A stretch of 46,353 bases of DNA, taken from the IMG/VR virus record IMGVR_UViG_2711768010_000018. One strand, given 5' to 3'. Below the pieces are notes generated by a model that saw only the letters and a list, made by a program, of their open reading frames with translations, searched no databases and was not told the origin of the DNA. The position numbers and the translations under genes were made by a program. This document shows, piece by piece, positions 1 through 46,353 of this stretch. Each line of letters begins with the position of its first letter. Positions within the stretch are counted from its first letter, which is position 1. This stretch comes from a virus (taxonomy: Duplodnaviria; Heunggongvirae; Uroviricota; Caudoviricetes).

Positions 1-1236
1 CTACGATAACCGCGCATTCAACATGGCTACCTGTTCGTCGTTCATGTCATCAATCCACATACCGTAAATTTCATACACCATCTGCGCAGTTTCATGCCCC
101 ATCTGGCTGGCTATAAACGCCGGGTTCGCTCCTGCCGTCAACAGCCAGCAGGCAAAAGTATGCCGCGTATGGTACGGATTACGGCGGCGAATACCAGCAC
201 GTTTTACTGCTGCATTCCATCTCGCACCCAAACTGCTTACCGAGTAATAAGGTTTCTGTTTTCCGTTACACACTCTGGGCATGAAAACAAAATGCAGTTT
301 TTGCTTTTCGGTTCTGCCGTACTCCCGATGATAAAAAGTGATTTCGCTTTTGCGATGATGCCCGGTCAGTTTGTATTGCTCCTTCAGTGCTTCAAGAGCA
401 GGCTGCAGTAGTGTTACCGTCCGGATCCCCGCATTTGTTTTTGGGGGACCGAACATATCCAGTATCGTCAGGTTTCTTCTGACATTCACAACTCCCTTCT
501 CGAAATCCACATCCTCCCACGCCAGAGCAGCCAGTTCCCCGTGACGAAGCCCGGAGTATACGGCAAATTTCCACAAGTTCTGGCTCTGTCCTTTTTCACT
601 TTCCATTAATGCATTGAATTCTGTTTTAGATAACGGGTCAGGCTTTATTCTGTTTCTCTGTAATTTCTTTACTCCTTCAAATGGTTTGGTTGATATAAAT
701 CCCGACTGATACGCAAAACGTAACAACGAACAGAGCAGGGCGATATAGTTATCAACTGTGCGCACGGTTCTTCCTTTTTTGTTGGATCTTGGATTATCCA
801 GGTAAAGCGTTTCTCCATGCAGCAGTTCATTCCGGTAGTTTAAGATATCGCTATAACGAATATGCGATATCGGAGTACTCTCACAAATTATTATCCTGAG
901 TGTTTTTAATTGTGATTTCGTTTTCTTCATTGTGTTTGTTGTTAACTCTGTTTCTTTAATTTTTGTCCAGATATCACAAAGCTCCCCGAACGTTTTTATG
1001 ACCCTCGTTGTCACCATTTTTGCCCCAGTGCTGGACTGGGGAAAACGTCTTAAATACTCAAACTCACCGGAATTGATTTCATGAACTATCAACGCTCTTA
1101 AATTCCCGGCTTTTTTAATGTTACTGTTAGTAACCTCCCAGCCTTTCAATGTTTCCCGACATCGTTTTCCTCGAAACATGAACCAGATGCGAATGTATTT
1201 ACCTCGAATCTCGACACCTGTTGGTAATTTAGACAT
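1..1236 (-). CDS. intR: Tyrosine-type site-specific integrase, 411 aa, complete; attL would lie left of the window
   Basis: Minus-strand ORF with ATG at 1234-1236 and stop at 1-3; C-terminal region has the phage-integrase-type R...H..R...Y catalytic region (HTRHTFACWLL...). Length and sequence match my recollection of Rac IntR; synteny with xis/recET. Confidence 0.92.
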   Translation of the reverse strand: MSKLPTGVEIRGKYIRIWFMFRGKRCRETLKGWEVTNSNIKKAGNLRALIVHEINSGEFEYLRRFPQSSTGAKMVTTRVIKTFGELCDIWTKIKETELTTNTMKKTKSQLKTLRIIICESTPISHIRYSDILNYRNELLHGETLYLDNPRSNKKGRTVRTVDNYIALLCSLLRFAYQSGFISTKPFEGVKKLQRNRIKPDPLSKTEFNALMESEKGQSQNLWKFAVYSGLRHGELAALAWEDVDFEKGVVNVRRNLTILDMFGPPKTNAGIRTVTLLQPALEALKEQYKLTGHHRKSEITFYHREYGRTEKQKLHFVFMPRVCNGKQKPYYSVSSLGARWNAAVKRAGIRRRNPYHTRHTFACWLLTAGANPAFIASQMGHETAQMVYEIYGMWIDDMNDEQVAMLNARLS

Positions 1237-1237
1237 A

Positions 1238-1453
1238 TCATGAGTCTTTGATAAACTGATTTATCTTTGGATAGTTATACCAGATAATCCCTCGCTTACT
1301 GTCTGGCTTCCCTAAAGGAGATACTCGTTTGAAGTGGAAGCCTTCCACCCAACAGTTCTGGCGGTATGCTTCAATTTGTCTGGCCCCCAGACCAGTGCGA
1401 AGCATCAGGCCGTATTCAACCATCCACTCTTCATTAAAGATTACTTGTGCCAT
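1238..1453 (-). CDS. xisR: Excisionase-like protein (about 71 aa from internal ATG MAQVIF...)
   Basis: Small ORF immediately upstream of int on the same strand; ORF track gives a 79 aa version, the internal Met at 1453 matches the recalled YdaQ/XisR N-terminus. Confidence 0.75.
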
Positions 1454-1552
1454 CGCATCACCTCTGGCAGGCGCCAATGTTAGACTTAAATTGACGCCCG
1501 ATGTTGATTATTAATAATCAGCTATGAAGTTTTAATTTGAATACAATGCAAT

Positions 1553-1741
1553 TCACGAGGACTGAAGTTTCTCGCAATTAAAATTTATCAGTTTTACTTT
1601 CTGCTCTCTGGAAACGCCTGCTTCTTTTTTACCTGAGAGCATTTTTTCGCATTCTGATTTCGTTAGTTTAGATTTTGAATATCTTGTCCAGTTAGTAGGA
1701 GTGCCACCTTCCTTTTCAATAGTGGCGGTAATTTTATACAT
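1553..1741 (-). CDS. ydaC: Small hypothetical protein (YdaC-like), start MYKITATIEKEGG...
   Basis: ORF 1553..1813 in track; the ATG at 1741-1739 overlaps the end of the ralR-like frame (ATGTATAA overlap), typical of a coupled phage early operon. Confidence 0.55.
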   Translation of the reverse strand: MYKITATIEKEGGTPTNWTRYSKSKLTKSECEKMLSGKKEAGVSREQKVKLINFNCEKLQSS

Positions 1742-1928
1742 GAACACCTCCATTATTATTTCCAGTGGTTCGTTTATTTCATCGTTCGAGTGCTTCTTTT
1801 TCACTTCCACCATAACCGGTTCGGGATTCGCATCCGTTACACTTCGCTCGGTAATATCCTGAAATGGCTTTCACCGTTACTGATGGACAACCACAAAATG
1901 GACATGGTTTAACATTGTCATATCTCAT
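1734..1928 (-). pseudogene. ralR: Restriction-alleviation protein Lar/RalR homologue interrupted by an in-frame TGA at 1779-1781 (49 codons, stop, then 14 more sense codons to TAA at 1734-1736)
   Basis: Hand translation of the minus strand from ATG 1928: MRYDNVKPCPFCGCPSVTVKAISGYYRAKCNGCESRTGYGGSEKEALER-stop-NKRTTGNNNGGVHV-stop. Cys-rich zinc-ribbon-like N-terminus and position between ydaC and recT match RalR. Confidence 0.55.
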
Positions 1929-1983
1929 AATTTTTCTCATAAAAATATTTCAAGTTGGCGGTGCATTACACCGCCAGGCTGAA

Positions 1984-2793
1984 TTATTCCTCTGAATTAT
2001 CGATTACACTGTATTCCCCGGTTAATACAGAGGAATCTGCAGGATCGATTGTCAGTGGTTCCTTTTCATCCATTGATACTGCACGCTGGATCTCAATTGA
2101 TACGGGCAGATATTTGAACAGGCGACGAATAGCCGTTTTCTTTGCCATTTCTTCCCAGTGAGTTACCCACGGCCCGTTATTACCAGCTTTACTCTGGCTG
2201 CGCACCAGCTCAATCTGTTTGCGCGTCATAACTTCAAACTGAGTACCTCCGTCTTTCAGTCTTGCGACAGCATAGACGTGGGTAACAGGGGCATCTTCGT
2301 TTTCTCCTGGGCGGTGTATTAACTTTTCATCAAGGCCAAATTCGAAATTAAACTCGTCACCTTCACGGACAACACGGGCTGACAGGCTGGCGATTTGACC
2401 TGAACGGCGAGCCAGATCAATCATGCCGCGATAGCCAATGATTAGCTGAACGTTTTTTTTACCGCTCTTTTCGTTTTTATTACCAAAAGGCAGTAAATAT
2501 GCATGACCGAGGGCGCTACCGGGCTCAAGTCCGAGCTGTGAACACTGTACGATTGCACTGACAAAACTCATAGTGTCACAGTTTCCTAACGCCGGAACTT
2601 TACGAATTTCTGTGGTGGCGATACGGATCATACGTTCAGCCGTCATATGGCGTGGAAGAGCTGCTGCCAGTTGCTCTTTCATTGATGGCTGGTTAATAAA
2701 ACTAATCACGTCGTTATTTTTAATTGCTGCTGGTGCACGGTTTCCCTGAGTTTTTTGCAGATCGGCTTTTGCGATTGGTGGTTGCTTAGTCAT
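1984..2793 (-). CDS. recT: RecT single-strand annealing recombinase, 269 aa
   Basis: ORF track 1984..2850; internal Met [13 protein letters not shown]... gives 269 aa matching recalled Rac RecT; overlaps the recE 3' end as in the recET operon. Confidence 0.92.
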
Positions 2794-5386
2794 TTGCATA
2801 TTCCTTAGCCCAGCGGGGCAGTGATAACGTCTTAATAGCTGGCCATTCATCGGTATTGAGGCAGTCAGCCAGGGTTCGCAGATTGCGGTGATATTCCAGC
2901 TGACCTGCCAGTTTTGCTTCTTCGCCCATCATGAAAATTTCAACCGGATAACGTCCGCATTCAATAGTTGTGCTGGCAACCAGAAAAACGAAAGTTGGCT
3001 GCACTCCAAACTGTGCTTCATAACCGTCACTGTAGAATGCATCCTGAACGTGATAGCGGTAGTCGTAATAAGCGGTTTTGAATCGTTGAATATCCGCCGT
3101 AGTTTTCACGTCCATGATCCAGTGAAATTCAGGGATAATTTTGTCCGGACGGCACCGACACAAAATTGCTGTTTCAGGATCTTCCCAGTAAATTGATGAT
3201 TCAGCGTGTCCGGCGCTTTCAACAAGCCATTGCCCCAGCGGCAAAGCCATAACGCTCTGATACATGAGTTCAATTTTCCGGCCTTCTTCGGCAGTGATAA
3301 CCGTTTTTCCTGTGCTTGCGCATTCCCTCAGAAACGCTTTCTCTTCTTCTTTTCCGGAGTTTGTCCGGCGGTTAAATTCAGGTGCTACGATAAAGCGGTT
3401 ACTGAATTCTTCCGGCTCAAGTACCCGGCAGTGGAAAGCGGTTCCTAAATCGAGCGTTTTTGTCTTTGTGGTGTCCACGGGGGCATTTTTACGCCACAAA
3501 TACAGTGCCGGAGTATCAGCAATGTCATCGAGCTGAGACTTACTGACACCGGGACCCGCGTGGTAATTCTCATTCGAAATTCCGTAATAAATACCTGGCT
3601 CTATGTCTTCTACGATTACGGGATCTGCGACTTCGCCAGTTTCATCACTGCAATCGCGATGCGGATCGCTGCCAGCATTCTCATTGTGCGGATGTTCAGC
3701 GCCTTCCATTTCCTCCGGATCATTTTCCTTAGCTTCAACCTGACTCTCTTCATCGAATGTTTCCTGGTATGTTGCGTCGCCCATCACCGCACCACAGTCA
3801 GGGCAGTTATCCCCGCCAGTCTGGCCGCAGGCATTGCAGGCTATTTCCGGTTCCTGTTGCACTACTGGCTCAGGTTGATTCATATCCGGGCTGGTTTTTT
3901 CCGTTTCTGGCTGGTTCTGGTACACACAATCGCGAGTCTGGATCCCCTTTACCCATTTCGGATCGTTCGGGTCGCTAATTCCGTCAACAAATTCACCACG
4001 TGATGCAGCAAGCAATTTATCGGCATCGACAGGATTTTTTGATGGAATGTTTTTCCGGGCTTCATGGAGTTCTGCCCGCAGTTCCTGATATTTCGCATCA
4101 ACAGAATTTACCTGTGACTGAGCATCCAGCGGCTGCGTGTCCTGATGATGTTCAGTTGCGTCCGGTTCCATTGTTTCAGCCTCTCCCTGTTCAACTGCCG
4201 TTGTTCCAGATGGTTGCGGTTTTTCTTCATCATCCTGTTTTCCTTCTTCTGTTACTCGCTGCGGCATCGGGGCAGAGGAGCGACCGCAGGCAATATCCAC
4301 GATTTCCGGATCAGGGTTGGCATGATCGGTTTCAGTCAGTACTTTGTTCAGATATTCAGTGACGTGCGCGGGGATGACCTCGATCCCAATTGGTGCTTCT
4401 TTTACGGACGCAACCACGATGGCGCGGGAATAATCCAGCCCGCCAGGCATGGTGATGAATTTGTCGCGGAAAACAGAAAAGGGCGGTTTATTTTCAGCGA
4501 TAATTTCCTCAATGCGTTTAGCGTGTGCCGGATGAAGGTTATAGATGTCCAGATCCATTGAACGGGCCAGTACGCCAGTGGCTACGTCCCGCGCCAGTGA
4601 CGTCAGATCGTGTACGAAACCTTCGCCGCGATCGGTGAGGTTTCCGCCGCCAGCATTAGCACCGGAAGCCGTGCGAGTGATGTGTGAAACACGATTACCC
4701 TTCATCCACTCTTTTGTCAGCAGTCCTCGATCGGTGTAGTCAGCGTTCAGGTATGCTTCGAAAAAAGCAGTTATCAGTCCCAGGTTTGAATTACCAGGAT
4801 TAGGGAAAACTTTGTCAGTGTCACGAACCAGTTTGTGGAGTTCGCGAATTTCCAGCGGGTCGAGCAGGCTGGTTTTGTGGGAAACAGCCAGGGCAGTAAC
4901 AGCCGGTAGTTCTTCAGCCCGAGCAATGTGTAATGCCTGGAGTCCGTCGCGTGAAACGTGCGTTACCGGTTTTTCGCTGCCGTGTTGAGCAAGCCAACGA
5001 ATGGGCAGTTCCTGGCCAGAAATTGGGAGTAGCATATTCTCCTCAATCTCAGGCATGTCTTCGCCGTTGACGTTGGTATTGCCTTGATAGTGAGCGTTGT
5101 CTGGTGCTGCTCCCGGTTTTAGTTCCCATGTCATGGAGTCTTTGCTGAGTTGATAGCGTTCACTCCAGGTAAAATCGATCTCACCTTCAGCGGGCAGGTC
5201 ATTAACGACAGGAAAATTCGTGGCAACAGCTTTAAAATAGCTGCTCAGTTTTTTACCTGACTTAACGATCAGGTAGTCCAGAGTGGCACAGGTCGATTCA
5301 AAATCGTTGCTTGCCCACAGGACGACGTCAGGTTCACCGGATGATTTTTTCGCTTTCCGTAACAGGAAGAGTGGTTTTGTGCTCAT
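2786..5386 (-). CDS. recE: RecE exonuclease VIII, 866 aa
   Basis: 866 aa ORF with ATG at 5384-5386, immediately upstream of recT on the same strand; length and C-terminal nuclease region consistent with RecE. Confidence 0.92.
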
Positions 5387-5487
5387 TGTTTTTTAACCTC
5401 AACTCAGATTAAAATTCGTTTTGTTCAGTGAATGATCTTGCCGGATACACACTGTTCATAGCCTGCGCCATACGCAGGCTATTTCTT

Positions 5488-5763
5488 TCAGATTTCACCT
5501 TTTAATTTCATTGCAATTAGAGTTGCCAGAAATTCGGCTTTTTTTTCTGCGGGCAGATTCTTTCCGATATGCACCAGGCACATTTTTTTGACACCTTCAT
5601 CAAGTGTTTTTACGTTGCCTGATGGACCATCGATATCAACCACAGTGAATGGGGTTTCTTTATTTTCTGTTTTAATTACGTAGCCAATGCGCTTTCCTTC
5701 CAGATTCACCTCGTGAACAATGTCATCGGTAGTTACAACAGTGGCTTCATAATTGGTAATCAT
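5488..5763 (-). CDS. racC: RacC-like small protein (91 aa from MITNYEATVV...)
   Basis: ORF track 5488..5811; internal ATG at 5763 is preceded on the minus strand by AAGGAG (RBS). Confidence 0.8.
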   Translation of the reverse strand: MITNYEATVVTTDDIVHEVNLEGKRIGYVIKTENKETPFTVVDIDGPSGNVKTLDEGVKKMCLVHIGKNLPAEKKAEFLATLIAMKLKGEI

Positions 5764-5837
5764 GTTTTTCTCCTTAATTAAGGTTGAGCGAATACCTGCC
5801 ATTTCTGGCATAAATTCAGTTTCGAATAGTCAATTAA

Positions 5838-6008
5838 TTAAAGTTCATGTGCCATCTGGTCTTTTTCGGCACAAGCTTCACTGCAATATTTTCTCGGTTC
5901 GTCTTTTGATAAAATCCCGTGCATGAAGTGAAGCATTCTTTCAATAGCTTTGCTTTCTTCAACGTCTTTTTTGCAAAGGTGGTAAGCACATTTTATTTTC
6001 TTAGTCAT
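5838..6008 (-). CDS. ydaE: Small Cys-containing protein YdaE-like, 56 aa ([56 protein letters not shown])
   Basis: Hand-translated minus-strand ORF below the 60 aa track cut-off; its ATG overlaps the kilR stop by 1 nt (TGATG). Confidence 0.65.
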   Translation of the reverse strand: MTKKIKCAYHLCKKDVEESKAIERMLHFMHGILSKDEPRKYCSEACAEKDQMAHEL

Positions 6009-6229
6009 CACCATGACTCCGCCTTTACAGGTAAACCATCACGACCGAGGAAGACTTTAATCATGCGGTCAGTAATGCATGTTTTTGTGGTCAGGTTACG
6101 AATATATAGTTTTCGCTTTTTAATATTGTTTGCCGAGGCAATATATGTCCGGCCTTCATGAAGAACATAATCGCCAGGAGTCACACACTGACGTGGTATT
6201 TCATCAGTTCCGAAGTGATGTGCAATCAT
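6008..6229 (-). CDS. kilR: KilR, FtsZ-directed cell-division inhibitor (73 aa from [14 protein letters not shown]...)
   Basis: ORF track 6008..6241; sequence matches recalled KilR; position upstream of ydaE/racC/recE in the leftward operon. Confidence 0.85.
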
Positions 6230-6670
6230 AATTATCTCCATTTTTACAAATGAACTTTGTTGATGCGGTGCCTGGTGCCTCCAGGTGACTGCAACCAGTT
6301 AACAATTACAGTCGGCTTTCCCACCCAAACCAATAAGGACTAACATGACTTTTAACTGTGCCACGTGCGCTTAGCCGCATTCACCGCATCACAAAATTCA
6401 CTTTAAAAAGGGCGGACATCAGCCGAACTTCAAGAAAAAAACTGATGCCGCCAGGACTACACACAGCAATGTCGTTATTTACAACCGGAGGCGCACTCCC
6501 ACCATTTAAATTTAACAGACAAGACCGACTCTTTATGGATATCGGAAATGCGCCTTCGTGTTGTGCCCGGTTTTATTTCACCACCTCCGGGCTTCGGTGG
6601 TCTCGGCTATACCCCTACAGCGAGAGCTTGTGTTAACATTTCAATACCCTTACAGTTGAGAGTTATTGAT

Positions 6671-7159
6671 ATGTTGGATGTATTTACTCCATTGTTGAAA
6701 CTTTTTGCTAACGAGCCACTCGAAATACTTATGTATACGATTATCATTTTTGGTCTCACTCTCTGGCTGATACCGAAAGAGTTTACTGTCGCATTCAATG
6801 CTTATACTGAAATACCTTGGCTCTTTCAGATTATCGTTTTTGCCTTTTCTTTCGTGGTCGCCATTTCCTTCTCAAGATTGCGAGCACATATTCAAAAGCA
6901 TTATTCATTACTACCAGAGCAACGAGTATTGCTTCGTTTATCTGAGAAAGAAATCGCTGTATTTAAAGATTTCCTTAAAACAGGAAATCTTATTATCACT
7001 TCTCCTTGCCGTAACCCGGTTATGAAAAAATTAGAACGGAAGGGCATCATTCAACATCAGAGTGATAGCGCAAACTGTTCTTATTATCTCGTCACCGAAA
7101 AATACTCCCATTTTATGAAGTTATTCTGGAACAGCAGGAGTAGACGTTTTAATCGTTAG
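6671..7159 (+). CDS. sieB: Superinfection exclusion protein SieB, 162 aa membrane protein
   Basis: ORF track 6548..7159; internal ATG at 6671 gives MLDVFTPLLKLF... with hydrophobic N-terminal segments, matching recalled SieB. Confidence 0.82.
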   Translation: MLDVFTPLLKLFANEPLEILMYTIIIFGLTLWLIPKEFTVAFNAYTEIPWLFQIIVFAFSFVVAISFSRLRAHIQKHYSLLPEQRVLLRLSEKEIAVFKDFLKTGNLIITSPCRNPVMKKLERKGIIQHQSDSANCSYYLVTEKYSHFMKLFWNSRSRRFNR

Positions 7160-7311
7160 CTTACTGTGTGCTTCTCCAACCATCGGCGCGCACCAGTTTC
7201 GGTTTTAAATGTTTTGCTTTTGGTATACGTCATGGCAGTGAACGTTCCATCCTGGTTGGGGAACACGCCGCACACCAGGGATTCGTTGTTGCCGAGGTCG
7301 ATTTTTTGCAT
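7156..7311 (-). CDS. ydaF: Small hypothetical protein, 51 aa (MQKIDLGNNESLVCGVFPNQDGTFTAMTYTKSKTFKTETGARRWLEKHTVS), likely YdaF
   Basis: Hand-translated minus-strand ORF below the track cut-off, located between sieB and ydaG; length equals the 51 aa I recall for YdaF. Confidence 0.45.
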   Translation of the reverse strand: MQKIDLGNNESLVCGVFPNQDGTFTAMTYTKSKTFKTETGARRWLEKHTVS

Positions 7312-7321
7312 TTTGCGAATC

Positions 7322-7456
7322 TCACATCTTGTTGCTGTGTATAGCGACTTCTGCCTGCCAGAGATCCCAGTCGTTGCTGCGTAAAGCCTGCACAGCCTGG
7401 TTGTAAGTGATACCGCAACAATCCATCAAATACTGAACTACTTCGTAATGCACCAT
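7322..7456 (-). CDS. ydaG: Small protein YdaG-like, 44 aa (MVHYEVVQYLMDCCGITYNQAVQALRSNDWDLWQAEVAIHSNKM)
   Basis: ORF track 7322..7504; the internal ATG at 7456 is preceded on the minus strand by AAGGGGAGAG (strong RBS). Confidence 0.65.
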   Translation of the reverse strand: MVHYEVVQYLMDCCGITYNQAVQALRSNDWDLWQAEVAIHSNKM

Positions 7457-7647
7457 CTTATCTCTCCCCTTAACGCCGGGTGGCGGAACTGAAACCTGCT
7501 GCACTGCAAAATCTGAACCCTGCCGTCATGTTCATACGCCTCGGGCTGGCTACTTAACCCCTGACCACTGCCTGGTAACTCGAAGTATTGCCCTGCGTTC
7601 TGTGGGGCGGGGTGGGTTGGTAGGTATATAATGTACTTTGTGTTCAT
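7438..7647 (-). CDS. Hypothetical 69 aa protein downstream of racR
   Basis: ORF track only; ATG at 7645-7647 but no convincing RBS. Could be non-coding. Confidence 0.3.
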   Translation of the reverse strand: MNTKYIIYLPTHPAPQNAGQYFELPGSGQGLSSQPEAYEHDGRVQILQCSRFQFRHPALRGEIRWCITK

Positions 7648-7746
7648 TGATGTAAAGTACTATAAGTACATTTTGTGTGTAAAAAAATGAGATGGGATAA
7701 AGTGAAGCACAAACCCGGAGGGGGACGCTACCGGATTTATGCTGGT

Positions 7747-8166
7747 TTAAGAGGCTTTTTGTTTTTTCTTTCGTGCTAGCTCTTCGTAAATTGCATTGTA
7801 CTTCTGTTTTTTCTCCTCAAGAGTTTTTAAAAGTTCATCTGTCTCACTGTCAGGGAGCTCGTCCAGAAGGTCAATGATGATTTTTTGTCTTGGATTTAAC
7901 TCCTGATAGAAACGTACCTGTCCACTTTCTTCTGTATCCTCTCCCAAAAGATAGGTTGGTGTTGTTCCAATGAGTGTTGCTAATTCCCTTAATTTCTCTC
8001 GGCGAGGAATTGTTTCGCCATTAAACCATTTGCTAACCGCTTTTGGTGTTAATTTCATTCGACGGGCAATTTCTGCCTGCCTTCCATGTTGTTCATAACC
8101 AGCGTTTTCACAGGCTAGCGCAAGCCTACTGGCGAACTCTTTACGCGCTTTATCTTCATGAACCAT
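7747..8166 (-). CDS. racR: Prophage repressor (cI-like, HTH XRE family), 139 aa from ATG (track uses an upstream GTG at 8184)
   Basis: ORF track 7747..8184; helix-turn-helix-like segment (QAEIARRMKLTPKAVSKWFNGE); divergent from the cro-like ydaS. Confidence 0.8.
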   Translation of the reverse strand: MVHEDKARKEFASRLALACENAGYEQHGRQAEIARRMKLTPKAVSKWFNGETIPRREKLRELATLIGTTPTYLLGEDTEESGQVRFYQELNPRQKIIIDLLDELPDSETDELLKTLEEKKQKYNAIYEELARKKKQKAS

Positions 8167-8245
8167 AAGTTCAATGATATTCACTCTTGAATGTACTGTC
8201 AGTTCTGTTATAGCATGTACTCAAAGTTCACATTGTGAGGGTGAT
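8167..8245. promoter_or_regulatory. Divergent racR/ydaS promoter-operator region (immunity switch)
   Basis: 79 bp between divergent repressor and cro-like genes; repeated motifs ATGTACT (x2) and AAGTTCA (x2) visible. Confidence 0.45.
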
Positions 8246-8500
8246 ATGAACCAGAAAACACTTGAAGATGTAATCAAAACTGTTCGCGTTTCTGTTGTGG
8301 CCGACGTTTGTGGTGTCAGCCAAAGAGCAATCTACAAATGGATGGATAACGGAAAATTGCCTCGCACAGAATATACCGGCGAAACAAATTACGCTGAAAA
8401 AATCGCTCATGCATCAAACGGATTATTTTCTGCTGATGTAATTTTAACTATTGGCAGAAATAAAACTACTACGAAAAAGCTGATGGGAGTTGATTCATGA
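8246..8500 (+). CDS. ydaS: Cro-like HTH regulator, 84 aa from MNQKTLEDV...
   Basis: ORF track 8174..8500; the internal ATG at 8246 has a GAGGGTGAT RBS; HTH-like segment (VADVCGVSQRAIYKWMDNGKLP); stop overlaps the ydaT start (ATGA). Confidence 0.75.
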   Translation: MNQKTLEDVIKTVRVSVVADVCGVSQRAIYKWMDNGKLPRTEYTGETNYAEKIAHASNGLFSADVILTIGRNKTTTKKLMGVDS

Positions 8501-8919
8501 AAATCAAGCATGAGCACATCGAGTCAGTGTTGTTAGCCCTGGCAGCCGAAAAAGGGCAGGCATGGGTAGCCAATGCCATTACTGAAGAATATCTGCGCCA
8601 GGGGGGCGGCGAATTGCCCCTGGTACCAGGCAAGGACTGGAATAATCAGCAGAATATCTATCACCGTTGGTTGAAAGGTGAAACGAAAACGCAAAGAGAA
8701 AAAATTCAGAAGCTGATCCCAGCAATTCTGGCAATCCTTCCGCGCGAGCTGCGTCACCGACTCTGCATCTTCGATACCCTGGAACGCCGTGCATTACTGG
8801 CGGCGCAGGAAGCGTTAAGTACGGCAATTGATGCGCATGATGATGCAGTCCAAGCCGTTTACCGGAAAGCGCATTTCAGCGGCGGCGGGTCTTCCGACGA
8901 TTCTGTCATTGTTCATTAA
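8497..8919 (+). CDS. ydaT: YdaT-like protein, 140 aa
   Basis: ORF translationally coupled to ydaS; position and length match Rac YdaT. Confidence 0.75.
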   Translation: MKIKHEHIESVLLALAAEKGQAWVANAITEEYLRQGGGELPLVPGKDWNNQQNIYHRWLKGETKTQREKIQKLIPAILAILPRELRHRLCIFDTLERRALLAAQEALSTAIDAHDDAVQAVYRKAHFSGGGSSDDSVIVH

Positions 8920-8931
8920 GCAAAAGTTTCC

Positions 8932-9789
8932 ATGCTGTTTGTGCTTATTCTAAGCCACCGGGCAGCATCATACGGGGCAATTATGGCCGCATTACCATAC
9001 ATGCAACTGTACATAGCTGATTACCTGGCTGACACCATGCATTTGTCAGCAGAGGAGCATGGTGCGTATTTGTTGCTGATGTTCAATTACTGGCAAACAG
9101 GAAAGCCAATACCTAAAAACAGGCTGGCAAAAATTGCCCGTCTGACTAACGAGCGATGGGCTGATGTTGAACCATCCTTGCAGGAGTTTTTTTGCGATAA
9201 CGGCGAGGAATGGGTGCATCTTCGGATTGAGGAAGATCTGGCATCAGTCAGGGAAAAATTAACCAAAAAATCAGCCGCAGGAAAAGCATCTGTTCAGGCC
9301 AGAAGAAGCAGAAAGGAAGCAGATGTTCAAACAAAACAAGAGAGAAATTTAACAGGTGTTCAAACAGATGTTGAAGTGGTGTTTGAACATGATGTCAACA
9401 CAAAGGCAACTAATAAAGATACAGATAAAGATCTAAAAACAGATCCCCCCCTAAATCCCCCCCGGGGGAATCGAGGTGTCAAAAAGTTTGACCCTCTGGA
9501 TATTGCTTTGCCGAACTGGATTTCTGTCTCGCTTTGGCGTGAGTGGGTTGAATTTCGCCAGGCATTGCGAAAACCGATTCGAACGGAGCAGGGCGCTAAC
9601 GGGGCGATACGGGAGCTGGAAAAATTCCGCCAGCAGGGTTTTTCACCTGAGCAGGTGATTCGACACAGCATCGCCAATGAATACCAGGGCTTGTTCGCGC
9701 CGAAAGGTGTTCGACCTGAGACGTTACTCCGACAGGTTAACACCGTCTCGTTACCGGATAGTGCGATCCCGCCAGGCTTCAGGGGGTAA
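8932..9789 (+). CDS. ydaU: Replication initiation protein (YdaU / DUF1376-type, lambda-O analogue), 285 aa
   Basis: ORF immediately upstream of the DnaC-like loader; contains two poly-C tracts (9445-9465). Confidence 0.75.
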   Translation: MLFVLILSHRAASYGAIMAALPYMQLYIADYLADTMHLSAEEHGAYLLLMFNYWQTGKPIPKNRLAKIARLTNERWADVEPSLQEFFCDNGEEWVHLRIEEDLASVREKLTKKSAAGKASVQARRSRKEADVQTKQERNLTGVQTDVEVVFEHDVNTKATNKDTDKDLKTDPPLNPPRGNRGVKKFDPLDIALPNWISVSLWREWVEFRQALRKPIRTEQGANGAIRELEKFRQQGFSPEQVIRHSIANEYQGLFAPKGVRPETLLRQVNTVSLPDSAIPPGFRG

Positions 9790-9795
9790 CTGACC

Positions 9796-10542
9796 ATGAA
9801 AAATATTGCGACAGGCGACGTTCTTGAACGTATCCGCAGACTGGCCCCGTCACATGTAACCGCGCCATTCAAGACGGTAGCGGAGTGGCGCGAGTGGCAA
9901 CTTTCCGAAGGCCAGAAACGTTGTGAGGAGATCAACCGTCAGAATCGTCAGTTGCGGGTGGAAAAAATTCTGAATCGCTCTGGCATCCAGCCATTGCACC
10001 GCAAATGCTCGTTTTCGAATTACCAGGTGCAGAACGAAGCGCAGCGATACGCGTTGAGTCAGGCGAAATCCATCGCTGATGAACTGATGACCGGGTGTAC
10101 AAATTTTGCGTTCAGCGGAAAACCTGGTACCGGGAAGAACCACTTAGCGGCAGCTATCGGGAATCGCCTGCTGAAAGACGGTCAGACAGTGATTGTGGTT
10201 ACCGTGGCTGATGTTATGAGTGCCCTGCACGCCAGCTATGACGATGGGCAGTCAGGCGAAAAATTTTTGCGGGAACTATGCGAAGTGGATCTGCTGGTTC
10301 TTGATGAAATTGGCATTCAGCGCGAGACGAAAAACGAGCAGGTGGTGCTGCACCAGATTGTTGATCGCCGGACAGCGTCGATGCGCAGCGTGGGGATGCT
10401 GACAAACCTGAACTATGAGGCCATGAAAACATTGCTCGGCGAGCGGATTATGGATCGCATGACCATGAACGGCGGGCGATGGGTGAATTTTAACTGGGAG
10501 AGCTGGCGTCCGAATGTCGTCCAGCCAGGAATTGAGAAGTAA
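9796..10542 (+). CDS. ydaV: DnaC/IstB-like AAA+ helicase loader, 248 aa
   Basis: Walker A motif [13 protein letters not shown] and Walker B LLVLDEIG visible in the translation. Confidence 0.85.
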
Positions 10543-10564
10543 TTTTTACCGGGAGGAAATTTTT

Positions 10565-11326
10565 ATGGAGACTGTTTTTGACGCACTGAAAGCAATGGGA
10601 AAAGCCACATCCATAGAACTTGCTGCGCGACTTGATATCAGTCGTGAAGAAGTGCTGAACGAACTATGGGAACTGAAAAAAGCTGGTTTCGTTGATAAAA
10701 GCGCGTACACCTGGCGTGTGGCTGATAACAACGTTCAGCAGGAACAGCCAATGCAGGCAGAACTGCCGGAAGAAACCACCACGGCAACTGTAGTGAAAAT
10801 CTCAGAGTGCGATTTAACCGCGACGATTGAACAACGCGGACCACAAACGGCGGATGAACTGGCTACGCTGTTCGGTACAACATCCCGCAAAGTTGCTTCA
10901 ACGCTGGCAATGGCAATCAGCAAAGGACGCCTGATTCGCGTAAACCAGAACAGTAAATTTCGTTACTGCATGCCGGGCGATAATTTACCAGCAGAGCCGA
11001 AAGCTGCATCGGTAGCGGAAACTGATGGTAAAGCCTTTCCTCAGCCAGCCGGTGTTGCGTTACCAGTACAGGAAGCGGCAACACAGGAAGATATTAAAAC
11101 AGAAACTGTGGCGGACATTGTGCAGTCGCTGCCATCGTTTACTGAAACGCAAGCGGATGACCTAGTTTTACCATCGCTGCATATGGCAAACCGCGAACTG
11201 CGTCGGGCGAAAAATCATGTCCAGAAGTGGGAGCGAGTCTGCGCCGCGCTGCGGGAGCTGAACAAGCACCGGGATATTGTCCGACAGATTGTCGATTCCT
11301 CCAGTCGTATTGTGTCGGAAAAGTGA
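10565..11326 (+). CDS. ydaW: YdaW-like protein with a putative winged-helix N-terminus, 253 aa from [12 protein letters not shown]...
   Basis: ORF track 10514..11326; the ATG at 10565 is preceded by GGGAGG. Intact here, whereas I recall ydaW as a remnant in K-12. Confidence 0.6.
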
Positions 11327-11341
11327 TTGCCGGAGGCGCTT

Positions 11342-11758
11342 ATGGCAAAAGTTTTTACACAGGAAGAGCGTGAAAAAATTAAGGAGCAGGTTGTTGAGTT
11401 GGTACGCCAGAGTGGGCGCGAGACGTTAAGGCAACTGGAGGCCAAGACAGGTGCGACAAGATATCTGATGAGCATTCTTGCCAGAGAGTTGGTTGCCAGT
11501 GGCGATGTATACAACTCTGGCTATGGGTTATTCCCGTCTGAACAGGCTCGTAAGGATTGGAAAAACGCCCGCAAAAAACTATCCAGGGCAAAGGTGAAAA
11601 AAACGGTTGTGGTTGATCCTGACCTTATCTGGTCATTACCAGACGGAGAAATACGCCGCTATGACAGGCGTCAGAACATAATCTGTCGCGAGTGCCGGAA
11701 GAGTGAAGTTATGAAACGTGTACTGGCATTTTATCAAGGAAATCTTCGGTATTTATAG
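11342..11758 (+). CDS. Hypothetical phage protein, 138 aa from MAKVFTQEERE...
   Basis: ORF track 11327..11758 starts at TTG; the ATG at 11342 is preceded by GGAGG. Confidence 0.55.
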   Translation: MAKVFTQEEREKIKEQVVELVRQSGRETLRQLEAKTGATRYLMSILARELVASGDVYNSGYGLFPSEQARKDWKNARKKLSRAKVKKTVVVDPDLIWSLPDGEIRRYDRRQNIICRECRKSEVMKRVLAFYQGNLRYL

Positions 11759-11915
11759 ACGTTACTAGATCAAAGAGCATTAGTTCATATGTAAATTGAC
11801 ATTTTTCTGGCACAGGGGAGAGCTAGCGTGGTTGTCCGCTTTGTGCCAATAGCGGACATTGCTGGCTCATGGTATGTTAGTTTAAGGAGGCAGGTTATGC
11901 CCTGTATTTCGCTGT

Positions 11916-11924
11916 GGTATAATA
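11916..11924 (+). promoter_or_regulatory. Extended -10 promoter element TGgTATAAT upstream of the cargo operon
   Basis: Exact TGGTATAAT at 11916-11924, about 30 bp upstream of the AAGGGAG RBS (11941-11947) and GTG at 11957; compositional shift to AT-rich DNA begins here. Confidence 0.45.
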
Positions 11925-11956
11925 GTTGCGCAATTGATACAAGGGAGCGTTACATC

Positions 11957-12919
11957 GTGAAAATTGTTTTCGAGGTTAATGGAAAGAAAGTTCCACTAAA
12001 ATCTTTAAAATACATAAGCAAAAAAGATCAACTCGAAGTAATGAAAAACTGGTTCTTTGAAAACTTTGAAGATCCGGCAAATGCTTGTCCGTATGAAAGT
12101 AGAGAAGGTGGCTATGCTTACATATATGGCGGGCCGTATGATGCGAGCGAAGAACTACAATCCATCTTCGGTCAATATGTTAAATCTGAGTATATTGAGG
12201 AATTAGTAGATGAATTACAAACACAATGTTTTGACTGGTCTGGAAACTCAAATAATATAGATGATTGGTACGATGATGATATCTACGACGCTGTAACGTC
12301 TTCCGGTAATCCGTATTTAAAATTCATTGATAATATCGATAAAATAAAAAAACTTGCAAAAGATAAAACTGAACAACAGCAAAAAAACCACTTGCTTAGT
12401 TTGCTCTACACGAATGTTATTACAGCTTTGGAAACGCTTTATGTTGAGCTATTCATTAATTCTATAGAGAAAGATGATGTCTACATAGCCAATTGTATAG
12501 AAAAAGGTAAGACTGAATTTAAAGTAAGCAAAGATATTGCTGCGTTGCCTTTCAAGGGTGAACCCATCGAGAAAATTAGGGGAGAGCTAATCAGGTCAAT
12601 CAAGGAACACTTGATCAGTGCAAGCTGGCATAGCACTAAAAAGGTAATCGACCGCTATGAAGCTACATTCGATATAAAAGTACAAAAAGACTGTCCGATA
12701 GAAGCTATTGAATTGGCAACCCTCAATCGAAATCACTTAGTGCATCGTGGTGGAAAGGATAAAGAAGGGAACCTCGTAGTGATTACAGACCAGGATCTTG
12801 AAACGCTGATTGAAAATGCATCGAACCTGGCAATTATGCTCTACAACAGTTTAAATGTAGCAACGAATAAAACCACCATTTTGCAACCAGATGACAAACC
12901 GTTCATTCATGAATTTTAA
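11957..12919 (+). CDS. Cargo protein A: unknown N-terminal region with a C-terminal HEPN-like Rx4H motif (NRNHLVHRGG); about 320 aa from GTG 11957 (alternative starts ATG 11897 or GTG 11828)
   Basis: AT-rich ORF (track 11828..12919); RBS AAGGGAG 9 nt before the in-frame GTG at 11957; the R-x4-H motif in a helical C-terminal half is typical of HEPN RNase domains. No family recognised with certainty. Confidence 0.6.
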   Translation: MKIVFEVNGKKVPLKSLKYISKKDQLEVMKNWFFENFEDPANACPYESREGGYAYIYGGPYDASEELQSIFGQYVKSEYIEELVDELQTQCFDWSGNSNNIDDWYDDDIYDAVTSSGNPYLKFIDNIDKIKKLAKDKTEQQQKNHLLSLLYTNVITALETLYVELFINSIEKDDVYIANCIEKGKTEFKVSKDIAALPFKGEPIEKIRGELIRSIKEHLISASWHSTKKVIDRYEATFDIKVQKDCPIEAIELATLNRNHLVHRGGKDKEGNLVVITDQDLETLIENASNLAIMLYNSLNVATNKTTILQPDDKPFIHEF

Positions 12920-12934
12920 TAGCGCAGGTCATAC

Positions 12935-13936
12935 ATGGATATTCGCACACGAAAGACAAAATTTTTAGAGTCGTTAGATTCAACTGAAGTGATACGCAAA
13001 GCAGTAAGTCTCGCTATAGATTGCATTATTGATAATCATAATAGTAATGAAGATACCCCCTTAGTTATTACCAGCTATGATGATCTCTGTAGAATCCAGG
13101 TGCTAAATTATGTACAGGAGTTTTGCGAAGCTGCATTCCCTGATATGGATGAATATTACTTTAGTCCTAACATACTTCGCATCAACGGCAAGACTAGTGA
13201 AGAAGCTTGTATTAACTTAATTAAACTCTTAAGAAGTACAAAAGGCATGCTATTCTGGTCCGATGCCCCATCGTGGTTCGCTAGCCTCCCCGACGGATTA
13301 TTCCATGTTGTTAACATTGATCAAAAAATCGTTACTCGCGGCCTTAATAAGAAAAACTCTAAGCCGACAATAATCAATAAAGATTACAGTGTAGATACAC
13401 TACTATCAGAGCTATTTTTGAATGGCGCACACATGGAGCAACCCAACGTACACAACGTTTCTGAGGGAAACATGAAGTTCTATGATGAATGCCATGCTGG
13501 ATTAATCAGACCAATACCCGCTCCAATAGGCGCGTCATACGATGAAGAGATCACAATTAATTCTCCAGATTGGCAAAAGCTCGCGTGTGTAGCTTTACGC
13601 CGCTATCAGTCGAAGGAATGTCATGACGGAATGCAATGGGATACAACCGATCATGGTTGGACTGATGTAATCGCGTATCCATTCGTCGAAGAAATACAAT
13701 CAATGGATAATAGTGGTTATCGACAATGTTTAGTTGGGCTGGTCACAATAAACAATTCAAATGCAAATTCTCCGTACCTATCTACCGTTTGGATACATCC
13801 ATTTTATCGCAGGAGAGGGTTATTAAGTAAGTTATGGCCAAAATTACAAGAGTTATATGGAAGTAACTTCGAAATTGAGCGACCTAATGAAAATATGAAA
13901 GCATTTCTGAAAAGTGCGAAACACGCAGATTACTAA
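12935..13936 (+). CDS. Cargo protein B: 333 aa with a C-terminal GNAT-like acetyltransferase signature (VWIHPFYRRRGLLSKLW)
   Basis: ATG at 12935 is 15 nt after the stop of protein A (same strand, likely operon); AT-rich; the C-terminal 120 aa resemble GNAT motif A (R-x-x-G-x-G/A-like) plus downstream motif; N-terminal 200 aa unrecognised. Confidence 0.65.
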   Translation: MDIRTRKTKFLESLDSTEVIRKAVSLAIDCIIDNHNSNEDTPLVITSYDDLCRIQVLNYVQEFCEAAFPDMDEYYFSPNILRINGKTSEEACINLIKLLRSTKGMLFWSDAPSWFASLPDGLFHVVNIDQKIVTRGLNKKNSKPTIINKDYSVDTLLSELFLNGAHMEQPNVHNVSEGNMKFYDECHAGLIRPIPAPIGASYDEEITINSPDWQKLACVALRRYQSKECHDGMQWDTTDHGWTDVIAYPFVEEIQSMDNSGYRQCLVGLVTINNSNANSPYLSTVWIHPFYRRRGLLSKLWPKLQELYGSNFEIERPNENMKAFLKSAKHADY

Positions 13937-14490
13937 TTTATGAATCAGTCTGTGGAGTTAGGGTTGGTGTGAACAAGTAGGGTAAGAGCCTCAACGTGAT
14001 GCTATGCCGACCTGCTCCCTGAGAATTCACACAGAAGGCTGCTAGCAATGTCTGCAGATCGCTCAAAGCGGACTAAAATGTTGGCTTGTTTCTGACTTAG
14101 AGCATTTAAGGAAGTGCTGGTGGTGACTGGTTGTTGTGTTCCATTTCTACAGAATAAAATCACAGAAACTATACCCAATAGTTGTATTGAATCACTGACG
14201 AGACAGCCTCATATTTATCAGGACTGGTGTGCGTCTAATACAGGGGGTTGTCGTGCTGGTTCTCAAATGTGCGCTGGCTATTGCGGCTGTAATGGCAATT
14301 TATTGTCTTGCTGTTGTTCTTATGGAGCGGCTTTCTGATTGATTACATACTGGCTAGAAAAAAGGTGTTACCTTGGTTTATCTTTGTCCGGCAAGGTGCG
14401 CTCATTAATCTTAAGTAAATTTATTGCTCAAGTATTCAGATTACTTCTTATGGTTGAAGTCTCCTGTCAATGTAGAACCAATATATTTAC

Positions 14491-14526
14491 AAAAATGAGA
14501 CCCGTCGGGGATAGCCCTGCCGGGTC
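14491..14526 (-). terminator. Putative rho-independent terminator downstream of the yeaR-like gene
   Basis: Stem GACCCG (14499-14504) / CGGGTC (14521-14526); on the minus strand the hairpin is followed by TCATTTTT. Confidence 0.4.
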
Positions 14527-14556
14527 TGACTGTTAAAGCATTTTTAATATGATCAT

Positions 14557-14895
14557 CTATTTTTTGGTGCTATAGACTTTTTCGCCCGAAAAGTCTGGAG
14601 CGACCCAAAAGTTAATATTAAACTGAGCATCATCGCTTAGTTCAACACGGTGCCAGTATTGTGGTGGGCTTGTTGCAAAAGCGCCAGCATTAATGACTAC
14701 TTTTATCTCCGGTTCAGTAGCATTCTCATCAGTAAAACCATAATATGTTACAGTGCCTTCCATTACGCACAACTGCCCAAAAACACCTGCTGCTGTATTA
14801 TGATGTGTTAATAACGCTGAAGGTACGTTCTCTTTTGTGAAGAACGGAGTTGAGCGTTTGATTACCCAATCTTTAGGAATTCTCTTGTGTGTCAT
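14557..14895 (-). CDS. YeaR-like DUF1971 protein, 112 aa from MTHKRIPKDW...
   Basis: ORF track 14557..14919; the internal ATG at 14895 is preceded on the minus strand by GGAGGAGG; sequence resembles chromosomal YeaR as I recall it (STPFF..., FNIDFFVAP-like C-terminus). Confidence 0.7.
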   Translation of the reverse strand: MTHKRIPKDWVIKRSTPFFTKENVPSALLTHHNTAAGVFGQLCVMEGTVTYYGFTDENATEPEIKVVINAGAFATSPPQYWHRVELSDDAQFNINFWVAPDFSGEKVYSTKK

Positions 14896-15708
14896 AACCA
14901 CCTCCTCCAAAACATGCATTAAAAATGCATCTTTTGGAGGGTTATGTCAAGCTGTTATGAAACACATAATTGATATGTTGATTAGAGGAGAAGATAGAAT
15001 AAATATGGTTGTTTTTCGTATAACTATTTGTTTTACTTTTAGTTTATGCATTCTGTGTGTTAGGAATAAGTTATTAAAGTTTAATCAAAAAATCTCGATG
15101 TAGTCCACATAGATTACTGTTACTGAACCTTATTGTGTGTATTAGTTGTGTTCTGAAATTTCAGCTTAATTATTTATGATGTATTTTTTAACGATAAATA
15201 TTTTCCCAGGATACCTTTACTGTGTATATAAATAAATTATATACGCATAAATAATGTAAAGGCGTCCTTTTAGATATATCTTATCAAATGTTAATGACTT
15301 GAGTGGGAAATATGATTCCAGCAACTTATCATGTGGCTACTTTATAAAAATAATGCCCATATAAAACAACAAGCGAAAAGGATTACGGATAAAAAAGGAG
15401 CGAGATGTGCGAACTTGTTATTTTCCATGTTTAACCACCTTAAATAATTGATGATGACGGGATGATTGCATCTGTAATGCTTTTATTGAAATGTTATGAT
15501 AAAAAAGAACTTTTGCATAACATTAAAATGTAATTTATCTAATCGTTTTTAATAATAAGTGTCGTATTTCTATCCTTGTACCAGCTATTTGATATGTAGT
15601 GTTTGTTCATGCTATGTGGGGCTTTACACCATAGCCAGTTTATTTATACTTTATTCGTCAGCCTGAACAACTGGCATCTGCTGCGCTGCGCCATCGAGAG
15701 ATTGAGAA

Positions 15709-16308
15709 ATGGCGCATATACAACTGGTCAAACAAACCTCTTCTGGTTTACTTCTCCCGGCGACGCCGGAGAGTTGCGATTTTCTGCATCAAATCAAAAT
15801 AGGTGAGTGGATACACGCAGACTTTAAGCGTGTGCGTAACTACGCATTCCACAAGCGTTTTTTCAAACTCCTGCAACTGGGATTCGATTACTGGACTCCG
15901 GTCGGTGGGGCGATCACGCCTCGCGAACGAGAACTGCTGTCTGGTTTCGTTGATTACCTGTGCGAATCAGTTGGTCGGGAACACACGCCAGCCCTGAGTG
16001 ATGCCGCAGAGCAATACCTTAACACCGTTGCGACTCGTAGAACCCGGGATACGGCGTTGCTAAAGTCGTTTGAGGCTTTCCGCGAGTGGGTAACCATTCA
16101 GGCCGGATTTTACACCGAGCATATTTATCCGGACGGTAGCCGTGGGCGTCGGGCAAAATCCATCGCTTTTGCGAATATGGACGAAGTCGAGTTTCAGCAG
16201 GTTTATAAATCTGTACTGAATGTGCTGTGGAACTGGATTCTGTTCCGTAAATTCTCCTCTCAGGAGGAAGTTGAAAATGTGGCCGCACAACTACTGGAGT
16301 TTGCGTAA
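15709..16308 (+). CDS. Nin-region hypothetical protein, 199 aa
   Basis: ORF with ATG at 15709; translationally coupled to the downstream YbcO-like gene (stop/start overlap at 16308). Confidence 0.6.
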   Translation: MAHIQLVKQTSSGLLLPATPESCDFLHQIKIGEWIHADFKRVRNYAFHKRFFKLLQLGFDYWTPVGGAITPRERELLSGFVDYLCESVGREHTPALSDAAEQYLNTVATRRTRDTALLKSFEAFREWVTIQAGFYTEHIYPDGSRGRRAKSIAFANMDEVEFQQVYKSVLNVLWNWILFRKFSSQEEVENVAAQLLEFA

Positions 16309-16598
16309 TGGTGAATTTACGTAAAGCGGCTAAAGGCCAGATGTGCCAGATCAGAATCCCTGGCTACTGCAATCACAATCCCGAAACCTCTGTGCTGGCG
16401 CATTACAGGCTGGCGGGGACGTGCGGAACAGCGACAAAACCACATGATATGCAGGCGGCGATAGCCTGTAGCTCATGCCACGATCTAATCGACGGGCGGG
16501 TAAAAACCAGCGATTACACCAAAGAAGAATTGCGCCTGATGCATGCTGAAGGGGTTTTTCGCACACAAGAAATCTGGAGAAAGAAAGGTCATTTATGA
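16308..16598 (+). CDS. YbcO-like (DUF1364) putative zinc-binding nuclease, 96 aa
   Basis: Sequence MVNLRKAAKGQMCQIRIPGYCNHNPETSVLAHYRL...CSSCHD closely resembles DLP12 YbcO as I recall it; conserved Cys/His cluster. Confidence 0.7.
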   Translation: MVNLRKAAKGQMCQIRIPGYCNHNPETSVLAHYRLAGTCGTATKPHDMQAAIACSSCHDLIDGRVKTSDYTKEELRLMHAEGVFRTQEIWRKKGHL

Positions 16599-17137
16599 TT
16601 TACCCAACGAATACAGGAAAAAGCGGAGAACACCTTCGCCTCACCACGCTGGAAAGTGTCTGGATTCAGGGAAAACTACGTATGTGGGGGCGCTGGTCGT
16701 ATATTGGCGGTGGCAGGTCAGGGAATATGTTCAATCAGTTGTTGGCATCCAAAAAACTGACGAAAACAGCCATTAATGAAGCCCTGCGCAGAATGAAAAA
16801 AGCGGGAATAGAGAAAGCTGAGCTGGAAGCGTTTTTGCGAGAGATGATCAACGGCAAGCAAAAGAGCTGGCTGGCGCATTGTACTGATGCAGAGGCGTTA
16901 TGTATTGATCGAGTCATAAGTGAGGTGCTGGCAGAGCATCCAGGATTGATTTGCATTCTCCGGCAACGCTATGAAGGGCGGGGGATGACTAAGCGCAAAA
17001 TGGCTGAATTGCTAAATGATGCACACCCAGAGTGGTGTTTTAGCACATGCGAAAAACGGATTGCTAATTGGTTAGCTGTTGCTGAGTATGCCCTATATAT
17101 TCCCATGCGTGAATCATTTGCTGAGAAAATGGCTTGA
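16595..17137 (+). CDS. Putative late-gene antiterminator Q (Cys-pair zinc-finger-like), 180 aa
   Basis: Last gene before the lysis region; overlapping start with the upstream gene; Cys pairs (HCTDAEALC and EWCFSTCEKR). Assignment is by position; the sequence is not recognised with certainty. Confidence 0.45.
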   Translation: MIYPTNTGKSGEHLRLTTLESVWIQGKLRMWGRWSYIGGGRSGNMFNQLLASKKLTKTAINEALRRMKKAGIEKAELEAFLREMINGKQKSWLAHCTDAEALCIDRVISEVLAEHPGLICILRQRYEGRGMTKRKMAELLNDAHPEWCFSTCEKRIANWLAVAEYALYIPMRESFAEKMA

Positions 17138-17217
17138 TTTCTTACGTATAAACTGCTTCAATTTTGCTATGCTTCGCAAAGCTGTATCGCGAGGCGGATT
17201 GCAGACATGGACATCGT

Positions 17218-17246
17218 AAAAAAACCGCTTAATGCGGTTTTTTTAC
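17218..17246 (+). terminator. Rho-independent terminator about 80 bp downstream of the putative Q gene (candidate tR' analogue)
   Basis: Stem AAACCGC (17222-17228), loop TTAAT, stem GCGGTTT (17234-17240), followed by a T-run; A-run upstream makes it potentially bidirectional. Confidence 0.6.
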
Positions 17247-17564
17247 GTCAGGAAAGCAGGGGAGAATGCTGCTAGTTGGGCAACTGGTCTTTCTGCTCCA
17301 AATTATAACAGAGACCAGTTATAGTTTCGGTGCTGTGTTTTTTTTACAATATTGTGATAACACATTGCTGGCGGGAGTTTTGATATTTCTTGGCAGGGGC
17401 TGATGATGCGTTATCCTGATGTCGTCAACTCATATAAAATGAGATGAGAGATCATTGCAGGGTGGTTTGTAATTCGCTGTTTAGCGGGACAATATGTTGT
17501 CTGATACAAGACACCCGACGCCTCAGATTACTATAATAAAGACGAAGCATCCTTTGTATTGACC

Positions 17565-17590
17565 AACCGCCTGTTTAGGCGGTTCTTTTT
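17565..17590 (+). terminator. Terminator-like hairpin in the Q-to-lysis intergenic region
   Basis: Stem AACCGCC (17565-17571) / GGCGGTT (17578-17584) followed by CTTTTT. Confidence 0.4.
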
Positions 17591-18122
17591 GGGCTGGTTT
17601 ATTGTATGCCAAATGATTATTAAAAAGGTTGTGTTAATAACAAGATCCGAAATAATATGCCTGCATATTTTTATCTTGCTTATATTCTGCATATTGTGCA
17701 TAGCAGGCTCATCCCTGCAATCAAAACTGTATGATGAGTATTTTTTGTTTTCCTTTTTTCCAGTCATCTGATGATGACCTGCTTCTTTTTAATCCGGATC
17801 GACATCAGTTTTTTAAGATAATTCCTGCGAGTTATATGCATAAATGCCACAAACTCCGCATTTTATGTGGTTGGGAGTTGCCGGGCGCGCAGTGAGTTTG
17901 CTAAGAAAACTCCTGCATGGTGAATCCCCCTGTGCGGTGGGGTGATACCATTAACCTTTTCTGTCGCCGACAGGTATCACGAACATTTTGTTCACCGGGA
18001 GGCACCCGGCACCATGCACTTCAATAGATTCTCTCCACATTATGGATATTCTTTCAGAATATCCCACGCAGACTTTGTGTAAATGTTAACAAATGTGCGT
18101 TTTATTTGATCTGATTCGCTGT

Positions 18123-18152
18123 TTGAGCGTCCAAAACAACGGTATATATAAT
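18123..18152 (+). promoter_or_regulatory. Sigma70-like promoter upstream of lipoprotein gene 1
   Basis: -35 TTGAGC (18123-18128), 18 bp spacer, -10 TATAAT (18147-18152), about 30 bp upstream of the RBS and ATG at 18182. Confidence 0.45.
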
Positions 18153-18181
18153 CCTTTACTATATGACATATGTGAGGAAAA

Positions 18182-18610
18182 ATGGGTTTTCGTAGCGCAT
18201 CAATTCTTACGTTGATTATTAGTGGGATTATTATCGGGTGCACTGATGCTGTATCGACAAATTATCATGACCGTACATCATATTACTCCGATAAAGCAAT
18301 AGAGACACAGTATGTGAGTTCATCTGAACGTACTTCTGATGTTAGTGAGGATATCCGTCTGTATGCCCATCAAATCAAGAGCGCCATCGAAAAACAGTTC
18401 GGGGATGCGAGTAAGTATTCAGGAAAAGAGTGTACACTGAGAATGCATATGGCCCCGAATGGCCTTCTACTGGAGGTTAAAAGAGAAAGTGGAGACCTCG
18501 ATTTATGTCGTGAAGCGATGAATGCGATAAAGAATGCTGATATACCTGCCCCCCCTTCGCCGGAAGTATATAAAGTATTTCAAAATGGGGTGCTGGATTT
18601 TAAACCCTGA
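18182..18610 (+). CDS. Lipoprotein with a TolA C-terminal (domain III)-like domain, 142 aa
   Basis: Signal peptide with lipobox IIGC; C-terminal 80 aa (IKSAIEKQFGDASKYSGKECTLRMHMAPNGLLLEVKRESGDLDLCREAMNAIKNADIPAPPSPEVYKVFQNGVLDFKP) closely resembles my recollection of E. coli TolA domain III (IKSAIESKFYDASSYAGKTCTLRIKLAPDGMLLDIKPEGGDPALCQAA...VYEVFKNAPLDFKP). Confidence 0.7.
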   Translation: MGFRSASILTLIISGIIIGCTDAVSTNYHDRTSYYSDKAIETQYVSSSERTSDVSEDIRLYAHQIKSAIEKQFGDASKYSGKECTLRMHMAPNGLLLEVKRESGDLDLCREAMNAIKNADIPAPPSPEVYKVFQNGVLDFKP

Positions 18611-18760
18611 TATTTATTGTTTTGTAATAAACGGTTTCGGCTTAGGTTTGTTCTGACACAGCTACGGCACTGAGCTAAATTTAGCGGATAGTCAGCTCTG
18701 AGCCAGTGGCGGACGTAACAACTACTATTGCTGAGATTTTAATGGATTGAGGAGCAAGAA

Positions 18761-19156
18761 GTGGGATTAAAGAAAATCGTTATGTTGACTTTTTGGGTCG
18801 GTTTTGTTGCGGGATGCACACCTTTACACCCTTCAGATTGCCACAAAACTACTGCTACAGGTAGTTGCAGTTCAGGACGCTGGGATGATCAGGATGAATG
18901 GGGGGCGCAAGCGCGGGGAATCAGAGCTGCAATTAATGCCAAACTTGATGAGCCGCATAACTGGAAAGGGAAAAAATGCAGGTTGCATATGGAATTCTCT
19001 CAGGATGGCACGGCGTTAAAAATATCTACCAGTAACGGTGATAAAGCCTATTGCGAAGCGATAAAGTCCGCAGCTCATAAAGCCAAATTTCCGGCCTTCA
19101 ACAATCCGGAAGTCTACAGAGATTTTCAGAAATCTGGCTTTGACATGCGAGGTTAG
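18761..19156 (+). CDS. Second, more divergent TolA-domain-III-like lipoprotein, 131 aa (GTG start)
   Basis: Lipobox VAGC; shares the K.CRLHMEF...G.AL...C.AIKSAA...PEVYRDFQ pattern with the upstream paralogue. Confidence 0.6.
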   Translation: MGLKKIVMLTFWVGFVAGCTPLHPSDCHKTTATGSCSSGRWDDQDEWGAQARGIRAAINAKLDEPHNWKGKKCRLHMEFSQDGTALKISTSNGDKAYCEAIKSAAHKAKFPAFNNPEVYRDFQKSGFDMRG

Positions 19157-19282
19157 CTCTTCAATTACTATATCTCATTCATAGCAAACTGACAGATTTG
19201 ATGATGTTCTATATACGAAACCTGTGATGTCAAGTCTGAGCTAATACAAATAAACATAATATCAGAGAAATACATTTTATTA

Positions 19283-19306
19283 GCTCGCTACGGCGAGCTT
19301 TTTATA
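19283..19306 (+). terminator. Rho-independent terminator about 100 bp upstream of the holin gene
   Basis: Stem AGCTCGC (19283-19289), loop TACG, stem GCGAGCT (19294-19300), then TTTTT. Confidence 0.55.
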
Positions 19307-19407
19307 TTGCATCGTCTCCAGCATATATATCAATTAAGGCTCTGATTGATGTGTCTGAAAGCCTACACATAATAACTATGCCATCCGTTCCGTGCGGAGG
19401 TGAGGCT

Positions 19408-19623
19408 ATGAAATCCATGGACAAAATTTCAACAGGCATTGCCTACGGCACCTCCGCAGGCAGTGCTGGCTACTGGTTTTTACAGTTGCTCGATAGAGTA
19501 ACTCCGTCACAGTGGGCTGCAATCGGTGTGCTGGGTAGTCTGGTATTTGGCCTGCTGACGTACCTGACAAACCTTTATTTCAAGATTAAAGAAGATAAGC
19601 GCAAGGCTGCGAGAGGTGAATAA
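19408..19623 (+). CDS. Phage-21-type pinholin S with dual-start motif (MKSM...), 71 aa
   Basis: ORF track 19351..19623 begins at GTG; the internal ATG at 19408 follows a GGAGGTGAGG RBS and gives a sequence nearly identical to S21 as I recall it ([26 protein letters not shown]...KAARGE); stop overlaps the endolysin start. Confidence 0.85.
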
Positions 19624-20170
19624 TGCCTCCATCATTACGAAAAGTCGTTGCTGCTGCTATTGGTGGCGGAGCAATTGCTATAGCATCAGTGTTAATCACT
19701 GGCCCAAGTGGTAACGATGGTCTGGAAGGTGTCAGCTACATACCATACAAAGATATTGTTGGTGTATGGACTGTATGTCACGGGCATACAGGAAAAGACA
19801 TCATGCTCGGTAAAACGTATACCGAAGCAGNNNNNNNNNNNNNNNNNNNNNNNNNNNNNNNNNNNNNNNNNNNNNNNNNNNATGCAAAACACTCTTGAAT
19901 AAAGACCTTGCCACTGTCGCCAGACAAATTAACCCGTACATCAAAGTCGATATACCGGAAACAACGCGCGGCGCTCTTTACTCATTCGTTTACAACGTGG
20001 GTGCTGGCAATTTCAGAACATCGACGCTTCTTCGCAAAATAAACCAGGGCGATATCAAAGGCGCATGTGACCAGCTACGTCGCTGGACATATGCTGGCGG
20101 TAAGCAATGGAAAGGTCTCATGACTCGTCGTGAGATTGAGCGTGAAATCTGTTTGTGGGGTCAGCAATGA
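19623..20170 (+). CDS. SAR endolysin (phage-21 R-type lysozyme), interrupted by a 51-N run at 19831-19881
   Basis: N-terminal SAR segment ([18 protein letters not shown]), then lysozyme-like sequence; the two track ORFs (19623..19898 and 19895..20170) are the two halves of one gene split by the N-run. Confidence 0.8.
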
Positions 20171-20631
20171 ACAGAGTAACCGCGATTATCTCCGCTCTGG
20201 TTATCTGCATCATCGTCTGCCTGTCATGGGCTGTTAATCATTACCGTGATAACGCCATTACCTACAAAGCCCAGCGCGACAAAAATGCCAGAGAACTGAA
20301 GCTGGCGAACGCGGCAATTACTGACATGCAGATGCGTCAGCGTGATGTTGCTGCGCTCGATGCAAAATACACGAAGGAGTTAGCTGATGCGAAAGCTGAA
20401 AATGATGCTCTGCGTGATGATGTTGCCGCTGGTCGTCGTCGGTTGCACATCAAAGCAGTCTGTCAGTCAGTGCGTGAAGCCACCACCGCCTCCGGCGTGG
20501 ATAATGCAGCCTCCCCCCGACTGGCAGACACCGCTGAACGGGATTATTTCACCCTCCGGGAACGACTGGTAATGATGCAGGCCCAACTTGAAGGTGCTCA
20601 GCAATACATAACCGAGCAGTGTTTAAAGTAA
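20167..20631 (+). CDS. rzpR: Rz i-spanin, 154 aa
   Basis: ATG at 20167 overlaps the endolysin stop; N-terminal TM segment, then coiled-coil-like periplasmic region; contains the embedded Rz1 gene. Confidence 0.8.
20387..20572 (+). CDS. rzoR: Rz1 o-spanin lipoprotein embedded in the +1 frame of Rz, 61 aa, proline-rich
   Basis: RBS AAGGAG at 20374-20379, ATG at 20387; lipobox VVGC; PPPPPAW proline-rich mature region. Confidence 0.75.
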
Positions 20632-20768
20632 AATCTTAACTACAATATGATTCATTTTGATGATTGTTTCATAAGGAACAGTGAAGTAAGATCTAAGAGG
20701 AGTTAAATTTTATACAGTATAATCATAATATTGCAGCAAGGTGGTTATAATTGAAAGAATATTTAGAT

Positions 20769-22226
20769 ATGAATACATCTCATGTAAGAGTTGTTACTCA
20801 TATGTGTGGGTTCCTGGTTTGGCTCTATAGTCTTTCAATGTTGCCACCAATGGTTGTAGCATTGTTTTATAAAGAAAAAAGCCTGTTCGTTTTCTTTATA
20901 ACTTTCGTTATATTTTTTTGCATTGGTGGCGGAGCGTGGTATACAACTAAGAAATCTGGCATTCAATTACGTACCCGTGATGGGTTTATTATAATTGTAA
21001 TGTTTTGGATTTTGTTTTCTGTTATTAGTGCATTCCCTTTATGGATTGACTCAGAACTTAATTTAACGTTCATTGATGCTCTGTTTGAAGGGGTTTCTGG
21101 AATAACAACAACAGGAGCAACTGTAATTGATGATGTTAGTTCATTACCTCGGGCATATTTGTACTATCGGTCACAGTTAAATTTTATAGGTGGTTTAGGA
21201 GTTATTGTTCTGGCGGTTGCAGTATTGCCATTATTGGGTATTGGTGGTGCAAAGCTTTATCAGTCAGAAATGCCGGGGCCATTTAAGGATGACAAACTCA
21301 CTCCCCGCCTGGCCGATACGTCACGGACACTGTGGATAACTTATTCTTTATTAGGTATTGCTTGTATTGTCTGTTATAGACTTGCAGGAATGCCTTTGTT
21401 TGATGCTATTTGTCACGGGATTTCCACAGTTTCGCTTGGTGGTTTCTCAACTCATAGCGAGAGTATCGGATATTTTAATAACTATTTGGTTGAGCTGGTG
21501 GCTGGTTCTTTTTCCCTGCTATCGGCTTTCAACTTCACTCTTTGGTATATTGTTATTAGCAGAAAAACGATAAAACCTTTAATCAGAGATATTGAACTTC
21601 GTTTCTTTCTGTTAATAGCCTTAGGGGTGATCATTGTTACCTCTTTCCAGGTCTGGCATATAGGTATGTATGACTTGCATGGAAGTTTTATTCATTCGTT
21701 TTTTCTTGCCAGCTCCATGCTCACTGATAATGGTTTAGCTACGCAGGATTATGCAAACTGGCCCACGCACACGATAGTGTTTTTGCTGTTGTCAAGTTTC
21801 TTTGGGGGATGTATAGGTTCAACCTGTGGTGGAATTAAGTCACTTCGATTTCTTATACTTTTCAAACAAAGCAAACACGAGATAAATCAGCTTTCTCATC
21901 CCAGAGCGTTGTTGAGTGTAAATGTAGGAGGGAAGATAGTTACAGATCGTGTAATGAGGTCTGTATGGAGTTTCTTTTTTCTTTATACTCTCTTCACGGT
22001 GTTTTTTATACTGGTGTTAAATGGTATGGGATATGATTTTCTTACATCATTTGCAACAGTGGCTGCATGTATTAATAATATGGGATTAGGTTTTGGGGCT
22101 ACTGCATCGTCATTCGGAGTGCTTAATGACATTGCAAAATATTTAATGTGCATAGCTATGATTCTTGGTCGCCTTGAAATTTATCCTGTTATTATATTGT
22201 TTTCAGGTTTTTTTTGGCGCTCCTAA
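20769..22226 (+). CDS. trkG: TrkG potassium uptake transmembrane protein (TrkH/TrkG family), about 485 aa from MNTSHVRVVTHM...
   Basis: Polytopic membrane protein; AT-rich moron between the lysis and packaging modules, as in Rac; ORF track 20751..22226 with the internal Met at 20769 matching the recalled TrkG N-terminus. Confidence 0.88.
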   Translation: MNTSHVRVVTHMCGFLVWLYSLSMLPPMVVALFYKEKSLFVFFITFVIFFCIGGGAWYTTKKSGIQLRTRDGFIIIVMFWILFSVISAFPLWIDSELNLTFIDALFEGVSGITTTGATVIDDVSSLPRAYLYYRSQLNFIGGLGVIVLAVAVLPLLGIGGAKLYQSEMPGPFKDDKLTPRLADTSRTLWITYSLLGIACIVCYRLAGMPLFDAICHGISTVSLGGFSTHSESIGYFNNYLVELVAGSFSLLSAFNFTLWYIVISRKTIKPLIRDIELRFFLLIALGVIIVTSFQVWHIGMYDLHGSFIHSFFLASSMLTDNGLATQDYANWPTHTIVFLLLSSFFGGCIGSTCGGIKSLRFLILFKQSKHEINQLSHPRALLSVNVGGKIVTDRVMRSVWSFFFLYTLFTVFFILVLNGMGYDFLTSFATVAACINNMGLGFGATASSFGVLNDIAKYLMCIAMILGRLEIYPVIILFSGFFWRS

Positions 22227-22363
22227 TATATGGCTGATTTATAATTGTGAGTTTAATATTATGTTGACTCACTCATTGATCCAATACCTAACTTTACCAG
22301 CAACACCTCCGCCCCCAGTAGCACTGGCTGCTGGGGTGCGTTTTATTCATAAAGCAAGGCTGT

Positions 22364-23152
22364 ATGAGCGAGAAATTAAAGATAGTCTATCGCCCATTAC
22401 AAGAATTGTCACCGTATGCGCACAACGCCAGGACGCACAGTACTGAGCAGGTGGCACAACTGGTAGAAAGTATTAAGCAATTCGGCTGGACTAATCCGGT
22501 GCTGATTGACGAAAAGGGCGAAATTATTGCGGGTCACGGTCGTGTTATGGCGGCTGAAATGCTCAAAATGGATTCTGTTCCGGTCATTGTTCTGTCTGGC
22601 CTGACGGATGAGCAGAAAAAGGCGTACCGCCTGGCAGATAATCGCCTGCCGATGAATGCTGGCTGGGATGAAGATCTGTTGCGGATGGAGCTGTCGGACC
22701 TAATCAATGCTGATTTTGATGTCTCCCTGACAGGCTTCATCCCGGCAGAAATTGATGAACTGTTGACGGATGTTTTGCCCGGTACAGGAAATGAGGAGGA
22801 GCCGTATACGACGAAAATTGATACGCCTGTTTATGAGCCGTCAGGCGGTAAACCGGATATCAGTGAACTGTACGACGATACGAAAACTCAGGAGCTGATC
22901 AGCCGGATACGTTCGGCGTCCCTTGATCCTGATATTGAGAAATTCCTCCTGTGTGCAGCAGAACGTCACACGGTGTTTAATTTCAGCAGAATTGCGGACT
23001 ATTACGCTCATGCCCCCGCTGAAATTCAGTGCCTTTTCGAGGAGTCGGCGCTGGTGATCATTGATTATCAGCAGGCTATTGAAAATGGATTTGTCCGAAT
23101 GACGCAGCGCATGGTGGAGATCATGCATGGCGGGGAGGAGGAATATGCGTGA
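22364..23152 (+). CDS. ParB-like nuclease domain protein, 262 aa
   Basis: N-terminal ParB/Srx-like motif (...NPVLIDEKGEIIAGHGRVMAA...) upstream of the terminase genes, a position commonly occupied by ParB-N proteins in siphophages. Confidence 0.7.
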   Translation: MSEKLKIVYRPLQELSPYAHNARTHSTEQVAQLVESIKQFGWTNPVLIDEKGEIIAGHGRVMAAEMLKMDSVPVIVLSGLTDEQKKAYRLADNRLPMNAGWDEDLLRMELSDLINADFDVSLTGFIPAEIDELLTDVLPGTGNEEEPYTTKIDTPVYEPSGGKPDISELYDDTKTQELISRIRSASLDPDIEKFLLCAAERHTVFNFSRIADYYAHAPAEIQCLFEESALVIIDYQQAIENGFVRMTQRMVEIMHGGEEEYA

Positions 23153-24077
23153 TGATTTTTGCGCCTTTATTCTGACTCACGGGCGACCGGACAAAGTTCT
23201 GACTTACCGGACGTTGCGTCGTGCTGGCTATACCGGGAAAATTTTTATCGTTGTTGATGATGAAGATAAGACACGGCATCAGTACATGGCTGAATTTGGT
23301 GAACAGGTGCTGGTATTTTCCAAAGCCGATATTGCTAGTCGTTTTGACGAAGCCGATAATTTTAGTGACCGCCGCTCAATTTTTTACGCCCGTAATGCCT
23401 GTTTCGACCAGGCAAAACTGGTCGGGTGTAAATACTTCATTCAGCTCGATGATGATTATCACGAGTTCCAGTTTCGGGTGGATCGCAACTATGACCAGGC
23501 CTATTTCCCGATAAGGAAACTGGATGAGATCCTTTCTGAAATGCTTGCGTACTACGAATCAATACCTGCTCTTTCCATCGCTATGTCGCAGGGCGGGGAT
23601 TTTCTTGGTGACAATGGCGGCCATGCTTCGTGGGTGAAACGCAAGGCAATGAACAGCTTTATCTGTTCGGTTGATCGACCGTTCTCATTCATGGGGCGCA
23701 TTAACGAGGATGTGAATACGTACACGAATCTCGGTCGCTGTGGTGAATTGTTTATGACGATCGGTGCTGTCCAGTTAGGGCAGAAACAGACGCAGAAAAA
23801 CAGCGGCGGAATGACCGAGCTGTATCTGGATTCCGGAACCTACGTTAAAAGTTTTTACTCCGTCATGTATGCGCCGTCGTGCGTAAAAATCTCACTTATG
23901 GGTGCCAGTCATAAACGCATTCACCATCAGGTCACCTGGAACAACGCTGCAGTAAAAATCCTTCACGAAAAATACAGGAAGAAGACACCCTGCATATCAA
24001 TGGGGGTGACAAATGATTCCGTATTCGAAAGTCGAGTCTCTGGCAGCGTGCCGGATGACTGCACAACAAATCGCTGA
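23145..24077 (+). CDS. Hypothetical protein, 310 aa, with acidic DxD-like motifs (possible GT-A-like fold, uncertain)
   Basis: ORF track 23127..24077; the ATG at 23145 is preceded by GGAGGAGG and overlaps the ParB-like stop; motifs VVDDEDK and QLDDDY; function not recognised. Confidence 0.5.
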   Translation: MRDDFCAFILTHGRPDKVLTYRTLRRAGYTGKIFIVVDDEDKTRHQYMAEFGEQVLVFSKADIASRFDEADNFSDRRSIFYARNACFDQAKLVGCKYFIQLDDDYHEFQFRVDRNYDQAYFPIRKLDEILSEMLAYYESIPALSIAMSQGGDFLGDNGGHASWVKRKAMNSFICSVDRPFSFMGRINEDVNTYTNLGRCGELFMTIGAVQLGQKQTQKNSGGMTELYLDSGTYVKSFYSVMYAPSCVKISLMGASHKRIHHQVTWNNAAVKILHEKYRKKTPCISMGVTNDSVFESRVSGSVPDDCTTNR

Positions 24078-24264
24078 CGTTCTGGATGTTGATCTGAACC
24101 GACTGAAAGAAAATCGGGAAGCAATGACAGATTTTTATGCGGCCATCCGTAAGGGCAGAGCGAAAGGTGAAGCCGAGTTACGAGCGGCATTGTTTAAGCT
24201 TGCCAGAAAAGGGGATGCCTTTGCTCTGCGCGAACTACTCAGGGTGGATAAAAATCAGGACTAA
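24052..24264 (+). CDS. Small putative HTH protein, about 70 aa
   Basis: ORF track 24013..24264 with internal Met MTAQQIADVLD...; immediately upstream of the terminase small subunit. Confidence 0.4.
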   Translation, partial: RMTAQQIADVLDVDLNRLKENREAMTDFYAAIRKGRAKGEAELRAALFKLARKGDAFALRELLRVDKNQD

Positions 24265-24267
24265 CTG

Positions 24268-25362
24268 ATGAGCAGACCGGACTGGGGGGCGTTGCAGCAG
24301 GAGTATATTGCTGAATACACCCGCTCCGGTATATCTCCGGTGGCATGGTGTGAAGCAAGGGGACTGAATTACGCAACAGCCCGTCGTTACATCAAAAAAA
24401 CTCCGAAAAATGCGCAGACAGAAATGTGCAAAACTGCGCAAAAAAGTGCGCAGAAAAAATCTGCGCAGACTGCACAAAAGCGGAACGAAAAATCTCAGGA
24501 AAAAAAGCCAGTATTCGATGCGGGCCTGAATGAGGGCGACGCGGAGGAATTTTCGTTCTGTCCCGATGAATTCGGCATTTCTGACCAGCAGGCTAAGTTT
24601 GCGATGCTTGTTGCTCAGGGTAAAAAGCCGACAGAGGCGTACCGACTAGCCGGTTATGAGGGGCAAGGTGCGACAGCTAACAGCAACGCCAGTCGTATGC
24701 TTAGAAATGCCAGGGTTTTTCGCGCTATCAGCTACTTCCGCAATCAGTACCAGAAACGCTATACCGCAGACCTGGATTTACTAGTGAGTCAGTTGATGGC
24801 TATTGTCCTGGCCGACCCCAATCAGCTTGCACAATTTCGCCGTGTTAACTGCCGTTATTGCTGGGGCGAGAATCATCTCTACCAGTGGCGCGATATAGCA
24901 GAATTCGACAAGGCAGCGGCGCAGGCTTCCAGAGATGGCAAACCCGAACCGGAATATGGAGGCCTCGGCTTTGTTGATAACGCCATACCCAATCCGGACT
25001 GCCCGAAGTGCTGCGGTGAGGGAACGGGACAGCTTTATATGGCTGATACCACTCTGCTTGATGGGGATGCGCGGCAATTATATGCAGGGGCAAAATTCGG
25101 AAAATTCGGCGTTGAGATCCTGCTGGAGGATAAGGCTGCCGCCCGGCGTGAATTGTTGCGTTTGTTTTCTGCTGGCGGGGCTTTATGTGCAGATAAGCGG
25201 CTACGGGAACTGGAAATTGAACGGCGCAGAATGGAAAACCAGAAGCTGCGCAAAGAGATCGAAACGGTGGAAGATAATGAACATCCCCAGCCTGTGGCGA
25301 TCAATATTAATGTGGTTGATGCCAGAGTAAGGAGTGATGAAGATGATCTCTCCGACGCTTAA
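24268..25362 (+). CDS. Terminase small subunit (N-terminal HTH, central Terminase_2-like region), 364 aa
   Basis: Position directly upstream of the large terminase; region ...FGISDQQAKFAMLVAQGKKPTEAYRLAGYEG... resembles small-terminase DNA-binding domains; contains the TGCGCA repeat cluster. Confidence 0.65.
   Translation: MSRPDWGALQQEYIAEYTRSGISPVAWCEARGLNYATARRYIKKTPKNAQTEMCKTAQKSAQKKSAQTAQKRNEKSQEKKPVFDAGLNEGDAEEFSFCPDEFGISDQQAKFAMLVAQGKKPTEAYRLAGYEGQGATANSNASRMLRNARVFRAISYFRNQYQKRYTADLDLLVSQLMAIVLADPNQLAQFRRVNCRYCWGENHLYQWRDIAEFDKAAAQASRDGKPEPEYGGLGFVDNAIPNPDCPKCCGEGTGQLYMADTTLLDGDARQLYAGAKFGKFGVEILLEDKAAARRELLRLFSAGGALCADKRLRELEIERRRMENQKLRKEIETVEDNEHPQPVAININVVDARVRSDEDDLSDA
24411..24476 (+). 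repeat. Cluster of TGCGCA(G) hexamer repeats inside the small terminase gene
   Basis: TGCGCAG at 24411, 24447 and 24463, TGCGCA at 24435, variants TGTGCA at 24426 and TGCACA at 24471, spaced 8-16 bp. Confidence 0.6.
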
Positions 25363-26644
25363 TGTGCCTCAGGCGCGATTTCTTTCAATGCCCCATAAAT
25401 TTAAAGCCTATATTGCTGGTTTTGGCTCGGGCAAAACATGGGTTGGGTGTGGCGGCATATGCAAGGGGATTTGGGAGCATCCAGGTATAAATCAGGGATA
25501 TTTTGCGCCAACGTATCCCCAAATTCGCGATATTTTTTACCCTACAGTGGAAGAAGTTGCTGCTGACTGGGGATTGAACGTAAAAATTAATGAGGGAAAT
25601 AAAGAGGTTCACTTTTATTACGGACGCCAGTATCGGGGAACCACTATCTGCAGATCGATGGAGAAGCCACAAACGATCGTCGGTTTCAAAATTGGTAATG
25701 CGTTGGTGGATGAACTGGACATTTTGCCGAAGGAAAAAGCCAGAACGGCGTGGCGCAAGATAATTGCACGTATGCGTTATAAGATTGATGGACTTCGCAA
25801 CGGTATTGACGTTACAACCACGCCGGAAGGATTCAAATTTGTCTACGAGCAGTTTGTTAAAGCCGTGCGTGAAAAAACAGAGCTGGCCTCACTGTATGGT
25901 CTGGTGCAGGCATCTACTTTCGATAATGAAAAGAACCTGCCAGCAGATTACATTCCTTCGCTTCTTGAATCATACCCTCCAGAGCTGATTAAAGCCTATC
26001 TTCGAGGACAGTTTACTAACCTGACAAGTGGTACTGTTTACCATCAGTTTGACCGGAAACTGAATAATTGCGAAGAAGTGGAGCAGCCAGGGGAGCCGAT
26101 TTATATTGGGATGGATTTTAACGTTGGAAAGATGGCGGGAATCGTCCATGTGCTGCGTTTGGGGCTTCCATGTGCGGTAACTGAAATCATCAATGCCTAC
26201 GATACGCCGGATATGATCCGCATCATTAAAGAACGCTTCTGGCTGTATGATGGGAATGATTACCGGAAAGTGAGGGAAATTTATATTTATCCAGATGCTT
26301 CCGGGGATTCCAGAAAATCAAGTAACGCAAGTACGACGGATATAGCCCAGCTTAAGCAGGCTGGTTTTAACGTTGTGGTGAACAGCTCGAACCCGCCAGT
26401 AAAAGATCGCGTTAACTCAATGAATGCAATGTTCTGCAATGCCAATGGTGAGCGTCGCTATAAAGTTAATGTGAAGCGTTGCCCGTTATATGCCGAATCT
26501 CTGGAGCAACAGGTCTGGGATGAGAAGGGGGAGCCTGATAAAAAATCTGGCAATGATCACCCGAATGATGCCGGAGGTTATTTCATCGTTAAGCAATTCC
26601 CTATTGTCAAACCGACCGGAAGAGTCACATCACTTCGGATTTAA
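25343..26644 (+). CDS. Terminase large subunit (ATPase/nuclease), about 433 aa
   Basis: Walker A-like GFGSGKTWVG near the N-terminus; ORF track 25334..26644 starts at GTG, the ATG at 25343 follows a TAAGGAG RBS. Confidence 0.88.
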   Translation: MISPTLNVPQARFLSMPHKFKAYIAGFGSGKTWVGCGGICKGIWEHPGINQGYFAPTYPQIRDIFYPTVEEVAADWGLNVKINEGNKEVHFYYGRQYRGTTICRSMEKPQTIVGFKIGNALVDELDILPKEKARTAWRKIIARMRYKIDGLRNGIDVTTTPEGFKFVYEQFVKAVREKTELASLYGLVQASTFDNEKNLPADYIPSLLESYPPELIKAYLRGQFTNLTSGTVYHQFDRKLNNCEEVEQPGEPIYIGMDFNVGKMAGIVHVLRLGLPCAVTEIINAYDTPDMIRIIKERFWLYDGNDYRKVREIYIYPDASGDSRKSSNASTTDIAQLKQAGFNVVVNSSNPPVKDRVNSMNAMFCNANGERRYKVNVKRCPLYAESLEQQVWDEKGEPDKKSGNDHPNDAGGYFIVKQFPIVKPTGRVTSLRI

Positions 26645-26646
26645 TT

Positions 26647-28053
26647 ATGGCTGATATATCAACACCCAACCTCGACTATAACGATATGCTGGAGGCGTGG
26701 GATATTAACGACGCACTGATGGGCGGTACGCTTGAAATGCGCAGGCAGGGGGAAAATTATCTCCCAAAATGGCCTAACGAAGATGAAGACGCTTATAAAA
26801 AACGCCTGTCTGTGGCTACGCTACTTCCTGTGTATGAAGAAAGCATCAAGCAAAATATTGGGCGCATATTTGCAGAGCCGACAGTATTGAGTGAGGAAAC
26901 GCCGGCAAAAATCAGGGAATATGCAGAAAATATCGACATGGAGGGGAGCCGACTGGATGTGTGGGCGCAGCAATTTTTCAGCCTCGCATTTCAGTATGGT
27001 GTGGCACATGCGCTGGTGGACTATCCACGAACGGATATGAAAGAGATTCGGACAAAAGCCGATGAAAACGCGACCGGTGGTCGTCCGTACGTTACGATGC
27101 TGAATCCACGCCAGGTTATTGGATGGAAATCGAAAGTTGAAAAAGGGAAAGTTGTTCTCACTGATTTGCGTATAAAAGAGGTCATCATTATTGATGGTGA
27201 TGATTTCGGGCAGAAGAAGGTGGAGCAGATCCGCCATATTATGCCCCGTCGAGTTGAAATTTATCGACGTAGCGAAGGCACTAATGGCGAATCTGTCTGG
27301 ACGCTTCATGAGTCATGGAATACCAGCCGTGATGATATTCCTCTGGTAACACTGTACACGAAGAAAACAGGATTTATGCGTGGTACACCGCCATTGCTTA
27401 ATCTTGGCTTGCTGAATATCAAGCACTGGCAAAGCCAGAGCGAGCAGGACAATATTCTTCATGTTGCCCGCGTTCCATTGCTGGTGGCCTACGGGCTGGA
27501 CAGGAATGAAGAACTGACGGTTGGTGCATCCACCGCTACGATTTTTGAGGACAGAACAAAAAATGGCCTCGAATATGTTGAACATAGTGGCGCAGCGATA
27601 GAATCTGGCGAAACATCACTTGAGAAGCTGGAAAATCAGATGCGTCATGCCGGCGCTAAACTTCTGCGTGCTGAAAATACATCCACCAAATCTGTTGATC
27701 AGACTAATGAAGAGCGAATGCAGGAAAACTCGCCGCTTTATACAATGGCGAACTCCCTCGAAGATGCCCTCGATAATATTCTCCAGATAATGGCGGAATG
27801 GATCGGAGAGAGTTGCGGTGGCAATGTGGATGTGCGCACTGAACTGGATGTATCTGCCCAGGTGTTTGACTCATCCTCCGCGCTGGCTGTTCAGTCATTG
27901 CGTCAGGGCGGTGATATACGTCAGATTGATGCGGTTCGGGTGTTGCAGGCGTTGAAATTTATCGATCAGGATTCCCGTCCAGAGGAAGTGATCGATGAAT
28001 TAAAAAATCAGAGTGTAATGCTGATGGAAATCAATGATGCAAACCGTGAATGA
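26647..28053 (+). CDS. Portal protein, 468 aa
   Basis: Large ORF immediately downstream of the large terminase; size and position typical of portal proteins. Confidence 0.8.
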   Translation: MADISTPNLDYNDMLEAWDINDALMGGTLEMRRQGENYLPKWPNEDEDAYKKRLSVATLLPVYEESIKQNIGRIFAEPTVLSEETPAKIREYAENIDMEGSRLDVWAQQFFSLAFQYGVAHALVDYPRTDMKEIRTKADENATGGRPYVTMLNPRQVIGWKSKVEKGKVVLTDLRIKEVIIIDGDDFGQKKVEQIRHIMPRRVEIYRRSEGTNGESVWTLHESWNTSRDDIPLVTLYTKKTGFMRGTPPLLNLGLLNIKHWQSQSEQDNILHVARVPLLVAYGLDRNEELTVGASTATIFEDRTKNGLEYVEHSGAAIESGETSLEKLENQMRHAGAKLLRAENTSTKSVDQTNEERMQENSPLYTMANSLEDALDNILQIMAEWIGESCGGNVDVRTELDVSAQVFDSSSALAVQSLRQGGDIRQIDAVRVLQALKFIDQDSRPEEVIDELKNQSVMLMEINDANRE

Positions 28054-29149
28054 ACGGCTGCGTGATGAATCAATTGCTCATGCAGTCTGGATATCCCGCT
28101 ATAGCACTGGCGTGGCTGCCAGAATGGTGAAAATACTGAATGACAGCGATGCGGAACTTACTGCTCGCCTGCTGATAGCACTGGACAGCCTCGATCCAGG
28201 TAGTTTTACCGTTAAGCGCCTGGAGTCACTTCTGGCGAGCGTCAGAGAGGTTAACCGCACTGCTATTAACAGCATGTTTACCAGTCTCTCCGGAGAGCTG
28301 AACGAGCTGGCAATTTATGAGGCTGGTTATCAGTTAAGTCTGTTTGATTCTATGCTACCTGATTTTGTTGCTGATGTTCACCCTCTGGTTGGTATCTCTC
28401 CTGATGCACTTTATGCCGCTGCAATGGCGCGACCATTCCAGGGACGACTGCTCAGTGAGTGGGCCTCAGATCTTGAGGCGGATCGGCTCAGACGCATAAC
28501 AAATACAGTGCGTCAGGGTTTTTTGCTGGGGGATACCAATGAGCAGATCGCAAGAAAAATTCGGGGACATGTCAGTAAGGGATTTCAGGATGGTGCATTG
28601 CAGATGAGCCGGGCTAATGCGGCCAGCATTGCAAAAACAGCGGTTGGACATCTTGCTGCTACTGCCCGTGAGAGTTTTGCCAGCGCGAATAATGATTTGA
28701 TTAAGGGTAAGCAATGGTTATCAACGCTTGATAATCGTACTACGCCACAATGTCGAATCAGGGATCGCCTCAAATATACGCTGAATAATAAACCTGTAGG
28801 TCACAGCGTGCCTTATTTGCAGGGGCCGGGAAAAATTCATTTCTGCTGCCGCTCAACGGAAACGTTCATTCTGAAATCAGCGAAGGAACTGGGTATTGAT
28901 GTTCGCGATATTTCCCCGGCTGAGCGGGCCAGCATGGATGGCGTGGTGGCCGGAGATACAACCTACAGGGAATGGTTTTTGCGTCAGCCTTACACCAGAC
29001 AAAAACAGATTGTGGGGGAAAGCCGAGCAAAGCTGATTCGGGATGGTGGTATGTCGCCAGATGAATTTTACACCGATAAAGGCGAATGGCTGACGCTGAA
29101 GCAGCTCCGTGAGCGTGATGCACAGGTATTCAGAAAAGCAGGGATTTAA
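28034..29149 (+). CDS. Head morphogenesis / minor head protein (SPP1 gp7 or Mu F-like), 371 aa
   Basis: Position after portal with overlapping start; typical module order. Confidence 0.65.
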   Translation: MMQTVNERLRDESIAHAVWISRYSTGVAARMVKILNDSDAELTARLLIALDSLDPGSFTVKRLESLLASVREVNRTAINSMFTSLSGELNELAIYEAGYQLSLFDSMLPDFVADVHPLVGISPDALYAAAMARPFQGRLLSEWASDLEADRLRRITNTVRQGFLLGDTNEQIARKIRGHVSKGFQDGALQMSRANAASIAKTAVGHLAATARESFASANNDLIKGKQWLSTLDNRTTPQCRIRDRLKYTLNNKPVGHSVPYLQGPGKIHFCCRSTETFILKSAKELGIDVRDISPAERASMDGVVAGDTTYREWFLRQPYTRQKQIVGESRAKLIRDGGMSPDEFYTDKGEWLTLKQLRERDAQVFRKAGI

Positions 29150-29168
29150 ATAAATCATTTATTACAAC

Positions 29169-29194
29169 AGGCTACCTTCGGGTGGCCTTTTTTA
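29169..29194 (+). terminator. Terminator-like hairpin after the head morphogenesis gene
   Basis: Stem GGCTACC / GGTGGCC (one G-U pair), loop TTCG, then TTTTTT. Confidence 0.45.
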
Positions 29195-29253
29195 TTGCTG
29201 CGATCCGGATGGTGAGCAGCGTAACTGTCGGAAGACTTAAACCAGGTACTAAT

Positions 29254-30018
29254 ATGAAACTGAAAACGGTCGAGATTAACGGAAAACAATACGCAGAAAT
29301 TGATACTGCTGGCCTGCCAGTTTATGTGCACGACGATGGTAAAGAAATTGGCTTCGATGCACCGCTGGCGACAAAAAAAATTACAGAGCTTAATGGCGAG
29401 GCAAAAAATCATCGCCTGGCTAAAGAAGCTGCAGAGGAAAAACTGGCTAAGTTTGCCGCTATCGAAGACCCGAAGAAGGCGATCGAGGCACTGGAAATGC
29501 TGTCAAAAATCGACCAGAAAAAGCTGCTCGATGCGGGACAGGTTGACCAGGTTAAGGCAGAAATTACGAAAAATTTTCAGCAGCAATTAGATGAAGAAAA
29601 GCAACGCTCTCAGATGCTGGAGAAGCAGCTTTACGATTCTATGATTGGCGGTAGTTTTGCGGGTTCAAAATATATTGCCGATAAAATTGCGATCCCGGCA
29701 GATTTATTACAAGCCCGCTTCGGGCAGGCATTCAAAGTGGAAGAAGGGAGGATCGTTGCTTATGACGCTTCCGGCAACAAAATTTATTCCCGCGCGAAGC
29801 CTGGCGAACTGGCGCAGTTTGATGAGGCGCTGGAGTTCCTTGTCGAAAATTACCCTCAGAAAGACTACATCCTGAAAGCCAGTGGCAACAATGGCGGCGG
29901 CTCCCGTCCGACACAGCATGATATTGGTCAGAAAACGATGAAACGCTCTGCTTTTGATGCACTGGATGTTGCAGGTAAGCAAAACGCATTGAAAGACGGT
30001 ATCACAATCGTTGATTAA
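29254..30018 (+). CDS. Putative scaffolding protein, about 254 aa from MKLKTVEINGK...
   Basis: ORF track 29182..30018; internal ATG at 29254; charged, helical, coiled-coil-like sequence immediately upstream of the major capsid gene. Confidence 0.55.
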   Translation: MKLKTVEINGKQYAEIDTAGLPVYVHDDGKEIGFDAPLATKKITELNGEAKNHRLAKEAAEEKLAKFAAIEDPKKAIEALEMLSKIDQKKLLDAGQVDQVKAEITKNFQQQLDEEKQRSQMLEKQLYDSMIGGSFAGSKYIADKIAIPADLLQARFGQAFKVEEGRIVAYDASGNKIYSRAKPGELAQFDEALEFLVENYPQKDYILKASGNNGGGSRPTQHDIGQKTMKRSAFDALDVAGKQNALKDGITIVD

Positions 30019-30116
30019 CACATTTGTCAGCTTCCGGATGGGAGCTGGTGTCAGGGCTGGATAGCTCATTACTCCATCTATTCACAATTACGCAAATTTT
30101 TAAGGAATATTTAATT

Positions 30117-31256
30117 ATGGCTGGAAATACCCTGACCGGGTTGATCCCGACTATTTATACCGCCCTGGATGTTGTATCCCGTGAGCAGGTAGGTTTTATC
30201 CCTGCGGTAGCAAAAAACGCAAAAGCTGACGCCGCAGCAAAAGATCAGACGGTAACCGCGCCAGTTGCGCCTGAGGCGAAAACCGAAGATATCGTACCGG
30301 GGCCGTCAGCTCCGAATACCGGTGATCAAAATATTGGCACTGTTGATGTAAAAATTACTAAATCCAAAATGGCACCGGTTAAATGGAATGGTGAAGAACA
30401 ACTGGCTCTTGGCCCTTCAGGGACTTACAACACCATTCTGGCTGATCAGTTCAAGCAGGCTTTTCGCGCCCTTGCAAACGAGGTTGAGGCTGATCTTGGT
30501 GCGTTGTATTTCGGTGCTTCCCGCGCCGTGGGAACCGCAGGGACAACGCCGTTTGGTGTTAAAGATGATCTTTCTGATGCTGCTCTGGCTCGTCAGGTTC
30601 TGGAGGATAACGGCGCACCGACAACCGATCTGCAGATGGTGCTTGGCTCCACTGCCATTGCTAATTTGCGCGGAAAACAGTCTGTATTGTTTAAAGTGAA
30701 TGAATCCGGCACTGAACAGCTACTGCGTGAGGGCGTGTTGGGGCGTCTGGAGGGATTCAATATTCACAGTTCGGCAGGTGTGAAACGAGCGCCAAAGGTT
30801 GCTGCAACTGGTTATCTCGTGAATGGAGAGAAAAAAGAAGGCGATGTTCTTATTTCCATTGATACTGGTTCGGGGAGTATTTCTGCAGGTCAGATTGTTA
30901 CGTTCGCTGGTGATCCGAATCAGTATGTTGTGGCAGCAGCGACCAGCAATCTGATTACTCTTGCAGCGCCCGGACTGCGTCAGGATCTGGCCGATGATAC
31001 TGCCATCACAGTTGTTGGGGCCTTTACTGCAAATATGGCGTTTGATCGCAACGCGTTTCTGCTGGCATCCCGTACTCCGGCAATGCCGGAAGGTGGCGAT
31101 AATGCTGATGATGTAATGAATGTTACGGACCCGATTTCAGGGATTACGTTCCAGATTGCACTGTATCGTCAGTATCGCCAGGTGCGCTATGAAGTTGGAC
31201 TGGCATGGGGTGTTTCATCAGTGAAGCCGGCACATGGTTGTCTGATTCTTGGTTAA
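30117..31256 (+). CDS. Major capsid protein, about 379 aa from MAGNTLTGLIP...
   Basis: ORF track 30024..31256; the ATG at 30117 follows a TAAGGAA RBS; followed by a strong terminator hairpin. Confidence 0.75.
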   Translation: MAGNTLTGLIPTIYTALDVVSREQVGFIPAVAKNAKADAAAKDQTVTAPVAPEAKTEDIVPGPSAPNTGDQNIGTVDVKITKSKMAPVKWNGEEQLALGPSGTYNTILADQFKQAFRALANEVEADLGALYFGASRAVGTAGTTPFGVKDDLSDAALARQVLEDNGAPTTDLQMVLGSTAIANLRGKQSVLFKVNESGTEQLLREGVLGRLEGFNIHSSAGVKRAPKVAATGYLVNGEKKEGDVLISIDTGSGSISAGQIVTFAGDPNQYVVAAATSNLITLAAPGLRQDLADDTAITVVGAFTANMAFDRNAFLLASRTPAMPEGGDNADDVMNVTDPISGITFQIALYRQYRQVRYEVGLAWGVSSVKPAHGCLILG

Positions 31257-31265
31257 ACATTCAAA

Positions 31266-31287
31266 CGGGGCTTCGGCCCCATTTTTA
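31266..31287 (+). terminator. Rho-independent terminator after the capsid gene
   Basis: Stem GGGGC, loop TTCG, stem GCCCC, then ATTTTT. Confidence 0.55.
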
Positions 31288-31298
31288 ATGGGGGGCAT

Positions 31299-31475
31299 AT
31301 GGCCGGATTAACTAAAGAGCAAAGAGCACAGCGTGAAGCCGCACAAAAAACGCAAATTGAGTTAGTGGTTATGGTGACCGATTATCAGATGTTTCCCGGC
31401 GCACCAACTATCGCTAATGTTCATCCTGATGAAGTTGACAACTGGAAGGCTATGGGCTGGAAAACTCAGGAGTAA
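31299..31475 (+). CDS. Small hypothetical protein, 58 aa
   Basis: Hand-translated ORF below the track cut-off (MAGLTKEQRAQREAAQKTQIELVVMVTDYQMF...KTQE), preceded by GGGGGG; fills the gap between capsid and head-tail genes. Confidence 0.35.
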   Translation: MAGLTKEQRAQREAAQKTQIELVVMVTDYQMFPGAPTIANVHPDEVDNWKAMGWKTQE

Positions 31476-31478
31476 CAC

Positions 31479-31874
31479 ATGATCACTTACGTGACCTGTG
31501 ATGACGTTGATAATGCGTTTGGGAACGCCTGGACGAGTGAGAACGCTAAAAATAAAGCTGTTTTAATGGCTAATGCCTGGCTTAATGGCTTCAACCTGAA
31601 AATTAACCCATCCCGTATTCCGGAAGAGGTAAAACTTGCGGGAGCATATGCAGCCAGAATTGCCTCATTCGGTAAGTTGTTTCAGCAGAAAAATGATTCT
31701 GGCGTTGTTATCAGTAAAGCCGTGTCGGCTGACGGGGTCAGTGTATCGAAATCATTTTCTGAGTTGCCAGCAAACAGCACTGCATTGCTTGAACCCGATT
31801 TACAGCTTGCGATAGCACTGCTGAAACCGTACGGACTTAGTCGCTCACAAGTCAGGGTTGTGAGGGGGGGATAA
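31479..31874 (+). CDS. Head-tail connector / head completion protein, 131 aa
   Basis: Position in a tightly packed series of four roughly 130 aa genes between capsid and major tail genes. Confidence 0.5.
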   Translation: MITYVTCDDVDNAFGNAWTSENAKNKAVLMANAWLNGFNLKINPSRIPEEVKLAGAYAARIASFGKLFQQKNDSGVVISKAVSADGVSVSKSFSELPANSTALLEPDLQLAIALLKPYGLSRSQVRVVRGG

Positions 31875-32257
31875 TGGGGCTTCGTGAAGAGATTCAGTCA
31901 GAGGTTGCCGCTGCTTTTGATGAGGATTTAGCGGACGCCGTGAGTGATTTTTCTGGTTCTTACGTTACGCACCGGCACTGGGATCCTGTGACGGAAACTG
32001 GCGGCGAATCAACCGCAATCTATACCGGGCGAGGCGTGTTGACACGTTATAAGCTGGGCAGAATTGATGGGATTAATATTTTGCATGGTGACCTTAAATT
32101 AACCGCTCTGGTATGCGAGGTTACGGATAAACCAGCTGTCGACCATATTATTGAGATTTATGATCCTGTATCAAGGCAGTTACAACGATACGAGGTAATT
32201 ACAGCAAGTGTAGATCCTTCCGCATCAGTTTACTCTATCCAGTTAAGGAGAGCGTAA
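31874..32257 (+). CDS. Head-tail joining protein, 127 aa
   Basis: Synteny; start overlaps the upstream stop. Confidence 0.5.
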   Translation: MGLREEIQSEVAAAFDEDLADAVSDFSGSYVTHRHWDPVTETGGESTAIYTGRGVLTRYKLGRIDGINILHGDLKLTALVCEVTDKPAVDHIIEIYDPVSRQLQRYEVITASVDPSASVYSIQLRRA

Positions 32258-32638
32258 ATGGCAAAGGCATGGGATATAGAACCGTCAATATTTGCCGGGA
32301 TGATTGAGGAAGATGTAGGGCTGAAGATTCGCTACATCGCTATGCAGATTCTTACTGCTATTGATATTGCTGCTCCGGTTGATACCGGACGTTTCAGAAA
32401 TAACAACCTGGTGTCGTTACAGCATCCCGATTTTGGTATATCTGATAACGTGGATCCGAACGGTACGATTGCTGTTCAGCGTGGGATCGGGGTTATTTCG
32501 AAAGCTGCAAATTACGGGGTTATTTATATCCAGAATAACCTTCCTTATGCAGAGGCTCTTGAAAACGGTCATTCACAACAAGCGCCAACTGGCGTGTATG
32601 CCAACGCTTTTCATGGTGTTTTACAGGCTTACAAATGA
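32258..32638 (+). CDS. Head-tail joining protein (HK97 gp10-like), 126 aa
   Basis: Synteny; VDTGRFR motif reminiscent of the HK97 gp10 family. Confidence 0.5.
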   Translation: MAKAWDIEPSIFAGMIEEDVGLKIRYIAMQILTAIDIAAPVDTGRFRNNNLVSLQHPDFGISDNVDPNGTIAVQRGIGVISKAANYGVIYIQNNLPYAEALENGHSQQAPTGVYANAFHGVLQAYK

Positions 32639-33027
32639 AGTTTACTGAAATCAGAAATACGGTTATTTCCAGAATGACGGCACAGACGATTATTGATGGA
32701 AAAGACGTATTGTATCCGAACGGGCCAACGTTCGATCCTTCCGGTAAGTTAATCTGGGCGCGGTTAAGTAATATTCCCGGGCAGGCTGGAGTTAATGAAA
32801 TTGGCGCGGGGCCGGTTGTTTATCGCACGGGGATAATCATTATTCAGTTATTTGTCCCCGCAGGTTCTGGTTCAAAACTCATTACTGAGACAGCCGATAA
32901 ATTGCGGGAACTGTTTGAGTTTCAGGATGACGATCGTCTCAGTTACCAGGCTGTTTCCTCAATAGCCGTTGGCGAAAAGAATGGCTGGTTCCAGCTTAAT
33001 CTTCAAATTCCATATCGCGCGCTCTAG
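32635..33027 (+). CDS. Tail completion / tail terminator-like protein, 130 aa
   Basis: Synteny, immediately upstream of the major tail gene. Confidence 0.45.
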   Translation: MKFTEIRNTVISRMTAQTIIDGKDVLYPNGPTFDPSGKLIWARLSNIPGQAGVNEIGAGPVVYRTGIIIIQLFVPAGSGSKLITETADKLRELFEFQDDDRLSYQAVSSIAVGEKNGWFQLNLQIPYRAL

Positions 33028-33053
33028 CGCAATTAATGACATAGGAGGCTCCT

Positions 33054-34016
33054 GTGAGTTCAGGTGCAAAGGTTATCTCGGCATTTATCCGGGAGACGGT
33101 TGCAGGCACTACGCCAGCAAGTGGTGACTGGAGTTTATTAAAACGCACAAGCTGGGGAGTAAAACCCACCCAGAATAAAGGCGAAAATAATGAGATTGGT
33201 GGCTCCCGGATGGCTCAGGGGGCGACGCCTGGCACTGTGGATGTCGGCGGTGATGTTGGTACCAAATTTCGCTGGGGTCAACATGATGATTTTCTTGCAT
33301 CCTGTTTCGGCGCGGAATGGTCAGGCGATTCTCTGACAATGGGGAATGAGCGAATAACATTTTCTCTGGCGACCTATGCGTCCGATGTCGGAATTGCCTC
33401 TGTCGTCAGAGGAGCGCAGGTTGGCTCATGGAAAATGCAGATCCCTAACGACGGCGATATTACAGCGACCGTAACCTTTGCCGGACTGGACTGGGAATCA
33501 AAGGCCGATGATACGAATTTTATCAAAGGCGAACCTGTGGATAGTGCAGGAAAGCTACGTTATTCGTTTAAGGAGGTTTCAGCAGTAAGCCTGAATGGTG
33601 TTGCCGGAGGTAACGGTTTTTGTATCGACAGTTTTGATATTCAGTTCGATAACAAACTCCAGACACAGCGTTGTATCGGGACTGGCTCGCCTTATGCAGG
33701 AGCAAATATTCCGACTACTTTTACACCGTCCGGTACGGTGACGCTTTCATGGTCTAAAGCCGCGTGGGAAATCTGGAGTAAAACACTGACTGGAGAAACA
33801 GTTCCGTTCAGCTTCACGCTTTCGAATGGAGAGGGGGCATACACTTTCAGTTTCCCGAAGGTTCAGGTGTCAGGTGAATGGCCTGATGGGGGTAATAGCG
33901 ACATTATCCAGGTTCAATTGAGCATTACCGCAGCAGATGAAGCACCTACGATAACCAGAAAAAAAAATTCCCCGGCTGCCGTGATCGCAAAAGCCAGTGC
34001 TGAGGCGATTAGTTGA
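33054..34016 (+). CDS. Major tail (tube) protein, 320 aa (GTG start with AGGAGG RBS)
   Basis: Position upstream of the G/GT chaperone pair and the tape measure gene. Confidence 0.65.
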   Translation: MSSGAKVISAFIRETVAGTTPASGDWSLLKRTSWGVKPTQNKGENNEIGGSRMAQGATPGTVDVGGDVGTKFRWGQHDDFLASCFGAEWSGDSLTMGNERITFSLATYASDVGIASVVRGAQVGSWKMQIPNDGDITATVTFAGLDWESKADDTNFIKGEPVDSAGKLRYSFKEVSAVSLNGVAGGNGFCIDSFDIQFDNKLQTQRCIGTGSPYAGANIPTTFTPSGTVTLSWSKAAWEIWSKTLTGETVPFSFTLSNGEGAYTFSFPKVQVSGEWPDGGNSDIIQVQLSITAADEAPTITRKKNSPAAVIAKASAEAIS

Positions 34017-34064
34017 TTTTCCGTTATTCCTCCTGTGGTACTGCCCTACAGGGGGACGCATTGA

Positions 34065-34526
34065 ATGAGGTTATGGATGTTTATTCTTAATCAGAAAATT
34101 ATCATTGGTGGAGAACGCTGGTTTACGCCAATGAAGGACTTAAAACCTGTAGACGGGTTAAAACTGTTGGTGGCAAGCAGCGATAACGATCAGTATCGCT
34201 CCCGTAATGCATTAATCCGTCGCCACATTGAGAAAATGGATGCCAGTTTGCACGTCGGAACGAAGGAGTTTGATATTTCAAAGGTTTCCGAGGTGGATTC
34301 TGTTGATGATTTACTCATTGATAATGCCGCTCGTTATCTGCTGAAAGACTGGAAAGGGGTTGGTGAACTGGTTAATGGTGTTGAGGTTGCACTGGAATAT
34401 ACGGCAGAACGAGGGATCGCGCTGCTTAAGCAGAATCCAGAGTTGTACTGGCAGATCCTTGCAGAAGCAGCCAGCATCGCCCAGGGTAAAGAGCAGCAGA
34501 AGCAGGATACGATAAAAAAGCCATAG
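34065..34526 (+). CDS. Tail assembly chaperone (lambda G analogue)
   Basis: Located directly upstream of the tape measure gene; ends just after an A-AAA-AAG slippery heptamer. Confidence 0.65.
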   Translation: MRLWMFILNQKIIIGGERWFTPMKDLKPVDGLKLLVASSDNDQYRSRNALIRRHIEKMDASLHVGTKEFDISKVSEVDSVDDLLIDNAARYLLKDWKGVGELVNGVEVALEYTAERGIALLKQNPELYWQILAEAASIAQGKEQQKQDTIKKP

Positions 34527-34834
34527 CTGCCCAGCGGTGGTTATCGGAGTTCGGGGGAGAAAGGGGGGAAAAGGCAAGATGGAAGCGAGAAAAACTCAGG
34601 TTGCCACCGATACCGGAACCAGAAATAGACCCGGTGCTTAAGGAGTTGTTGTACGCCTATTCGGTAATATCCCGTGCCCGACGTTATGCTGGAATGGCTG
34701 GGGTGCCTTTGCCTTTATCTCTGACAGAGATAAATGAATATTTAGCCACTCATCCGGTATTGATTGAGCGCGATGAATTTGAAGCAGTGATCTTTGCACT
34801 GGATGACCAGTATTTTCAGGAGCAGTGTGTGTAG
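34514..34834 (+). CDS. Frameshift extension of the tail assembly chaperone (lambda GT analogue), reached by -1 frameshift at A-AAA-AAG (34514-34520)
   Basis: The -1 frame is open from before the slippery site through 34834 (hand-translated KKAIAAQRWLSEFGGERGEKARWKREKLRLPPIPEP...). Confidence 0.6.
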   Translation, partial: KKAIAAQRWLSEFGGERGEKARWKREKLRLPPIPEPEIDPVLKELLYAYSVISRARRYAGMAGVPLPLSLTEINEYLATHPVLIERDEFEAVIFALDDQYFQEQCV

Positions 34835-34999
34835 TTGTTAATTACGTACACTCTGTTACAGAGATGTGATGGTGTCTTTAATTAAATCGATGATGCTCCT
34901 GGAGAAAAGCATTGCGTGGCCTCGTAATCGCTATATCTACTATTATGTCGCCTGAAACCCACTTCGCGGTGGGTTTTTTGTTGTCAGGAGTTTTAATAA

Positions 35000-37900
35000 A
35001 TGGCAGAGCAAACCTCGCGTCTCGCAATAATTATTGATAGCACTGGAGCGAAAAATAATGCTGACAATCTGACCTCCTCATTAGTCAAAATGACGCAGGC
35101 TGGGGAAACTGCTGCAAATAGCGCAGGGAAAGTGACTAAGGCAACAGAAGATGAGAAGAACGCGCTCGCAAAATTAAAAGCAGCTATTGATCCAGTTGGT
35201 GCCGCAATTGATACTGTCGGTCGACGCTATTCTGAATTAAAGAAATTTTTCGATAAAGGGCTTATTGATAAAGAAGAATATGAATTTCTTGTCCGTAAAC
35301 TTAATGAAACCACAGAGGAATTGAGCGGGGTTGCGCAAGCGCAGAGAGAAGCCGAGAAGGCCGGAAAACTTGCTGCCGCCCAGCAGGAAGCGCAGGCTCA
35401 GGCCTTTCAAAGAATGCTGGACAAGATCGACCCTCTGGCTGCGGCGCTAAGAAATCTTGAACAACAGCATGATGAACTTAATGCTGCGTTTGCATCCGGG
35501 AAAATAAATGGTTCTCAGTTTGAGAATTATAGCCGAAAAATACAGGAAACACGGCGAGAGCTTACCGGAGAGGCTCAGGCAGAGCGAGAAGCAGCAAAAG
35601 CGCATGATGAACAGGTTGTTGCTTTGCAACGTCTGATTGCTCAACTTGATCCTGTCGGAACTGCTTTTAATCGTCTGGTAGAACAACAGAAACAGCTCAA
35701 TGAAGCAAAAGCTAAGGGGATGCTTTCTCCTGAAATGTATGAGGAGCTTTCTGGAAAACTTCGTGCTATGCGGAGTGAGCTTGAGGTTACTCAATCACAA
35801 TTAAGCAAAACCGGAATGTCGGCAAAACAAACGGCTTTTGCTATGCGCATGTTGCCTGTACAAATGACGGATATTGTTGTTGGGTTGTCCACTGGTCAGT
35901 CGCCATTTATGGTGTTAATGCAGCAGGGCGGCCAGCTAAAAGATATGTTCGGTGGGATTGGCCCGGCGATCAAAGGTGTAGGTTCTTATGTGCTGGGATT
36001 AATTAATCCTTTTACCCTGGCCGCAGCAGCCGTTGGGGTCTTAGGACTGGCTTACTATAAAGGCTCTCAGGAGCAGGACGAATTTAATAAATCTCTTATT
36101 CTTACCGGAAATCAGTTGGGGACAACCAGCGGGCAATTGGGCGATATAGCTCAACGTGCCGGGAATGCGGCTGATTCGACAACTGGTGCTGCGGCGGCAG
36201 TATTAAATCAGCTTGTGCGTTCGGGAAAGGTAGCGAGCAGTTCGCTGGAGCAAGTGACGACAGCGATAGTAAAAACGAGCGAAGTAACAGGAATATCAAC
36301 CGAACAACTGGTTAATGACTTCAATGAAATTGCAAAGGATCCTGTCAGTGCCATATCAAAACTTAATGATCAGTACCATTTTCTGACACTTGCGACTTAT
36401 AACCAGATTAAGGCGCTACAGGATGAAGGGAACCAGCAGGAGGCCGCCCGCATTGCGACAGAAGAATACTCATCCTCAATGATCCAGCGCACCAACCAGA
36501 TTAAAGAAAATCTTGGTTATCTTGAGACTGCATGGAAAGCTGTCGCAGACTCCGCAAAATGGGCATGGGATTCCATGCTGGATATTGGCCGTGAGGCCTC
36601 CCTTGATCAAAAAATCTCAGATGTTCTCCGTCAAATTGATGAAATAGAAAAAAATACCCGACCCGGAGTTTTCGGGTTAGGTGGCATTGGAGATGGCGGA
36701 GCTCAAAATAAAAGGCTGGCACGATTAAAGCAGCAATTGGGCGTACTTCAAGCAGAAAAAATTGCTCAGGACGTACTAAATTCATCAATAAACGATTACA
36801 ACAAGCGACAACAGGAAGGAATTGAACTCAGACAGAGAGCAGATGCCTTTTCAAAACAATATCAGACCCGGGAGCAGCAGAGAGCTAGTGAACTTGCAAA
36901 ACTGGAAAAGCTAAAGAATCAGTATTCAAAGGAAGAATATAATAATCTTATCGCTCAAATAAATGAGCGTTATAAAGATCCAAAGCAACCAAAGGCGAAA
37001 GGTTATTCTGATGATGCAGCCCAACGAATGATTGATCATCTGAATCAACAGAATGCGTTACTAAGTTCACAAGCTGAGTTGACCGTTAAATTAAGTTCCT
37101 CTGAACAGGAACTGGTTAAGTGGCGTCAGCGGATTGCCGACCTAGAGTCACGACCATCATCGAAATTAACCCAGGATCAGAAATCGCTTCTCTTACACCG
37201 GGAAGAAATAACCACGTTGATGGAGAAAAATGTTGCGATTGAAAAAAATAACAGGCTAATCAAGGAATCCGCCGAAATAACAGCATGGCGTGATTCATTG
37301 CAGGCTTCGATTGATAATCGTCAGCAGGGGTATGATATTCAGATTGCTGGTTATGGGGTTGGCGATAAAAATCAGCAACGCCAGCAGGAATTACTGCGGA
37401 TTGAACATGGATATAACAATCAGCGTCTGCAACTTGAACGTGACTATGCAGATAAATCCCGTGGAATGTCAGATCATGTTTTTCAAGAGAAAATGCAGGC
37501 TCTGAATGATGCTCTGGAACGGGAAAAAGAAATTGTCAGACAGAAAAACGAGCAGCTCGATATTCAGGCAGGAGACTGGGTTAGTGGTGCCTCCCAGGGA
37601 TTCAATAACTGGCTGGATGACACTAAGGATATCAGTGAGCAGATAAAATCAACCACGACTCAGATGTTTGATGGGATGACCGATGCGCTGGGTGATTTTG
37701 TCACGACAGGCAAGGCAAATTTTCGTTCTTTCGCTACTTCCGTGATTTCGGATCTTAGTCGAATAGCATTAAAGGCTTCAATTACTGGGATTTTCGACAG
37801 CATTAGTAACAGTTCTTCTGGGGGGATTTTAGGAACTATCGGGAGTGCTATTAGTAAATTTATTCCGAATGCAAAGGGCGGTGTTTATGAGTCTCCGTCA

Positions 37901-38233
37901 TTGAGCACGTATTCGAACGGTATTTATGATTCCCCGCAATTTTTTGCTTTTGCAAAAGGGGCTGGTGTTTTTGGTGAGGCTGGACCGGAAGCCATTATGC
38001 CATTAACACGAACTTCCGATGGTTCTCTTGGTGTCAGAGCTATTAATAGTAAAAGTGGTAATGGAGGCGGAGATATTACCTATGCCCCTGTATACCAAAT
38101 CACTATTCAAAATGACGGCCAGAATGGAGAGATTGGCCCTCAGGCAATAAAAGCACTTATGGGGATGGTTGATCAGCGGGTGCAGGGCAATCTGTTAAAT
38201 ATGCGACGTGATGGGGGAATGTTAAGTGGCTAA
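35000..38233 (+). CDS. Tail tape measure protein, 1077 aa
   Basis: Very long, coiled-coil-rich ORF between the chaperone and M/L/K/I/J genes. Confidence 0.9.
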
Positions 38234-38564
38234 TACGGAAGAATTTCACTGGTTACCAGAGGATGGAATGAAAACAGAAAATAAACCATCGATAAAAACT
38301 GTAAGATTTGGTGATGGTTATGAGCAACGAAGTCCAAATGGACTTAATCATTCTCTGCGCGTTTTCACCTGTGATTTCAAAGTTGAGGCGAATGAACGTG
38401 ATTCATTTGAAAAATTTTTAGCCCGGCATGAAGGCTATAAATCTTTTTTTTGGCGCCCGCCGGGTATTAACAGAAAAATCAGAGTGGTGTGTCGAACGTG
38501 GTCAGCGACAGAACATATCACCTATACCGATTTTTCGTGTCAGTTTGACGAAGTGGTGATCTGA
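38226..38564 (+). CDS. Minor tail protein (lambda M-like), 112 aa
   Basis: Synteny and size. Confidence 0.8.
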
Positions 38565-39262
38565 TGCAGGACATACAACAGGAAACGCTGAATGAATGCA
38601 TTCGTGCGGAGCAGTCGGCCAGCGTGGTGCTCTGGGAAATCGACCTGACCGAGGTAGGCGGGGATCGCTACTTTTTCTGCAATGAGCAGAACGAGAAAGG
38701 AGAGTCTGTCACCTGGCAGAGTCGGCAGTATCAGGCCTATCCCATTCAGGGGAGTGGATTTGAGATGAACGGCAAAGGTGCCAGTGCAAGGCCAACGCTG
38801 AAAGTCTCTAATCTGCACGGCATGGTCACCGGGATGGCGGAAGACCTGCAGAGTCTGGTCGGCGGAACGGTGGTCAGGCGTAAGGTTTACGCCCGTTTTC
38901 TGGATGCGGTGAACTTCGTCAACGGAAACAGTGACGCCGATCCGGAGCAGGAGGTGATCAGCCGCTGGCGTATTGAGCAGTGCAGCGAACTGAGCGCGGT
39001 CAGTGCCTCCTTTGTACTGTCCACGCCGACGGAAACGGACGGCGCTGTTTTTCCGGGGCGCATCATGCTTGCTAATACCTGCACCTGGACCTATCGCGGT
39101 GATGAGTGCGGTTATCACGGTCCGGCTGTCGCGGATGAATATGACCAGCCAACGTCCGATATCACGAAGGATAAATGCAGCAAATGCCTGAGCGGTTGTA
39201 AGTTCCGCAATAACGTCGGCAACTTTGGCGGCTTCCTTTCCATTAACAAACTTTCGCAGTAA
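38564..39262 (+). CDS. Minor tail protein (lambda L-like), 232 aa
   Basis: Synteny; conserved Cys cluster near the C-terminus. Confidence 0.85.
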   Translation: MQDIQQETLNECIRAEQSASVVLWEIDLTEVGGDRYFFCNEQNEKGESVTWQSRQYQAYPIQGSGFEMNGKGASARPTLKVSNLHGMVTGMAEDLQSLVGGTVVRRKVYARFLDAVNFVNGNSDADPEQEVISRWRIEQCSELSAVSASFVLSTPTETDGAVFPGRIMLANTCTWTYRGDECGYHGPAVADEYDQPTSDITKDKCSKCLSGCKFRNNVGNFGGFLSINKLSQ

Positions 39263-39267
39263 ATCCC

Positions 39268-40011
39268 ATGACACAGACAGAATCAGCGATTCTGGCGCAC
39301 GCCCGGCGATGTGCGCCAGCGGAGTCGTGCGGCTTCGTGGTGAGAACACCGGAGGGGGAAAGATATTTTCCCTGCGTGAATATTTCCGGTGAGCCGGAGG
39401 AGTATTTCCGGATGGCTCCGGAGGACTGGCTGCAGGCCAAAATGCAGGGTGAGATTGTGGCGCTGGTCCACAGTCACCCCGGTGGTCTGCCCTGGCTGAG
39501 TGAGGCCGACCGGCGGCTGCAGGTGCAGAGTGATTTGCCGTGGTGGCTGGTCTGCCGGGGAGTGATTCATAAGTTCCGCTGTGTGCCGCATCTCACCGGG
39601 CGGCGCTTTGAGCACGGGGCGACGGACTGTTACACGCTGTTCCGGGACGCTTACCATCTGGCGGGAATTGAGATGCCAGATTTTCATCGTGAGGACGACT
39701 GGTGGCGTAATGGTCAGAATCTCTATCTGGATAATCTGGAGGCTACAGGGCTGTATCAGGTGCCGTTGTCAACGGCGCAGCCGGGCGATGTGCTGCTGTG
39801 CTGTTTTGGTTCATCGGTGCCGAATCATGCCGCCATTTACTGTGGTGACGGCGAGCTGCTGCACCATATTCCTGAACAACTGAGTAAACGAGAGAGGTAC
39901 ACCGACAAATGGCAGCGACGCACACACTCCCTCTGGCGTCACCGGGCATGGCACGCATCTGCCTTTACGGGGATTTGCAGCGATTTGGCCGCCGCATCGA
40001 CCTTCGTGTGA
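39268..40011 (+). CDS. Tail assembly protein (lambda K-like; JAB/MPN plus NlpC/P60-like), 247 aa
   Basis: Near-identity to lambda K as recalled (MTQTESAILAHARRCAPAESCGFVV...); HSHPGG JAMM-like motif. Confidence 0.88.
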   Translation: MTQTESAILAHARRCAPAESCGFVVRTPEGERYFPCVNISGEPEEYFRMAPEDWLQAKMQGEIVALVHSHPGGLPWLSEADRRLQVQSDLPWWLVCRGVIHKFRCVPHLTGRRFEHGATDCYTLFRDAYHLAGIEMPDFHREDDWWRNGQNLYLDNLEATGLYQVPLSTAQPGDVLLCCFGSSVPNHAAIYCGDGELLHHIPEQLSKRERYTDKWQRRTHSLWRHRAWHASAFTGICSDLAAASTFV

Positions 40012-40556
40012 AAACGGGGGCCGAAGCCATCCGGGCACTGGCCACACAGCTCCCGGCATTTCGTCAGAAACTGAGCGACGGCTGGTATCAGGTGCGCATT
40101 GCCGGGCGTGATGCAGGCGAAAATGAATTATCTGCCCGTCTTAATGAACCGCTGGCAAATGGTGCCGTGATCCACATCGTTCCGCGTCTGGCGGGTGCCA
40201 AAAGTGGCGGTGTGTTTCAGGCGGTGCTGGGTGCGGCGCTGATTGCGGTGGCATGGTGGAACCCTGTGGGCTGGCTGGGGGCCGCGGCTGTATCGGGTAT
40301 GTATGCAGCAGGGGCCAGTATGATCCTGGGTGGTGTGGCGCAGATGCTGGCACCGAAAGCCAGGACGCCCACGGCAGCCAGTACAGATAACGGCAAACAG
40401 AACACGTATTTCTCGTCACTGGATAACATGGTTGCTCAGGGCAATGTTCTGCCTGTTCTGTACGGTGAAATGCGTGTGGGGTCACGGGTGGTTTCTCAGG
40501 AGATCAGCACGGCAGACGAAGGGGACGGTGGTCAGGTTGTGGTGATTGGTCGCTGA
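39909..40556 (+). CDS. Tail assembly protein (lambda I-like), 215 aa; overlaps the K 3' end
   Basis: Near-identity to lambda I as recalled (MAATHTLPLASPGMARICLYGDLQRFGRRIDLRV...). Confidence 0.85.
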   Translation: MAATHTLPLASPGMARICLYGDLQRFGRRIDLRVKTGAEAIRALATQLPAFRQKLSDGWYQVRIAGRDAGENELSARLNEPLANGAVIHIVPRLAGAKSGGVFQAVLGAALIAVAWWNPVGWLGAAAVSGMYAAGASMILGGVAQMLAPKARTPTAASTDNGKQNTYFSSLDNMVAQGNVLPVLYGEMRVGSRVVSQEISTADEGDGGQVVVIGR

Positions 40557-40616
40557 TGCAAAATGTTTTATGAGAAACCGCCTGCGGGCGGTTTTGTCGT
40601 TTATGGAGCGTGAGGA

Positions 40617-43600
40617 ATGGGTAAAGGCAGCAGTAAGGGGCATACCNTGATCGATGCCATCAGTGAAGGGCCGGTTGAAGGTCCGGTGGATGGATTAAAA
40701 AGCGTGCTGCTGAACAGTACGCCGGTGCTGGACAATGAGGGGAATACCAACATCTCCGGCGTCACGGTGGTGTTCCGGGCAGGTGAGCAGGAGCAGTCAC
40801 CGCCGGAGGGGTTTGAATCCTCCGGCTCCGAGACGGTGCTGGGTACGGAAGTGAAATATGACACGCCGATCACCCGGACCATCACGTCGGCAAACATCGA
40901 CCGTCTGCGCTTTACCTTCGGTGTACAGGCACTGGTGGAAACCACCTCAAAGGGAGACAGGAATCCGTCGGAAGTCCGCCTGCTGGTTCAGATACAGCGT
41001 AACGGTGGCTGGGTGACGGAAAAAGACATCACCATTAAGGGCAAAACCACCTCGCAGTATCTGGTCTCGGTGGTGGTGGATAACCTGCCTCCGCGCCCGT
41101 TCAGTATCCGGATGCGCAGGATGACACCGGACAGCACCACAGACCAGCTGCAGAACAAAACGCTCTGGTCGTCATACACCGAAATCATCGATGTGAAACA
41201 GTGCTACCCGAACACTGCACTGGTCGGCGTACAGGTGGACTCGGAGCAGTTCGGCAGCCAGCAGGTGAGTCGTAATTATCATCTTCGCGGGCGCATTCTG
41301 CAGGTGCCGTCGAACTATAACCCGCAGACGCGACAATACAGCGGTATCTGGGACGGAACGTTAAAACCAGCATACAGCAACAACATGGCCTGGTGTCTGT
41401 GGGATATGCTGACCCACCCGCGCTACGGCATGGGGAAACGTCTTGGTGCGGCGGATGTGGACAAATGGGCGCTGTATGTCATCGGCCAGTACTGCGACCA
41501 GTCAGTGCCGGACGGCTTTGGCGGCACGGAGCCGCGCATCACCTGTAATGCGTACCTGACCACACAGCGCAAGGCGTGGGATGTGCTCAGTGATTTCTGC
41601 TCGGCGATGCGCTGTATGCCGGTATGGAACGGGCAGACGCTGACGTTCGTGCAGGACCGACCGTCGGATAAGGTGTGGACCTATAACCGCAGTAATGTGG
41701 TGATGCCGGATGATGGCGCGCCGTTCCGCTACAGCTTCAGCGCCCTGAAAGACCGCCATAATGCCGTTGAGGTGAACTGGATTGACCCGGATAACGGCTG
41801 GGAGACGGCGACAGAGCTTGTGGAGGACACGCAGGCCATTGCCCGTTACGGTCGTAACGTCACGAAGATGGATGCTTTTGGCTGTACCAGCCGGGGGCAG
41901 GCACACCGCGCCGGGCTGTGGCTGATTAAAACAGAACTGCTGGAAACGCAGACCGTGGACTTCAGCGTGGGCGCAGAAGGGCTTCGCCATGTGCCGGGCG
42001 ATGTCATTGAAATCTGTGATGATGACTATGCGGGTATCAGCATCGGCGGGCGCGTGCTGGCGGTAAACAGCCAGACCCGGACGCTGACGCTCGACCGTGA
42101 AATCACGCTGCCATCCTCCGGTACCATGCTGATAAGCCTGGTTGACGGGCAGGGGAGTCCGGTCAGCGTGGAGGTTCAGTCCGTCACCGACGGCGTGAAG
42201 GTGAAAGTGAGCCGTGTTCCTGACGGCGTTGCTGAATACAGCGTGTGGGGGCTGAAGCTGCCGACGTTGCGCCAGCGCCTGTTCCGCTGTGTGAGTATCC
42301 GTGAGAACGATGACGGCACGTATGCCATCACTGCCGTGCAGCATGTACCGGAAAAAGAAGCCATCGTGGATAACGGGGCGCACTTTGACGGCGACCAGAG
42401 CGGCACGGTGAATGGTGTCACGCCGCCAGCGGTGCAGCACCTGACTGCCGAAGTCACCGCAGACAGCGGGGAATATCAGGTGCTGGCGCGCTGGGACACG
42501 CCGAAGGTGGTGAAGGGGGTGAGCTTTATGCTTCGCCTGACCGTGGCAGCGGATGACGGCAGTGAGCGGCTGGTCAGCACGGCCCGGACGACGGAAACCA
42601 CATACCGCTTCACGCAACTGGCGCTGGGACGGTACACGCTGACAGTCCGGGCGGTAAATGCCTGGGGACAGCAGGGCGATCCGGCGTCGGTATCGTTCAG
42701 GATTGCCGCACCGGTAGCACCGTCGCGGATTGAGCTGACGCCGGGCTATTTTCAGATAACTGCCACGCCGCATCTTGCGGTTTATGATCCGACGGTACAG
42801 TTTGAGTTCTGGTTCTCGGAAACGCGGATTACCGATATCAGGCAGGTTGAAACCACAGCCCGCTACCTTGGCGCGGGGCTGTACTGGATAGCCGCCAGTA
42901 TCAATATCAAACCGGGCCATGATTATTACTTTTATATCCGCAGTGTGAACACCGTTGGCAAATCGGCATTCGTGGAGGCCGTCGGTCGGGCGAGCGATGA
43001 TGCGGAAGGTTACCTGGATTTTTTCAAAGGCAAGATAACCGAATCCCATCTCGGTAAAGAGCTGCTGGAAAAAGTTGATCTGACGGAGGATAACGCCAGC
43101 AGACTGGATGAGTTTTCGAAAGAGTGGAAGGACGCTAACGATAAATGGAATGCGATGTGGGGCGTCAAAATTGAGCAGACCAAAGACGGCAAACATTATG
43201 TCGCGGGTATTGACCCGGCAAACGGGAATGAAACGCCGATGTTTGTGGCGCAGGGCAACCAGATATTCATGAACGACGTGTTCCTGAAGCGCCTGACAGC
43301 CCCCGCCATTACCAGCGGTGGCAGTCCTCCGGTATTTTCCCTGACATCAGACGGAAAGCTGACCGCTAAAAATGCGGATATCAGTGGTAGTGTGAATGCG
43401 AACTCAGGAACGCTCAACAATGTCACGATTAACCAGAACTGTACGATTAAGGGCATGCTGGAGGCGACCCAGGTCAGAGGGGATTTCGTTAAAGCTGTAT
43501 CAAAAGCCTTCCCGAAAAAAGTCGGTACGTGGGGTAACACGGAAACACCAGACGGTACGGTTACAGTCACCATCAGCGATGATCATAACTTTGACCGCCA

Positions 43601-43910
43601 GATTATTATTCCGCCCATTATTTTTAACGGTATAGCGTATGACGATCCGGGGAGCGGAAATAACCCAGGAGGCACGCGATACACGGGTTATGGTTTTGAA
43701 GTTCGCAAAAACGGCGTATTAATCGCATCCAGAGAAACTAAAGGTGCCATTCCCGGTAGTTACAGTGCAGTTATTGATATGCCTAGTGGTGGTGGTAGCG
43801 TCACTCTGGAGTTTAAGATTTTCCAGAAAGGCAATCAGGGGGCAGGCAATATCACCGACTGTACGGTGATTGTGACCAAAAAAGCGGCTTCCGGCATCAG
43901 TATTCGTTGA
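40617..43910 (+). CDS. Host specificity / tail tip protein (lambda J-like), 1097 aa; one ambiguous base at 40647
   Basis: Long ORF following I; lambda J-like N-terminus; fibronectin-III-like central region. Confidence 0.9.
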
Positions 43911-43932
43911 AATATTTATAACCCCAATAAAT

Positions 43933-43958
43933 GGCGTCAGGAATGACGCCTTTTTTAT
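43933..43958 (+). terminator. Rho-independent terminator after J
   Basis: Stem GGCGTCA, loop GGAA, stem TGACGCC, then TTTTTT. Confidence 0.6.
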
Positions 43959-43980
43959 TGCAGAAAAGCGAGAGGTAATT

Positions 43981-44367
43981 ATGCGTAAAGTTTGTGCCGC
44001 CATTTTGTCCGCAGCCATTTGTCTGGCCGTATCCGGTGCGCCTGCATGGGCGTCTGAACATCAGTCCACGCTGAGCGCGGGGTATCTTCATGCCCGGACC
44101 AACGTTCCCGGCAGTGATGATCTGAACGGGATTAACGTGAAATACCGTTATGAGTTTACGGATACGCTGGGGCTGGTGACGTCATTCAGCTATGCAGGAG
44201 ACAAGAATCGCCAGCTGACCCGTTACAGCGATACCCGCTGGCATGAAGATTCCGTTCGTAACCGCTGGTTCAGCGTAATGGCGGGGCCGTCTGTGCGCGT
44301 GAATGAATGGTTCAGCGCGTATGCGATGGCGGGTGTGGCTTACAGCCGTGTGTCGACTTTCTCCGGG
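43981..44367 (+). CDS. lomR: Lom-like outer membrane beta-barrel protein (Ail/Lom family), 5' 129 codons only; 3' end lost in the N-run
   Basis: Signal peptide plus near-identity to lambda Lom as recalled (AAILSAAICLAVSGAPAWASEHQSTLSAGYLHA...); the ORF runs into the N-run at 44368. Confidence 0.85.
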
Positions 44368-44388
44368 NNNNNNNNNNNNNNNNNNNNN

Positions 44389-46353
44389 TGCTGCAGGCTC
44401 AGCGCGTGCAGCCAGCACGTCAGCCGGACAGGCCGCGACTTCGGCTCAGGAGGCGTCTTCCAGCGCAGGAACGGCATCAACAAAGGCCACTGAAGCATCA
44501 AAAAGTGCTGCCGCTGCAGAGTCCTCAAAAAGCGCGGCGGCCACCAGTGCCGGTGCGGCGAAAACGTCAGAAACGAATGCTGCAGCGTCACAAAAATCAG
44601 CAGCCACTTCTGCATCCACTGCGACAACGAAAGCGTCAGAAGCCGCCACTTCAGCCAGAGATGCGGCGGCCTCCAAAGAGGCGGCAAAATCATCAGAAAC
44701 GAACGCCTCCACAAGCGCCAGCAGTGCAGCCTCCTCGGCAACGGCGGCAGGAAATTCCGTGAAGGCGGCAAAAACGTCCGAGACGAATGCTAAGTCTTCT
44801 GAAACGGCAGCGGAACAGAGCGCCTCAGCTGCGGCAGACTCTGAGACAGCAGCTGCATCATCGGCCCGTGAGGCGTCCATTAAGGCAGAGGAGGCAGCAG
44901 TCAGTGCCACCGCCGCCGGAAAATCGGCAGAAAGCGCCGCATCATCCGCTTCAACAGCCACAACGAAGGCTGGCGAAGCCACTGAACAGGCCAGCGCAGC
45001 AGCGAGGTCTGCTTCCGCAGCGAAGACATCCGAAACGAACGCGAAAGCGTCGGAAACCAGCGCAGAATCCTCAAAAACGGCTGCCGCATCGTCCGCCAGT
45101 TCGGCGGCGTCATCGGCATCATCTGCGTCTGCTTCAAAAGATGAGGCGACCAGACAGGCGTCAGCAGCGAGGGGCAGCGCCACGACGGCATCCACGAAGG
45201 CGACAGAGGCTGCTGGCAGTGCGGCAGCGGCAGCACAGAGCAAAAGTACGGCGGAATCCGCGGCAACGCGCGCCGAGACAGCAGCAAAACGGGCAGAGGA
45301 TATTGCATCCGCCGTGGCGCTTGAGGATGCGAGCACGACGAAAAAGGGGATAGTACAGCTCAGCAGTGCGACCAACAGCACTTCCGAGTCACAGGCGGCA
45401 ACGCCAAAAGCCGTTAAGGCCGCGTATGACCTGGCTAACGGGAAATACACCGCACAGGATGCAACGACAGCACAGAAAGGGATAGTTCAGCTCAGCAGTG
45501 CGACTAACAGCACTTCCGAGTCACAGGCGGCAACGCCAAAAGCCGTTAAGGCCGCGTATGACCTGGCTAACGGGAAATACACCGCACAGGACGCTACGAC
45601 AGCACAAAAAGGAATTGTCCAGCTCAGTAGTGCAACCAACAGCACATCTGAANNNNNNNNNNNNNNNNNNNNNNNNNNNNNNNNNNNNNNNNNNNNNNNN
45701 NNNNNNNNNNNNNNNNNNNNNNNNNNNNNNNNNNNNNNNNNNNNNNNNNNNNNNNNNNNNNNNNNNNNNNNNNNNNNNNNNNNNNNNNNNNNNNNNNNNN
45801 NNNNNNNNNNNNNNNNNNNNNNNNNNNNNNNNNNNNNNNNNNNNNNNNNNNNNNNNNNNNNNNNNNNNNNNNNNNNNNNNNNNNNNNNNNNNNNNNNNNN
45901 NNNNNNNNNNNNNNNNNNNNNNNNNNNNNNNNNNNNNNNNNNNNNNCAAATTTTGCCTGGGTTAATACATCTGGTGATACTTACGATATTTACGTTGCAA
46001 TCGGAAATTATGCGACTGGTGTAAATATTCAATGGGATTATACCAGTAATGCCAGCGTGACGATTCATACGTCACCAGCATATTCTGCTAATAAGCCGGA
46101 AGGGTTAACGGACGGTACAGTTTATTCACTCTATACGCCATCAGAGCAGTTTTATCCGCCTGGCGCACCAATCCCGTGGCCATCAGATACCGTTCCGTCT
46201 GGCTATGCCCTGATGCAGGGGCAGGCTTTTGACAAATCTGCATACCCGAAACTTGCAGCGGCTTATCCGTCAGGCGTGATCCCTGATATGCGTGGCTGGA
46301 CGATTAAGGGCAAACCTGCCAGTGGTCGGGCCGTATTGTCTCAGGAACAGGAC
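44389..46353 (+). CDS. stfR: Side tail fibre protein (Stf family), partial at both ends: 5' end lost in the 21-N run, internal 294-N run (45653-45946), 3' end beyond the window
   Basis: Ala/Ser/Thr-rich repetitive region matching lambda Stf as recalled ([13 protein letters not shown]...KTSETNA...); after the second N-run the hand-translated frame ([15 protein letters not shown]...[64 protein letters not shown]) is open to the window end. Confidence 0.85.
45343..45652 (+). repeat. Tandem 132-bp (44-codon) repeats within stf, at least 2.3 copies, continuing into the N-run
   Basis: Units beginning near 45343, 45475 and 45607 encode [44 protein letters not shown] with a few synonymous differences. 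Confidence 0.85.

What the first reader, a model, noticed from the sequence alone, without database searches (positions are those of the whole stretch)
1..46353. Near-complete Rac-type prophage, retaining modules that I recall as absent or decayed in E. coli K-12 Rac
The left arm (intR to ydaW) is syntenic with K-12 Rac. This window additionally carries an intact ydaW, nin-type genes, a Q-like gene, a phage-21-type holin/SAR-endolysin/Rz cassette, an intact ParB-like gene, and a complete packaging, head and tail module with lom and stf. If the N-runs are only placeholders, this element may be inducible, unlike the K-12 copy.
Basis: partly seen in the sequence, partly recalled or inferred. Interest (0 to 1): 0.4.

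Follow-up and report, generated by a model that had tools for sequence, protein, structure and literature searches.

The report
Full-length Rac-type lambdoid prophage
The window is an undeleted version of the Rac prophage of E. coli K-12, with a complete set of phage genes; such full-sized Rac-like prophages are common in E. coli genomes and have been described, so it is ordinary.

Summary
The window is a Rac-type lambdoid prophage running from the stop codon of intR to the middle of the side tail fibre gene. It is 99.9% identical over 40.6 kb to a prophage next to ttcA in E. coli NCTC10444. K-12 Rac aligns to it as the same element with three internal deletions (window 11015-20186, 22618-34174, 35935-44182), a swapped immunity region (7623-8490) and an IS5 in lom.

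Corrections:
- The four N-runs are not length-true. They are probably scaffold gaps in sequence repeated among lambdoid prophages.
- In this window the endolysin, the start of J, the end of lom and the start of stf therefore cannot be verified.
- attL, attR and tfa lie outside the window.
- The repressor differs from RacR and has no autocleavage domain, so SOS induction is not assured.

Full-sized and active Rac-like prophages are published (KingRac, Sp10/CP-933R, LT-II phages), and near-identical copies occur in many complete genomes. Novelty: already known. Interest is low.

One side lead: a conserved ParB-like plus TET-associated glycosyltransferase gene pair sits just upstream of the terminase genes. 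K-12 ynaK is a relic of its ParB-like gene.

The parts
1..1453 (-). Integration module: intR (1-1236) and xisR (1238-1453)
   Evidence: 100% protein identity to the NCTC10444 copies. 98.8% and 100% identity to K-12 IntR and XisR.
1535..1928 (-). rcbA and the ralR toxin, with the RalA antitoxin sRNA on the + strand (1557-1735)
   Evidence: tblastn to K-12 proteins, 98.4-98.6%. Rfam RF02694, 225 bits.
1984..6229 (-). Early-left operon: recT, recE, racC, ydaE, kilR
   Evidence: 98.5-100% identity to the K-12 proteins, all full length.
6671..7456 (.). sieB (+, 6671-7159), ydaF and ydaG (-)
   Evidence: 97.7-100% identity to the K-12 proteins.
7623..8500 (.). Immunity cassette that differs from K-12 racR/ydaS. 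It holds a cI-like HTH repressor (7747-8166, -, 139 aa) and a cro-like HTH protein (8246-8500, +, 84 aa). The motif ATGTACTnnnnGTTC recurs at 7631, 8191 and 8215 and may be the operator.
   Evidence: No blastn or tblastn match to K-12 racR or ydaS. Pfam finds HTH_3 and HTH_17 only, with no Peptidase_S24. Repeats; with only three copies, the operator role is inferred.
8497..11758 (+). cII-like ydaT, replication genes ydaU and ydaV, full-length ydaW (DUF1627, 10565-11326) and a DUF977 Ren-like gene (11342-11758)
   Evidence: K-12 ydaW matches only residues 1-151 and then continues out of frame into the Rz region.
11957..14895 (.). Low-GC cargo region: an unknown 320-aa protein (11957-12919), an unknown 333-aa protein (12935-13936) and a DUF1971 gene (14557-14895, -)
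   Evidence: GC is 36-41%. Only weak HEPN_RES_NTD1 and GNAT hits. No PADLOC hit and no PDB sequence hit. The 320/333 pair travels together in two prophage backgrounds.
15709..17137 (+). nin-like genes DUF1367 (NinB/Orf-like) and YbcO, then the Q-like antiterminator (DUF1133, 16595-17137)
17885..18071 (+). STnc100-family RNA element between the Q-like gene and the lysis genes, probably the late-leader region
   Evidence: Rfam RF02076, 86.6 bits against a gathering score of 47. The late-leader role is inferred from position.
18182..19156 (+). Two small ORFs with TolA C-terminal domains (18182-18610 and 18782-19156), cargo upstream of the lysis genes
   Evidence: Pfam PF06519, E = 2.4e-23 and 1.1e-14.
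19408..20631 (+). Lysis cassette: phage-21-type holin (19408-19623), SAR-type endolysin (19623-20170, interrupted by the 51-N run at 19831-19881), Rz (20167-20631) and embedded Rz1 (20387-20572)
   Evidence: Pfam PF04971, PF00959 (on the relative's copy) and PF03245. The N-terminal segment [18 protein letters not shown] and residues E35, D44 and T50 are visible in the sequence.
20769..22226 (+). trkG potassium transporter, cargo between the lysis and packaging genes
   Evidence: 99.6% identity to K-12 TrkG. Present upstream of the ParB-like gene in 55 of 72 related viral contigs.
22364..24264 (+). ParB-like protein (22364-23152, 262 aa), TET-associated glycosyltransferase family protein (23145-24077, 310 aa) and a 69-aa ORF (24055-24264)
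   Evidence: Pfam PF02195 and PF20691, the latter at E = 3.7e-34. phrog_620 and phrog_842. The adjacency is conserved. K-12 ynaK equals residues 1-86 of the ParB-like protein.
24268..31256 (+). Packaging and head genes: TerS, TerL (Terminase_6N/6C), portal (DUF4055), Mu-F-like head morphogenesis protein, scaffold (DUF6651) and a P22-family major capsid protein
   Evidence: Pfam. Full-length PHROG matches. 100% identity to the NCTC10444 proteins.
31299..38233 (+). Head-tail connectors, tail terminator, tail tube, the G/GT tail assembly chaperone and the tape measure protein (35000-38233). The chaperone has an A_AAA_AAG -1 slippery site at 34514-34520.
   Evidence: K-12 ydaY and ynaA are fragments of the chaperone and the tape measure.
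38226..43910 (+). Lambda-type tail tip genes M, L, K, I and J. A single N at 40647 stands where the relative has 47 bases of J.
   Evidence: Pfam. About 94% nucleotide identity to phage lambda 13406-18471. The start of J is compared.
43981..46353 (+). lom (43981-44367, first 129 codons only), a 21-N gap, then the side tail fibre gene stf (44389 to the window end). stf has a 294-N gap at 45653-45946; its N-terminus is hidden and its C-terminus lies outside the window.

Best explanation
The window is one integrated lambdoid temperate prophage of the Rac lineage. It is the undeleted form of the element whose remnant is the cryptic Rac prophage of E. coli K-12.

Gene order follows the lambdoid plan:
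- int and xis;
- recET, kilR and sieB, read leftwards;
- a cI-like repressor and a cro-like protein, divergently transcribed;
- cII-like YdaT;
- replication genes ydaU and ydaV;
- nin-like genes and a Q-like antiterminator;
- a late leader;
- pinholin, SAR endolysin and spanins;
- terminase, a P22-family head and a lambda-type non-contractile tail with J, Lom and side fibres.

Cargo genes sit at module boundaries: ralR/RalA, trkG, TolA-domain ORFs, two unknown genes, DUF1971, and a ParB-like protein with a glycosyltransferase.

K-12 Rac arose from such an element by three internal deletions with junction overlaps of no more than 2 bp, plus an IS5 insertion. It also carries a different immunity cassette.

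The four N-runs are most likely scaffold gaps in a draft assembly, placed where sequence is repeated among co-resident lambdoid prophages.

Shown: identity, synteny, intact reading frames, and domain content. Inferred: that the element can excise, replicate, package by a headful mechanism (from the T4-type terminase domains) and form particles.
For: - 99.9% identity over 40.6 kb to a prophage next to ttcA in a complete genome, with every protein from intR to tail protein I 98.4-100% identical and full length.
- K-12 Rac aligns in colinear blocks, and its odd ORFs (ydaW, ynaK, ydaY, ynaA) map as fragments or chimeras across the three deletion junctions.
- Structural and regulatory proteins cover their Pfam or PHROG profiles end to end.
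- A -1 frameshift site is conserved in the tail chaperone.
- A repeated motif flanks the repressor gene on both sides within the swapped segment.
- 98 complete E. coli genomes hold at least 80% of the left half in one place, and 675 hold at least 80% of the right half. At least 198 viral contigs carry the ParB-like/glycosyltransferase part of the element.
- The gap flanks abut in the relative, and the gaps lie in the endolysin, the start of J, lom-stf and the stf repeats. The J region occurs a median of twice per genome.
- Active relatives are published: KingRac (46,834 bp, at ttcA) gives particles and replaces K-12 Rac (PMC6731689, PMC12251178). Rac-like Sp10 and CP-933R also sit in ttcA (PMC4632033). 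Full-sized Rac-like prophages carry LT-II (PMC5917428).
Against: - Function is not shown for this copy.
- Read literally, the 51-N run would break the endolysin frame, and the 21-N run would fuse a truncated lom to a truncated stf.
- attL, attR and tfa are outside the window.
- Identity to the best relative drops to 91-96% after the gap in J, so a mis-join to another prophage's J-lom-stf region cannot be excluded.
- The repressor has no S24 domain and the window has no LexA box, so classical SOS induction is doubtful.
- KingRac shares the integrase and replication genes, but its gene sizes differ elsewhere, so its activity does not transfer directly to this mosaic.
Confidence: 0.9

Rival explanations
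1. The element is a cryptic, defective prophage despite its complete-looking gene set. On this reading the N-runs mark real lesions: a 50-base insertion in the endolysin, and a deletion that joins lom to stf. Alternatively, regulatory defects prevent lytic growth.
For: Read literally, the N-runs break the endolysin frame and remove 717 bases of lom and stf. The repressor lacks an autocleavage domain and there is no LexA box. K-12 Rac shows that this lineage decays in place.
Against: The sequence on both sides of each run continues in register with intact genes of relatives. A single N standing for 47 bases, and runs placed only in multi-copy sequence, are typical of scaffolding. All other genes are intact and full length.
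Confidence: 0.2
2. The window is a scaffold chimera. The part after the gap at 40647, or after 44368, belongs to a different lambdoid prophage of the same genome and was joined by the assembler through shared repeats.
For: Identity to NCTC10444 falls from 99.9% to 96% right after the single-N gap in J. No complete genome matches 38600-44367 at 99% or better; the best is NCTC9082 at 98.3%. J and lom sequences occur several times per genome.
Against: Gene order across each gap is the one found in every complete relative. J, lom and stf are known mosaic hot spots, so lower identity is expected without any mis-join.
Confidence: 0.12

Closest known systems
Cryptic prophage Rac of E. coli K-12 (NC_000913.3, 1411899-1434958)
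   Same: Same integrase and excisionase. Also shared: ralR/RalA, recET, racC, kilR, sieB, ydaT, ydaU, ydaV and trkG, at 97.7-100% protein identity and in colinear order.
   Different: K-12 lacks window 11015-20186, 22618-34174 and 35935-44182. It has an IS5 in lom and carries racR/ydaS where this element has a different repressor/cro pair. The K-12 right end (pinR, ynaE) is beyond the window.
KingRac, an active Rac-like prophage of a mouse commensal E. coli (PMC6731689, PMC12251178)
   Same: It sits at ttcA, is about 47 kb, and has integrase, excisionase, ydaT, ydaU and ydaV-sized genes of the same lengths. It shows that full-sized Rac-like prophages can be induced, form particles and lysogenise K-12.
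   Different: Gene sizes in its recombination, immunity and late regions differ, and PHASTEST matched it best to a lambda-type phage. Its sequence could not be aligned here.
Prophage records vB_EcoS-666R9, -673R7 and -613R10 (ON470614, ON470616, ON470590), Salmonella phage SPF_0923 (ON032529) and Rac-SA53 (KU052037)
   Same: The three vB_EcoS records each cover 72% of the left half at 97.7% identity and 70-74% of the right half at 98.8-99.0%. SPF_0923 covers 96% of the right half at 97.9%.
   Different: The vB_EcoS records are prophage predictions from clinical isolates (bioRxiv 10.1101/2022.06.29.498070), not shown particles. Rac-SA53 shares only 36% of the left half, at 92% identity.
Phage lambda and phage 21 modules
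   Same: Tail tip genes L, K, I and J are about 94% identical in nucleotides to lambda. The holin belongs to the phage 21 holin S family, and the endolysin has a SAR-type N-terminus.
   Different: The head and packaging genes are not lambda-like: they comprise a P22-family coat protein, a Mu-F-like protein and a T4-type terminase. A phage 21 record was not available for direct alignment.

Membership tests
Rac prophage lineage (ttcA-integrating lambdoid prophage of E. coli) | IntR/XisR integration module | tested here: met
   98.8% and 100% protein identity to K-12 IntR and XisR.
Rac prophage lineage (ttcA-integrating lambdoid prophage of E. coli) | Integration in ttcA, with attL and attR derived from the 5' end of ttcA | tested here: inconclusive
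   The window starts at the intR stop codon, so it holds no att site. In the 99.9% identical NCTC10444 copy, intR abuts ttcA, and a 43-nt match to the K-12 att region lies at the other end.
Rac prophage lineage (ttcA-integrating lambdoid prophage of E. coli) | The recET-racC-kilR-sieB early region and the ydaT-ydaU-ydaV replication region | tested here: met
   All present, full length, at 98.5-100% identity to K-12.
Rac prophage lineage (ttcA-integrating lambdoid prophage of E. coli) | RacR/YdaS immunity specificity | tested here: not met
   No match to racR or ydaS. A different HTH repressor/cro pair occupies 7623-8490. Immunity swaps are usual within lambdoid lineages, so this makes the element heteroimmune but does not make it unrelated.
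Rac prophage lineage (ttcA-integrating lambdoid prophage of E. coli) | K-12 Rac pseudogene fragments map onto intact genes | tested here: met
   ydaW 1-151, ynaK 1-86, ydaY 4-119 and ynaA 1-312 align to the intact DUF1627, ParB-like, chaperone and tape measure genes.
Phage 21-type lysis cassette (pinholin, SAR endolysin, Rz/Rz1) | Holin of the phage 21 S family, 71 aa | tested here: met
   PF04971, E = 2.1e-35, profile positions 1-63 of 64.
Phage 21-type lysis cassette (pinholin, SAR endolysin, Rz/Rz1) | Endolysin with an N-terminal signal-anchor-release segment and an intact lysozyme domain | tested here: inconclusive
   A Gly/Ala-rich hydrophobic N-terminus and E35, D44 and T50 are present. 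The gene is interrupted by 51 N where the relative has one base. The relative's copy is an intact PF00959 protein.
Phage 21-type lysis cassette (pinholin, SAR endolysin, Rz/Rz1) | Rz with Rz1 embedded in another frame | tested here: met
   PF03245, E = 3.5e-53. The Rz1 ORF at 20387-20572 is 100% identical to K-12 RzoR.
Lambdoid Q antiterminators | Q-family protein encoded just upstream of the late leader and the lysis genes | tested here: met
   phrog_753 'anti-termination protein Q-like', E = 2e-79, full length. PF06530 at 26.1 bits against a cut-off of 26. Antitermination activity was not tested.
TET/JBP-associated DNA glycosylation systems | A glycosyltransferase of the TAGT family (PF20691) | tested here: met
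   E = 3.7e-34. The DDD motif is invariant in 40 homologues. The model has a GT-A fold.
TET/JBP-associated DNA glycosylation systems | A linked enzyme that makes the hydroxymethyl-pyrimidine acceptor (5mYOX/TET dioxygenase or a thymidylate-synthase-like hydroxymethylase) | tested here: not met
   No TET/JBP or thymidylate-synthase domain was found in any window ORF that was scanned. None is annotated in the NCTC10444 copy. The left-arm genes were identified by identity to K-12 genes and were not scanned against Pfam.

The most novel reading that the evidence does not exclude
The ParB-like gene (22364-23152) and the overlapping TAGT-family glycosyltransferase gene (23145-24077) form a two-gene module. 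It is kept immediately upstream of the small terminase gene in temperate phages with at least three unrelated terminase types. It could be a ParB-activated glycosyltransferase that modifies phage DNA, or a packaging component, without any linked dioxygenase or hydroxymethylase. That arrangement was not described in the papers read here. K-12 ynaK would then be the relic of such a system.
Probability: 0.2. Interest if true: 0.55.

Novelty: already known. Interest (0 to 1): 0.15.

Why it matters
It matters little as a discovery. Full-sized Rac-like prophages in ttcA are documented, one (KingRac) has been shown to be active, and near-identical copies of this one sit in annotated complete genomes.

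It is useful as a reference. It gives a base-level account of how K-12 Rac was reduced: three deletions, one IS5 insertion and an immunity swap. It also assigns the K-12 fragments ydaW, rzpR, ynaK, ydaY, ynaA and lomR to their intact parent genes.

The only part that might repay work is the conserved pair of a ParB-like gene and a glycosyltransferase gene at the head of the packaging operon.

Tried and rejected
- Source genome. An exact 52-base pattern from stf was scanned against genome contigs. It hit only a 407-base stretch of a Shigella flexneri tail fibre gene, so the source strain and its flanks stay unknown.
- SOS link. There is no CTGT-N8-ACAG box in the window.
- tRNA genes. None were found.
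- Defence systems. PADLOC gave nothing for the two unknown cargo proteins, SieB, the TolA-domain ORFs or the glycosyltransferase. The ParB-like protein matched only the N-terminal domain of ParB-fused methyltransferases.
- Solved structures by sequence. There were no hits for the glycosyltransferase, the 320-aa cargo protein, TerL or the coat protein, and only two chance-level hits (E 0.39 and 0.74) for the 333-aa cargo protein.
- Fold search with the glycosyltransferase model (mean pLDDT 70). It returned only generic GT-A enzymes with TM-scores of 0.3-0.4, so the acceptor cannot be inferred.
- Small ORFs in the gaps at 13937-15708 and 17138-18181. They have no PHROG match.
- KingRac. Its supplementary gene table shows it is a different mosaic, so it cannot stand as the same phage. 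The supplement of the first KingRac paper is not held.
- Jobling 2016 (PMC4957749) is not held.
- ParB-like gene as a frameshift-split pseudogene. I considered this because PGAP flags the copy in NCTC10444 as incomplete. I rejected it because the 262-aa ORF covers the whole phrog_620 profile and relatives annotate a 263-aa gene.

Full report
**What the window is**

The window is 46,353 bases at 47% G+C. It has four N-runs: 19831-19881 (51 N), 40647 (1 N), 44368-44388 (21 N) and 45653-45946 (294 N).

Megablast against complete E. coli genomes finds the left half (1-23000) at 99.9% identity and full coverage in several chromosomes. 98 genomes hold at least 80% of it in one place. 675 genomes hold at least 80% of the right half in one place.

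The best relative is strain NCTC10444, which holds the whole window contiguously at 2716512-2763809. There intR abuts ttcA, and the annotated genes run from intR through recET, the replication genes, the lysis genes, trkG, terminase, head and tail genes to stf and tfaR.

Local alignment to NCTC10444 gives 99.95% identity over window 1-19830, 99.9% over 19882-23859, 99.87% over 22859-40645, and 91-96% through J, lom and stf. All annotated proteins of that copy from IntR to tail protein I are found in the window at 98.4-100% identity over their full length.

**Relation to K-12 Rac**

Alignment to the K-12 region gives colinear blocks:

| Window | K-12 content | Identity |
|---|---|---|
| 1-7622 | intR to ydaG | 98.7% |
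| 8491-11014 | ydaT to N-terminal ydaW | 98.3% |
| 20187-22617 | Rz remnant, rzoR, trkG, ynaK | 99.3% |
| 34175-35934 | ydaY, ynaA | 99.9% |
| 44183-44367 | lomR fragment 1 | 97.3% |
| 44389-45430 | stfR | 91.7% |
| 46162-46353 | stfR | 98.4% |

K-12 therefore lacks window 11015-20186, 22618-34174 and 35935-44182. Each junction shows an overlap of at most two bases.

The odd K-12 ORFs resolve as fragments or chimeras:
- ydaW is residues 1-151 of the DUF1627 protein, followed by an out-of-frame read into Rz.
- ynaK is residues 1-86 of a 262-aa ParB-like protein.
- ydaY is the C-terminal part of the tail assembly chaperone.
- ynaA is residues 1-312 of the tape measure protein, joined out of frame to lom.

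racR and ydaS have no counterpart in the window. Window 7623-8490 holds a different cassette: a 139-aa HTH_3 repressor on the minus strand and an 84-aa HTH protein on the plus strand. The motif ATGTACTnnnnGTTC occurs once to the left of the repressor gene and twice between the two genes. The element is thus heteroimmune to K-12 Rac.

**Gene content**

- ydaW is full length (DUF1627, 1-155/155).
- Next to it is a DUF977 Ren-like gene.
- DUF1367 matches the NinB/Orf family, and YbcO is a nin-region nuclease family.
- DUF1133 matches Q-like antiterminator families and reaches the Phage_antitermQ threshold by 0.1 bit.
- Rfam places an STnc100-family element at 17885-18071, between the Q-like gene and the lysis genes. 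It also finds the RalA antitoxin RNA at 1557-1735.

The lysis cassette has four parts:
- a 71-aa holin of the phage 21 S family;
- a lysozyme whose N-terminus is a Gly/Ala-rich hydrophobic segment, followed by E35, D44 and T50;
- Rz;
- an embedded Rz1 identical to K-12 RzoR.

The late region encodes TerS, a TerL with T4-type ATPase and nuclease domains, a DUF4055 portal, a Mu-F-like protein, a DUF6651 scaffold, a P22-family coat protein, four connector proteins, a tail terminator and a tube protein. It continues with a chaperone, a 1077-aa tape measure, and M, L, K, I and J. All of these cover their profiles end to end.

The chaperone gene ends with an A_AAA_AAG heptamer at 34514-34520. The -1 frame is open from there to 34834, which is the usual G/GT arrangement.

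L, K, I and J are about 94% identical in nucleotides to phage lambda. G+C rises from about 46% to about 58% at 39 kb, which marks a mosaic boundary.

**The N-runs**

The runs are not length-true.
- In the endolysin, the flanks read GCAG[51 N]ATGC where the relative has GCAGAATGC. Fifty-one N therefore stand for one base, and a literal reading shifts the frame.
- At the start of J, one N stands where the relative has 47 bases (an in-frame difference of 15 codons) that encode a conserved N-terminal stretch.
- The 21-N run replaces 717 bases: the last 213 nt of lom, the spacer, and the first 440 nt of stf.
- The 294-N run lies in the repetitive part of stf.

All four lie in sequence shared by many lambdoid prophages. 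The J region occurs a median of twice per genome. The most likely reading is scaffold gaps in a draft assembly. A literal reading cannot be excluded from the window alone, and neither can a mis-join after 40647, where identity to every complete genome drops (best 98.3%).

**What is missing from the window**

attL, attR, the C-terminal part of stf, and tfa are not in the window.

In NCTC10444 the att-like repeat on the far side lies between uspF and sitA. There the prophage is about 52.5 kb and carries sitABCD inside its right end, where K-12 has pinR and ynaE.

**How it most likely works**

By its anatomy this is a standard lambdoid temperate phage. All of the following is inferred from gene content.
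- Integration and excision: IntR and XisR at ttcA.
- Maintenance of lysogeny: a repressor at divergent promoters.
- Lytic entry: Cro-like and cII-like (YdaT) regulators.
- Replication: YdaU and the DnaC-like YdaV.
- Late transcription: released by the Q-like protein.
- Lysis: pinholin, SAR endolysin and spanins.
- Packaging: headful, by a T4-type terminase, into a P22-family capsid.
- Adsorption: a lambda-type tail with J and side fibres.

The trigger for induction is the weakest step. The repressor has no S24 domain and there is no LexA box.

**Comparison with the literature**

- Full-sized Rac-like prophages carry the LT-II toxins (PMC5917428).
- KingRac is a 46,834-bp Rac-related prophage of a mouse commensal. 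It is weakly induced by mitomycin C, gives tailed particles, and replaces the defective Rac of K-12 at ttcA in the gut. It also appears to transduce flanking DNA (PMC6731689, PMC12251178, bioRxiv 10.64898/2026.05.27.728231). Its gene table shows the same-sized integrase, excisionase, ydaT, ydaU and ydaV genes but different sizes elsewhere, so it is a different mosaic.
- GenBank prophage records cover most of this element at 97.7-99.0% identity.

The kind is therefore known, and this sequence itself is already present in annotated genomes.

**Side observations**

The ParB-like gene overlaps a 310-aa protein of the TET-associated glycosyltransferase family by 8 nt (PF20691, E = 3.7e-34).
- In 72 of 72 related viral contigs with a full flank, the two genes stay together.
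- In homologues only 62-74% identical, a 259-284-aa gene overlaps upstream of the glycosyltransferase gene and terminase genes follow. This holds in phages with GpA-type, HK97-type and Terminase_2-type terminases. In two of the three contexts (L087/L088 and L089/L090) the upstream gene carries a weak or faint ParB_N hit. In the third (L086) it has no Pfam hit on record.
- The window encodes no dioxygenase or hydroxymethylase that could make the usual acceptor.
- Recent work shows phage ParB-like proteins activating neighbouring DNA-modifying dioxygenases (PMC13229309) and phage glycosyltransferases decorating DNA (bioRxiv 10.1101/2023.12.21.572611).
- The model of the glycosyltransferase is a GT-A fold without a specific solved relative.

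What this pair does is open. It is the only part of the window with some potential for novelty.

**Verdict**

Novelty is 'already known' and interest is low.

Noticed in passing
window 22364-24264: A ParB-like gene overlaps by 8 nt a glycosyltransferase gene of the TET-associated family, directly upstream of the small terminase gene. A similarly sized upstream gene overlaps the glycosyltransferase gene, and terminase genes follow, in distant phages with three different terminase types. That upstream gene shows a ParB_N hit in two of the three contexts. No dioxygenase or hydroxymethylase is linked. K-12 ynaK is the first 86 codons of the ParB-like gene.
   Followed up: partly
window 11957-13936: Two adjacent genes of unknown function (320 and 333 aa) lie in a low-GC stretch between the replication and nin-like genes. 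They have only weak HEPN/RES-N-terminal and GNAT hits, and no match to known defence systems or solved structures. The pair occurs together in two prophage backgrounds, whereas 62-74% identical homologues of the first gene stand alone.
   Followed up: partly
L001 3376-7227 (NCTC10444, outside the window): In the closest complete genome, the att-like repeat at the right end lies between uspF and sitA. The iron/manganese transporter operon sitABCD is therefore inside the prophage, where K-12 Rac has pinR and ynaE.
   Followed up: partly
window 18182-19156: Two small ORFs with TolA C-terminal domains sit between the Q-like gene and the holin gene. This is the position that toxin and other cargo genes occupy in other lambdoid phages. 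PGAP flags one of them as a tolA pseudogene in NCTC10444, but it is an intact 142-aa ORF.
   Followed up: no
window 17885-18071: A match to the Rfam family STnc100 (86.6 bits) lies in the non-coding stretch downstream of the Q-like gene. A promoter-like site at 17508-17537 and a terminator-like hairpin at 17565-17584 lie upstream of it.
   Followed up: no
window 14557-14895 (minus strand): A DUF1971 gene sits alone on the opposite strand in the low-GC cargo region, flanked by about 600-800 bases with no recognisable gene.
   Followed up: no
window 28037-29149: The Mu-F-like head morphogenesis protein matches only the first half of its PHROG profile (10-365 of 679). Related GenBank prophage records carry a feature annotated as an NAD+-asparagine ADP-ribosyltransferase within the matched head-gene region; which gene it names was not checked. 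If it is this gene, some family members may carry a C-terminal toxin domain that is absent here.
   Followed up: no

Follow-up and report, generated by a model that had tools for sequence, protein, structure and literature searches.

The ralR gene near the start of the window (the whole stretch of DNA analysed here, 46,353 nucleotides of the Caudoviricetes record IMGVR_UViG_2711768010_000018) carries an in-frame TGA at codon 50, where RalR of Escherichia coli K-12 has tryptophan. We put the probability at about 80% that this is a natural Trp50-to-opal allele with a single origin and one prophage haplotype, in which RalR is inactive or strongly weakened and both the antitoxin RNA RalA and the downstream gene rcbA are intact. 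The allele itself is real, common, and already catalogued under its own RefSeq accession, and the toxin-antitoxin system to which it belongs is well described. RalR is a small zinc-ribbon protein of the Lar family, found in Rac-like prophages; for K-12 the descriptions make it a restriction-alleviation protein and also the DNase toxin in a type I toxin-antitoxin pair with RalA (PMC4041452).

Translation of the minus strand over 1734-1928 gives 49 codons (MRYDNVKPCPFCGCPSVTVKAISGYYRAKCNGCESRTGYGGSEKEALER) up to a first stop and 14 more (NKRTTGNNNGGVHV) up to a second. A script placed the ralR ATG at 1928..1926, the nonsense TGA at 1781..1779, and the terminal TAA at 1736..1734, all on the minus strand, so that the initial annotation had read the 49 Lar-like codons, the TGA, the 14 further codons, and the TAA correctly. 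The frame is no chance pattern, as its 49 codons match the RalR equivalog model NF007260 (126.9 bits) and the Pfam family Lar_restr_allev (39 bits). The mutated base of codon 50 is window position 1779, a G-to-A transition on the coding strand. The features of the region are as follows.

1-1236, minus strand: intR
Between intR and rcbA in gene order, minus strand: xisR
1553-1741, minus strand: rcbA/ydaC (DUF1187), 62 aa (PF06688, 132 bits; NF007283, 138.7 bits; annotation)
1557-1735, plus strand: RalA antitoxin sRNA (Rfam RF02694, 225.1 bits against a gathering threshold of 170, model positions 1-179 of 179)
1734..1778, minus strand: severed 3' remainder of ralR, 14 in-frame sense codons (NKRTTGNNNGGVHV) and the original TAA
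1779..1928, minus strand: truncated ralR coding sequence, 49 codons and TGA (translation; RefSeq annotation of identical DNA)
1779..1781, minus strand: nonsense codon TGA, which is TGG (Trp50) in K-12, O26, and O145 (alignments, allele counts)
1782..1784, minus strand: codon 49, CGA (Arg), synonymous with AGA in K-12 and O26 and linked to the TGA
1791-1804, minus strand: RalA pairing site in the ralR mRNA, GTGAAAAAGAAGCA, codons 42-46, a direct repeat identical to K-12
1984-2850, minus strand: recT
2786-5386, minus strand: recE

The window opens on the left arm of a Rac-like prophage, where intR, xisR, rcbA, ralR, recT, and recE lie on the minus strand. Identical DNA adjoins ttcA and dbpA in O55:H7 CB9615 and in one O157:H7 strain, which is the Rac site; prophages of this kind at that site have been named Sp10 and CP-933R (PMC4632033). 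The window and the Rac prophage of K-12 share the locus, the integration site, and the gene order recE-recT-ralR-rcbA-xisR-intR-ttcA, and their RalA and RalA pairing sites are identical. K-12 RalR, however, has 64 residues and TGG at codon 50, whereas the RalR of the window has 49 residues, TGA at this codon, and no WNKR motif. Alignment with K-12 thus bears out the earlier proposal that a Trp codon of the 64-aa RalR had been replaced by TGA. The other differences are AGA to CGA at codon 49, a run of five T in place of six, and an rcbA that is seven codons shorter, which makes four differences in 501 nt (three substitutions and one 1-nt indel), all given here on the minus strand.

1941-1945: T5 run, T6 in K-12, upstream of ralR
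1784 (codon 49): CGA, AGA in K-12, synonymous (Arg)
1779 (codon 50): TGA, TGG in K-12, Trp to stop
1555 (rcbA): TGA, AGA in K-12, rcbA 62 aa versus 69 aa

The T5 run lies directly 5' of an upstream in-frame ralR ATG (1940). It follows a hairpin in the recT-ralR interval, GGCGGTG/CACCGCC, formed by the inverted repeat 1937-1995. Scanning 1400-2100 for promoters and terminators returned nothing informative. Elsewhere inside the prophage, 17885-18071 (plus strand) matches the STnc100 sRNA family in Rfam (RF02076, 86.6 bits against a gathering threshold of 47).

The stop deletes Trp50-Asn51-x-Arg53 from RalR, and the product ends at Arg49. A word-indexed protein search returned close relatives only (19 proteins), and an exhaustive profile search recovered 2,391 members of the Lar family at E up to 0.001. 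Among the best 150 of these 2,391 members, every one of the 191 aligned domains has W50, 185 of 190 have N51, and 167 of 184 have R53; the hits were chosen with a profile that itself contains the Trp, so these counts carry some ascertainment bias. In the same 150 members, the conservation of W50 is on par with that of the zinc-binding cysteines (97-99%), namely C9 (189/190), C12 (188/193), C30 (192/196), and C33 (191/193), and past about position 56 Lar domains show no conservation. The only domains without position 50 are fragmentary matches inside long multi-domain proteins. None of 107 single-domain Lar members ends fewer than four residues after the Trp, and the shortest natural tail is four residues. 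The 49-aa product keeps all four zinc-ligand cysteines (CxxC ... CxxC) and so has the zinc-ribbon core and the beta-hairpin in common with the Lar family (PF14354, TIGR03655), but it lacks the family's invariant C-terminal Trp-Asn-x-Arg, including the Trp found in every aligned domain examined.

Family models still recognise what is left. With NF007260, whose curated cutoff is 113 bits, the 49-aa product reaches 126.9 bits and K-12 RalR with its 64 aa reaches 166. The match of the short product spans model positions 1-49 of 64 rather than the full length; the other 15 are encoded in frame after the TGA. Truncation lowers the PF14354 score from 53.5 to 39 bits (cutoff 28.6) and the TIGR03655 score from 55.3 to 40.3 bits, barely over its cutoff of 39.6. 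An AlphaFold2 model of a full-length relative, of moderate confidence (mean pLDDT 72.7, from seven sequences), has a hairpin at 17-30, one helix at 43-58, and a disordered tail at 59-64. The stop would cut this predicted helix after residue 49 and leave 7 of its 16 helical residues. No sequence relative is present in the PDB, and a fold search gave no significant match, the best being a weak zinc-ribbon resemblance at E = 0.26.

We followed the allele with 55-nt queries centred on the changed base, for which the 28-nt word requirement of megablast tells TGA from TGG. The ralR locus as a whole occurs in 1,923 genomes of the complete E. coli collection. The TGA 55-mer is present in 310 of 5,426 complete E. 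coli genomes, and all copies are identical over the 55-mer; TGG alleles form a diverse set across 1,631 genomes, of which 1,154 match at ≥99% identity, 376 at 95-99%, and 101 at 90-95%. The matches listed include O157:H7, O55:H7, O111:H8, and AR_0067 among the TGA carriers, and the other carriers among them are genomes of 4.8-5.3 Mb. Across the 501 aligned bases, neither O111 RM9322 nor AR_0067 differs from the window at any position, and both have the prophage at this ttcA site. At least 1,000 contigs of the protein collection carry the exact 49-aa protein. PLSDB contains no copy of the TGA 55-mer; within the E. coli genome collection, a plasmid-classed record accounts for one of the 310. Three phage records, ON470614.1, ON470616.1, and ON470590.1 (vB_EcoS-666R9, vB_EcoS-673R7, and vB_EcoS-613R10), carry the identical TGA allele; over the first 25 kb of the window, the match extends to 74% of the sequence, with 97.8% identity. 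PP818812.1, named Actinobacillus phage vB_Apl-pPE4, is about 91% identical to the Rac-like region (ralR, rcbA, recT, recE, and onwards); this is an unexpected host for E. coli Rac-like sequence, and the host may be mis-assigned or the record contaminated.

A reference RalR that ends at codon 49, which the initial annotation had named as a refuting observation, does exist: RefSeq WP_001443846.1 is a 49-aa RalR without a pseudogene flag. The entry is the same nonsense allele, however, and since, in addition, none of the 107 single-domain relatives ends before the Trp, it is no evidence that 49 aa is the normal length. The searched literature yielded neither a paper describing the truncated ralR allele nor an experiment on the 49-aa protein, restriction alleviation included.

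Alignments show TGG at codon 50 in K-12, in a divergent O26 copy, and in an O145 copy. The copy of O26 RM10386 resides in another prophage, near yebY, is about 93% identical, and combines AGA-TGG in ralR with TGA in rcbA. The O145:H28 strain RM12581 has CGA-TGG and a 64-aa RalR, and the exact 55-mer of this intermediate haplotype occurs in 123 genomes. Because of these three states, the most economical order of changes is AGA-TGG to CGA-TGG to CGA-TGA. R49-W50-N51-x-R53 is, moreover, invariant in the homologues of Salmonella and Citrobacter. The opposite polarity, with 49 aa as the normal length and K-12 extended, was ruled out by the TGG outgroups and by the conservation within the family.

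The full-length CGA-TGG RalR (WP_021500490.1; O145:H28 RM12581 and O157:H7 7.1_Anguil) shares with the window the CGA codon for Arg49, a 62-aa rcbA, and the ttcA site. It differs in its intact TGG and 64-aa length, in place of the TGA of the window, and its carriers have a prophage variant other than that of the window, in which the RecT-family recombinase is not the same and the 5' end of ralR has diverged. The CGA-TGG haplotype is likely to represent the immediate ancestor state at codons 49-50. From haplotype identity, rather than from a phylogeny, we infer that the TGA arose once, on this CGA(Arg49)-TGG background. By these comparisons the TGA allele is the derived state and younger than the TGG alleles, yet it has spread across lineages with one prophage haplotype. 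The suggestion that the gene is a truncated variant or pseudogene fits a TGG-to-TGA nonsense allele. The word "recent" that went with it holds only in a relative sense: the allele is derived and is identical in all copies over the 55-mer, but it is already present across several serotype lineages (O157:H7, O55:H7, O111:H8, and AR_0067).

The O157:H7 strain 7.1_Anguil has at ttcA an O145:H28-like variant of the Rac-like prophage, with a larger recE, the other RecT-family recombinase, and an intact 64-aa RalR; ralR lies at 2882-3076 in both this locus (L007) and that of O145:H28 RM12581 (L008). Since 7.1_Anguil bears a different Rac-like prophage variant, the occupant of the ttcA site is not fixed within O157:H7.

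RalA, encoded on the opposite strand beside ralR and antisense to rcbA, is full length and does not differ from K-12. Its pairing element (1619-1632) and the site in the ralR mRNA (1791-1804) are direct repeats that match at 13 of 14 positions, 11 of them contiguous, so the complementarity between the two RNAs is retained. The 16-nt element described by Guo et al. (2014) has its core at 1791-1804. The last base of the pairing site lies 10 nt upstream of the TGA. K-12 RalR is a growth-inhibiting DNase toxin; RalA neutralises it with the help of Hfq, repressing it through 16 nt of complementarity to the ralR coding region (11 nt contiguous), and non-synonymous changes in this 16-nt element, which covers codons of the helix region, abolished RalR toxicity (PMC4041452). 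In the window, RalA would be left without a working target; its sequence is constrained in any case because it is antisense to rcbA.

Database proteins show further lesions in this region. P0012 and P0015 are RalR-RcbA fusion proteins, and P0012 fits a 172-nt deletion between the direct repeats 1619-1632 and 1791-1804, which also mediate RalA pairing; as 172 equals 3n+1, such a deletion brings ralR into the frame of rcbA. W50S occurs in P0002 and a frameshift after T54 in P0005, and lesions near the WNKR motif seem recurrent.

In K-12, the rcbA ATG overlaps the ralR stop by 8 nt (ATGTATAA). The initial annotation had ydaC begin exactly at the ralR TAA; the rcbA ATG is instead at 1741..1739, within this 8-nt overlap with the end of the K-12 ralR. 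In the window, the ralR TGA lies 38 nt upstream of the rcbA ATG and there is no overlap. Translational coupling between ralR and rcbA, if any, would be lost, and the ribosome-binding site of rcbA itself (GGAGG at 1751..1747), which is unchanged, should suffice. The rcbA frame is open for 24 codons upstream of the annotated ATG, giving an 86-aa ORF from ATG 1813 (1553-1813, minus strand). This ORF runs across the 3' portion of ralR in the +1 frame; there is a further ATG at 1753.

A second stop-codon polymorphism affects rcbA at 1553-1555 (minus strand; changed base 1555), where the window has TGA, as do the O26 and O145 copies. Judged from these copies, 62 aa is the ancestral length of rcbA and the 69 aa of K-12 a derived stop-loss extension. 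RalA has its 5' end at 1557, 2 nt downstream of the changed base, and an influence of this base on RalA initiation is conceivable. Neither this polymorphism nor the RalA sRNA on the opposite strand had appeared in the initial annotation.

Taken as a nonsense allele, the locus would have the following history. A TGG-to-TGA change would have occurred once, on the CGA-TGG background, and the TGA would since have travelled with one invariant left-arm haplotype of the ttcA-integrated Rac-like prophage (Sp10 / CP-933R type), now carried by O157:H7, O55:H7, O111:H8, and other E. coli. Translation would stop after Arg49, keeping the four cysteines and the beta-hairpin and losing Trp-Asn-x-Arg and the second half of the helix. 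Because the invariant Trp-Asn-x-Arg and the second half of the only helix are missing, the most likely consequence, as far as sequence comparison can tell, is loss of function or strong weakening of the 49-aa RalR, which would apply to its toxin and anti-restriction roles alike. Because RalA, its pairing site, and rcbA are untouched, the locus would then be a toxin-antitoxin module whose toxin is disabled and whose antitoxin survives, and the TGA allele would be ordinary decay of a toxin gene. Against this, the allele persists unchanged in many genomes and its product passes the RalR and Lar cutoffs, which is compatible with some activity.

Those same observations would suit a functional short isoform, in which the zinc ribbon alone keeps toxicity or restriction alleviation and the allele is maintained: the product scores above the cutoffs of NF007260, TIGR03655, and PF14354, has no pseudogene flag in RefSeq, retains the four cysteines and the hairpin, and is encoded in 310 genomes. 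We nevertheless consider this unlikely. W50, N51, and R53 are conserved like the zinc ligands, and no natural single-domain member ends before them; the only helix is halved, and changes in the same helix abolish toxicity in K-12 (PMC4041452). The allele also shows no variation, so clonal spread and the oversampling of O157:H7 may account for its frequency instead of selection.

Less probable still, at long odds, is a leaky opal codon, at which rare decoding of UGA by tRNA-Trp would restore the exact wild-type RalR at a low level and the TGA would act as an expression attenuator. Of the three stop codons, UGA is the one most prone to readthrough in E. coli, usually through misreading by tRNA-Trp. 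The stop here is UGA followed by A, and the 14 downstream codons, the same as in K-12, are intact and in frame, with those for the conserved N51 and R53 preserved; an intact 42 nt is uninformative, however, at four differences per 501 nt. Basal UGA readthrough is expected to be low, well below 1-3%, and we found no stimulatory RNA structure downstream of the TGA (z-score -0.73). An Rfam search of 1-6000 at E up to 1 returned no recoding element, RalA being the sole match. Were the codon leaky, O157:H7 would retain in its Rac-like prophage low expression of a DNase toxin or anti-restriction factor alongside full-strength RalA.

Programmed recoding, either a +1 frameshift at CGA-UGA into the rcbA frame (yielding a RalR-RcbA fusion) or insertion of selenocysteine, has very little to recommend it. 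The rcbA frame is indeed +1 of ralR and open from 1813 to 1553 across the stop region, a rare Arg codon precedes the stop, and RalR-RcbA fusions exist in databases. These fusions (P0012, P0015) are explained by DNA deletions between the repeats, though, and the site has no slippery P-site codon, as CGA cannot re-pair on GAU, no upstream Shine-Dalgarno-like stimulator, no downstream hairpin, and no Rfam recoding element. The frameshift was ruled out on the absence of a slippery site or stimulator and on the origin of the fusions by deletion, and selenocysteine insertion and stimulated readthrough on the absence of downstream structure and of an Rfam recoding element. A sequencing or assembly error in the window, which the initial annotation had entertained and for which nothing speaks beyond the single-base difference from K-12, is excluded for practical purposes because the identical 55-mer is shared by 310 complete genomes that were assembled independently and come from many laboratories and platforms, and the same allele recurs in the three phage records and its 49-aa product on at least 1,000 contigs.

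The significance of the nonsense allele is modest, and its practical value lies in caution for enterohaemorrhagic strains and for annotation. Results obtained with K-12 RalR/RalA (DNase toxicity, fosfomycin tolerance, and restriction alleviation) should not be transferred without testing to O157:H7, O55:H7, O111:H8, and the other carriers, because their allele is without the most conserved motif of the family. Annotations need similar care, as the truncated RalR is given the name of an ordinary toxin, with no flag to mark the disruption, because the 49-aa product still scores above the cutoff of the curated model. For the biology of such modules, the locus would be a natural example of toxin-antitoxin decay in which the toxin has been hit first and the RNA antitoxin, which also overlaps rcbA, is intact.

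What the first reader, a model, noticed from the sequence alone, without database searches (positions are those of the whole stretch)
11897..13936. AT-rich two-gene cargo operon: HEPN-like protein followed by a GNAT-domain protein (candidate toxin or anti-phage defence module)
Two co-oriented genes 15 nt apart have markedly AT-rich composition relative to the flanking phage genes. They sit in the nin-region hotspot between the replication genes and the nin/Q genes, and have their own extended -10 promoter (TGGTATAAT at 11916-11924). Protein A (about 320 aa) has no recognisable N-terminal domain but ends with a helical region carrying NRNHLVHRGG, an R-x4-H motif typical of HEPN RNases. Protein B (333 aa) has an unrecognised N-terminal 200 aa and a C-terminal region with a GNAT-like acetyl-CoA-binding signature (VWIHPFYRRRGLLSKLW). 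HEPN and GNAT domains each occur in known toxin-antitoxin and abortive-infection systems, but I do not recognise this pairing or architecture as a described system.
Basis: partly seen in the sequence, partly recalled or inferred. Interest (0 to 1): 0.8.

Follow-up and report, generated by a model that had tools for sequence, protein, structure and literature searches.

The report
Published phage-defence operon DS-33 (HEPN + GNAT)
The two AT-rich prophage genes are real and do form an anti-phage defence cassette, but it was already published and tested as system DS-33: the HEPN RNase gene does the defending, and the role of the acetyltransferase gene is still unknown.

Summary
Two co-oriented, AT-rich genes lie 15 nt apart in a Rac-type prophage, behind a perfect extended -10. 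A is at 11957-12919 (320 aa) and B at 12935-13936 (333 aa). The domain calls also hold. A has a HEPN/RES-NTD1 domain plus a RiboL-PSP-type HEPN domain with an invariant R258-x4-H263. B has an orphan N-terminal domain plus a GNAT fold.

The claim of an undescribed pairing fails. Protein A is identical to DS-33A, and B differs by one residue (P289L) from DS-33B of DeWeirdt et al. (DefensePredictor; bioRxiv 2025, Science 2026). Their supplementary tables record 2-6 log protection of E. coli K-12 against T7, T3, Bas67 and Bas26. Deleting the HEPN gene or mutating R258 abolished defence. Deleting the GNAT gene left it intact or slightly stronger.

New here:
- A-family genes are normally solo.
- B is a narrow gammaproteobacterial family that is also found solo.
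- The A+B cassette (about 11834-14010) is a lineage-specific unit, present in 209 of 5426 complete E. coli genomes.
- A has been deleted repeatedly while B stayed intact.
- The tested B allele is a rare variant at a family-invariant GNAT residue.

The trigger, the RNA target and B's role remain open. Novelty: already known.

The parts
11834..14010 (+). Mobile DS-33 cassette: promoter region, gene A, gene B and a short 3' tail
   Evidence: Cross-genus nucleotide homology runs from 11834 to 14010 with Serratia grimesii (L003, 97%) and from 11898 to 13978 with Aeromonas caviae (L085, 86%). The same unit lies in a different lambdoid prophage at ompW in E. coli ATCC 11775.
11915..11923 (+). Candidate extended -10 promoter TGgTATAAT
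   Evidence: It is the only occurrence in the window. The region is kept in the Enterobacter deletion derivatives, where about 11833-11933 is joined to the last 77 nt before B. Function is inferred. The published clone with its native upstream region was active, but the promoter itself was not mapped.
11957..12919 (+). Gene A = DS-33A (WP_014639476.1), 320 aa, the HEPN effector
   Evidence: The sequence is identical to the published DS-33A. RefSeq annotates it as a hypothetical protein. The published HEPN-gene deletion abolishes defence.
11957..12256 (+). HEPN/RES N-terminal domain 1 (A residues about 1-100), the presumed sensor or regulatory module
   Evidence: Pfam PF18870 scores 22.2 bits here, below the 27.4 cutoff, but at or above the cutoff in some homologues. 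The motif P45, G58-G59-P60, F71, W94 is invariant in 64 homologues. The same domain is fused to a PIN_8 nuclease in other proteins.
12314..12886 (+). RiboL-PSP-type HEPN domain (A residues about 120-310)
12728..12745 (+). HEPN catalytic motif R258-N-H-L-V-H263
   Evidence: Position. R258, H263 and R264 are invariant in the family. The published R258A mutant loses defence against all five phages in two replicates.
12935..13936 (+). Gene B = DS-33B homologue (WP_000354966.1), 333 aa, the accessory GNAT protein
   Evidence: It differs from the tested DS-33B (WP_000354965.1) only at P289L. The published GNAT-gene deletion keeps defence.
12935..13444 (+). Orphan N-terminal alpha/beta domain of B (residues about 1-170)
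   Evidence: It is modelled with confidence (overall pLDDT 90.6). It has no Pfam match and no sequence match in the PDB. Among 1.84 billion representative proteins it is found only in B-family proteins.
13445..13933 (+). GNAT acetyltransferase fold of B (residues about 171-333)
13790..13819 (+). GNAT motif A, W286-I-H-P289-F-Y-R292-R-R-G295 (acetyl-CoA pyrophosphate loop)
   Evidence: W286, H288 and P289 are present in 44 of 44 family members covering the column, and R292 in 45 of 45. P289 (codon 13799-13801) is Leu in the allele that was tested experimentally.

Best explanation
The locus is the defence system DS-33, carried as a 2.2-kb cargo cassette in a Rac-type prophage.

Shown by published experiments on an identical A and a near-identical B:
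- The operon, with its native upstream region on a low-copy plasmid, protects E. coli K-12 against T7, T3, Bas67 and Bas26, and weakly against T5.
- Gene A and its HEPN arginine R258 are required.
- Gene B is not required.

Shown here:
- A is a two-domain protein: a HEPN/RES-NTD1 module followed by a RiboL-PSP-type HEPN domain.
- Relatives of A are normally stand-alone genes in defence islands.
- B is a GNAT with a family-specific N-terminal domain. It was joined to A only in one narrow lineage.

Inferred mechanism:
- A is made constitutively and sits as an inactive HEPN dimer or oligomer.
- An infection cue is sensed through the NTD1 module.
- That activates the composite R-x4-H RNase site, which cuts host or phage RNA. 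By analogy with HepS, DARNA and PrrC the target is most likely tRNA anticodon loops. Translation and phage production stop.
- B is an accessory factor. The most likely role is to raise A's activation threshold by acetylating A or its substrate. Alternatively it is an independent cargo gene that is merely co-transcribed.
For: - Identity: A is 320/320 identical to DS-33A, and B is 332/333 identical to DS-33B with the same 15-nt spacing.
- Wild-type phenotype, as -log10 efficiency of plating in Table S7 of PMC13092281: T7 3.0, 3.8, 2.6; T3 3.5, 3.3, 2.4; Bas67 2.3, 4.0, 2.0; Bas26 4.7, 5.0, 5.9.
- Mutants: the HEPN-gene deletion and R258A give about 0-0.8 for all phages. The GNAT-gene deletion gives T7 4.8/4.3, T3 3.3/3.3, Bas67 4.0/3.3, Bas26 5.0/4.9 and T5 1.7/0.5.
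- A is normally solo. Of 80 species-representative loci, only the three with A at 98% identity or more carry B. No B remnants were found elsewhere, and the neighbours are variable defence-type genes such as SIR2, TIR, DUF6119 and ResIII.
- The NTD1 module is also fused to a PIN nuclease, as expected of a swappable sensor or regulator.
- B as an antitoxin-like or independent gene: A was deleted or truncated while B stayed intact in Citrobacter and Enterobacter and in 4 E. coli genomes. B is solo in Shewanella, Marinomonas, Idiomarina and a Serratia ICE.
- Precedents for single-protein HEPN defences that cut tRNA: HepS and DARNA, which has a similar T3/T5/T7 range.
Against: - No RNase activity, RNA target, trigger, oligomeric state or abortive-infection phenotype has been reported for DS-33. 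The paper does not discuss it in the text.
- The sensor role of NTD1 rests only on domain architecture.
- The gain in defence without B is small: means of +1.35, +0.45, +0.66 and +0.72 log for four phages and -0.5 for Bas26. That is within spot-assay noise, and it could reflect an expression change in the deletion construct.
- The tested B allele carries P289L at a family-invariant GNAT residue, so B's dispensability has not been shown for the allele in this window.
- Solo B homologues at 39-62% identity argue against B being a dedicated regulator of A.
Confidence: 0.85

Rival explanations
1. B is an independent defence or counter-defence cargo gene with its own target. It shares a promoter with A and does not act on A.
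For: - B-family genes occur without any A in Shewanella algae, Marinomonas, Idiomarina, a Serratia ICE and next to Mu-like phage genes. They always lie in mobile or island contexts, for example beside Abi_2-like, AAA_14/DUF4143, Mrr and ParE genes.
- B stays intact after A is lost.
- A defends without B.
- DefensePredictor gave B a weakly positive log-odds of 1.08.
Against: - B alone (the HEPN-gene deletion) gave no protection against the five phages tested. Only five phages and only the P289L allele were tried.
- The tight 15-nt spacing is conserved between E. coli and Aeromonas.
- All B genes at 79% identity or more that were inspected (one further contig starts too close to B to tell) derive from an A-B unit, as shown by A remnants.
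Confidence: 0.35
2. The pair is a toxin-antitoxin module of the type VII kind. A is a constitutively toxic HEPN RNase, and B neutralises it enzymatically by acetylation, as MntA does to HepT by AMPylation.
For: - Orphan B genes left behind after A deletions resemble orphan antitoxins.
- Defence is slightly stronger without B.
Against: - The GNAT-deletion strain was viable and fully protective from the native promoter.
- Nearly all A relatives, down to 76% identity, live without B or any constant partner.
- B has solo relatives with no A.
Confidence: 0.1
3. B is the toxin or effector, a TacT/AtaT-like GNAT that acetylates aminoacyl-tRNA, and A controls it.
For: GNAT toxins are known in toxin-antitoxin systems (established knowledge; reviewed in PMC7180214, listed). 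B has a GNAT fold.
Against: - Defence persists without B and is lost without A or R258.
- B survives intact in genomes where A is deleted, which would be lethal for an uncontrolled toxin.
- B is twice the size of TacT-type toxins and has no DUF1778/RHH partner.
Confidence: 0.03
4. The genes are ordinary phage replication, structural or metabolic genes, and the AT-richness is incidental.
For: The pair lies among early-region prophage genes, and both PHROGs families are annotated 'unknown function'.
Against: - An anti-phage phenotype has been published.
- The cassette moves between unrelated prophages, a mobilisable island and plasmids.
- It is absent from sequenced phages in INPHARED.
Confidence: 0.02

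Closest known systems
DS-33 (DS-33A/DS-33B; lab code 'GNAT') of DeWeirdt et al., DefensePredictor, Science 2026 (PMC13092281; bioRxiv 10.1101/2025.01.08.631726)
   Same: A is identical (WP_014639476.1). B is 332/333 identical. Gene order, 15-nt spacing and upstream region are the same.
   Different: The window carries the common B allele with P289, seen on at least 1000 contigs. The tested clone carries the rare P289L allele, seen on 31 contigs. The prophage host context may also differ.
PD-T4-2 (Vassallo et al. 2022): DUF262 protein plus a RiboL-PSP HEPN protein
   Same: The HEPN subfamily is the same (PF18735). The DefensePredictor authors' profile search links DS-33A to PD-T4-2_B at probability 96.1 over 55% of the protein. 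The domain table in PMC10952713 agrees.
   Different: There is no DUF262 partner. DS-33A has the NTD1 module. Neither protein hits a PADLOC PD-T4-2 model. The phage range also differs: PD-T4-2 acts against T4.
HepS (Gifsy-1 prophage single-protein HEPN abortive-infection system; Sargen et al., Nature 2026)
   Same: It is a prophage-encoded HEPN protein that senses and acts on its own. It is an R-x4-H nuclease and is carried as lambdoid-prophage cargo.
DARNA / PD-T7-3 (single HEPN protein with an ssDNA-sensing domain)
   Same: It combines a sensor domain and a HEPN domain in one protein, and its range (T3, T5, T7) overlaps. It is a tRNA anticodon nuclease, which provides a mechanistic template.
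   Different: The domain order is reversed (HEPN at the N-terminus), and its sensor is a Pds5-like domain. No sequence relationship was detected, and it has no partner gene.
HepT/MntA type VII toxin-antitoxin systems
   Different: The partner there is a nucleotidyltransferase, not a GNAT. That antitoxin is essential, whereas B is dispensable here.
GNAT toxins TacT/AtaT/ItaT/KacT
   Same: They share the GNAT fold.
   Different: B is 333 aa with a unique N-terminal domain, has no RHH/DUF1778 antitoxin, is not required for the phenotype and is tolerated alone.

Membership tests
DS-33 defence system (DefensePredictor) | First gene encodes DS-33A (WP_014639476.1) | tested here: met
   The window protein is 320/320 identical to the sequence in Table S8. 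RefSeq gives the same accession at this position in strain NCTC10444.
DS-33 defence system (DefensePredictor) | Second gene encodes DS-33B (WP_000354965.1), 15 nt downstream on the same strand | tested here: met
   The proteins are 332/333 identical, differing only at P289L. The published transcription unit spans 6922-7884 and 7900-8901, giving the same 15-nt gap.
DS-33 defence system (DefensePredictor) | Confers phage resistance that depends on gene A and R258 | not testable with these tools
   Published plaque assays show it. The exact allele pair of this window (B with P289) has not been assayed.
HEPN superfamily RNase | R-x4-6-H motif conserved in the family | tested here: met
   RNHLVH lies at residues 258-263. 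R258, H263 and R264 are invariant in 64 homologues.
HEPN superfamily RNase | Helical HEPN fold | tested here: met
HEPN superfamily RNase | Match to a curated HEPN profile (PF18735 RiboL-PSP-HEPN) above its cutoff | tested here: inconclusive
   The window protein gives no PF18735 hit at E <= 1. Homologues at 31-58% identity (P0101, P0113 and P0061) reach 28.5-36.1 bits against a cutoff of 28.4, and many carry the precomputed domain.
HEPN superfamily RNase | RNA cleavage activity | not testable with these tools
   Only genetic evidence exists: R258A abolishes defence.
HEPN/RES N-terminal domain 1 (PF18870) proteins | Profile match to PF18870 in the N-terminal 100 residues | tested here: inconclusive
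   The window protein scores 22.2 bits against a cutoff of 27.4. Family members score 25-29.6 bits, some above the cutoff. The core motif is invariant in the family alignment.
GNAT acetyltransferases | GNAT fold | tested here: met
GNAT acetyltransferases | Motif A, Q/R-x-x-G-x-G/A, after strand beta-4 | tested here: inconclusive
   The sequence is R292-R-R-G295-L-L. The Arg is invariant and the Gly is present in 37 of 45 members, but the second G/A is replaced by Leu or Lys. Pfam PF00583 scores 19.9 bits against a cutoff of 20.7.
GNAT acetyltransferases | Acetyl-CoA binding and acyl transfer | not testable with these tools
   No biochemical data exist.
Type II/VII toxin-antitoxin module | One partner is needed to neutralise the other, so the pair is inseparable | tested here: not met
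   A relatives are solo in 77 of 80 loci. B relatives are solo in at least 4 genera. The published GNAT-deletion strain is viable and defends.
PD-T4-2 | DUF262 partner gene, and match to the PADLOC PD-T4-2 models | tested here: not met
   There is no DUF262 gene in the cassette, and neither protein hits a PADLOC PD-T4-2 model at E <= 1.

The most novel reading that the evidence does not exclude
The GNAT protein may be a real, enzymatically active regulator that tunes the HEPN effector by acetylating A itself or its tRNA substrate. That would be an acetylation-based counterpart of HepT/MntA control, perhaps letting the prophage escape its own abortive-infection gene.

The published 'dispensable' result would then understate its role, because the clone carried a rare P289L substitution at a family-invariant residue of the acetyl-CoA loop.

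Alternatively, B and its orphan N-terminal domain may define a new stand-alone mobile-element immunity or counter-immunity gene.
Probability: 0.3. Interest if true: 0.55.

Novelty: already known. Interest (0 to 1): 0.25.

Why it matters
As a discovery it adds little. The cassette was predicted, cloned and shown to defend against T7-like phages and Bas26, with weak effect on T5, in a 2025 preprint that became a 2026 Science paper.

What is still worth knowing is mechanistic:
- what triggers a widespread family of solo HEPN proteins built on the NTD1 module;
- which RNA they cut;
- why one lineage picked up a GNAT partner that then outlives the effector when the cassette decays.

Two results here sharpen that question. 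The allele tested experimentally is atypical at an invariant GNAT residue. The two genes are separable in evolution.

Tried and rejected
- PADLOC v2 models: no meaningful hit for A or B.
- NCBIfam: nothing.
- PHROGs: only 'unknown function' families 17908 and 16994.
- INPHARED phages: no DNA match to the cassette. By protein search there was no B, and only two remote A homologues.
- Identity of B's N-terminal domain: a profile search against PDB sequences gave nothing below E 0.4. Pfam gave nothing. BFVD Foldseek gave GNAT hits only. The exhaustive phmmer search found only B-family proteins and one spurious LRR protein.
- A constant partner for solo A genes: none found. Most have no ORF within 120 nt downstream, and the adjacent genes are heterogeneous.
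- B remnants beside solo A genes: none.
- Consensus promoter/terminator scan: it did not list the extended -10, because it requires a -35, and it found no intrinsic terminator after B.
- The NAR 2026 'domain-centric' screen: it mentions neither HEPN nor GNAT.
- Literature search by WP accession in main texts: nothing found. The match was in supplementary tables only.
Full report
**1. The observation**

The six-frame ORF list shows two + strand ORFs at the stated place. Gene A's mechanical ORF begins at 11828. The finding's start, 11897, is an in-frame ATG. RefSeq, the published clone and the aligned N-termini of 64 homologues all use the GTG at 11957. That start is preceded by AAGGGAG and gives 320 aa. 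Gene B runs 12935-13936 (333 aa), and the gap between the genes is 15 nt.

GC content is 0.361 for A and 0.391 for B, against 0.498 and 0.491 for the flanking phage genes. It is a perfect extended -10 without a usable -35, which is why the consensus scan omits it. The R-x4-H motif RNHLVH lies at A residues 258-263, and VWIHPFYRRRG at B residues 285-295.

The surrounding genes identify a Rac-type lambdoid prophage: intR, xisR, ralR, recET, kilR, sieB, ydaT/U/V, then DUF1627 and DUF977 before the pair and DUF1367/DUF1364/DUF1133 after it. The pair sits between the replication genes and the nin-type genes.

**2. What the proteins are**

**3. It is a published system**

A full-text search led to the DefensePredictor paper. 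Its supplementary tables contain WP_014639476.1, the RefSeq accession of A.

- Table S6 lists the transcription unit NZ_QOWT01000046.1 6922-8901, with proteins WP_014639476.1 and WP_000354965.1, under lab code 'GNAT'. It is marked as validated and named DS-33.
- The printed sequences show that A is identical to the window protein and that B differs only at P289L.
- Table S7 gives the assays. The unit with its native upstream region, on a low-copy plasmid in MG1655, reduced plating of Bas26 by 4.7-5.9 logs, T7 by 2.6-3.8, T3 by 2.4-3.5 and Bas67 by 2.0-4.0. T5 was barely affected.
- Deleting the HEPN gene or mutating R258 to alanine removed protection against all five phages in both replicates.
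- Deleting the GNAT gene left protection unchanged or somewhat higher: T7 4.8/4.3, T3 3.3/3.3, Bas67 4.0/3.3, Bas26 5.0/4.9, T5 1.7/0.5.
- Table S8 records a remote profile match of DS-33A to PD-T4-2_B (RiboL-PSP-HEPN), at probability 96.1.

Neither the Science text nor the preprint discusses DS-33. The pairing is a described system.

**4. New comparative evidence on how the two genes relate**

*In E. coli the genes travel together.* A and B each match in 209 of 5426 complete genomes, 208 of them at 99% identity or more. Contexts include at least two different lambdoid prophages and three plasmid locations. Cross-genus homology delimits the mobile unit to about 11834-14010.

*Outside this lineage the genes separate.* A pattern-plus-tblastn scan of one genome per species returned 80 A-family loci from Proteobacteria, Acidobacteriota, Chloroflexota, cyanobacteria and others. 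Only the three with A at 98% identity or more have a B gene within 5 kb. A relatives at 76%, 75%, 67% and lower identity have neither B nor B remnants. They also have no constant neighbour. The adjacent genes are heterogeneous and defence-like: SIR2_2, TIR, DUF6119, DUF5677, M78 peptidase, ResIII.

*B is a narrow gammaproteobacterial family.* It has 66 clusters. An A+B pair with the same spacing occurs in Aeromonas caviae, on a relaxase-bearing island beside SIR2 and cREC_REC genes. B homologues at 39-62% identity stand alone in Shewanella, Marinomonas, Idiomarina and a Serratia ICE, and in Motilimonas B lies next to Mu-like phage genes at the start of its contig.

*Cassette decay removes A and spares B.* The 86%-identical 'solo' B genes of Citrobacter and Enterobacter still carry wreckage of A. 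One set keeps only the last 192 nt of A (residues 257-320). Another has an internal deletion that joins the promoter region (about 11833-11933) to the last 77 nt before B. Four E. coli genomes likewise have a truncated A with B at least 80% covered.

*The tested B allele is atypical.* P289 lies in the GNAT beta-4/motif A segment W-I-H-P-F-Y-R-R-x-G. It is present in all 44 family sequences that cover the column. The window's P289 allele is recorded on at least 1000 contigs, and the tested L289 allele on 31.

**5. Most likely mechanism**

Shown:
- Defence needs A and its HEPN arginine.
- Defence does not need B.
- A-family genes work in nature without B.

Inferred:
- A is expressed from the cassette's own promoter and rests as an inactive HEPN dimer or oligomer. 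HEPN active sites are composite across a dimer, which is established knowledge.
- The NTD1 module senses or relays an infection cue.
- The activated RNase cuts RNA and stops translation. By analogy with the single-protein HEPN defences HepS and DARNA (with a similar T3/T5/T7 range), the target is probably tRNA anticodon loops.

B's role is unresolved. Two readings remain open.
- *Damper of A.* It may acetylate A or its substrate. This fits the small gain in defence without B and the pattern of orphaned B genes.
- *Independent cargo gene.* It may simply share the promoter. This fits the solo B homologues in other mobile elements.

A strict toxin-antitoxin reading is disfavoured, because the GNAT-deletion strain is viable and both genes are separable. 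A 'GNAT toxin' reading is contradicted by the deletions and by intact B genes left after A was lost.

**6. Comparison with known systems**

- DS-33: this locus is a member (identical A, near-identical B, same layout).
- PD-T4-2B: A shares its HEPN subfamily, but there is no DUF262 partner and no match to the PADLOC PD-T4-2 models.
- HepS and DARNA: A works like them in outline but is not a member of either family.
- HepT/MntA: the resemblance is only that a HEPN protein sits next to a modifying enzyme.

**7. Verdict**

It is wrong on novelty, on the 'unrecognisable' N-terminus of A, and on the implied obligate pairing. Novelty is 'already known' and overall interest is low.

The residual interest is mechanistic: the trigger, the RNA target, and a GNAT partner whose only functional test used an atypical allele.

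Noticed in passing
window 13799-13801 (B codon 289): The experimentally tested DS-33B allele has Leu at this position. The window and at least 1000 public contigs have Pro, which is invariant in 44 of 44 B-family sequences and lies in the GNAT acetyl-CoA loop. The published 'GNAT dispensable' result may therefore not transfer to the common allele.
   Followed up: yes
L090-L094 (Citrobacter/Enterobacter loci); window equivalents 11833-11933 and 12858-12934: These 'solo' B genes carry remnants of A, from two independent deletion events. One leaves only A residues 257-320. The other fuses the promoter region to the last 77 nt before B.
   Followed up: yes
window 9796-10542 and 12935-13936 (protein P0148): An E. 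coli 320-aa protein, seen on 9 contigs, fuses YdaV residues 1-119 to B from about residue 133. It marks a prophage deletion that removed DUF1627, DUF977, A and the N-terminus of B.
   Followed up: partly
L085-L087 (Aeromonas caviae), genes at about 7221-9293: The Aeromonas copy of the cassette sits on a relaxase-bearing island directly beside convergent SIR2 and cREC_REC genes, which are probably another defence system.
   Followed up: no
window 13937-15708: A second AT-rich stretch (GC 0.27-0.44) follows the cassette. It holds only a minus-strand DUF1971 gene (14557-14895) and roughly 800 nt with no annotated gene (about 14900-15700). In E. coli ATCC 11775 the equivalent position carries hokD.
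   Followed up: no
window 1557-1735 and 1779-1928: The RalA antitoxin sRNA (Rfam RF02694, 225 bits) lies opposite the ralR type I toxin gene of the Rac prophage.
   Followed up: no
window 17885-18071: There is a match to the gammaproteobacterial sRNA STnc100 (Rfam RF02076, 86.6 bits) downstream of the DUF1133 gene.
   Followed up: no
L002 (JAIHTM010000277.1, 'Collinsella sp.' MAG): A 3.3-kb contig binned as the actinobacterium Collinsella carries the E. coli cassette at 99.7-100% amino-acid identity. This is most likely binning contamination.
   Followed up: no
window 11897-11956: Some gene callers start A at the ATG at 11897, giving 340 aa (cluster representative P0001; the PHROG 17908 profile is 340 positions long). 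The extended -10 lies inside that extension, and homologues begin at the GTG at 11957, so the longer call is probably wrong.
   Followed up: partly

What the first reader, a model, noticed from the sequence alone, without database searches (positions are those of the whole stretch)
14557..15700. Prophage-borne yeaR-like (DUF1971) gene with a roughly 700 bp AT-rich, ORF-free upstream region
A minus-strand gene resembling chromosomal YeaR, which I recall as nitrate/NO-responsive, lies inside the accessory island. It is followed by a terminator and preceded by a long, very AT-rich region with no ORF of 60 aa or more. Such regions often carry complex regulation (H-NS silencing, stress-responsive promoters) or small RNAs. 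An 11-codon ORF (MIPATYHVATL at about 15311) with an RBS-like motif is also present.
Basis: partly seen in the sequence, partly recalled or inferred. Interest (0 to 1): 0.35.

Follow-up and report, generated by a model that had tools for sequence, protein, structure and literature searches.

The report
Prophage gene behind a nitric-oxide switch
A Rac-type prophage of E. coli carries a small, self-contained cargo gene of the STM1808/YeaR (DUF1971) family, and its promoter is overlapped by a near-perfect binding site for the host's nitric-oxide sensor NsrR, so the gene is most likely switched on only under NO stress; this is a tidy new example of a known kind.

Summary
The observation mostly holds. 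The minus-strand gene is real: 14557..14895, 112 aa, Pfam DUF1971 E 2.6e-26. A terminator hairpin follows it, and 813 bp of AT-rich DNA (31% GC) precedes it.

The gene is not an orthologue of E. coli YeaR (41% identity). It belongs to the STM1808-type clade. It is 79% identical to the Salmonella gene next to dsbB and 80% identical to PDB 3dl3.

The main result is a 23-bp palindrome, AAGATGCATTTTTAATGCATGTT, at 14933..14911, 15 nt before the ATG. It scores 28 bits on a matrix built from published NsrR sites. Only ytfE scores higher, and the next best hit in the window is 14 bits. It overlaps the -10 of a TTGACA-17-CATTTT promoter.

The same box-and-promoter layout sits before homologues in all 50 scannable Enterobacteriaceae loci of other genera. 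The best explanation is therefore a phage "moron" repressed by host NsrR and de-repressed by NO.

The rest of the AT-rich region is a mosaic:
- a spacer specific to the moron;
- an unannotated, conserved 28-codon hydrophobic ORF (15428..15342, minus strand);
- a conserved promoter for the DUF1367/Q-like operon.

No Rfam family, NarL, FNR, CRP or Fur site was found. Verdict: new member of a known kind, moderate interest.

The parts
14557..14895 (-). CDS for a 112-aa DUF1971 protein of the STM1808 type (stop codon included).
   Evidence: Pfam PF09313, E 2.6e-26. RefSeq annotates it as WP_000149055. PDB 3dl3 matches at E 3.6e-59, and E. coli YeaR (3bb6) at E 1.6e-24. It is 79% identical to the Salmonella homologue located nhaB-dsbB-[gene] and 41% identical to K-12 YeaR. 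It matches phrog_34268.
14489..14527 (-). Intrinsic-terminator-like hairpin (14527..14498) plus U tract, downstream of the CDS.
   Evidence: Fold. The hairpin is kept in the 23 E. coli-type loci that matched the script's gene anchor, and one allele has a compensatory GGG:CCC -> GAG:CUC change. The consensus scan did not pick it up.
14901..14908 (-). Shine-Dalgarno sequence GGAGGAGG. The GGAGG at 14905..14901 lies 5 nt before the ATG.
   Evidence: Read directly from the sequence. Every homologue has a GGAG-type SD at this position.
14911..14933 (.). Predicted NsrR operator: an 11-1-11 inverted repeat, AAGATGCATTTTTAATGCATGTT when read on the minus strand.
   Evidence: It has 1 mismatch to AANATGCATTTNAAATGCATNTT and is the only hit in the window, where 0.01 is expected by chance. 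It scores 28.1 bits on a matrix built from the sites in Table 4 of PMC5320621; the next best window hit is 14.2 bits and only ytfE scores higher. Boxes of 20-30 bits lie 15-27 nt before the ATG in all 50 scannable Enterobacteriaceae loci of other genera (one only after a 1-nt indel), and in Photobacterium L058 43 nt before it.
14922..14950 (-). Sigma-70-type core promoter: -35 TTGACA (14950..14945), a 17-nt spacer, and -10 CATTTT (14927..14922, which is box positions 7-12). The TSS is inferred near 14915.
   Evidence: Read from the sequence. Across 48 unique promoters from other genera, the match to TTGACA peaks sharply (3.6/6 against a background of about 1.5/6) at exactly this offset from the box (alignment). 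The TSS has not been mapped.
14893..14960 (-). Extended palindrome. If this region were transcribed from upstream, the RNA would fold into a long hairpin that buries the SD and the AUG.
   Evidence: Fold: -30.2 kcal/mol, z -6.8. The 7-bp CCTCCAA/TTGGAGG extension is not well kept in the alleles of strains CE2050 and 1428. Its role is speculative.
14951..15340 (.). AT-rich spacer (27.7% GC) that occurs only together with the DUF1971 gene. No function could be assigned.
   Evidence: It is found in E. coli genomes only next to the DUF1971 gene. It is absent from plasmids and has no homology to the chromosomal loci of other genera. There is no Rfam hit. It tolerates a 57-bp indel.
15312..15347 (+). 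It is judged non-coding.
   Evidence: In strain 1428, 3 of 3 substitutions in it are non-synonymous. It is absent from E. coli W-type loci. It straddles the junction between the moron and the shared segment.
15342..15428 (-). Unannotated candidate small gene: 28 codons, MENNKFAHLAPFLSVILFACCFIWALFL. It has a polar N-terminus followed by a 19-residue hydrophobic stretch, and an RBS AAGGTGG 6 nt before the ATG.
   Evidence: Listed. There are 12 protein variants, and every variant captured is exactly 28 aa with the RBS kept. They come from 58 of 85 scanned loci; some of the other 27 lack the upstream sequence. Two lineages about 79% identical in DNA are included. Mean Kyte-Doolittle hydropathy of residues 10-28 is 2.5-2.7 in all variants, and the ORF stays intact by chance with p of about 0.12. 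There is no family hit and no paper. It is never annotated in phage records.
15623..15650 (+). Conserved sigma-70-like promoter TTTACA-16-TATACT in front of the DUF1367-DUF1364-DUF1133 (Q-like) operon.
   Evidence: The promoter scan gives 10/12 matches. The block 15585..15708 is nearly invariant across prophages whose DNA further upstream is unrelated.
15709..16308 (+). DUF1367 gene, the first gene of the nin/Q-like operon. It is context and marks the right-hand border of the intergenic region.
   Evidence: Pfam PF07105, E 6.4e-98.

Best explanation
The feature is a phage 'moron', a self-contained cargo cassette, inserted between the replication genes and the nin/Q-like genes of a Rac-type lambdoid prophage. 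The cassette consists of a terminator, a 112-aa STM1808-type DUF1971 gene, a strong SD and a sigma-70 promoter. The -10 hexamer and the start site of that promoter lie inside a near-consensus 23-bp NsrR operator.

Proposed mechanism (the DNA elements are shown; their function is inferred):
1. In an unstressed lysogen, the host's iron-sulphur repressor NsrR binds 14911..14933 and blocks RNA polymerase.
2. Nitric oxide, from host immunity or from nitrite reduction during nitrate respiration, damages the NsrR cluster, and the repressor leaves the DNA.
3. Transcription then starts near 14915 and produces a leader of about 20 nt and the DUF1971 protein. It stops at the hairpin 14527..14498.

The protein is a small beta-barrel of the YeaR/TehB-N-terminal family. 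It keeps the two family-wide histidines, His32 (HHNT) and His82 (WHR). By analogy with Salmonella STM1808 it would add tolerance to nitrosative stress. Its biochemical activity is unknown.

The long AT-rich tract is not the control region. It is a spacer specific to the moron (14951..15340) joined to a segment that many lambdoid prophages share upstream of DUF1367.
For: Gene identity.

Prophage and moron context: the cassette shows presence/absence polymorphism at the same slot, where other prophages carry hok/gef or nothing. GC is 41% for the gene and 28% for the spacer, against 47% for the window. The cassette has its own terminator, with a compensatory change in one allele.

Operator:
- The box has 1 mismatch to the 11-1-11 consensus and is unique in the 46-kb window, where 0.01 is expected by chance.
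- It scores 28.1 bits on a matrix built from the sites published in PMC5320621 Table 4. By leave-one-out scoring the known sites give ytfE 30.9, hcp 25.5, yeaR 22.9 and hmp 18.2. Shuffles of the intergenic region reach a maximum averaging 10.7.

Phylogenetic footprint:
- Upstream boxes of at least 20 bits occur in 51 of 79 loci. These are the near-identical Shigella prophage copy, 49 of the 50 scannable Enterobacteriaceae loci of other genera, and one Photobacterium locus. In the Enterobacteriaceae the box lies 15-27 nt before the ATG. The 50th Enterobacteriaceae locus, L012, has the box shifted by a 1-nt indel.
- Only 3 of 79 loci have any site of 15 bits or more in the remaining 5 kb or so.
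- DNA homology to those chromosomal loci stops exactly at the outer edge of the box, 14934. Even so, a -35 hexamer is found at the same 11-nt offset from the box in 48 unique promoters and in the window.

E. coli prophage alleles keep the box at 19.8-28.6 bits.

Literature: NsrR binds 11-1-11 repeats and represses (PMC5320621). A 'tehB homolog' was predicted in the NsrR regulon of enterobacteria and Photobacterium (PMC1274295). STM1808 is listed as an NsrR-regulon gene with a role in virulence (PMC7527575, citing Karlinsey 2012).
Against: - NsrR binding, the TSS and NO induction are all inferred.
- The -10 hexamer CATTTT is weak (3/6), and the consensus promoter scan did not call this promoter.
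- The commonest E. coli prophage allele has a poorer left half-site (AACACG..., 20.7 bits), so the strength of repression may vary between strains.
- CFT073 ChIP-seq missed some sites that are good by sequence, including yeaR and ygbA (PMC5320621). A good motif therefore does not guarantee detectable occupancy.
- Most Vibrionaceae homologues lack the box, so NsrR control is not universal in this clade.
- The protein's function is unknown. Zinc binding and the NO-resistance phenotype of STM1808 are from my memory of Karlinsey et al. 2012, which I could not open.
Confidence: 0.8

Rival explanations
1. The palindrome acts mainly as an RNA element rather than a protein operator. Transcripts entering from the AT-rich region, for example from the 28-codon ORF, would fold into a hairpin that hides the SD and the AUG. 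The gene would then be controlled, or insulated, at the level of translation.
For: The hairpin over 14960..14893 is predicted at -30.2 kcal/mol with z -6.8. It pairs CCUCC with the SD GGAGG, and UCAUAAC with GUUAUGA, which contains the start codon. I saw no convincing terminator between the small ORF and the DUF1971 promoter on the minus strand. Citrobacter loci extend the palindrome by 9-10 bp with paired changes.
Against: The conserved columns are those of the NsrR matrix, not just any complementary pairs. The flanking extension differs between E. coli alleles and between genera. A -35 at a fixed offset predicts a TSS inside the box, and a transcript starting there would lack the left arm of the hairpin. 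The two roles are not mutually exclusive.
Confidence: 0.1
2. The cassette is a silent, decaying relic in a defective prophage. It would be AT-rich foreign DNA coated by H-NS, with no current function, and the box would be a leftover from its donor.
For: The AT content is very high, 28-31% GC. Rac is often defective. The spacer tolerates a 57-bp indel, and strain EC02 has an IS2 inserted just upstream of the -35.
Against: The whole region is present in 450 of 5,426 complete E. coli genomes. The ORF, SD, -35, box and terminator are all retained, and the terminator carries a compensatory change. The protein is 95-100% conserved within E. coli clusters. Three induced, packaged phages carry it. H-NS binding and NsrR control are also compatible with each other.
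Confidence: 0.07
3. The gene is a tellurite-resistance determinant of the TehB type, or a simple duplicate of chromosomal yeaR under nitrate (NarL) control, as its database names suggest.
For: RefSeq names some copies 'TehB family protein'. PDB 3dl3 is titled 'tellurite resistance protein B'. The DUF1971 domain is shared with YeaR and with the N-terminal domain of Haemophilus TehB.
Against: The protein has only 112 aa and no methyltransferase domain. Its NCBIfam TehB score is 49 bits against a cut-off of 303. It is 41% identical to YeaR and has no yoaG downstream. No NarL heptamer or 7-2-7 site occurs upstream.
Confidence: 0.03

Closest known systems
Salmonella enterica STM1808, an NsrR-regulated DUF1971 protein (Karlinsey et al. 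2012, cited in PMC7527575 and PMC7082413)
   Same: The proteins are 79% identical over the full length (against the S. diarizonae orthologue, which sits nhaB-dsbB-[gene]). Both are single-domain proteins of 112-113 aa, and His32 and His82 are invariant. A high-scoring NsrR box lies 15-27 nt before the ATG and overlaps the promoter.
   Different: The Salmonella gene is a fixed chromosomal gene downstream of dsbB. This one is cargo of a lambdoid prophage and is present in only about 8% of complete E. coli genomes. DNA upstream of the box is unrelated. My identification of the Salmonella orthologue as STM1808 rests on gene order and on my memory of LT2 locus numbering.
E. coli K-12 yeaR-yoaG operon (NsrR-repressed, NarL-activated)
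   Same: Both encode a DUF1971 domain. Both have an NsrR 11-1-11 box upstream; the yeaR box is AAATGGTATTTAAAATGCAAATT (PMC5320621 Table 4).
   Different: Identity is only 41%. There is no yoaG partner. The box lies 15 nt before the ATG here, against 66 nt in yeaR. The box scores 28.1 bits here, against 22.9 for yeaR. No NarL site is present.
PDB 3dl3, deposited as 'tellurite resistance protein B' (119 aa; a structural-genomics target)
   Same: E 3.6e-59 and about 80% identity over residues 1-111. A solved structure of a near-identical protein therefore exists.
   Different: It is a chromosomal protein from another genus. My memory says Aliivibrio fischeri, and the closest sequence cluster, P0018, is A. 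fischeri. The A. fischeri loci show no NsrR box upstream (L065, L066). The deposit gives no function.
Phage morons, i.e. lysogenic-conversion cassettes with their own promoter and terminator (a concept known from lambda bor/lom and HK97-type phages; general knowledge)
   Same: The gene is autonomous, with its own promoter and terminator. It sits between phage operons in the opposite orientation, has a deviant GC content, and varies in presence among related prophages.
   Different: Its promoter is wired to a specific host stress sensor, NsrR. In the searchable library I found no report of a prophage-borne NsrR-regulon member in E. coli.

Membership tests
DUF1971 (Pfam PF09313), the YeaR / STM1808 / TehB-N-terminal domain family | A significant full-length match to the family profile. 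| tested here: met
   E 2.6e-26, 91.9 bits against a cut-off of 23.1, profile positions 1-80 of 80. PDB relatives 3dl3, 3bb6 and 3m70 match.
STM1808-type subclade of DUF1971 | Closer to the Salmonella dsbB-adjacent gene than to YeaR, a single domain of about 112 aa, and conserved His32 and His82. | tested here: met
   79% identity against 41%. The HHNT and WHR motifs are invariant in 13 diverse homologues. The role of these histidines in metal binding is from memory and was not tested.
NsrR regulon (E. coli / enterobacterial type) | An 11-1-11 inverted repeat matching the NsrR weight matrix in the promoter region. | tested here: met
   28.1 bits, second only to ytfE among the published sites, and unique in the window.
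NsrR regulon (E. coli / enterobacterial type) | The operator is placed where it can repress, overlapping the -10 or the TSS. | tested here: inconclusive
   The -35 TTGACA lies 17 nt from box positions 7-12, and the same offset is conserved in 48 promoters of other genera. The TSS has not been mapped.
NsrR regulon (E. coli / enterobacterial type) | NsrR binding in vitro or in vivo, and de-repression in an nsrR mutant or by NO. | not testable with these tools
   This needs EMSA or ChIP and reporter or qRT-PCR experiments.
Phage moron | An independent promoter and terminator, a location between phage operons, and variable presence among related phages. | tested here: met
   The same slot holds hok/gef or nothing in other prophages.
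yeaR-yoaG operon orthologue | A yoaG gene downstream, NarL 7-2-7 activation sites, and high identity to YeaR. | tested here: not met
   A terminator follows the gene, not yoaG. There are no NarL heptamers. Identity is 41%.
TehB tellurite-resistance methyltransferase | A SAM-dependent methyltransferase domain, and a score above the NCBIfam cut-off. | tested here: not met
   The protein has only 112 aa. NF008992 scores 49.1 bits against a cut-off of 303, and the match covers the N-terminal domain only.
Type I toxin or small membrane protein (for the 28-codon ORF 15428..15342) | A short hydrophobic peptide with a conserved ORF and RBS. | tested here: inconclusive
   Every variant captured has 28 codons, the RBS is kept and the C-terminal 19 residues stay hydrophobic. 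The chance of the ORF surviving 18 random substitutions is about 0.12, and the substitutions are not clearly biased to third codon positions (2/7/9).
Type I toxin or small membrane protein (for the 28-codon ORF 15428..15342) | A cognate antisense RNA, and toxicity on over-expression. | not testable with these tools
   A weak plus-strand promoter-like site lies at 15326..15354, but there is no Rfam hit. Northern blots and expression tests are needed.

The most novel reading that the evidence does not exclude
The supposedly empty AT-rich tract is not empty. It would carry an unannotated 28-residue membrane peptide gene (15428..15342) that is conserved upstream of the DUF1367/Q-like operon in the E. 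coli lambdoid prophage loci sampled here. This could be a new type I toxin or a small phage membrane effector. In this prophage lineage the NO-responsive moron was inserted exactly at its stop codon, replacing the terminator seen in E. coli W-type prophages. The extended NsrR palindrome would then also serve as an RNA hairpin that keeps read-through transcripts from being translated, so that the DUF1971 protein is made only from the NsrR-gated start site.
Probability: 0.2. Interest if true: 0.55.

Novelty: new member of a known kind. Interest (0 to 1): 0.4.

Why it matters
If the prediction holds, about 8% of completely sequenced E. coli strains have an NsrR regulon that a phage has extended. 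A temperate phage would deliver a ready-wired, NO-inducible stress gene whose Salmonella counterpart is reported to contribute to virulence. This would be a clean example of a horizontally acquired gene arriving with its operator for a host sensor already in place. It gives an easy experimental handle on the still-unknown biochemical role of DUF1971 proteins, namely comparing a lysogen with its cured strain under NO stress.

It also matters for annotation. The regulatory information sits in 55 bp next to the gene, and the 'empty' AT-rich DNA hides a conserved small ORF that gene callers skip.

Tried and rejected
- Rfam at permissive E-value over 14000..16000 gave only sub-threshold miRNA-type hits on the palindrome and no hok/sok or sRNA family.
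- The consensus promoter/terminator scan found neither the minus-strand promoter nor the terminator. Both had to be argued from comparative data.
- Motif scans for NarL heptamers, the NarL 7-2-7 site, FNR, CRP, Fur and IHF over 14899..15340 found nothing above chance.
- The 11-codon ORF is rejected as non-conserved.
- The 88-aa plus-strand ORF 14837..15103 has no Pfam hit and is not annotated.
- The idea that the SD-sequestering extension of the palindrome is a conserved feature is weakened, because the alleles of strains CE2050 and 1428 and most other genera do not keep it.
- The spacer 14951..15340 has no match on plasmids. It has no match in E. coli genomes apart from next to this gene, and none to the chromosomal loci of other genera.
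- PADLOC gave no hit for the neighbouring island proteins.
- The K-12 Qin region was checked for an annotated counterpart of the small ORF. Qin has a different ydfU and no counterpart.
A tblastn search of phages found it in only 4 records, none of them annotated.
- Karlinsey et al. 2012 could not be opened, so the STM1808 phenotype and zinc-site details are from memory.
Full report
**1. Where we are**

The window is a Rac-type lambdoid prophage of E. coli. An identical 1.35-kb stretch lies in many E. coli chromosomes. In strain O78-3 the surrounding genes run ttcA, intR/xisR, recET, kilR, sieB, the repressors, ydaTUV, DUF1627 and DUF977. Then come an accessory island and the DUF1367-DUF1364-DUF1133 (Q-like) genes, followed by lysis and the terminase. 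The whole finding region is present in 450 of 5,426 complete E. coli genomes. It is also present in three sequenced, induced E. coli phages, which are the only 3 of 50,697 phage records that encode this protein.

**2. Checking the observation**

- **The gene.** It is real: Pfam DUF1971, E 2.6e-26, covering the whole profile. The mechanical ORF runs 14557..14919. The start actually used is almost certainly the ATG at 14895..14893, because a GGAGG lies 5 nt upstream. This gives the 112-aa protein that RefSeq annotates and that is stored in exactly this form in the protein collection.
- **The terminator.** Downstream there is a hairpin at 14527..14498 followed by UCAUUUUUG. The simple scanner missed it. 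Strain CE2050 carries a compensatory GGG:CCC to GAG:CUC change in the stem, which argues that the structure matters.
- **The intergenic region.** The region up to the DUF1367 start is 813 bp. It has 31% GC, falling to 27.7% in its core, against 47% for the window.
- **The small ORFs.** The 11-codon ORF is at 15312..15347. The statement that there is no ORF of 60 aa or more is mechanically wrong, since there are 88-aa and 67-aa plus-strand ORFs. Neither is annotated, and the 88-aa one has no family.

**3. What the protein is**

It is not an orthologue of chromosomal YeaR. Identity to K-12 YeaR is 41%, and there is no yoaG gene after it. It belongs to a tight clade, 72-82% identical, that is found in Kluyvera, Leclercia, Citrobacter, Klebsiella, Raoultella, Salmonella, Vibrio, Aliivibrio, Photobacterium and Shewanella.

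It is 79% identical to the Salmonella gene that follows nhaB and dsbB. By gene order I take that gene to be STM1808; the locus numbering is from memory. A solved structure of an 80%-identical protein exists (3dl3). Two histidines, His32 in HHNT and His82 in WHR, are invariant in the clade. Each also aligns with a histidine in YeaR and in the N-terminal domain of Haemophilus TehB.

The protein lacks a methyltransferase domain and falls far below the NCBIfam TehB cut-off, so the label 'TehB family' is misleading. In PHROGs it is a family of unknown function.

**4. The key finding: an NsrR operator on the promoter**

Read on the gene's strand, the upstream DNA is:

TTGACA-taaccctccaa-AAGATGCATTTTTAATGCATGTT-ttggaggaggtggtt-ATG

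The 23-mer at 14933..14911 has one mismatch to the 11-1-11 NsrR consensus. It is the only such site in the 46-kb window, where 0.01 is expected by chance.

I took the published NsrR sites of E. coli CFT073 (PMC5320621, Table 4) and built a palindromic weight matrix from them. The window site scores 28.1 bits and the next best site in the window scores 14.2. By leave-one-out scoring the known sites give ytfE 30.9, hcp 25.5, tehA 24.7, yeaR 22.9 and hmp 18.2. Shuffles of the AT-rich intergenic region reach a maximum averaging 10.7. On sequence alone this is one of the strongest NsrR sites I could score.

**5. Comparative test**

I fetched 80 loci that encode homologues from different species; 79 could be scanned for an upstream box.

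- An upstream box of at least 20 bits, mostly 24-30 bits, occurs in 51 of the 79 loci.
- The 51 comprise the near-identical Shigella prophage copy, 49 of the 50 scannable Enterobacteriaceae loci of other genera, and one Photobacterium locus.
- In the Enterobacteriaceae the box lies 15-27 nt before the ATG. The 50th locus, L012, has the box shifted by a 1-nt indel.
- Only 3 loci have any site of 15 bits or more in the remaining 5 kb or so.
- DNA similarity between the prophage copy and the chromosomal loci runs from the stop codon to position 14934, the outer edge of the box, and then ends.
- Even so, across 48 unique promoters from the other genera, a -35 hexamer appears at one sharply defined offset, 11 nt before the box. 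The mean match to TTGACA there is 3.6/6, against about 1.5/6 elsewhere.
- The window has a perfect TTGACA at exactly that offset. This places the -10 hexamer at box positions 7-12 (CATTTT here; TATTTT, CATATT or TATATT elsewhere). It places the TSS inside the box, near 14915.

An operator overlapping the -10 and the TSS is the classic arrangement for repression by occlusion.

The E. coli prophage alleles keep the box at 19.8-28.6 bits. The commonest allele, AACACGCATTTATAATGCATGTT, has a weaker left half. No NarL, FNR, CRP or Fur sites accompany the box, unlike chromosomal yeaR. In yeaR the box lies 66 nt before the ATG.

**6. Mechanism**

What is shown is a complete cassette of promoter, operator, SD, ORF and terminator, and the conservation of its architecture across genera.

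What is inferred is the following sequence of events. Holo-NsrR, supplied by the host, represses the promoter. NO inactivates NsrR. The gene is then expressed from a leader of about 20 nt. The protein helps the lysogen under nitrosative stress, as reported for STM1808 (PMC7527575 and PMC7082413, citing Karlinsey 2012). An earlier comparative study predicted a 'tehB homolog' in the NsrR regulon of enterobacteria and Photobacterium (PMC1274295), and the real tehB was later found not to respond to NsrR (PMC2884951). The zinc-site details are my recollection, because the paper was not available.

**7. What the AT-rich tract is**

It is a mosaic.

- **(a) 14951..15340.** This spacer occurs only together with the DUF1971 gene. 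It tolerates a 57-bp indel and has no Rfam match. I could assign no function to it. H-NS binding is plausible but cannot be tested here.
- **(b) 15338 or so to 15708.** This DNA is shared at about 75% identity with further E. coli genomes; 706 records fall in the 60-80% identity band. In those genomes the DUF1971 gene is absent, and in the one examined (E. coli W) a hok/gef gene sits to the left.
- **A candidate small gene inside (b).** On the minus strand there is a 28-codon ORF at 15428..15342, MENNKFAHLAPFLSVILFACCFIWALFL, with an AAGGTGG RBS. It was found in 58 of the 85 loci scanned. Twelve protein variants are all exactly 28 residues, keep the RBS and keep a hydrophobic C-terminal 19-mer. 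The statistics are only suggestive, since the ORF would survive the observed divergence by chance with p of about 0.12. It has no family, no literature hit and no annotation. I report it as a candidate small membrane peptide.
- **The junction.** The moron junction lies exactly at the stop codon of this ORF. There it replaces a CCCGC...GCGGG terminator hairpin seen in E. coli W-type prophages.
- **(c) 15585..15708.** This block is nearly invariant, even in prophages whose DNA further upstream is unrelated. It contains a TTTACA-16-TATACT promoter-like site in front of DUF1367.

**8.

It straddles the junction between segments (a) and (b). It is missing from W-type prophages, and all of its substitutions in strain 1428 are non-synonymous. 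It is rejected as coding.

**9. A secondary idea**

In this allele the palindrome is extended (CCTCCAA...TTGGAGG), and UCAUAAC can pair with GUUAUGA. An RNA made from upstream would therefore fold at -30.2 kcal/mol (z -6.8) and bury both the SD and the AUG. This could keep read-through transcripts untranslated. However, the extension is not well conserved among alleles or genera, so I rate the idea low.

**10. Verdict**

The feature is an ordinary but neat phage moron: an STM1808-type DUF1971 gene under a near-consensus NsrR operator. The gene family and its NsrR control are known from chromosomal genes. The new points are its carriage on an E. coli lambdoid prophage with the operator intact, and the candidate small ORF next to it. 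I found no paper describing either.

Novelty: new member of a known kind. Interest: 0.4.

Noticed in passing
window 15342..15428 (-): An unannotated 28-codon ORF with a strong RBS encodes a polar N-terminus followed by a 19-residue hydrophobic stretch. It is conserved, always at 28 codons, in the E. coli lambdoid prophage loci sampled here upstream of DUF1367. It could be a small membrane protein or a type I toxin.
   Followed up: partly
window 15585..15708 (+): This block before DUF1367 is nearly invariant. It holds a TTTACA-16-TATACT promoter-like site (15623..15650), and a 7-bp inverted repeat GCCAGTT/AACTGGC flanks the -10. It stays conserved even where the DNA upstream is unrelated (for example L131).
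   Followed up: partly
L007-L028 (Kluyvera, Leclercia, Silvania, Pseudescherichia), about 15-35 nt upstream of the -35: A Fur-box-like sequence, GATAATGAGATTTATTATC (16/19 matches to GATAATGATAATCATTATC), sits just upstream of the -35 of the chromosomal homologues. This suggests iron control in addition to NsrR control in those genera. It is absent from the prophage copy.
   Followed up: no
L029, L034, L052 and other Citrobacter loci, flanks of the NsrR box: The palindrome is extended by 9-10 bp on each side (ggcatctat...atagatgcc). Paired changes between species (atctat/atagat, atttat/ataaat, acctat/ataggt) hint at a longer operator or a hairpin.
   Followed up: no
L031, L039, L042, L046, L053-L056, L059-L066 and others (Vibrio, Aliivibrio, Shewanella, Agarivorans): Most Vibrionaceae and Shewanella homologues have no NsrR-type box upstream. 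L074, L079 and L085 have a 20-22-bit box elsewhere in the locus. Regulation of this clade therefore differs outside the Enterobacteriaceae.
   Followed up: no
window 14114..14338 (+): An unannotated 74-aa ORF with a very cysteine-rich C-terminus (…GGCRAGSQMCAGYCGCNGNLLSCCCSYGAAF) ends at a terminator-like hairpin (14313..14331). It has no Pfam, PHROG or PADLOC hit.
   Followed up: partly
window 11828..13936 (+): Two island genes of unknown function are annotated 'hypothetical' in RefSeq. One has a weak HEPN/RES N-terminal-domain hit and the other a weak GNAT hit, both below the Pfam cut-offs. Neither has a PADLOC match. They could be an uncharacterised defence or toxin pair.
   Followed up: partly
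L004 (strain EC02) 1655..3000, equivalent to window ~14960: An IS2 element is inserted just upstream of the -35 of the DUF1971 promoter in this strain. The NsrR box there has a degraded half-site (AAGGAGCATTCATAATGCATGTT).
   Followed up: partly
window ~15213: The window allele lacks 57 bp that are present in the alleles of strains CE2050 and 1428, so this part of the spacer is under little constraint.
   Followed up: no
window 19831..20197: A run of 367 N (masked sequence) lies in the window, in the region between the Q-like gene and the lysis genes.
   Followed up: no

Follow-up and report, generated by a model that had tools for sequence, protein, structure and literature searches.

The window analysed here, a stretch of 46,353 nucleotides from a member of the Caudoviricetes (IMG/VR record IMGVR_UViG_2711768010_000018), very probably carries the late-gene switch of a Rac-type lambdoid E. 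coli prophage, in which a DUF1133 protein of 180 amino acids would serve as an antiterminator of the type of Q21 from phage 21; this function is deduced from sequence comparisons. The system is an ordinary lambda-like late switch with swappable cargo, and its kind is already known. For positions 17138-19306, the first-pass annotation had proposed a Q-pR'-tR'-moron-S layout resembling that of Stx phages, and this layout is supported by the homology of the DUF1133 protein to Q21, by a conserved unit of promoter, pause element and terminator, by the variable slot that follows this unit, and by the mobile module that occupies the slot. The proposed likeness to Stx phages has gained a direct link, as the small-RNA element STnc100, present in the slot, follows stx2B at a distance of 75 nt in Stx2 phages (PMC12370729). 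All features given below as start..end lie on the + strand, and all coordinates are those of the window.

The Q-like gene

The gene at 16595..17137 codes for a protein of 180 amino acids whose own Pfam family is PF06576 (DUF1133), to which it is assigned with 356 bits. Prophages of E. coli, Salmonella, Klebsiella and related genera commonly encode DUF1133 proteins, most of which are annotated as 'DUF1133 family protein' only. The protein also matches PHROG 753 ('anti-termination protein Q-like') with an E-value of 2e-79, and scores at the borderline, just above the cut-off, against PF06530 (Phage_antitermQ; 26.1 bits vs a cut-off of 26). A DUF1133 profile built from 10 homologues matched Q21 (PDB 6P18/6JNX) with an E-value of 1.3e-7, and the resulting alignment spans Q21 residues 6-46 and 57-151, so that it takes in the N-terminal part as well as the helix-turn-helix. 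While the AlphaFold model of the 180-amino-acid protein is poor (mean pLDDT 55.7) and was used for the ranking of matches only, with no details taken from it, all ten of the top 10 matches that Foldseek found with it in the PDB were Q21 (TM 0.50-0.67 by target), and the next match had an E-value of 2.3. These profile and fold matches support a remote homology between the DUF1133 protein and the antiterminator of phage 21. Q21 with its promoter pR'21 (PDB 6P18, 6JNX) is the nearest solved relative, although sequence identity is only ~15% and DUF1133 proteins are longer, without most of the long loop that separates the two DNA-binding helices of Q21.

Experiments on the AntQ protein of Gifsy-1 have revealed an interference with transcription termination, a global effect that is rescued by Rho (PMC4825925). 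In a Salmonella locus (L016), the DUF1133 gene product is 82-84% identical to the protein studied here, and isrK is found directly 3' of this gene. Because isrK adjoins the DUF1133 gene in this way, Gifsy-1 AntQ appears to be a DUF1133 protein as well, with the same 82-84% identity to the 180-amino-acid protein.

Predicted promoter and pause element, and candidate Q-binding site

Directly after the Q gene, sequence conservation points to a sigma-70 promoter that is combined with a pause element; both the transcription start and the pausing are predicted. The predicted -35 region, TTGATT (17134..17139), overlaps the TGA stop codon, and its TTGnnn is kept in 39 of 41 distinct DUF1133 loci. It is separated by a 17-nt spacer from a predicted extended -10 region, TGC-TTCAAT (17154..17162), and the sequence TGC-TT(C/G/A)AAT is conserved across the E. 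coli, Klebsiella and Enterobacter types. Five nt after the -10 region follows the -10-like hexamer TATGCT (17168..17173), which covers about -1 to +5 and is predicted to act as a sigma-dependent pause element; TAnGnT is found 3-8 nt (mostly 5) after the -10 region in 39/41 loci. When these elements are combined into one compound motif (TTGnnn, 16-18 nt, TwnnnT, 3-8 nt, TAnGnT), it is present in 39 of the 41 distinct DUF1133 loci, from Escherichia to Edwardsiella, among which Q identity ranges from 31% to 99%; in 37 of these 39 loci it lies at most 60 nt from the Q stop codon. The background rate of the motif is 1 per 14.7 kb in all fetched DNA, both strands, an enrichment figure that is partly circular because the motif was defined after the alignment had been viewed. 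The motif is absent from two of the 41 loci, one of them being L012. This locus is a degraded prophage in which an ORF looks, by appearance, like an insertion-sequence transposase, and it is uninformative.

A scan of viral contigs yielded close relatives only (Q at least 93% identical), added no helix-hexamer diversity, and served for the mapping of breakpoints. In 42 of the 80 contigs with such a Q gene, homology to this region ends at 17190-17199, and the conserved block therefore consists of Q, the promoter and the first ~30 transcribed bases. To judge from these breakpoints, the terminators and the cargo downstream of the block are exchangeable between phages.

The upstream half of the promoter spacer contains TTACGT (17142..17147), a candidate Q-binding element, and the hexamer at this position tracks the type of the predicted recognition helix. 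Among the DUF1133 loci, the helix STCEKR pairs with TTACGY and RTCE(S/T/N)R with TTGCGCG, while (I/M/S)TCRRR pairs with TGAGCA, TGAGCC or TGAACA; this last pairing is found in Enterobacter-type and, separately, in Providencia loci, where the L041/L044 proteins are 68% identical to that of another Providencia locus (L007) and only 46% identical to that of the Enterobacter-type L024. Q21 itself has the helix ATCRRE and the site TGAGCA (PMC6606751), and DUF1133 members with a TCRRR helix carry this very Q21 subsite. In Pantoea (L020), the promoter unit is 579 nt away from Q and is followed by an E. coli-type leader, yet its hexamer, TTGCGCG, fits the RTCESR helix of the Pantoea protein. From this co-variation with the predicted recognition helix we infer that the spacer hexamer may be the Q-binding element; since the promoter adjoins the Q gene, joint inheritance rather than function could account for part of the association. 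The Q21 site, like the candidate element here, is positioned between the -35 and -10 regions, and both a -10-like pause element and a terminator lie downstream of it. It consists of two hexamers in direct repeat, whereas the present region has TTACGT, of which a clear second copy was not found.

The terminator and the predicted leader RNA

A strong terminator in the position of tR', claimed in the first-pass annotation, is borne out by the folding analysis. The intrinsic terminator equivalent to tR' (17215..17247) begins 78 nt past the Q stop codon at 17137; its 14-bp stem (17215-17228 with 17234-17247) has the GC core ACCGC/GCGGT, and is preceded by A7 and followed by T7. The segment 17212-17250 folds with -19.7 kcal/mol (z -8.2), and 0/200 shuffles were as good. 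A simple terminator pattern scan did not list this hairpin, we think because its T-run pairs with the upstream A-run. As a class, terminator-like patterns are not enriched in the region (7 observed vs 5.7 +/- 2.2 expected), and the case for each terminator site is therefore built on folding z-score and conservation instead of the number of patterns. In 29 of the 39 loci, a strict perfect-stem test detects a GC hairpin with a T-run 32-79 nt downstream of the pause element, and the stems vary from locus to locus.

Promoter geometry places the start of a predicted short leader RNA of ~76-78 nt, running from pR' to tR', at 17169 (17169..17246); by analogy, it is the predicted counterpart of the lambda 6S RNA and of StxS. 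Folding of the leader (-30.4 kcal/mol, z -4.0) gives a hairpin near its 5' end (17171-17197) in addition to the terminator. Leaders of various types form a hairpin that begins at the GCT of the pause element, and covariation in this hairpin is a lead.

The interval between the terminator and the lipoprotein genes

The first-pass annotation had described this interval as ~900 bp of AT-rich DNA without convincing genes. As far as protein genes are concerned, the description stands: in strain LD39-1, whose prophage is identical, RefSeq has no annotated gene from the end of the DUF1133 gene to lipoprotein gene 1, and the largest ORFs of the interval are without a Pfam or PHROG match. The DNA is only moderately AT-rich, however (GC content 0.36-0.42 vs 0.46-0.53 in the upstream genes), and an STnc100 small-RNA element at 17885..18071 had been overlooked; it matches the full model (1-206) of Rfam RF02076 with 86.6 bits vs a gathering score of 47.

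An inverted repeat of 9 bp, AACTGGTCT/AGACCAGTT, had been reported within 17282-17320 and is real but modest (17282..17320; energy -13.1, z -3.0; 1/200 shuffles as good). It is part of a lineage-specific 644-bp spacer, for which 451 E. coli records show an identity of 99% or more. Farther downstream, the pattern scan detected a promoter-like AAGACA-18-TATAAT together with a terminator-like hairpin (17508..17594). This hairpin, already reported for 17565-17590, consists of 17565-17584 and a T-run; the scan does list it as terminator-like, but its z-score in context is only -1.9. The segment 17509-17590 has a 76% identical counterpart at a second locus, L011 of E. ruysiae, where the stem is preserved and the loop differs, and 17508-17594 is possibly a small transcription unit or the remnant of one. 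A reading of 17509-17590 as a decayed second copy of STnc100 was unsupported, as the segment has no Rfam match even at E 10.

The mobile cargo module begins, at its 5' end, with STnc100, and homology to phage mEp460_ev081 begins at 17894. In a Klebsiella locus (L026), the order is Q, promoter unit, STnc100 and holin, with nothing else between them. An origin of STnc100 as a pR'-derived RNA was rejected, since the element travels with the cargo and is positioned ~640 nt past the terminator here; it is also disfavoured by the arrangement in mEp460_ev081, where STnc100 is found ~1.1 kb after Q, beyond two tRNAs.

The lipoproteins, the mobile module and the lysis genes

Both lipoprotein genes of the first-pass annotation are confirmed by lipoboxes (IIGC and VAGC) and by Pfam matches to the C-terminal domain of TolA (PF06519, cut-off 25). 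Lipoprotein 1 (18182..18610; 82.6 bits) combines a lipobox signal with a close copy of E. coli TolA domain III, its residues 55-142 aligning to residues 334-421 of E. coli TolA (E 5e-28), and is a member of PHROG 5772, a family without assigned function. Lipoprotein 2 (18761..19156; 54.6 bits) is a diverged paralogue with 29% identity to lipoprotein 1; its start codon is GTG, with GAGGAG before it. Inspection of the translations by eye places the lipobox Cys in ...GIIIGC/TD of lipoprotein 1 and in ...GFVAGC/TP of lipoprotein 2, and the Thr at +2 suggests, by the established rule, that both proteins are sorted to the outer membrane. A literature search on prophage TolA-like lipoproteins found no paper.

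The promoter-like TTGAGC-18-TATAAT (18123..18152), with 10/12 consensus matches only, is located 30 nt before lipoprotein gene 1. Given this site and the terminator at its 3' end, the module could be expressed in the lysogen too. This intrinsic terminator (19282..19306; energy -13.0, z -4.2) has a stem (19282-19299) in which 5 of the 7 pairs are G-C, with TTTTTAT after it, and lies ~100 nt upstream of the holin ATG (19408). Its presence before the holin had been correctly noted; its role is another matter. Phages with the same holin but without the lipoproteins share similarity with this region only from ~19393, a boundary by which the terminator is assigned to the cargo module, and not to the control of the holin. 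The holin gene (19408..19623), of the phage 21 S type (Pfam PF04971, 120.9 bits), is the first late gene, and the lysozyme and Rz genes are found downstream of it. An N-run in the lysozyme gene was considered as a masked IS2; this was rejected, for the LD39-1 sequence is continuous there and has its IS2 ~44 bp further on.

Phage mEp460_ev081 shares 17894-19624 with this region, and the module (17894-19420) is 97% identical there behind an unrelated, lambda-type Q of the PF03589 family. Among the viral contigs whose upstream sequence reaches 1.7 kb or more, ~28 have the module in the mEp460_ev081-type Q context and ~39 in the context of this region. Other phages that have this Q or this holin lack the module (17894 to ~19393), whose boundaries are sharp and moron-like. 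On the strength of these mosaic boundaries, we consider STnc100, both lipoprotein genes and the 19282-19306 terminator to be one mobile module that moves between phages with unrelated Q proteins. The slot after the promoter-terminator unit varies among DUF1133 loci, being filled by tRNAs, a pertussis-like toxin, a hypothetical gene or the lipoprotein module.

TolA domain III is the surface that g3p of filamentous phages and group A colicins (e.g., colicin A) must grasp for entry (PMC7391070). A tentative idea, which we regard as rather doubtful, is that the lipoproteins are decoys, in that the captured TolA domain III, displayed at the outer membrane, would soak up g3p or colicin and render the lysogen tolerant. 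If this were true, an incoming g3p or colicin would be caught just inside the outer membrane.

Proposed mechanism and alternative explanations

In the mechanism that we propose, the DUF1133 protein would act as a Q21-like antiterminator. The promoter over the Q stop codon would be constitutive and sigma-70-dependent and would start transcription at ~17169; sigma would then re-bind to TATGCT (17168-73), and RNA polymerase would pause a few bases downstream. Without Q, the polymerase would halt at 17215-47, and the product would be the ~77-nt leader RNA. After induction, Q positioned on the spacer DNA, with TTACGT (17142-47) as its candidate site, would load onto the paused polymerase and make it terminator-resistant. 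The modified polymerase would be able to pass its own terminator as well as three further hairpin or terminator sites, at 17565, at the end of STnc100 and at 19282, and would then reach the genes for the holin, the lysozyme and the spanin. The cargo slot between the switch and the lysis genes is composed of the 644-bp lineage-specific spacer, followed by the single mobile module.

The DNA after Q might instead harbour a stand-alone IsrK-like small-RNA gene as in Gifsy-1, unrelated to late control, with the late promoter located elsewhere, a reading we hold to be quite unlikely. The predicted leader RNA does resemble IsrK in size and position, and short RNAs terminated after pR' can regulate in their own right, as exemplified by StxS, the short terminated RNA that Stx2 phages produce from an always-active pR' (PMC7547250). 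The leader was nevertheless rejected as an isrK homologue, for its match to RF01394, although end-to-end, reaches only 21.6 bits (E 0.26) vs a gathering score of 50, while the genuine isrK copies in L012 and L016 score 67-81 bits. These copies overlap the c4-a1b1 family of the P1-like c4/antirepressor immunity block; no -10-like pause element was seen after the isrK promoter in either locus, and L016 has a promoter unit of the present type further down, past an antirepressor-like ORF. The tracking of the Q helix by the spacer hexamer also speaks against a stand-alone small RNA. As to a late promoter elsewhere, the DNA just before the holin is common to a phage with an unrelated Q and therefore cannot be a Q-specific site. 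A role as small RNA and a role in late control are, moreover, compatible with each other.

That a separate lysis promoter lies between the lipoprotein genes and the holin, insulated from upstream transcription by the 19282 terminator, strikes us as highly improbable: the terminator is well formed and a weak promoter-like site with 9/12 matches exists at 19346-19373, but promoter-like sites occur at chance rate in the region (17 observed vs 16.6 expected), the same pre-holin segment serves phages of two unrelated Q types, and the Klebsiella locus L026 has only Q, promoter unit, STnc100 and holin. We also think it very unlikely that the DUF1133 protein is a DNA-binding activator akin to sigma region 4, rather than a modifier of elongation, with the terminator merely closing the early operon. 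The Q21 fold resembles sigma region 4 (10.1101/651190, PMC6606751), and a candidate binding site inside the promoter would suit an activator; yet a promoter with a strong terminator within ~80 nt makes sense only if this terminator is overcome, and a conserved -10-like element at ~+1 is the mark of Q loading. Furthermore, the homology to Q21 takes in the N-terminal part besides the helix-turn-helix, and the disturbance of termination by AntQ described above was observed with what is apparently a DUF1133 protein. The Q21-like antiterminator remains our preferred explanation.

Comparison with known late-gene regions

Phage lambda has the same order of parts (Q, pR', 6S RNA, tR', S) and a matching spacing of the -10 region and pause element (TAAATT, 6 nt, AACGAT vs TTCAAT, 5 nt, TATGCT here). 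Lambda Q (PF03589), on the other hand, is unrelated in sequence, the lambda leader is longer (~190 nt vs ~77 nt here), and lambda pR' begins 43 nt past the Q stop codon, whereas the -35 region overlaps the stop codon here. The late region of Stx2 phages is arranged as Q, pR', StxS/tR', tRNAs, stx2AB, STnc100, nanS-p and S; it has its cargo between tR' and the holin as well, with STnc100 in the same interval (PMC12370729), but its Q belongs to another family, and its cargo is a toxin instead of TolA-like lipoproteins.

The antQ-isrK-orf45-anrP region of Gifsy-1 (PMC4825925) apparently shares both the Q family DUF1133 and the upstream genes (DUF1367, DUF1364) with the present region. It differs in that the Salmonella locus L016 has an isrK, C4 and antirepressor-like block between Q and the promoter unit, a block that the present region does not have, and in that the leader found here is not a member of the isrK family. 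In phage Rac-SA53 (KU052037, an LT-IIa prophage), which is of the Rac type, the DUF1133 'q' gene is 75% identical, the promoter and pause motif are the same, and cargo occupies the same slot; this cargo is the pertussis-like toxin pair eplBA, and the holin and the leader type are different.

Significance

This analysis assigns to DUF1133 proteins a predicted late promoter of their own, followed by a pause element and a terminator. An interval between Q and the holin that is without annotated genes can harbour a known small-RNA element, and the cargo, in the present region, is a TolA domain derived from the host. A simple and testable link, anchored on the solved Q21 complex, connects six recognition-helix residues with a DNA hexamer; it would allow one to predict which prophages switch on each other's late genes, including the pertussis-like toxin cargo of Rac-SA53.

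Prophage setting

The region is part of a lambdoid E. coli prophage. From the Q-like gene to the holin gene, a segment of 3.1 kb is 100% identical in LD39-1 and other strains; 447 of 5,426 complete E. coli genomes contain at least 80% of it. Genes for DUF1367, DUF1364/YbcO and DUF1133 (16595-17137, plus strand) are followed by about 1 kb without an annotated gene, by two genes annotated as "TolA", and then by the holin gene essD (19408-19623, plus strand), the lysozyme gene, Rz and trkG. Immediately past the lysis cassette, beyond Rz, the potassium-transporter gene trkG (20751-22226) forms a second piece of cargo; it likewise adjoins the lysis cassette in the phage records vB_EcoS-683R6 and 673R7. 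Together with full-length RalA (1557-1735; 225 bits), the RNA that acts as antitoxin in the Rac ralR/ralA system, trkG marks the prophage as Rac-type (compare the phage records Rac and Rac-SA53). The lysozyme gene of the window is broken at 19831-19881 by a run of 51 N, which probably marks masked sequence or a gap in the assembly; in the identical prophage of LD39-1 the sequence is continuous at this point, with IS2 about 44 bp further downstream.

A probable Q21-like antiterminator

The 180-aa protein falls into DUF1133 in Pfam, with a borderline match to the Q family PF06530, and is classed as Q-like in PHROGs. A single-sequence search of the PDB ranked Q21 first, weakly (E 0.27), and a profile of ten homologues (32% to 86% identical) matched nearly the full length of Q21 with an E-value of 1.3e-7. 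The AlphaFold model is poor (pLDDT 55.7); its PDB matches are nevertheless headed by ten Q21 chains, well separated from the rest. Gifsy-1 AntQ, which was found by experiment to interfere with termination (PMC4825925), appears to be a DUF1133 protein. In the Salmonella locus L016, a DUF1133 gene 82-84% identical to that of the window has isrK directly 3'.

A predicted late promoter unit

DUF1133 loci were taken from annotated phages and from 38 genomes of different species, and conserved blocks were already visible across E. coli, Klebsiella, Providencia and Edwardsiella in the first alignment. A compound pattern (TTGnnn, 16-18 nt, TwnnnT, 3-8 nt, TAnGnT) is present in 39 of 41 distinct loci, at most 60 nt from the stop codon in 37 of these, against a background of once per 14.7 kb in all DNA fetched (both strands), an enrichment that is partly circular as the pattern was derived from the same data. 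No such circularity affects its conservation, which extends down to proteins 31% identical. A perfect-stem GC hairpin with a T-run follows 32-79 nt downstream in 29 of the 39 loci, and most of the remainder have imperfect hairpins by inspection.

In the window, the unit consists of a predicted -35 element (TTGATT, 17134-39), a predicted extended -10 (TGC-TTCAAT, 17154-62), a predicted -10-like pause element (TATGCT, 17168-73), a leader hairpin (17171-97) and the terminator (17215-47). Lambda, in its own record, has the same geometry (TTGACT, 17 nt, TAAATT, 6 nt, AACGAT), but its tR' lies about 190 nt downstream, so that its leader is longer. The sole other match to the compound pattern in the window, at 31636-31678, lacks a Q context and is probably due to chance.

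How much of this unit travels with Q was read from 80 viral contigs with a Q that shares at least 93% identity with the window's. In 42 of them the match to the window ends at 17190-17199, past the leader hairpin and short of the terminator; three further contigs break near 17240 and six near 17290, while 27 are collinear up to the end of the fetched DNA. The breakpoints at 17190-17199 thus confine the Q-linked unit to the promoter and roughly the first 30 transcribed bases, the span that a Q-loading site should occupy. The terminators and cargo downstream of it are interchangeable. The leaders of about 37 distinct loci differ in sequence by type, and most form a hairpin beginning with the GCT of the pause element (stems GCUUCGC/GCGAGGC at 17171-17197 in the window and GCUCGG/CUGAGC in the Klebsiella type); this hairpin may be part of the loading site that is conserved as RNA or as DNA.

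A candidate Q-binding site

In Q21, the residues A124, T125 and R127 of helix H6 read two directly repeated copies of TGAGCA that lie between -35 and -10 (PMC6606751). The profile alignment places residues S150-R155 (STCEKR) of the window's protein on this helix, and across loci these six residues co-vary with a hexamer of the spacer, located in its upstream half. STCEKR, in the window and close relatives, goes with TTACGY; RTCE(S/T/N)R with TTGCGCG; (I/M)TCRRR with TGAGCA or TGAGCC; RTYQDR, from Providencia, with TT(A/G)CCG; and STCRRR, from Providencia loci L041 and L044, with TGAACA.

The two Providencia groups are 68% identical to each other and only 46% to the Enterobacter-type TCRRR proteins, so that the pairing of TCRRR with TGA(G/A)CA recurs in separate backgrounds; a TCRRR-type pairing with this hexamer is also seen in Q21 itself. 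Such pairs could simply have been inherited together; against this speaks the Pantoea locus L020, in which 579 nt separate the unit from the gene and the leader is of the E. coli type, yet the hexamer is the TTGCGCG that matches the RTCESR helix of this locus. We therefore propose a pairing between recognition helix and spacer hexamer, with TTACGT (17142-47) as a candidate Q-binding site that has good but indirect support. No clear second copy of TTACGT was found here.

From the first terminator to the cargo

The first-pass annotation had placed a terminator after Q and another before the holin gene, and both are borne out: a hairpin with a T-run at 17215-17247 (-19.7 kcal/mol, z -8.2) and one at 19282-19299 (-13.0 kcal/mol, z -4.2). 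The two structures reported between them, an inverted repeat of 9 bp (z -3.0) and a hairpin at 17565 (z -1.9), are likewise present but weaker. Terminator-like and promoter-like patterns are not enriched as classes in the region, and hence each site must stand on its own evidence. The intervening DNA, described as AT-rich and gene-poor, is moderately AT-rich (GC 0.36-0.42), and no protein gene in it was recognised by Pfam, PHROGs or the RefSeq annotation of LD39-1; that description had overlooked that 17885-18071 (plus strand) matches the Rfam family STnc100 over its full length (86.6 bits; threshold 47).

The first terminator and STnc100 are separated by 644 bp that occur in this prophage lineage alone (463 of 5,426 genomes), bear no annotation and, in 451 of the 463 records that match, show an identity of 99% or more. 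Within this spacer lies a 70-codon ORF with a TTG start (17559-17771) whose product is very hydrophobic; it has no family match, is absent from the RefSeq annotation, and offers no variation by which coding could be judged. At 17508-17594, a promoter-like site is followed about 30 nt later by a terminator-like hairpin. An E. ruysiae prophage with different cargo (L011, 4856-4937) keeps the stem and flanks at 76%, with a different loop and without the -10. The segment has no match in Rfam and may be a small RNA or a remnant.

A mobile module with STnc100 and two lipoproteins

Phage mEp460_ev081, which has a lambda-family Q (PF03589) followed by two tRNAs, matches the window from 17894 onward at 97% in a sensitive alignment, and the match was traced to 19624 by megablast; in phages that share only the holin, similarity begins at about 19393. 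These boundaries delimit STnc100, both lipoprotein genes and the 19282 terminator as a single mobile block, some 1.5 kb long. Of 80 viral contigs that encode lipoprotein 1, about 39 show it in the window's context and about 28 in that of mEp460; STnc100 precedes the gene in all three contigs checked with Rfam.

STnc100, a known prophage RNA, is associated with Hfq and related to PasD (10.64898/2026.05.13.724894). Stx2 phages carry it 75 nt downstream of stx2B (PMC12370729), which ties the layout directly to the Stx arrangement to which it had been likened. The Q-to-holin interval regularly houses this element (window 17885-18071; L026 4239-4430; L002 2891-3081), with cargo in the window and mEp460 and alone, directly before the holin, in Klebsiella spallanzanii. 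The last hairpin of the window's copy lacks the U-run of the family consensus, and so may not terminate here.

Lipoprotein 1 (18182-18610, plus strand) ends in an 88-residue close copy of E. coli TolA domain III (host residues 334-421; E 5e-28) that reaches the C-terminal end, and lipoprotein 2 (18761-19156, plus strand) is its paralogue (29% identical). Both carry TolA domain III and a lipobox with Thr at +2, and both belong to PHROG 5772, to which no function is assigned. By the usual rule, a Thr at this position directs sorting to the outer membrane, where both lipoproteins would be expected. Filamentous-phage g3p, colicin A and TolB all dock on TolA domain III (PMC7391070), and a role of the lipoproteins as decoys for colicins or filamentous phage is therefore a plausible possibility. 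We found no paper on such prophage TolA-domain lipoprotein genes.

Behind the same kind of unit the cargo varies among phages: tRNAs (loci L003, L011, L014 and L018), a 189-aa hypothetical gene (L009), the pertussis-like toxin pair eplBA (Rac-SA53), or STnc100 alone directly before the holin gene (Klebsiella L026). In the Salmonella locus L016 (S. enterica strain s1), a block at 4088-4985 starts with isrK, which shows overlap with the Rfam target family 'c4-a1b1', and continues with the antisense RNA C4 and an antirepressor-like gene of the ORF6N type. This block, set between the Q-like gene and the window-type late promoter unit, resembles the P1 immI module; a second copy of isrK and C4 lies at 790-976 of L016.

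Significance of the late region

The layout proposed by the first-pass annotation, a Q-like gene, promoter unit, terminator, lipoprotein cargo in the moron slot and holin, is correct in its order, and a late switch of this kind is, from the sequence, a quite probable model for the region. The arrangement itself is an ordinary, textbook one. What our analysis adds to it is the STnc100 element with the boundaries of the cargo module, the proposed pairing of recognition helix and spacer hexamer, and DUF1133 as a Q21-like lineage with a defined unit of promoter, pause element and terminator.

Follow-up and report, generated by a model that had tools for sequence, protein, structure and literature searches.

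What would a prophage gain from two adjacent genes for small lipoproteins, each of which ends in a likeness of TolA domain III? The question is raised by a locus in the window, that is, the whole 46,353-nucleotide stretch of viral DNA analysed here (IMG/VR record IMGVR_UViG_2711768010_000018). There, ORF1 (18182-18610, ATG start, 142 amino acids) and ORF2 (18761-19156, GTG start, 131 amino acids) form a cassette, bounded by a promoter-like site and a terminator, in the slot between the Q-like antiterminator and holin genes of a Rac-like lambdoid prophage. Both proteins have the same layout, in which 24-33 tether residues link a signal peptide with lipobox to an entire TolA domain III fold. The features of the locus, all on the plus strand, are:

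16595-17137, +, Q-like antiterminator gene, upstream edge of the slot (Pfam DUF1133, 2.5e-107)
17508-17537, +, candidate late promoter (pR'-like), AAGACA-18 nt-TATAAT (consensus scan, 10/12; putative function)
17565-17584, +, putative terminator-like hairpin (tR'-like), -14.3 kcal/mol, z-score -1.9
17885-18071, +, match to the STnc100 sRNA family in Rfam (86.6 bits against a gathering score of 47)
18123-18152, +, sigma-70-like promoter TTGAGC-18 nt-TATAAT (consensus match, 10/12), ~30 nt 5' of the ORF1 start
18182-18241, +, ORF1 lipoprotein signal peptide, residues 1-20 (from sequence; invariant Cys; dN/dS 0.35)
18242-18340, +, ORF1 tether, residues 21-53, predicted disordered (pLDDT <50; dN/dS 0.59)
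18341-18610, +, ORF1 TolA domain III fold, residues 54-142 and stop codon (dN/dS 0.24)
18749-18754, +, GAGGAG ribosome-binding site, 6 nt 5' of the ORF2 GTG (from sequence)
18761-18817, +, ORF2 lipoprotein signal peptide, residues 1-19, ending in VAGC with Thr at +2
18815-18901, +, ORF2 N-terminal motif with two extra cysteines (homologue pattern; pLDDT <50)
18890-19156, +, ORF2 TolA domain III fold, residues 44-131 and stop codon (dN/dS 0.06-0.08)
19282-19305, +, intrinsic terminator AGCTCGC-TACG-GCGAGCT then TTTTAT (-13 kcal/mol, z-score -4.2)
19408-19623, +, holin gene (P21 S family, essD-like), downstream edge of the slot (Phage_holin_2_1, 2.1e-35; RefSeq annotation)

The original prediction, made without database searches, held that ORF1 ends in a domain very similar to TolA domain III and that ORF2 is a divergent paralogue, and alignment bears out the TolA likeness of both. 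Against a gathering cut-off of 25 bits, the Pfam profile of the TolA C-terminal domain (PF06519) scores 82.6 bits (2.4e-23) on ORF1 and 54.6 bits (1.3e-14) on ORF2, and a sequence search against the TolA-III chains of the PDB returns 5e-28 and 5e-9, respectively; as judged from sequence, this similarity far exceeds what chance would give. Identity to residues 335-421 of E. coli TolA is 60.5% for ORF1, and ORF2 is 34% identical to domain III. The AlphaFold models, with a pLDDT of ~90 across the domain in both, superpose on the TolA-III complexes 2x9a, 1tol and 3qdr, and the rmsd is 0.6 Å over 88 residues for ORF1 on 2x9a_B and 1.1 Å over 83 residues for ORF2 on 3qdp. The Cys pair that had been pointed out in ORF1 is indeed kept (C84/C109, equivalent to TolA C363/C388), as is that of ORF2 (C73/C98), in invariant columns, and the disulfide of TolA-III is predicted to be retained in ORF1. 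The C-terminus of ORF1 reads VFQNGVLDFKP where TolA has VFKNAPLDFKP.

The remainder of TolA is missing. Neither protein has domain I, the inner-membrane anchor that couples to TolQ-TolR; each begins instead with a lipoprotein signal peptide, 19-20 residues long. The long helical domain II is absent from both as well. Matches to the NCBIfam equivalog profiles of full-length TolA span model positions 265-387 only: NF007065 gives 107.8 bits for ORF1 and 53.7 for ORF2, below its cut-off of 213, and TIGR02794, with a cut-off of 59.45, is passed by ORF1 (75.6) on the C-terminal part alone and failed by ORF2 (47.2).

Do the surfaces on which ligands dock survive in these copies? The β3 strand of TolA is the binding edge for g3p, colicin N and TolB, with a critical role for the backbone at D418 and K420, and TolA mutants without β3 strand addition lose TolB binding and show the full tol phenotype (PMC4339652), whereas colicin A uses the strand L375-P380 (PMC3365938). 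In ORF1 the β3 strand LDFKP is identical to that of TolA and the colicin A strand shows conservative substitution (LLEVKR for LLDIKP); at the level of sequence, both ligand-binding edges survive in this protein. The β3 edge is retained in ORF2 too, and neither ORF has a proline at the critical backbone positions of β3. The colicin A site of ORF2 carries the charge reversals K368E, D377K and K396H.

The lipoprotein signal peptides originally read from the sequence, with lipoboxes IIGC and VAGC, were confirmed. That of ORF1 (MGFRSASILTLIISGIIIGC) places Cys20 in I-I-G-C and that of ORF2 (MGLKKIVMLTFWVGFVAGC) places Cys19 in V-A-G-C, each with Thr at +2. Both have the features of outer-membrane lipoproteins, namely a positive n-region (R4 in ORF1; K4-K5 in ORF2), a hydrophobic h-region, a lipobox and no Asp at +2, and lipidation of Cys20 and Cys19 and sorting to the outer membrane (Thr at +2) are predicted. 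The lipobox Cys is an invariant column in the ORF1 and ORF2 families and in the plasmid relatives, and of 89 short relatives at least 46 carry a lipobox. In both proteins the tether that joins the lipid Cys to the fold is predicted by AlphaFold to be disordered. RefSeq places the start of ORF2 21 nt further downstream; the GTG start is supported here because homology with plasmid and other-genus copies begins ~40 nt upstream of it and an ATG occupies this position in pO157, and the GAGGAG ribosome-binding site lies within the block conserved with these copies. The ORF2 N-terminal motif, C-T-PLHPSDC-HKTTATGSC-SSGRWDDQDEW, has few variable positions, and its pattern of three Cys and two Trp at fixed spacing, plus LH, recurs in 117 of 120 homologues. 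A comparison of the motif with PDB sequences and Pfam gave no match; it may resemble the TolB boxes of colicins.

Are these working genes, or pieces of host tolA that a phage picked up and that have no function? RefSeq takes ORF1 for such a piece, annotating it in every genome examined as a 'tolA, incomplete, missing N-terminus' pseudogene, and the pass of TIGR02794 on the C-terminal part probably explains this misleading name. We consider the fragment explanation extremely unlikely. The dN/dS of ORF1 is 0.24-0.39, with 0.26-0.39 over its whole length, the stretch omitted by RefSeq included, and that of ORF2 is 0.05-0.08, with 0.016-0.08 for its N-terminal motif. On these ratios ORF1 and ORF2 are real genes under purifying selection, for which reason the RefSeq label is wrong and the reading of ORF1 as a tolA fragment is refuted. 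Variants with identity as low as 66% retain the full 142-residue frame, signal peptide and lipobox included, and dozens of related lipoprotein lineages exist. Moreover, the identity of ORF1 to K-12 tolA at third codon positions is only 40%, which rules out recent capture from host tolA. The RefSeq annotation of ORF1 needs correction, since the pseudogene label hides it from protein-based surveys of those genomes.

The two genes are also distant from each other. ORF1 and ORF2 are 28% identical and belong to separate deep lineages with different distributions, ORF2 forming a long separate branch in the domain tree, and on this sequence evidence they are two old lineages that were acquired independently. 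An origin by tandem duplication is thereby ruled out, so that ORF2 is a divergent relative in its TolA-III domain but not the product of a local duplication. ORF1 is confined to prophages of E. coli and Shigella (888 of 5426 complete genomes); 950 of the 952 places of its family are chromosomal, and every ORF1 locus examined is a prophage. ORF2 was found in 1269 of the 5426 genomes. Genes of the ORF2 type are also present on chromosomes of many other Enterobacterales and as cargo on 607 plasmids, among them pO157 and conjugative plasmids of the IncI type, on which the homologues stand at 88%. The chromosomal copies are single and fall into about 15 contexts when their flanks are clustered, and a synteny test of these copies against nrdDG/GmrSD and ars neighbourhoods found no shared neighbours. 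On 10-12 kb colicin-like (ColRNAI) bacteriocin plasmids of Klebsiella, a TolA-III lipoprotein adjoins a secreted TonB C-terminal domain (E 1e-15 to TonB), and on a Klebsiella IncF plasmid one lies beside a thioredoxin-fold protein. Bacteriocins exploit both of these hubs, TolA-III and the TonB C-terminal domain. A tandem of two unlike TolA-III lipoproteins is restricted to this prophage type. For the relatives on mobile elements the annotation goes no further than 'TolA' or 'TolA C-terminal domain-containing protein'. Phage If1, the g3p of which is complexed with TolA-III in PDB 2x9a, is presumably specific for I-type conjugative pili.

The setting in a prophage, part of the original prediction, was verified, and the cassette appears self-contained. 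The Q-like antiterminator scores 26.1 bits against Phage_antitermQ (cut-off 26), and the ECCHD184 Rac prophage has the same gene in its annotation. The tR'-like hairpin lies just 3' of the candidate late promoter, and because the cassette is downstream of that promoter, transcription would be expected in lytic growth too. Phage mEp460_ev081 shares the cassette and carries upstream genes annotated 'antitermination protein Q'; its homology with the window begins only at position 17991, at a GC stem-loop (17993-18013) inside the STnc100 match. The sigma-70-like promoter sequence proposed ahead of ORF1 is present as described and is exact in 73 of 80 IMG/VR copies; it is a consensus match only and is not statistically unusual in its AT-rich 2.35 kb stretch, which holds 11 promoter-like sites against 5.9 ± 2.5 expected from shuffles. 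In an ORF1 variant of 91% identity the -10 hexamer is TGTAAT, and upstream of the 66%-identity variant the region is unrelated and the promoter match is not conserved. The suggestion of expression in the lysogen is not supported, its basis being a consensus match conserved only among close relatives. The cassette terminator, which falls outside the range 18123-19156 first considered, is not equalled in folding by any of 200 shuffles and is exact in 72 of the 80 copies. The IMG/VR scan gave near-identical copies only and is for this reason useful only for cassette integrity.

The GC content of the cassette is 41% compared with 47% for the window, and the cassette is joined to more than one upstream sequence, the 3' end of this window's Q gene being found in only 37 of the 80 copies. 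ORF2 is absent from loci with ORF1 variants. Presence and absence among related phages, varied neighbour modules and deviating composition together mark the cassette as a probable moron, an autonomous cargo unit.

What, then, would the two lipoproteins do? We hypothesize, as the best reading and with a probability of about one half, that ORF1 and ORF2 are periplasmic decoys against Tol-dependent colicins and filamentous phages. As independently acquired cargo in the late region of the prophage, they would hang from the inner face of the outer membrane, where ligands that dock on genuine TolA domain III by β-strand addition would be captured, these being the translocation domains of Tol-dependent (group A) colicins and the g3p N1 domain of pilus-specific filamentous phages. 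Because the inner-membrane anchor and domain II of TolA are missing, the copies could bind only and would not be energised by TolQ-TolR, such that import of a parasite ligand held on the dead-end copy would stall and the cell would become tolerant. The host ligand TolB binds TolA weakly, with a Kd of 40 µM (PMC4339652). Colicin N, with a Kd of 1 µM, binds far more tightly, and because of this difference a moderate level of decoy should catch parasites preferentially. In the lysogen the genes would be transcribed from the promoter of the cassette, and after induction by late transcription under Q antitermination.

Domain identity and predicted fold, the ligand edges kept in ORF1, the invariant export and lipidation signals, selection and the moron anatomy argue for decoys, as do the relatives that are paired with a secreted TonB C-terminal domain on bacteriocin plasmids and those on conjugative plasmids, the pili of which attract TolA-dependent phages. 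Levengood-Freyermuth et al. in 1993 reportedly obtained colicin tolerance with exported TolAIII. The domain acts dominantly if exported by itself: according to PMC6195910, TolAIII with a signal sequence (the construct of Wan and Baneyx) causes leakage of periplasmic proteins in E. coli. Against decoys, a TolA-III copy should bind the TolB N-terminus too and could damage the envelope. ORF2 also fits less well, with its low identity to TolA-III and the reversed charges of its colicin A site, and the strength of selection on its N-terminal motif points away from simple mimicry and to a specific conserved partner; in addition, ORF2-type genes occur as chromosomal single genes in many Enterobacterales. 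Finally, the late-promoter position implies strong expression just before lysis, when tolerance is worthless, and the match to a promoter of the cassette's own is neither unusual nor found in the 66%-identity variants.

The main alternative hypothesis is that the lipoproteins bind the N-terminus of host TolB, uncouple TolB-Pal from TolA and thereby loosen the outer membrane, which could make lysis and particle release easier, cause hypervesiculation or release periplasmic contents. The place of the cassette in a late operon, with the candidate pR'/tR' upstream and holin downstream, is consistent with this, as are the leakiness of cells that export TolAIII and the presence in both ORFs of the β3 strand, on which TolB binding and an intact Tol phenotype depend in TolA. 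However, we judge it unlikely, as a promoter-like site belongs to the cassette itself and a strong terminator separates it from the holin gene, the prophage already encodes a holin, a lysozyme and an Rz-type lysis gene, homologues on plasmids and chromosomes have no lysis genes nearby, lysis offers no obvious reason for the pairing with a secreted TonB domain that is seen on bacteriocin plasmids, and the affinity of TolA for TolB is weak. If it were true, the two proteins would be naturally occurring inhibitors of Tol-Pal, a target of current antibacterial research.

Another alternative gives the proteins, above all ORF2, a separate role in the envelope and a conserved partner, with the TolA-III fold as a generic adaptor for strand addition; the invariant Cys-loop and W-acidic-W motif would bind another conserved periplasmic or outer-membrane protein, and the roles of ORF1 and ORF2 would differ. 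This too seems unlikely, although ORF2 is under very strong purifying selection across genera, including the 26 residues after the lipid Cys, has a separate branch and an altered colicin A surface, and is chromosomal in many species. Its motif has no match in PDB or Pfam and no partner was identified, the β3 edge is kept, and the gene is still accessory and mobile, with many contexts and plasmid carriers and with no copy on R64. That last plasmid also weighs on the very unlikely explanation that the genes serve conjugation, as an exclusion or mating-pair function, and entered the prophage by chance. The IncI-type copy does lie between the relaxase gene and trbC, 68 nt past the former, and the pO157 copy is in the leading region near psiB, psiA and hok. 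However, the prototype IncI1 plasmid R64 conjugates without the gene, nikB there abutting trbC, pO157 is typed as non-mobilizable and keeps the gene nonetheless, and the ORF1 family is almost wholly chromosomal and prophage-borne.

Beyond the decoy reading of this one locus, we tentatively suggest, as a possibility that we hold with less confidence, that stand-alone exported TolA-III and TonB C-terminal domains are a widespread, unrecognised and broad-spectrum "import immunity" on Enterobacterales mobile elements, of which the ORF1-ORF2 cassette would be the commonest E. coli form. On such copies, incoming bacteriocins would be sequestered by their Tol- and Ton-box regions and pilus-specific filamentous phages by their g3p. 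A search of open-access full text and bioRxiv, a coverage that could miss work in subscription journals, gave no report of what TolA-domain lipoproteins carried by phages or plasmids do. Entries of "TolA protein, hypothetical protein" in a UPEC genome table, given there with no functional data, are probably this cassette. The "TolA" of PMC11125564, a ciprofloxacin-induced prophage gene, is another locus, where the gene is annotated as a tail fibre. Should the decoy model hold, between a sixth and a quarter of sequenced E. coli would have a hidden, transferable tolerance to Tol-dependent colicins and filamentous phages, as would many pO157, IncI and Klebsiella bacteriocin plasmids, with a bearing on gut colicin and phage ecology, colicin- and phage-based therapeutics and phage display hosts. 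It would also be a new principle of defence, in that known defences mask a receptor and here a host hub is copied.

How do these proteins compare with known systems? The only strong PHROG match of either ORF is PHROG 5772, of unknown function, and the PADLOC defence models match neither. Their predicted fold is that of E. coli TolA domain III (~325-421; 1S62, 3QDP/3QDR, 1TOL, 2X9A), with three helices, three strands and one disulfide. Unlike TolA, they lack the TolQR-binding anchor and domain II and would have no coupling to the proton-motive force, they would be lipid-attached at the outer membrane, which TolA reaches from the inner membrane, and their lineages are separate from the E. coli TolA clade by an old divergence. 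Engineered periplasmic TolAIII (Levengood-Freyermuth 1993; Wan & Baneyx 1998) is likewise an isolated exported domain, with dominant interference in Tol functions; it is an artificial, soluble and over-expressed host sequence, whereas ORF1 and ORF2 are natural, predicted to be lipid-anchored, diverged, selected and on mobile elements. The other mobile-element relatives share the lipobox-tether-TolA-III layout and are accessory, but differ in carriers and partners. The superinfection-exclusion proteins Llp of T5 and Cor of phi80, N15 and mEp phages are also small phage outer-membrane lipoproteins that block competitor entry as lysogenic-conversion cargo; these plug the outer-membrane receptor FhuA, whereas ORF1 and ORF2 would copy a periplasmic hub, and there is no sequence relationship. 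In the immunity conferred by filamentous-phage g3p, periplasmic g3p occupies TolA and gives superinfection resistance and colicin tolerance. The TolA-III interface would be the same and the logic opposite, as there a parasite ligand saturates the hub and here a copy of the hub would saturate the ligand. Finally, in Stx phages the stx genes, with unrelated products, occupy the same Q-to-holin slot, on the 3' side of late promoter and terminator. Behind ORF1 variants lie nanS-p-like, DUF1378 and DUF826 genes, which presumably follow stx in Stx phages as well, and from this stx-like slot a dual expression logic would be expected for the cassette.

The window comprises a complete E. coli prophage of the lambdoid, Rac-like type and matches the Rac region of strain ECCHD184. 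The gene order runs from integrase and xis through ralR with the RalA sRNA, recET, kilR, sieB, replication genes and a nin-like region to a lysis cassette, trkG and the structural genes. A 2.3-kb stretch between the Q-like antiterminator gene and the holin contains the two lipoprotein genes, ORF1 and ORF2:

16595-17137, Q-like antiterminator gene (DUF1133 and a threshold Phage_antitermQ match)
17508-17537, second promoter-like site, upstream of the cassette
17565-17584, hairpin with a T-run, downstream of that site
18123-18152, promoter-like TTGAGC-18 nt-TATAAT, among the two best consensus matches in the region
18182-18610, ORF1, 142 aa
18761-19156, ORF2, 131 aa
19282-19299, strong intrinsic terminator after ORF2 (-13 kcal/mol, z-score -4.2)
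19408-19623, P21-type holin

The prediction that the two genes have their own promoter holds insofar as a consensus match is present at 18123-18152; such matches are common in this 2.3-kb stretch (11 seen against 5.9 ± 2.5 expected). Because fold-energy analysis of the 150-nt spacer between the genes revealed no terminator and no significant structure, and a strong terminator follows ORF2, the two genes probably form a single transcription unit. The sites at 17508-17537 and 17565-17584 look like a late promoter/terminator pair, in which case a Q-modified polymerase would also read the cassette after induction.

Directly 5′ of the ORF1 promoter-like site lies a match to the Rfam STnc100 sRNA family (17885-18071, plus strand, 86.6 bits). 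It contains a GC stem-loop, CACCGGGAGGCACCCGGCACC (17993-18013), at the exact point where mEp460_ev081 phage homology sets in. A copy of the stem-loop differing by 2 mismatches lies elsewhere in the prophage, at 6267-6287 (minus strand), and similar peptide signatures (HREAPG...) appear in ORFs 3′ of ORF1 at another locus, L019; the element could mark a mosaic boundary or be an RNA repeat of lambdoid late regions. Two cargo ORFs (11828-12919 and 12935-13936, plus strand) of 363 and 333 aa, placed after the replication module and before the nin-like region, have weak HEPN_RES_NTD1 and GNAT matches, respectively, and could act as a defence or toxin-antitoxin pair; the equivalent place in the ECCHD184 Rac prophage holds other cargo, including a BCCT transporter. 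At 19831-19881, 51 masked or unknown bases (N) split the phage lysozyme gene into two apparent ORFs.

The original prediction described both products as lipoproteins resembling TolA domain III (TolA-III), and both parts of that description were borne out. Each protein begins with a signal peptide in which a basic n-region and a hydrophobic core precede the lipobox (IIGC in ORF1, VAGC in ORF2), whose Cys does not vary across the joint alignment of the two families despite <30% identity between them. In both proteins this Cys is followed at +2 by Thr, an outer-membrane signal under the Lol sorting rule. The C-terminal parts match the Pfam TolA C-terminal domain (2.4e-23 for ORF1, 1.3e-14 for ORF2) and TolA-III chains in the PDB (5e-28 and 5e-9). 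ORF1 aligns gap-free with K-12 TolA 335-421 at 60.5% identity, and the predicted Cys pair and C-terminal end are both kept (C84/C109 for C363/C388, and LDFKP as the final five residues); for ORF2 the identity to TolA is 34%. AlphaFold models both domains at ~90 pLDDT, with values <50 for residues 21-49 of ORF1 and 1-39 of ORF2, and the top Foldseek matches of these predicted structures are TolA-III structures (2x9a_B at 0.6 Å for ORF1, 3qdp at 1.1 Å for ORF2). By alignment and predicted fold, both proteins belong to the TolA C-terminal domain family but, lacking the inner-membrane anchor (domain I) and the long periplasm-spanning helical domain II, are not orthologues of TolA itself.

RefSeq labels ORF1 in every genome listed as a pseudogene, "tolA, incomplete, missing N-terminus", with a feature that covers only 18350-18610 of the window (e.g. 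20451-20711 of L001, one of the compared loci); the C-terminal domain alone clears the cut-off of TIGR02794, the 'full-length TolA' model. Variants with 91%, 74% and 66% identity retain an intact 142-codon frame as well as the lipobox. Compared with two of these variants, ORF1 gives dN/dS values of 0.26 and 0.36; resolved by segment, dN/dS is 0.24 in the domain, 0.35 in the signal peptide and 0.59 in the tether. Constraint on ORF2 is far stronger, at 0.05-0.08 against pO157, IncI-plasmid, Citrobacter and Serratia-like copies. An origin of ORF1 as tolA debris is ruled out by the kept frame, the kept lipobox and dN/dS, and a recent capture of host tolA by a third-codon-position identity of 40% between the ORF1 domain and K-12 tolA. 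Judged by these comparisons, both are real genes rather than tolA debris. The start of ORF2 is supported at the GTG at 18761, because the block common to plasmid and other-genus copies extends from a GAGGAG ribosome-binding site ~40 nt upstream to the stop codon and the pO157 copy has ATG at the position of the GTG; from the RefSeq start at 18782, 21 nt downstream, the basic n-region of the signal peptide would be lost.

The view of ORF2 as a paralogue of ORF1 by local duplication does not hold, as the two share 28% identity and form two lineages with different distributions. In complete RefSeq genomes and PLSDB, both biased towards clinical isolates, 888 genomes out of 5426 complete E. coli genomes carry ORF1, nearly always chromosomally, and 1269 carry ORF2 (825 chromosomal and 525 plasmid places), which is also on 607 plasmid records. 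Among species-representative genomes ORF1 occurs in Shigella flexneri only. All inspected ORF1 loci have an antiterminator gene (DUF1133-type or PF03589-type) on one side and a holin gene on the other, and at some of them nanS-p-like, DUF1378 and DUF826 genes come next, the genes that follow stx in Stx phages; ORF2 was missing from the ORF1-variant loci checked. The 66% variants have an unrelated upstream region with an AraC-family regulator gene just 5′ (L014-L017, 3826-4539), hinting at the same cargo under different regulation.

ORF2 copies in Citrobacter, Enterobacter, Serratia, Klebsiella, Raoultella, Leclercia and others are 78-89% identical, each a single chromosomal gene, in ~15 different contexts. 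On pO157 the copy comes after psiB, psiA and hok, and on IncI-type plasmids it lies 68 nt past the relaxase gene. In the prototype IncI1 plasmid R64 (NC_005014.1, 1-2919) nikB is directly followed by trbC without an ORF2-type gene, which in related plasmids is inserted between the two (e.g. L022 8964-9395); the gene is thus accessory cargo even among IncI-type plasmids. In E. coli the tandem arrangement seen in the window predominates, with 771 genomes carrying it, mostly at >=99% identity. In IMG/VR copies promoter, ORF1, ORF2, terminator and holin stay linked, with the window's Q-gene end upstream in only 37 of 80, and phage mEp460_ev081 carries the cassette behind genes annotated antitermination protein Q, with homology to the window starting only at 17991.

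An exhaustive HMMER search returned 333 clusters (50% identity) related to ORF1. Among the top-ranked 147 hits with sequences examined, 89 are <=200 aa, of which at least 46 have a lipobox and several others ordinary signal peptides. In a rough tree (quick neighbour-joining, ~90 residues) the short lipoproteins form many deep branches mostly apart from full-length TolA, with ORF1 outside the E. coli TolA clade and ORF2 on a long branch. Named members from Serratia, Kosakonia and Hafnia are all labelled "TolA". The Kosakonia gene (L025/L026, 6001-6423) is beside a DinI-like gene and near an isocitrate dehydrogenase gene (Iso_dh), presumably icd, a known prophage integration site; the flanks of the Kosakonia locus cluster with those of loci from several Serratia, one Klebsiella and one Citrobacter.

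TolA-III-like ORFs also occur on 1300 plasmid records. Klebsiella ColRNAI plasmids of 10-12 kb combine colicin-like bacteriocin, immunity and lysis genes with a TolA-III/TonB gene pair, as on a 10-kb example (NZ_CP028788.2):

2203-2574, minus, TolA-III lipoprotein (123 aa, lipobox LTAC)
1841-2206, minus, overlapping Sec-secreted protein (121 aa) consisting of a TonB C-terminal domain (E 1e-15 against E. coli TonB)

The same adjacent feature pair is found on eight of the listed plasmids with TolA-III-like matches. Klebsiella IncF plasmids encode a secreted thioredoxin-fold protein immediately 5′ of a 144-aa TolA-III lipoprotein (NZ_CP006663.1, 5229-5777 and 5824-6258); the thioredoxin-fold protein could serve the domain's Cys pair as a dedicated disulfide helper.

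What would such a protein do at the outer membrane? As a hub, TolA domain III recruits its partners by β-strand addition, and exported TolAIII was reportedly found by Levengood-Freyermuth in 1993 to give colicin tolerance. The TolB N-terminus, colicin N and g3p-N1 all dock on strand β3 (A415-K420), and a single proline substitution at D418 or K420 abolishes all three interactions (PMC4339652), whereas colicin A pairs with the L375-P380 strand at the opposite side (PMC3365938). In ORF1 β3 is unchanged and the colicin A strand conservative (LLEVKR), with K368 replaced by His and K396 kept; in ORF2 β3 is proline-free (FDMRG) and the colicin A surface carries the changes K368E, D377K and K396H. 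Without domains I and II neither protein would be able to transmit force, and each would be anchored to the outer membrane by a ~25-33-residue tether where colicin translocation domains and g3p emerge. As the simplest outcome, competitive capture of Tol-dependent ligands would then give tolerance to Tol-dependent colicins and filamentous phages, and the affinities of TolA-III for colicin N (1 µM) and TolB (40 µM) (PMC4339652) would to some extent favour parasites over the host's own ligand. For the TonB pairing on bacteriocin plasmids, the best explanation is that both domains are import hubs exploited by bacteriocins and phages. From sequence and modelled structure, we regard a periplasmic decoy as the best explanation for ORF1 and ORF2, with a probability of about 0.5.

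A deliberate perturbation of Tol-Pal via TolB would suit the late-operon position and the dominant leakiness caused by TolAIII exported alone (PMC6195910), but the cassette ends in its own terminator and many homologues are far from lysis genes; we consider this reading rather unlikely. A distinct function with its own partner, proposed especially for ORF2, is about as unlikely. In ORF2 the lipid Cys opens a close to invariant motif, CxPLHPSxCHKTTATGSCSSGRWDDQDEW (18815-18901), with two extra cysteines and a W-acidic-W segment. Its Cys/Trp position pattern is present in 117 of 120 homologues and its dN/dS falls to 0.016; the AlphaFold model leaves it unstructured, and it has no match in PDB or Pfam. 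A role of ORF2-type genes in conjugation is improbable, given that R64 conjugates without one and the non-mobilizable pO157 keeps one, and pseudogene status for ORF1, despite its RefSeq label, has a negligible chance because the selection analysis excludes it.

The homology is already present in public annotation, in RefSeq product names, as the RAST "TolA protein" and as PHROG 5772 of unknown function; we found no functional study of phage or plasmid TolA-domain lipoproteins in the open-access and bioRxiv literature, and both proteins fall outside the PADLOC defence-system models. TolA-III lipoproteins are real and very common. The role proposed here for ORF1 and ORF2 as a decoy is similar to that of the phage exclusion lipoproteins Llp and Cor, except that those plug an outer-membrane receptor whereas ORF1 and ORF2 would copy a periplasmic hub, and their proposed action would be the mirror image of the g3p-mediated immunity of filamentous phages.
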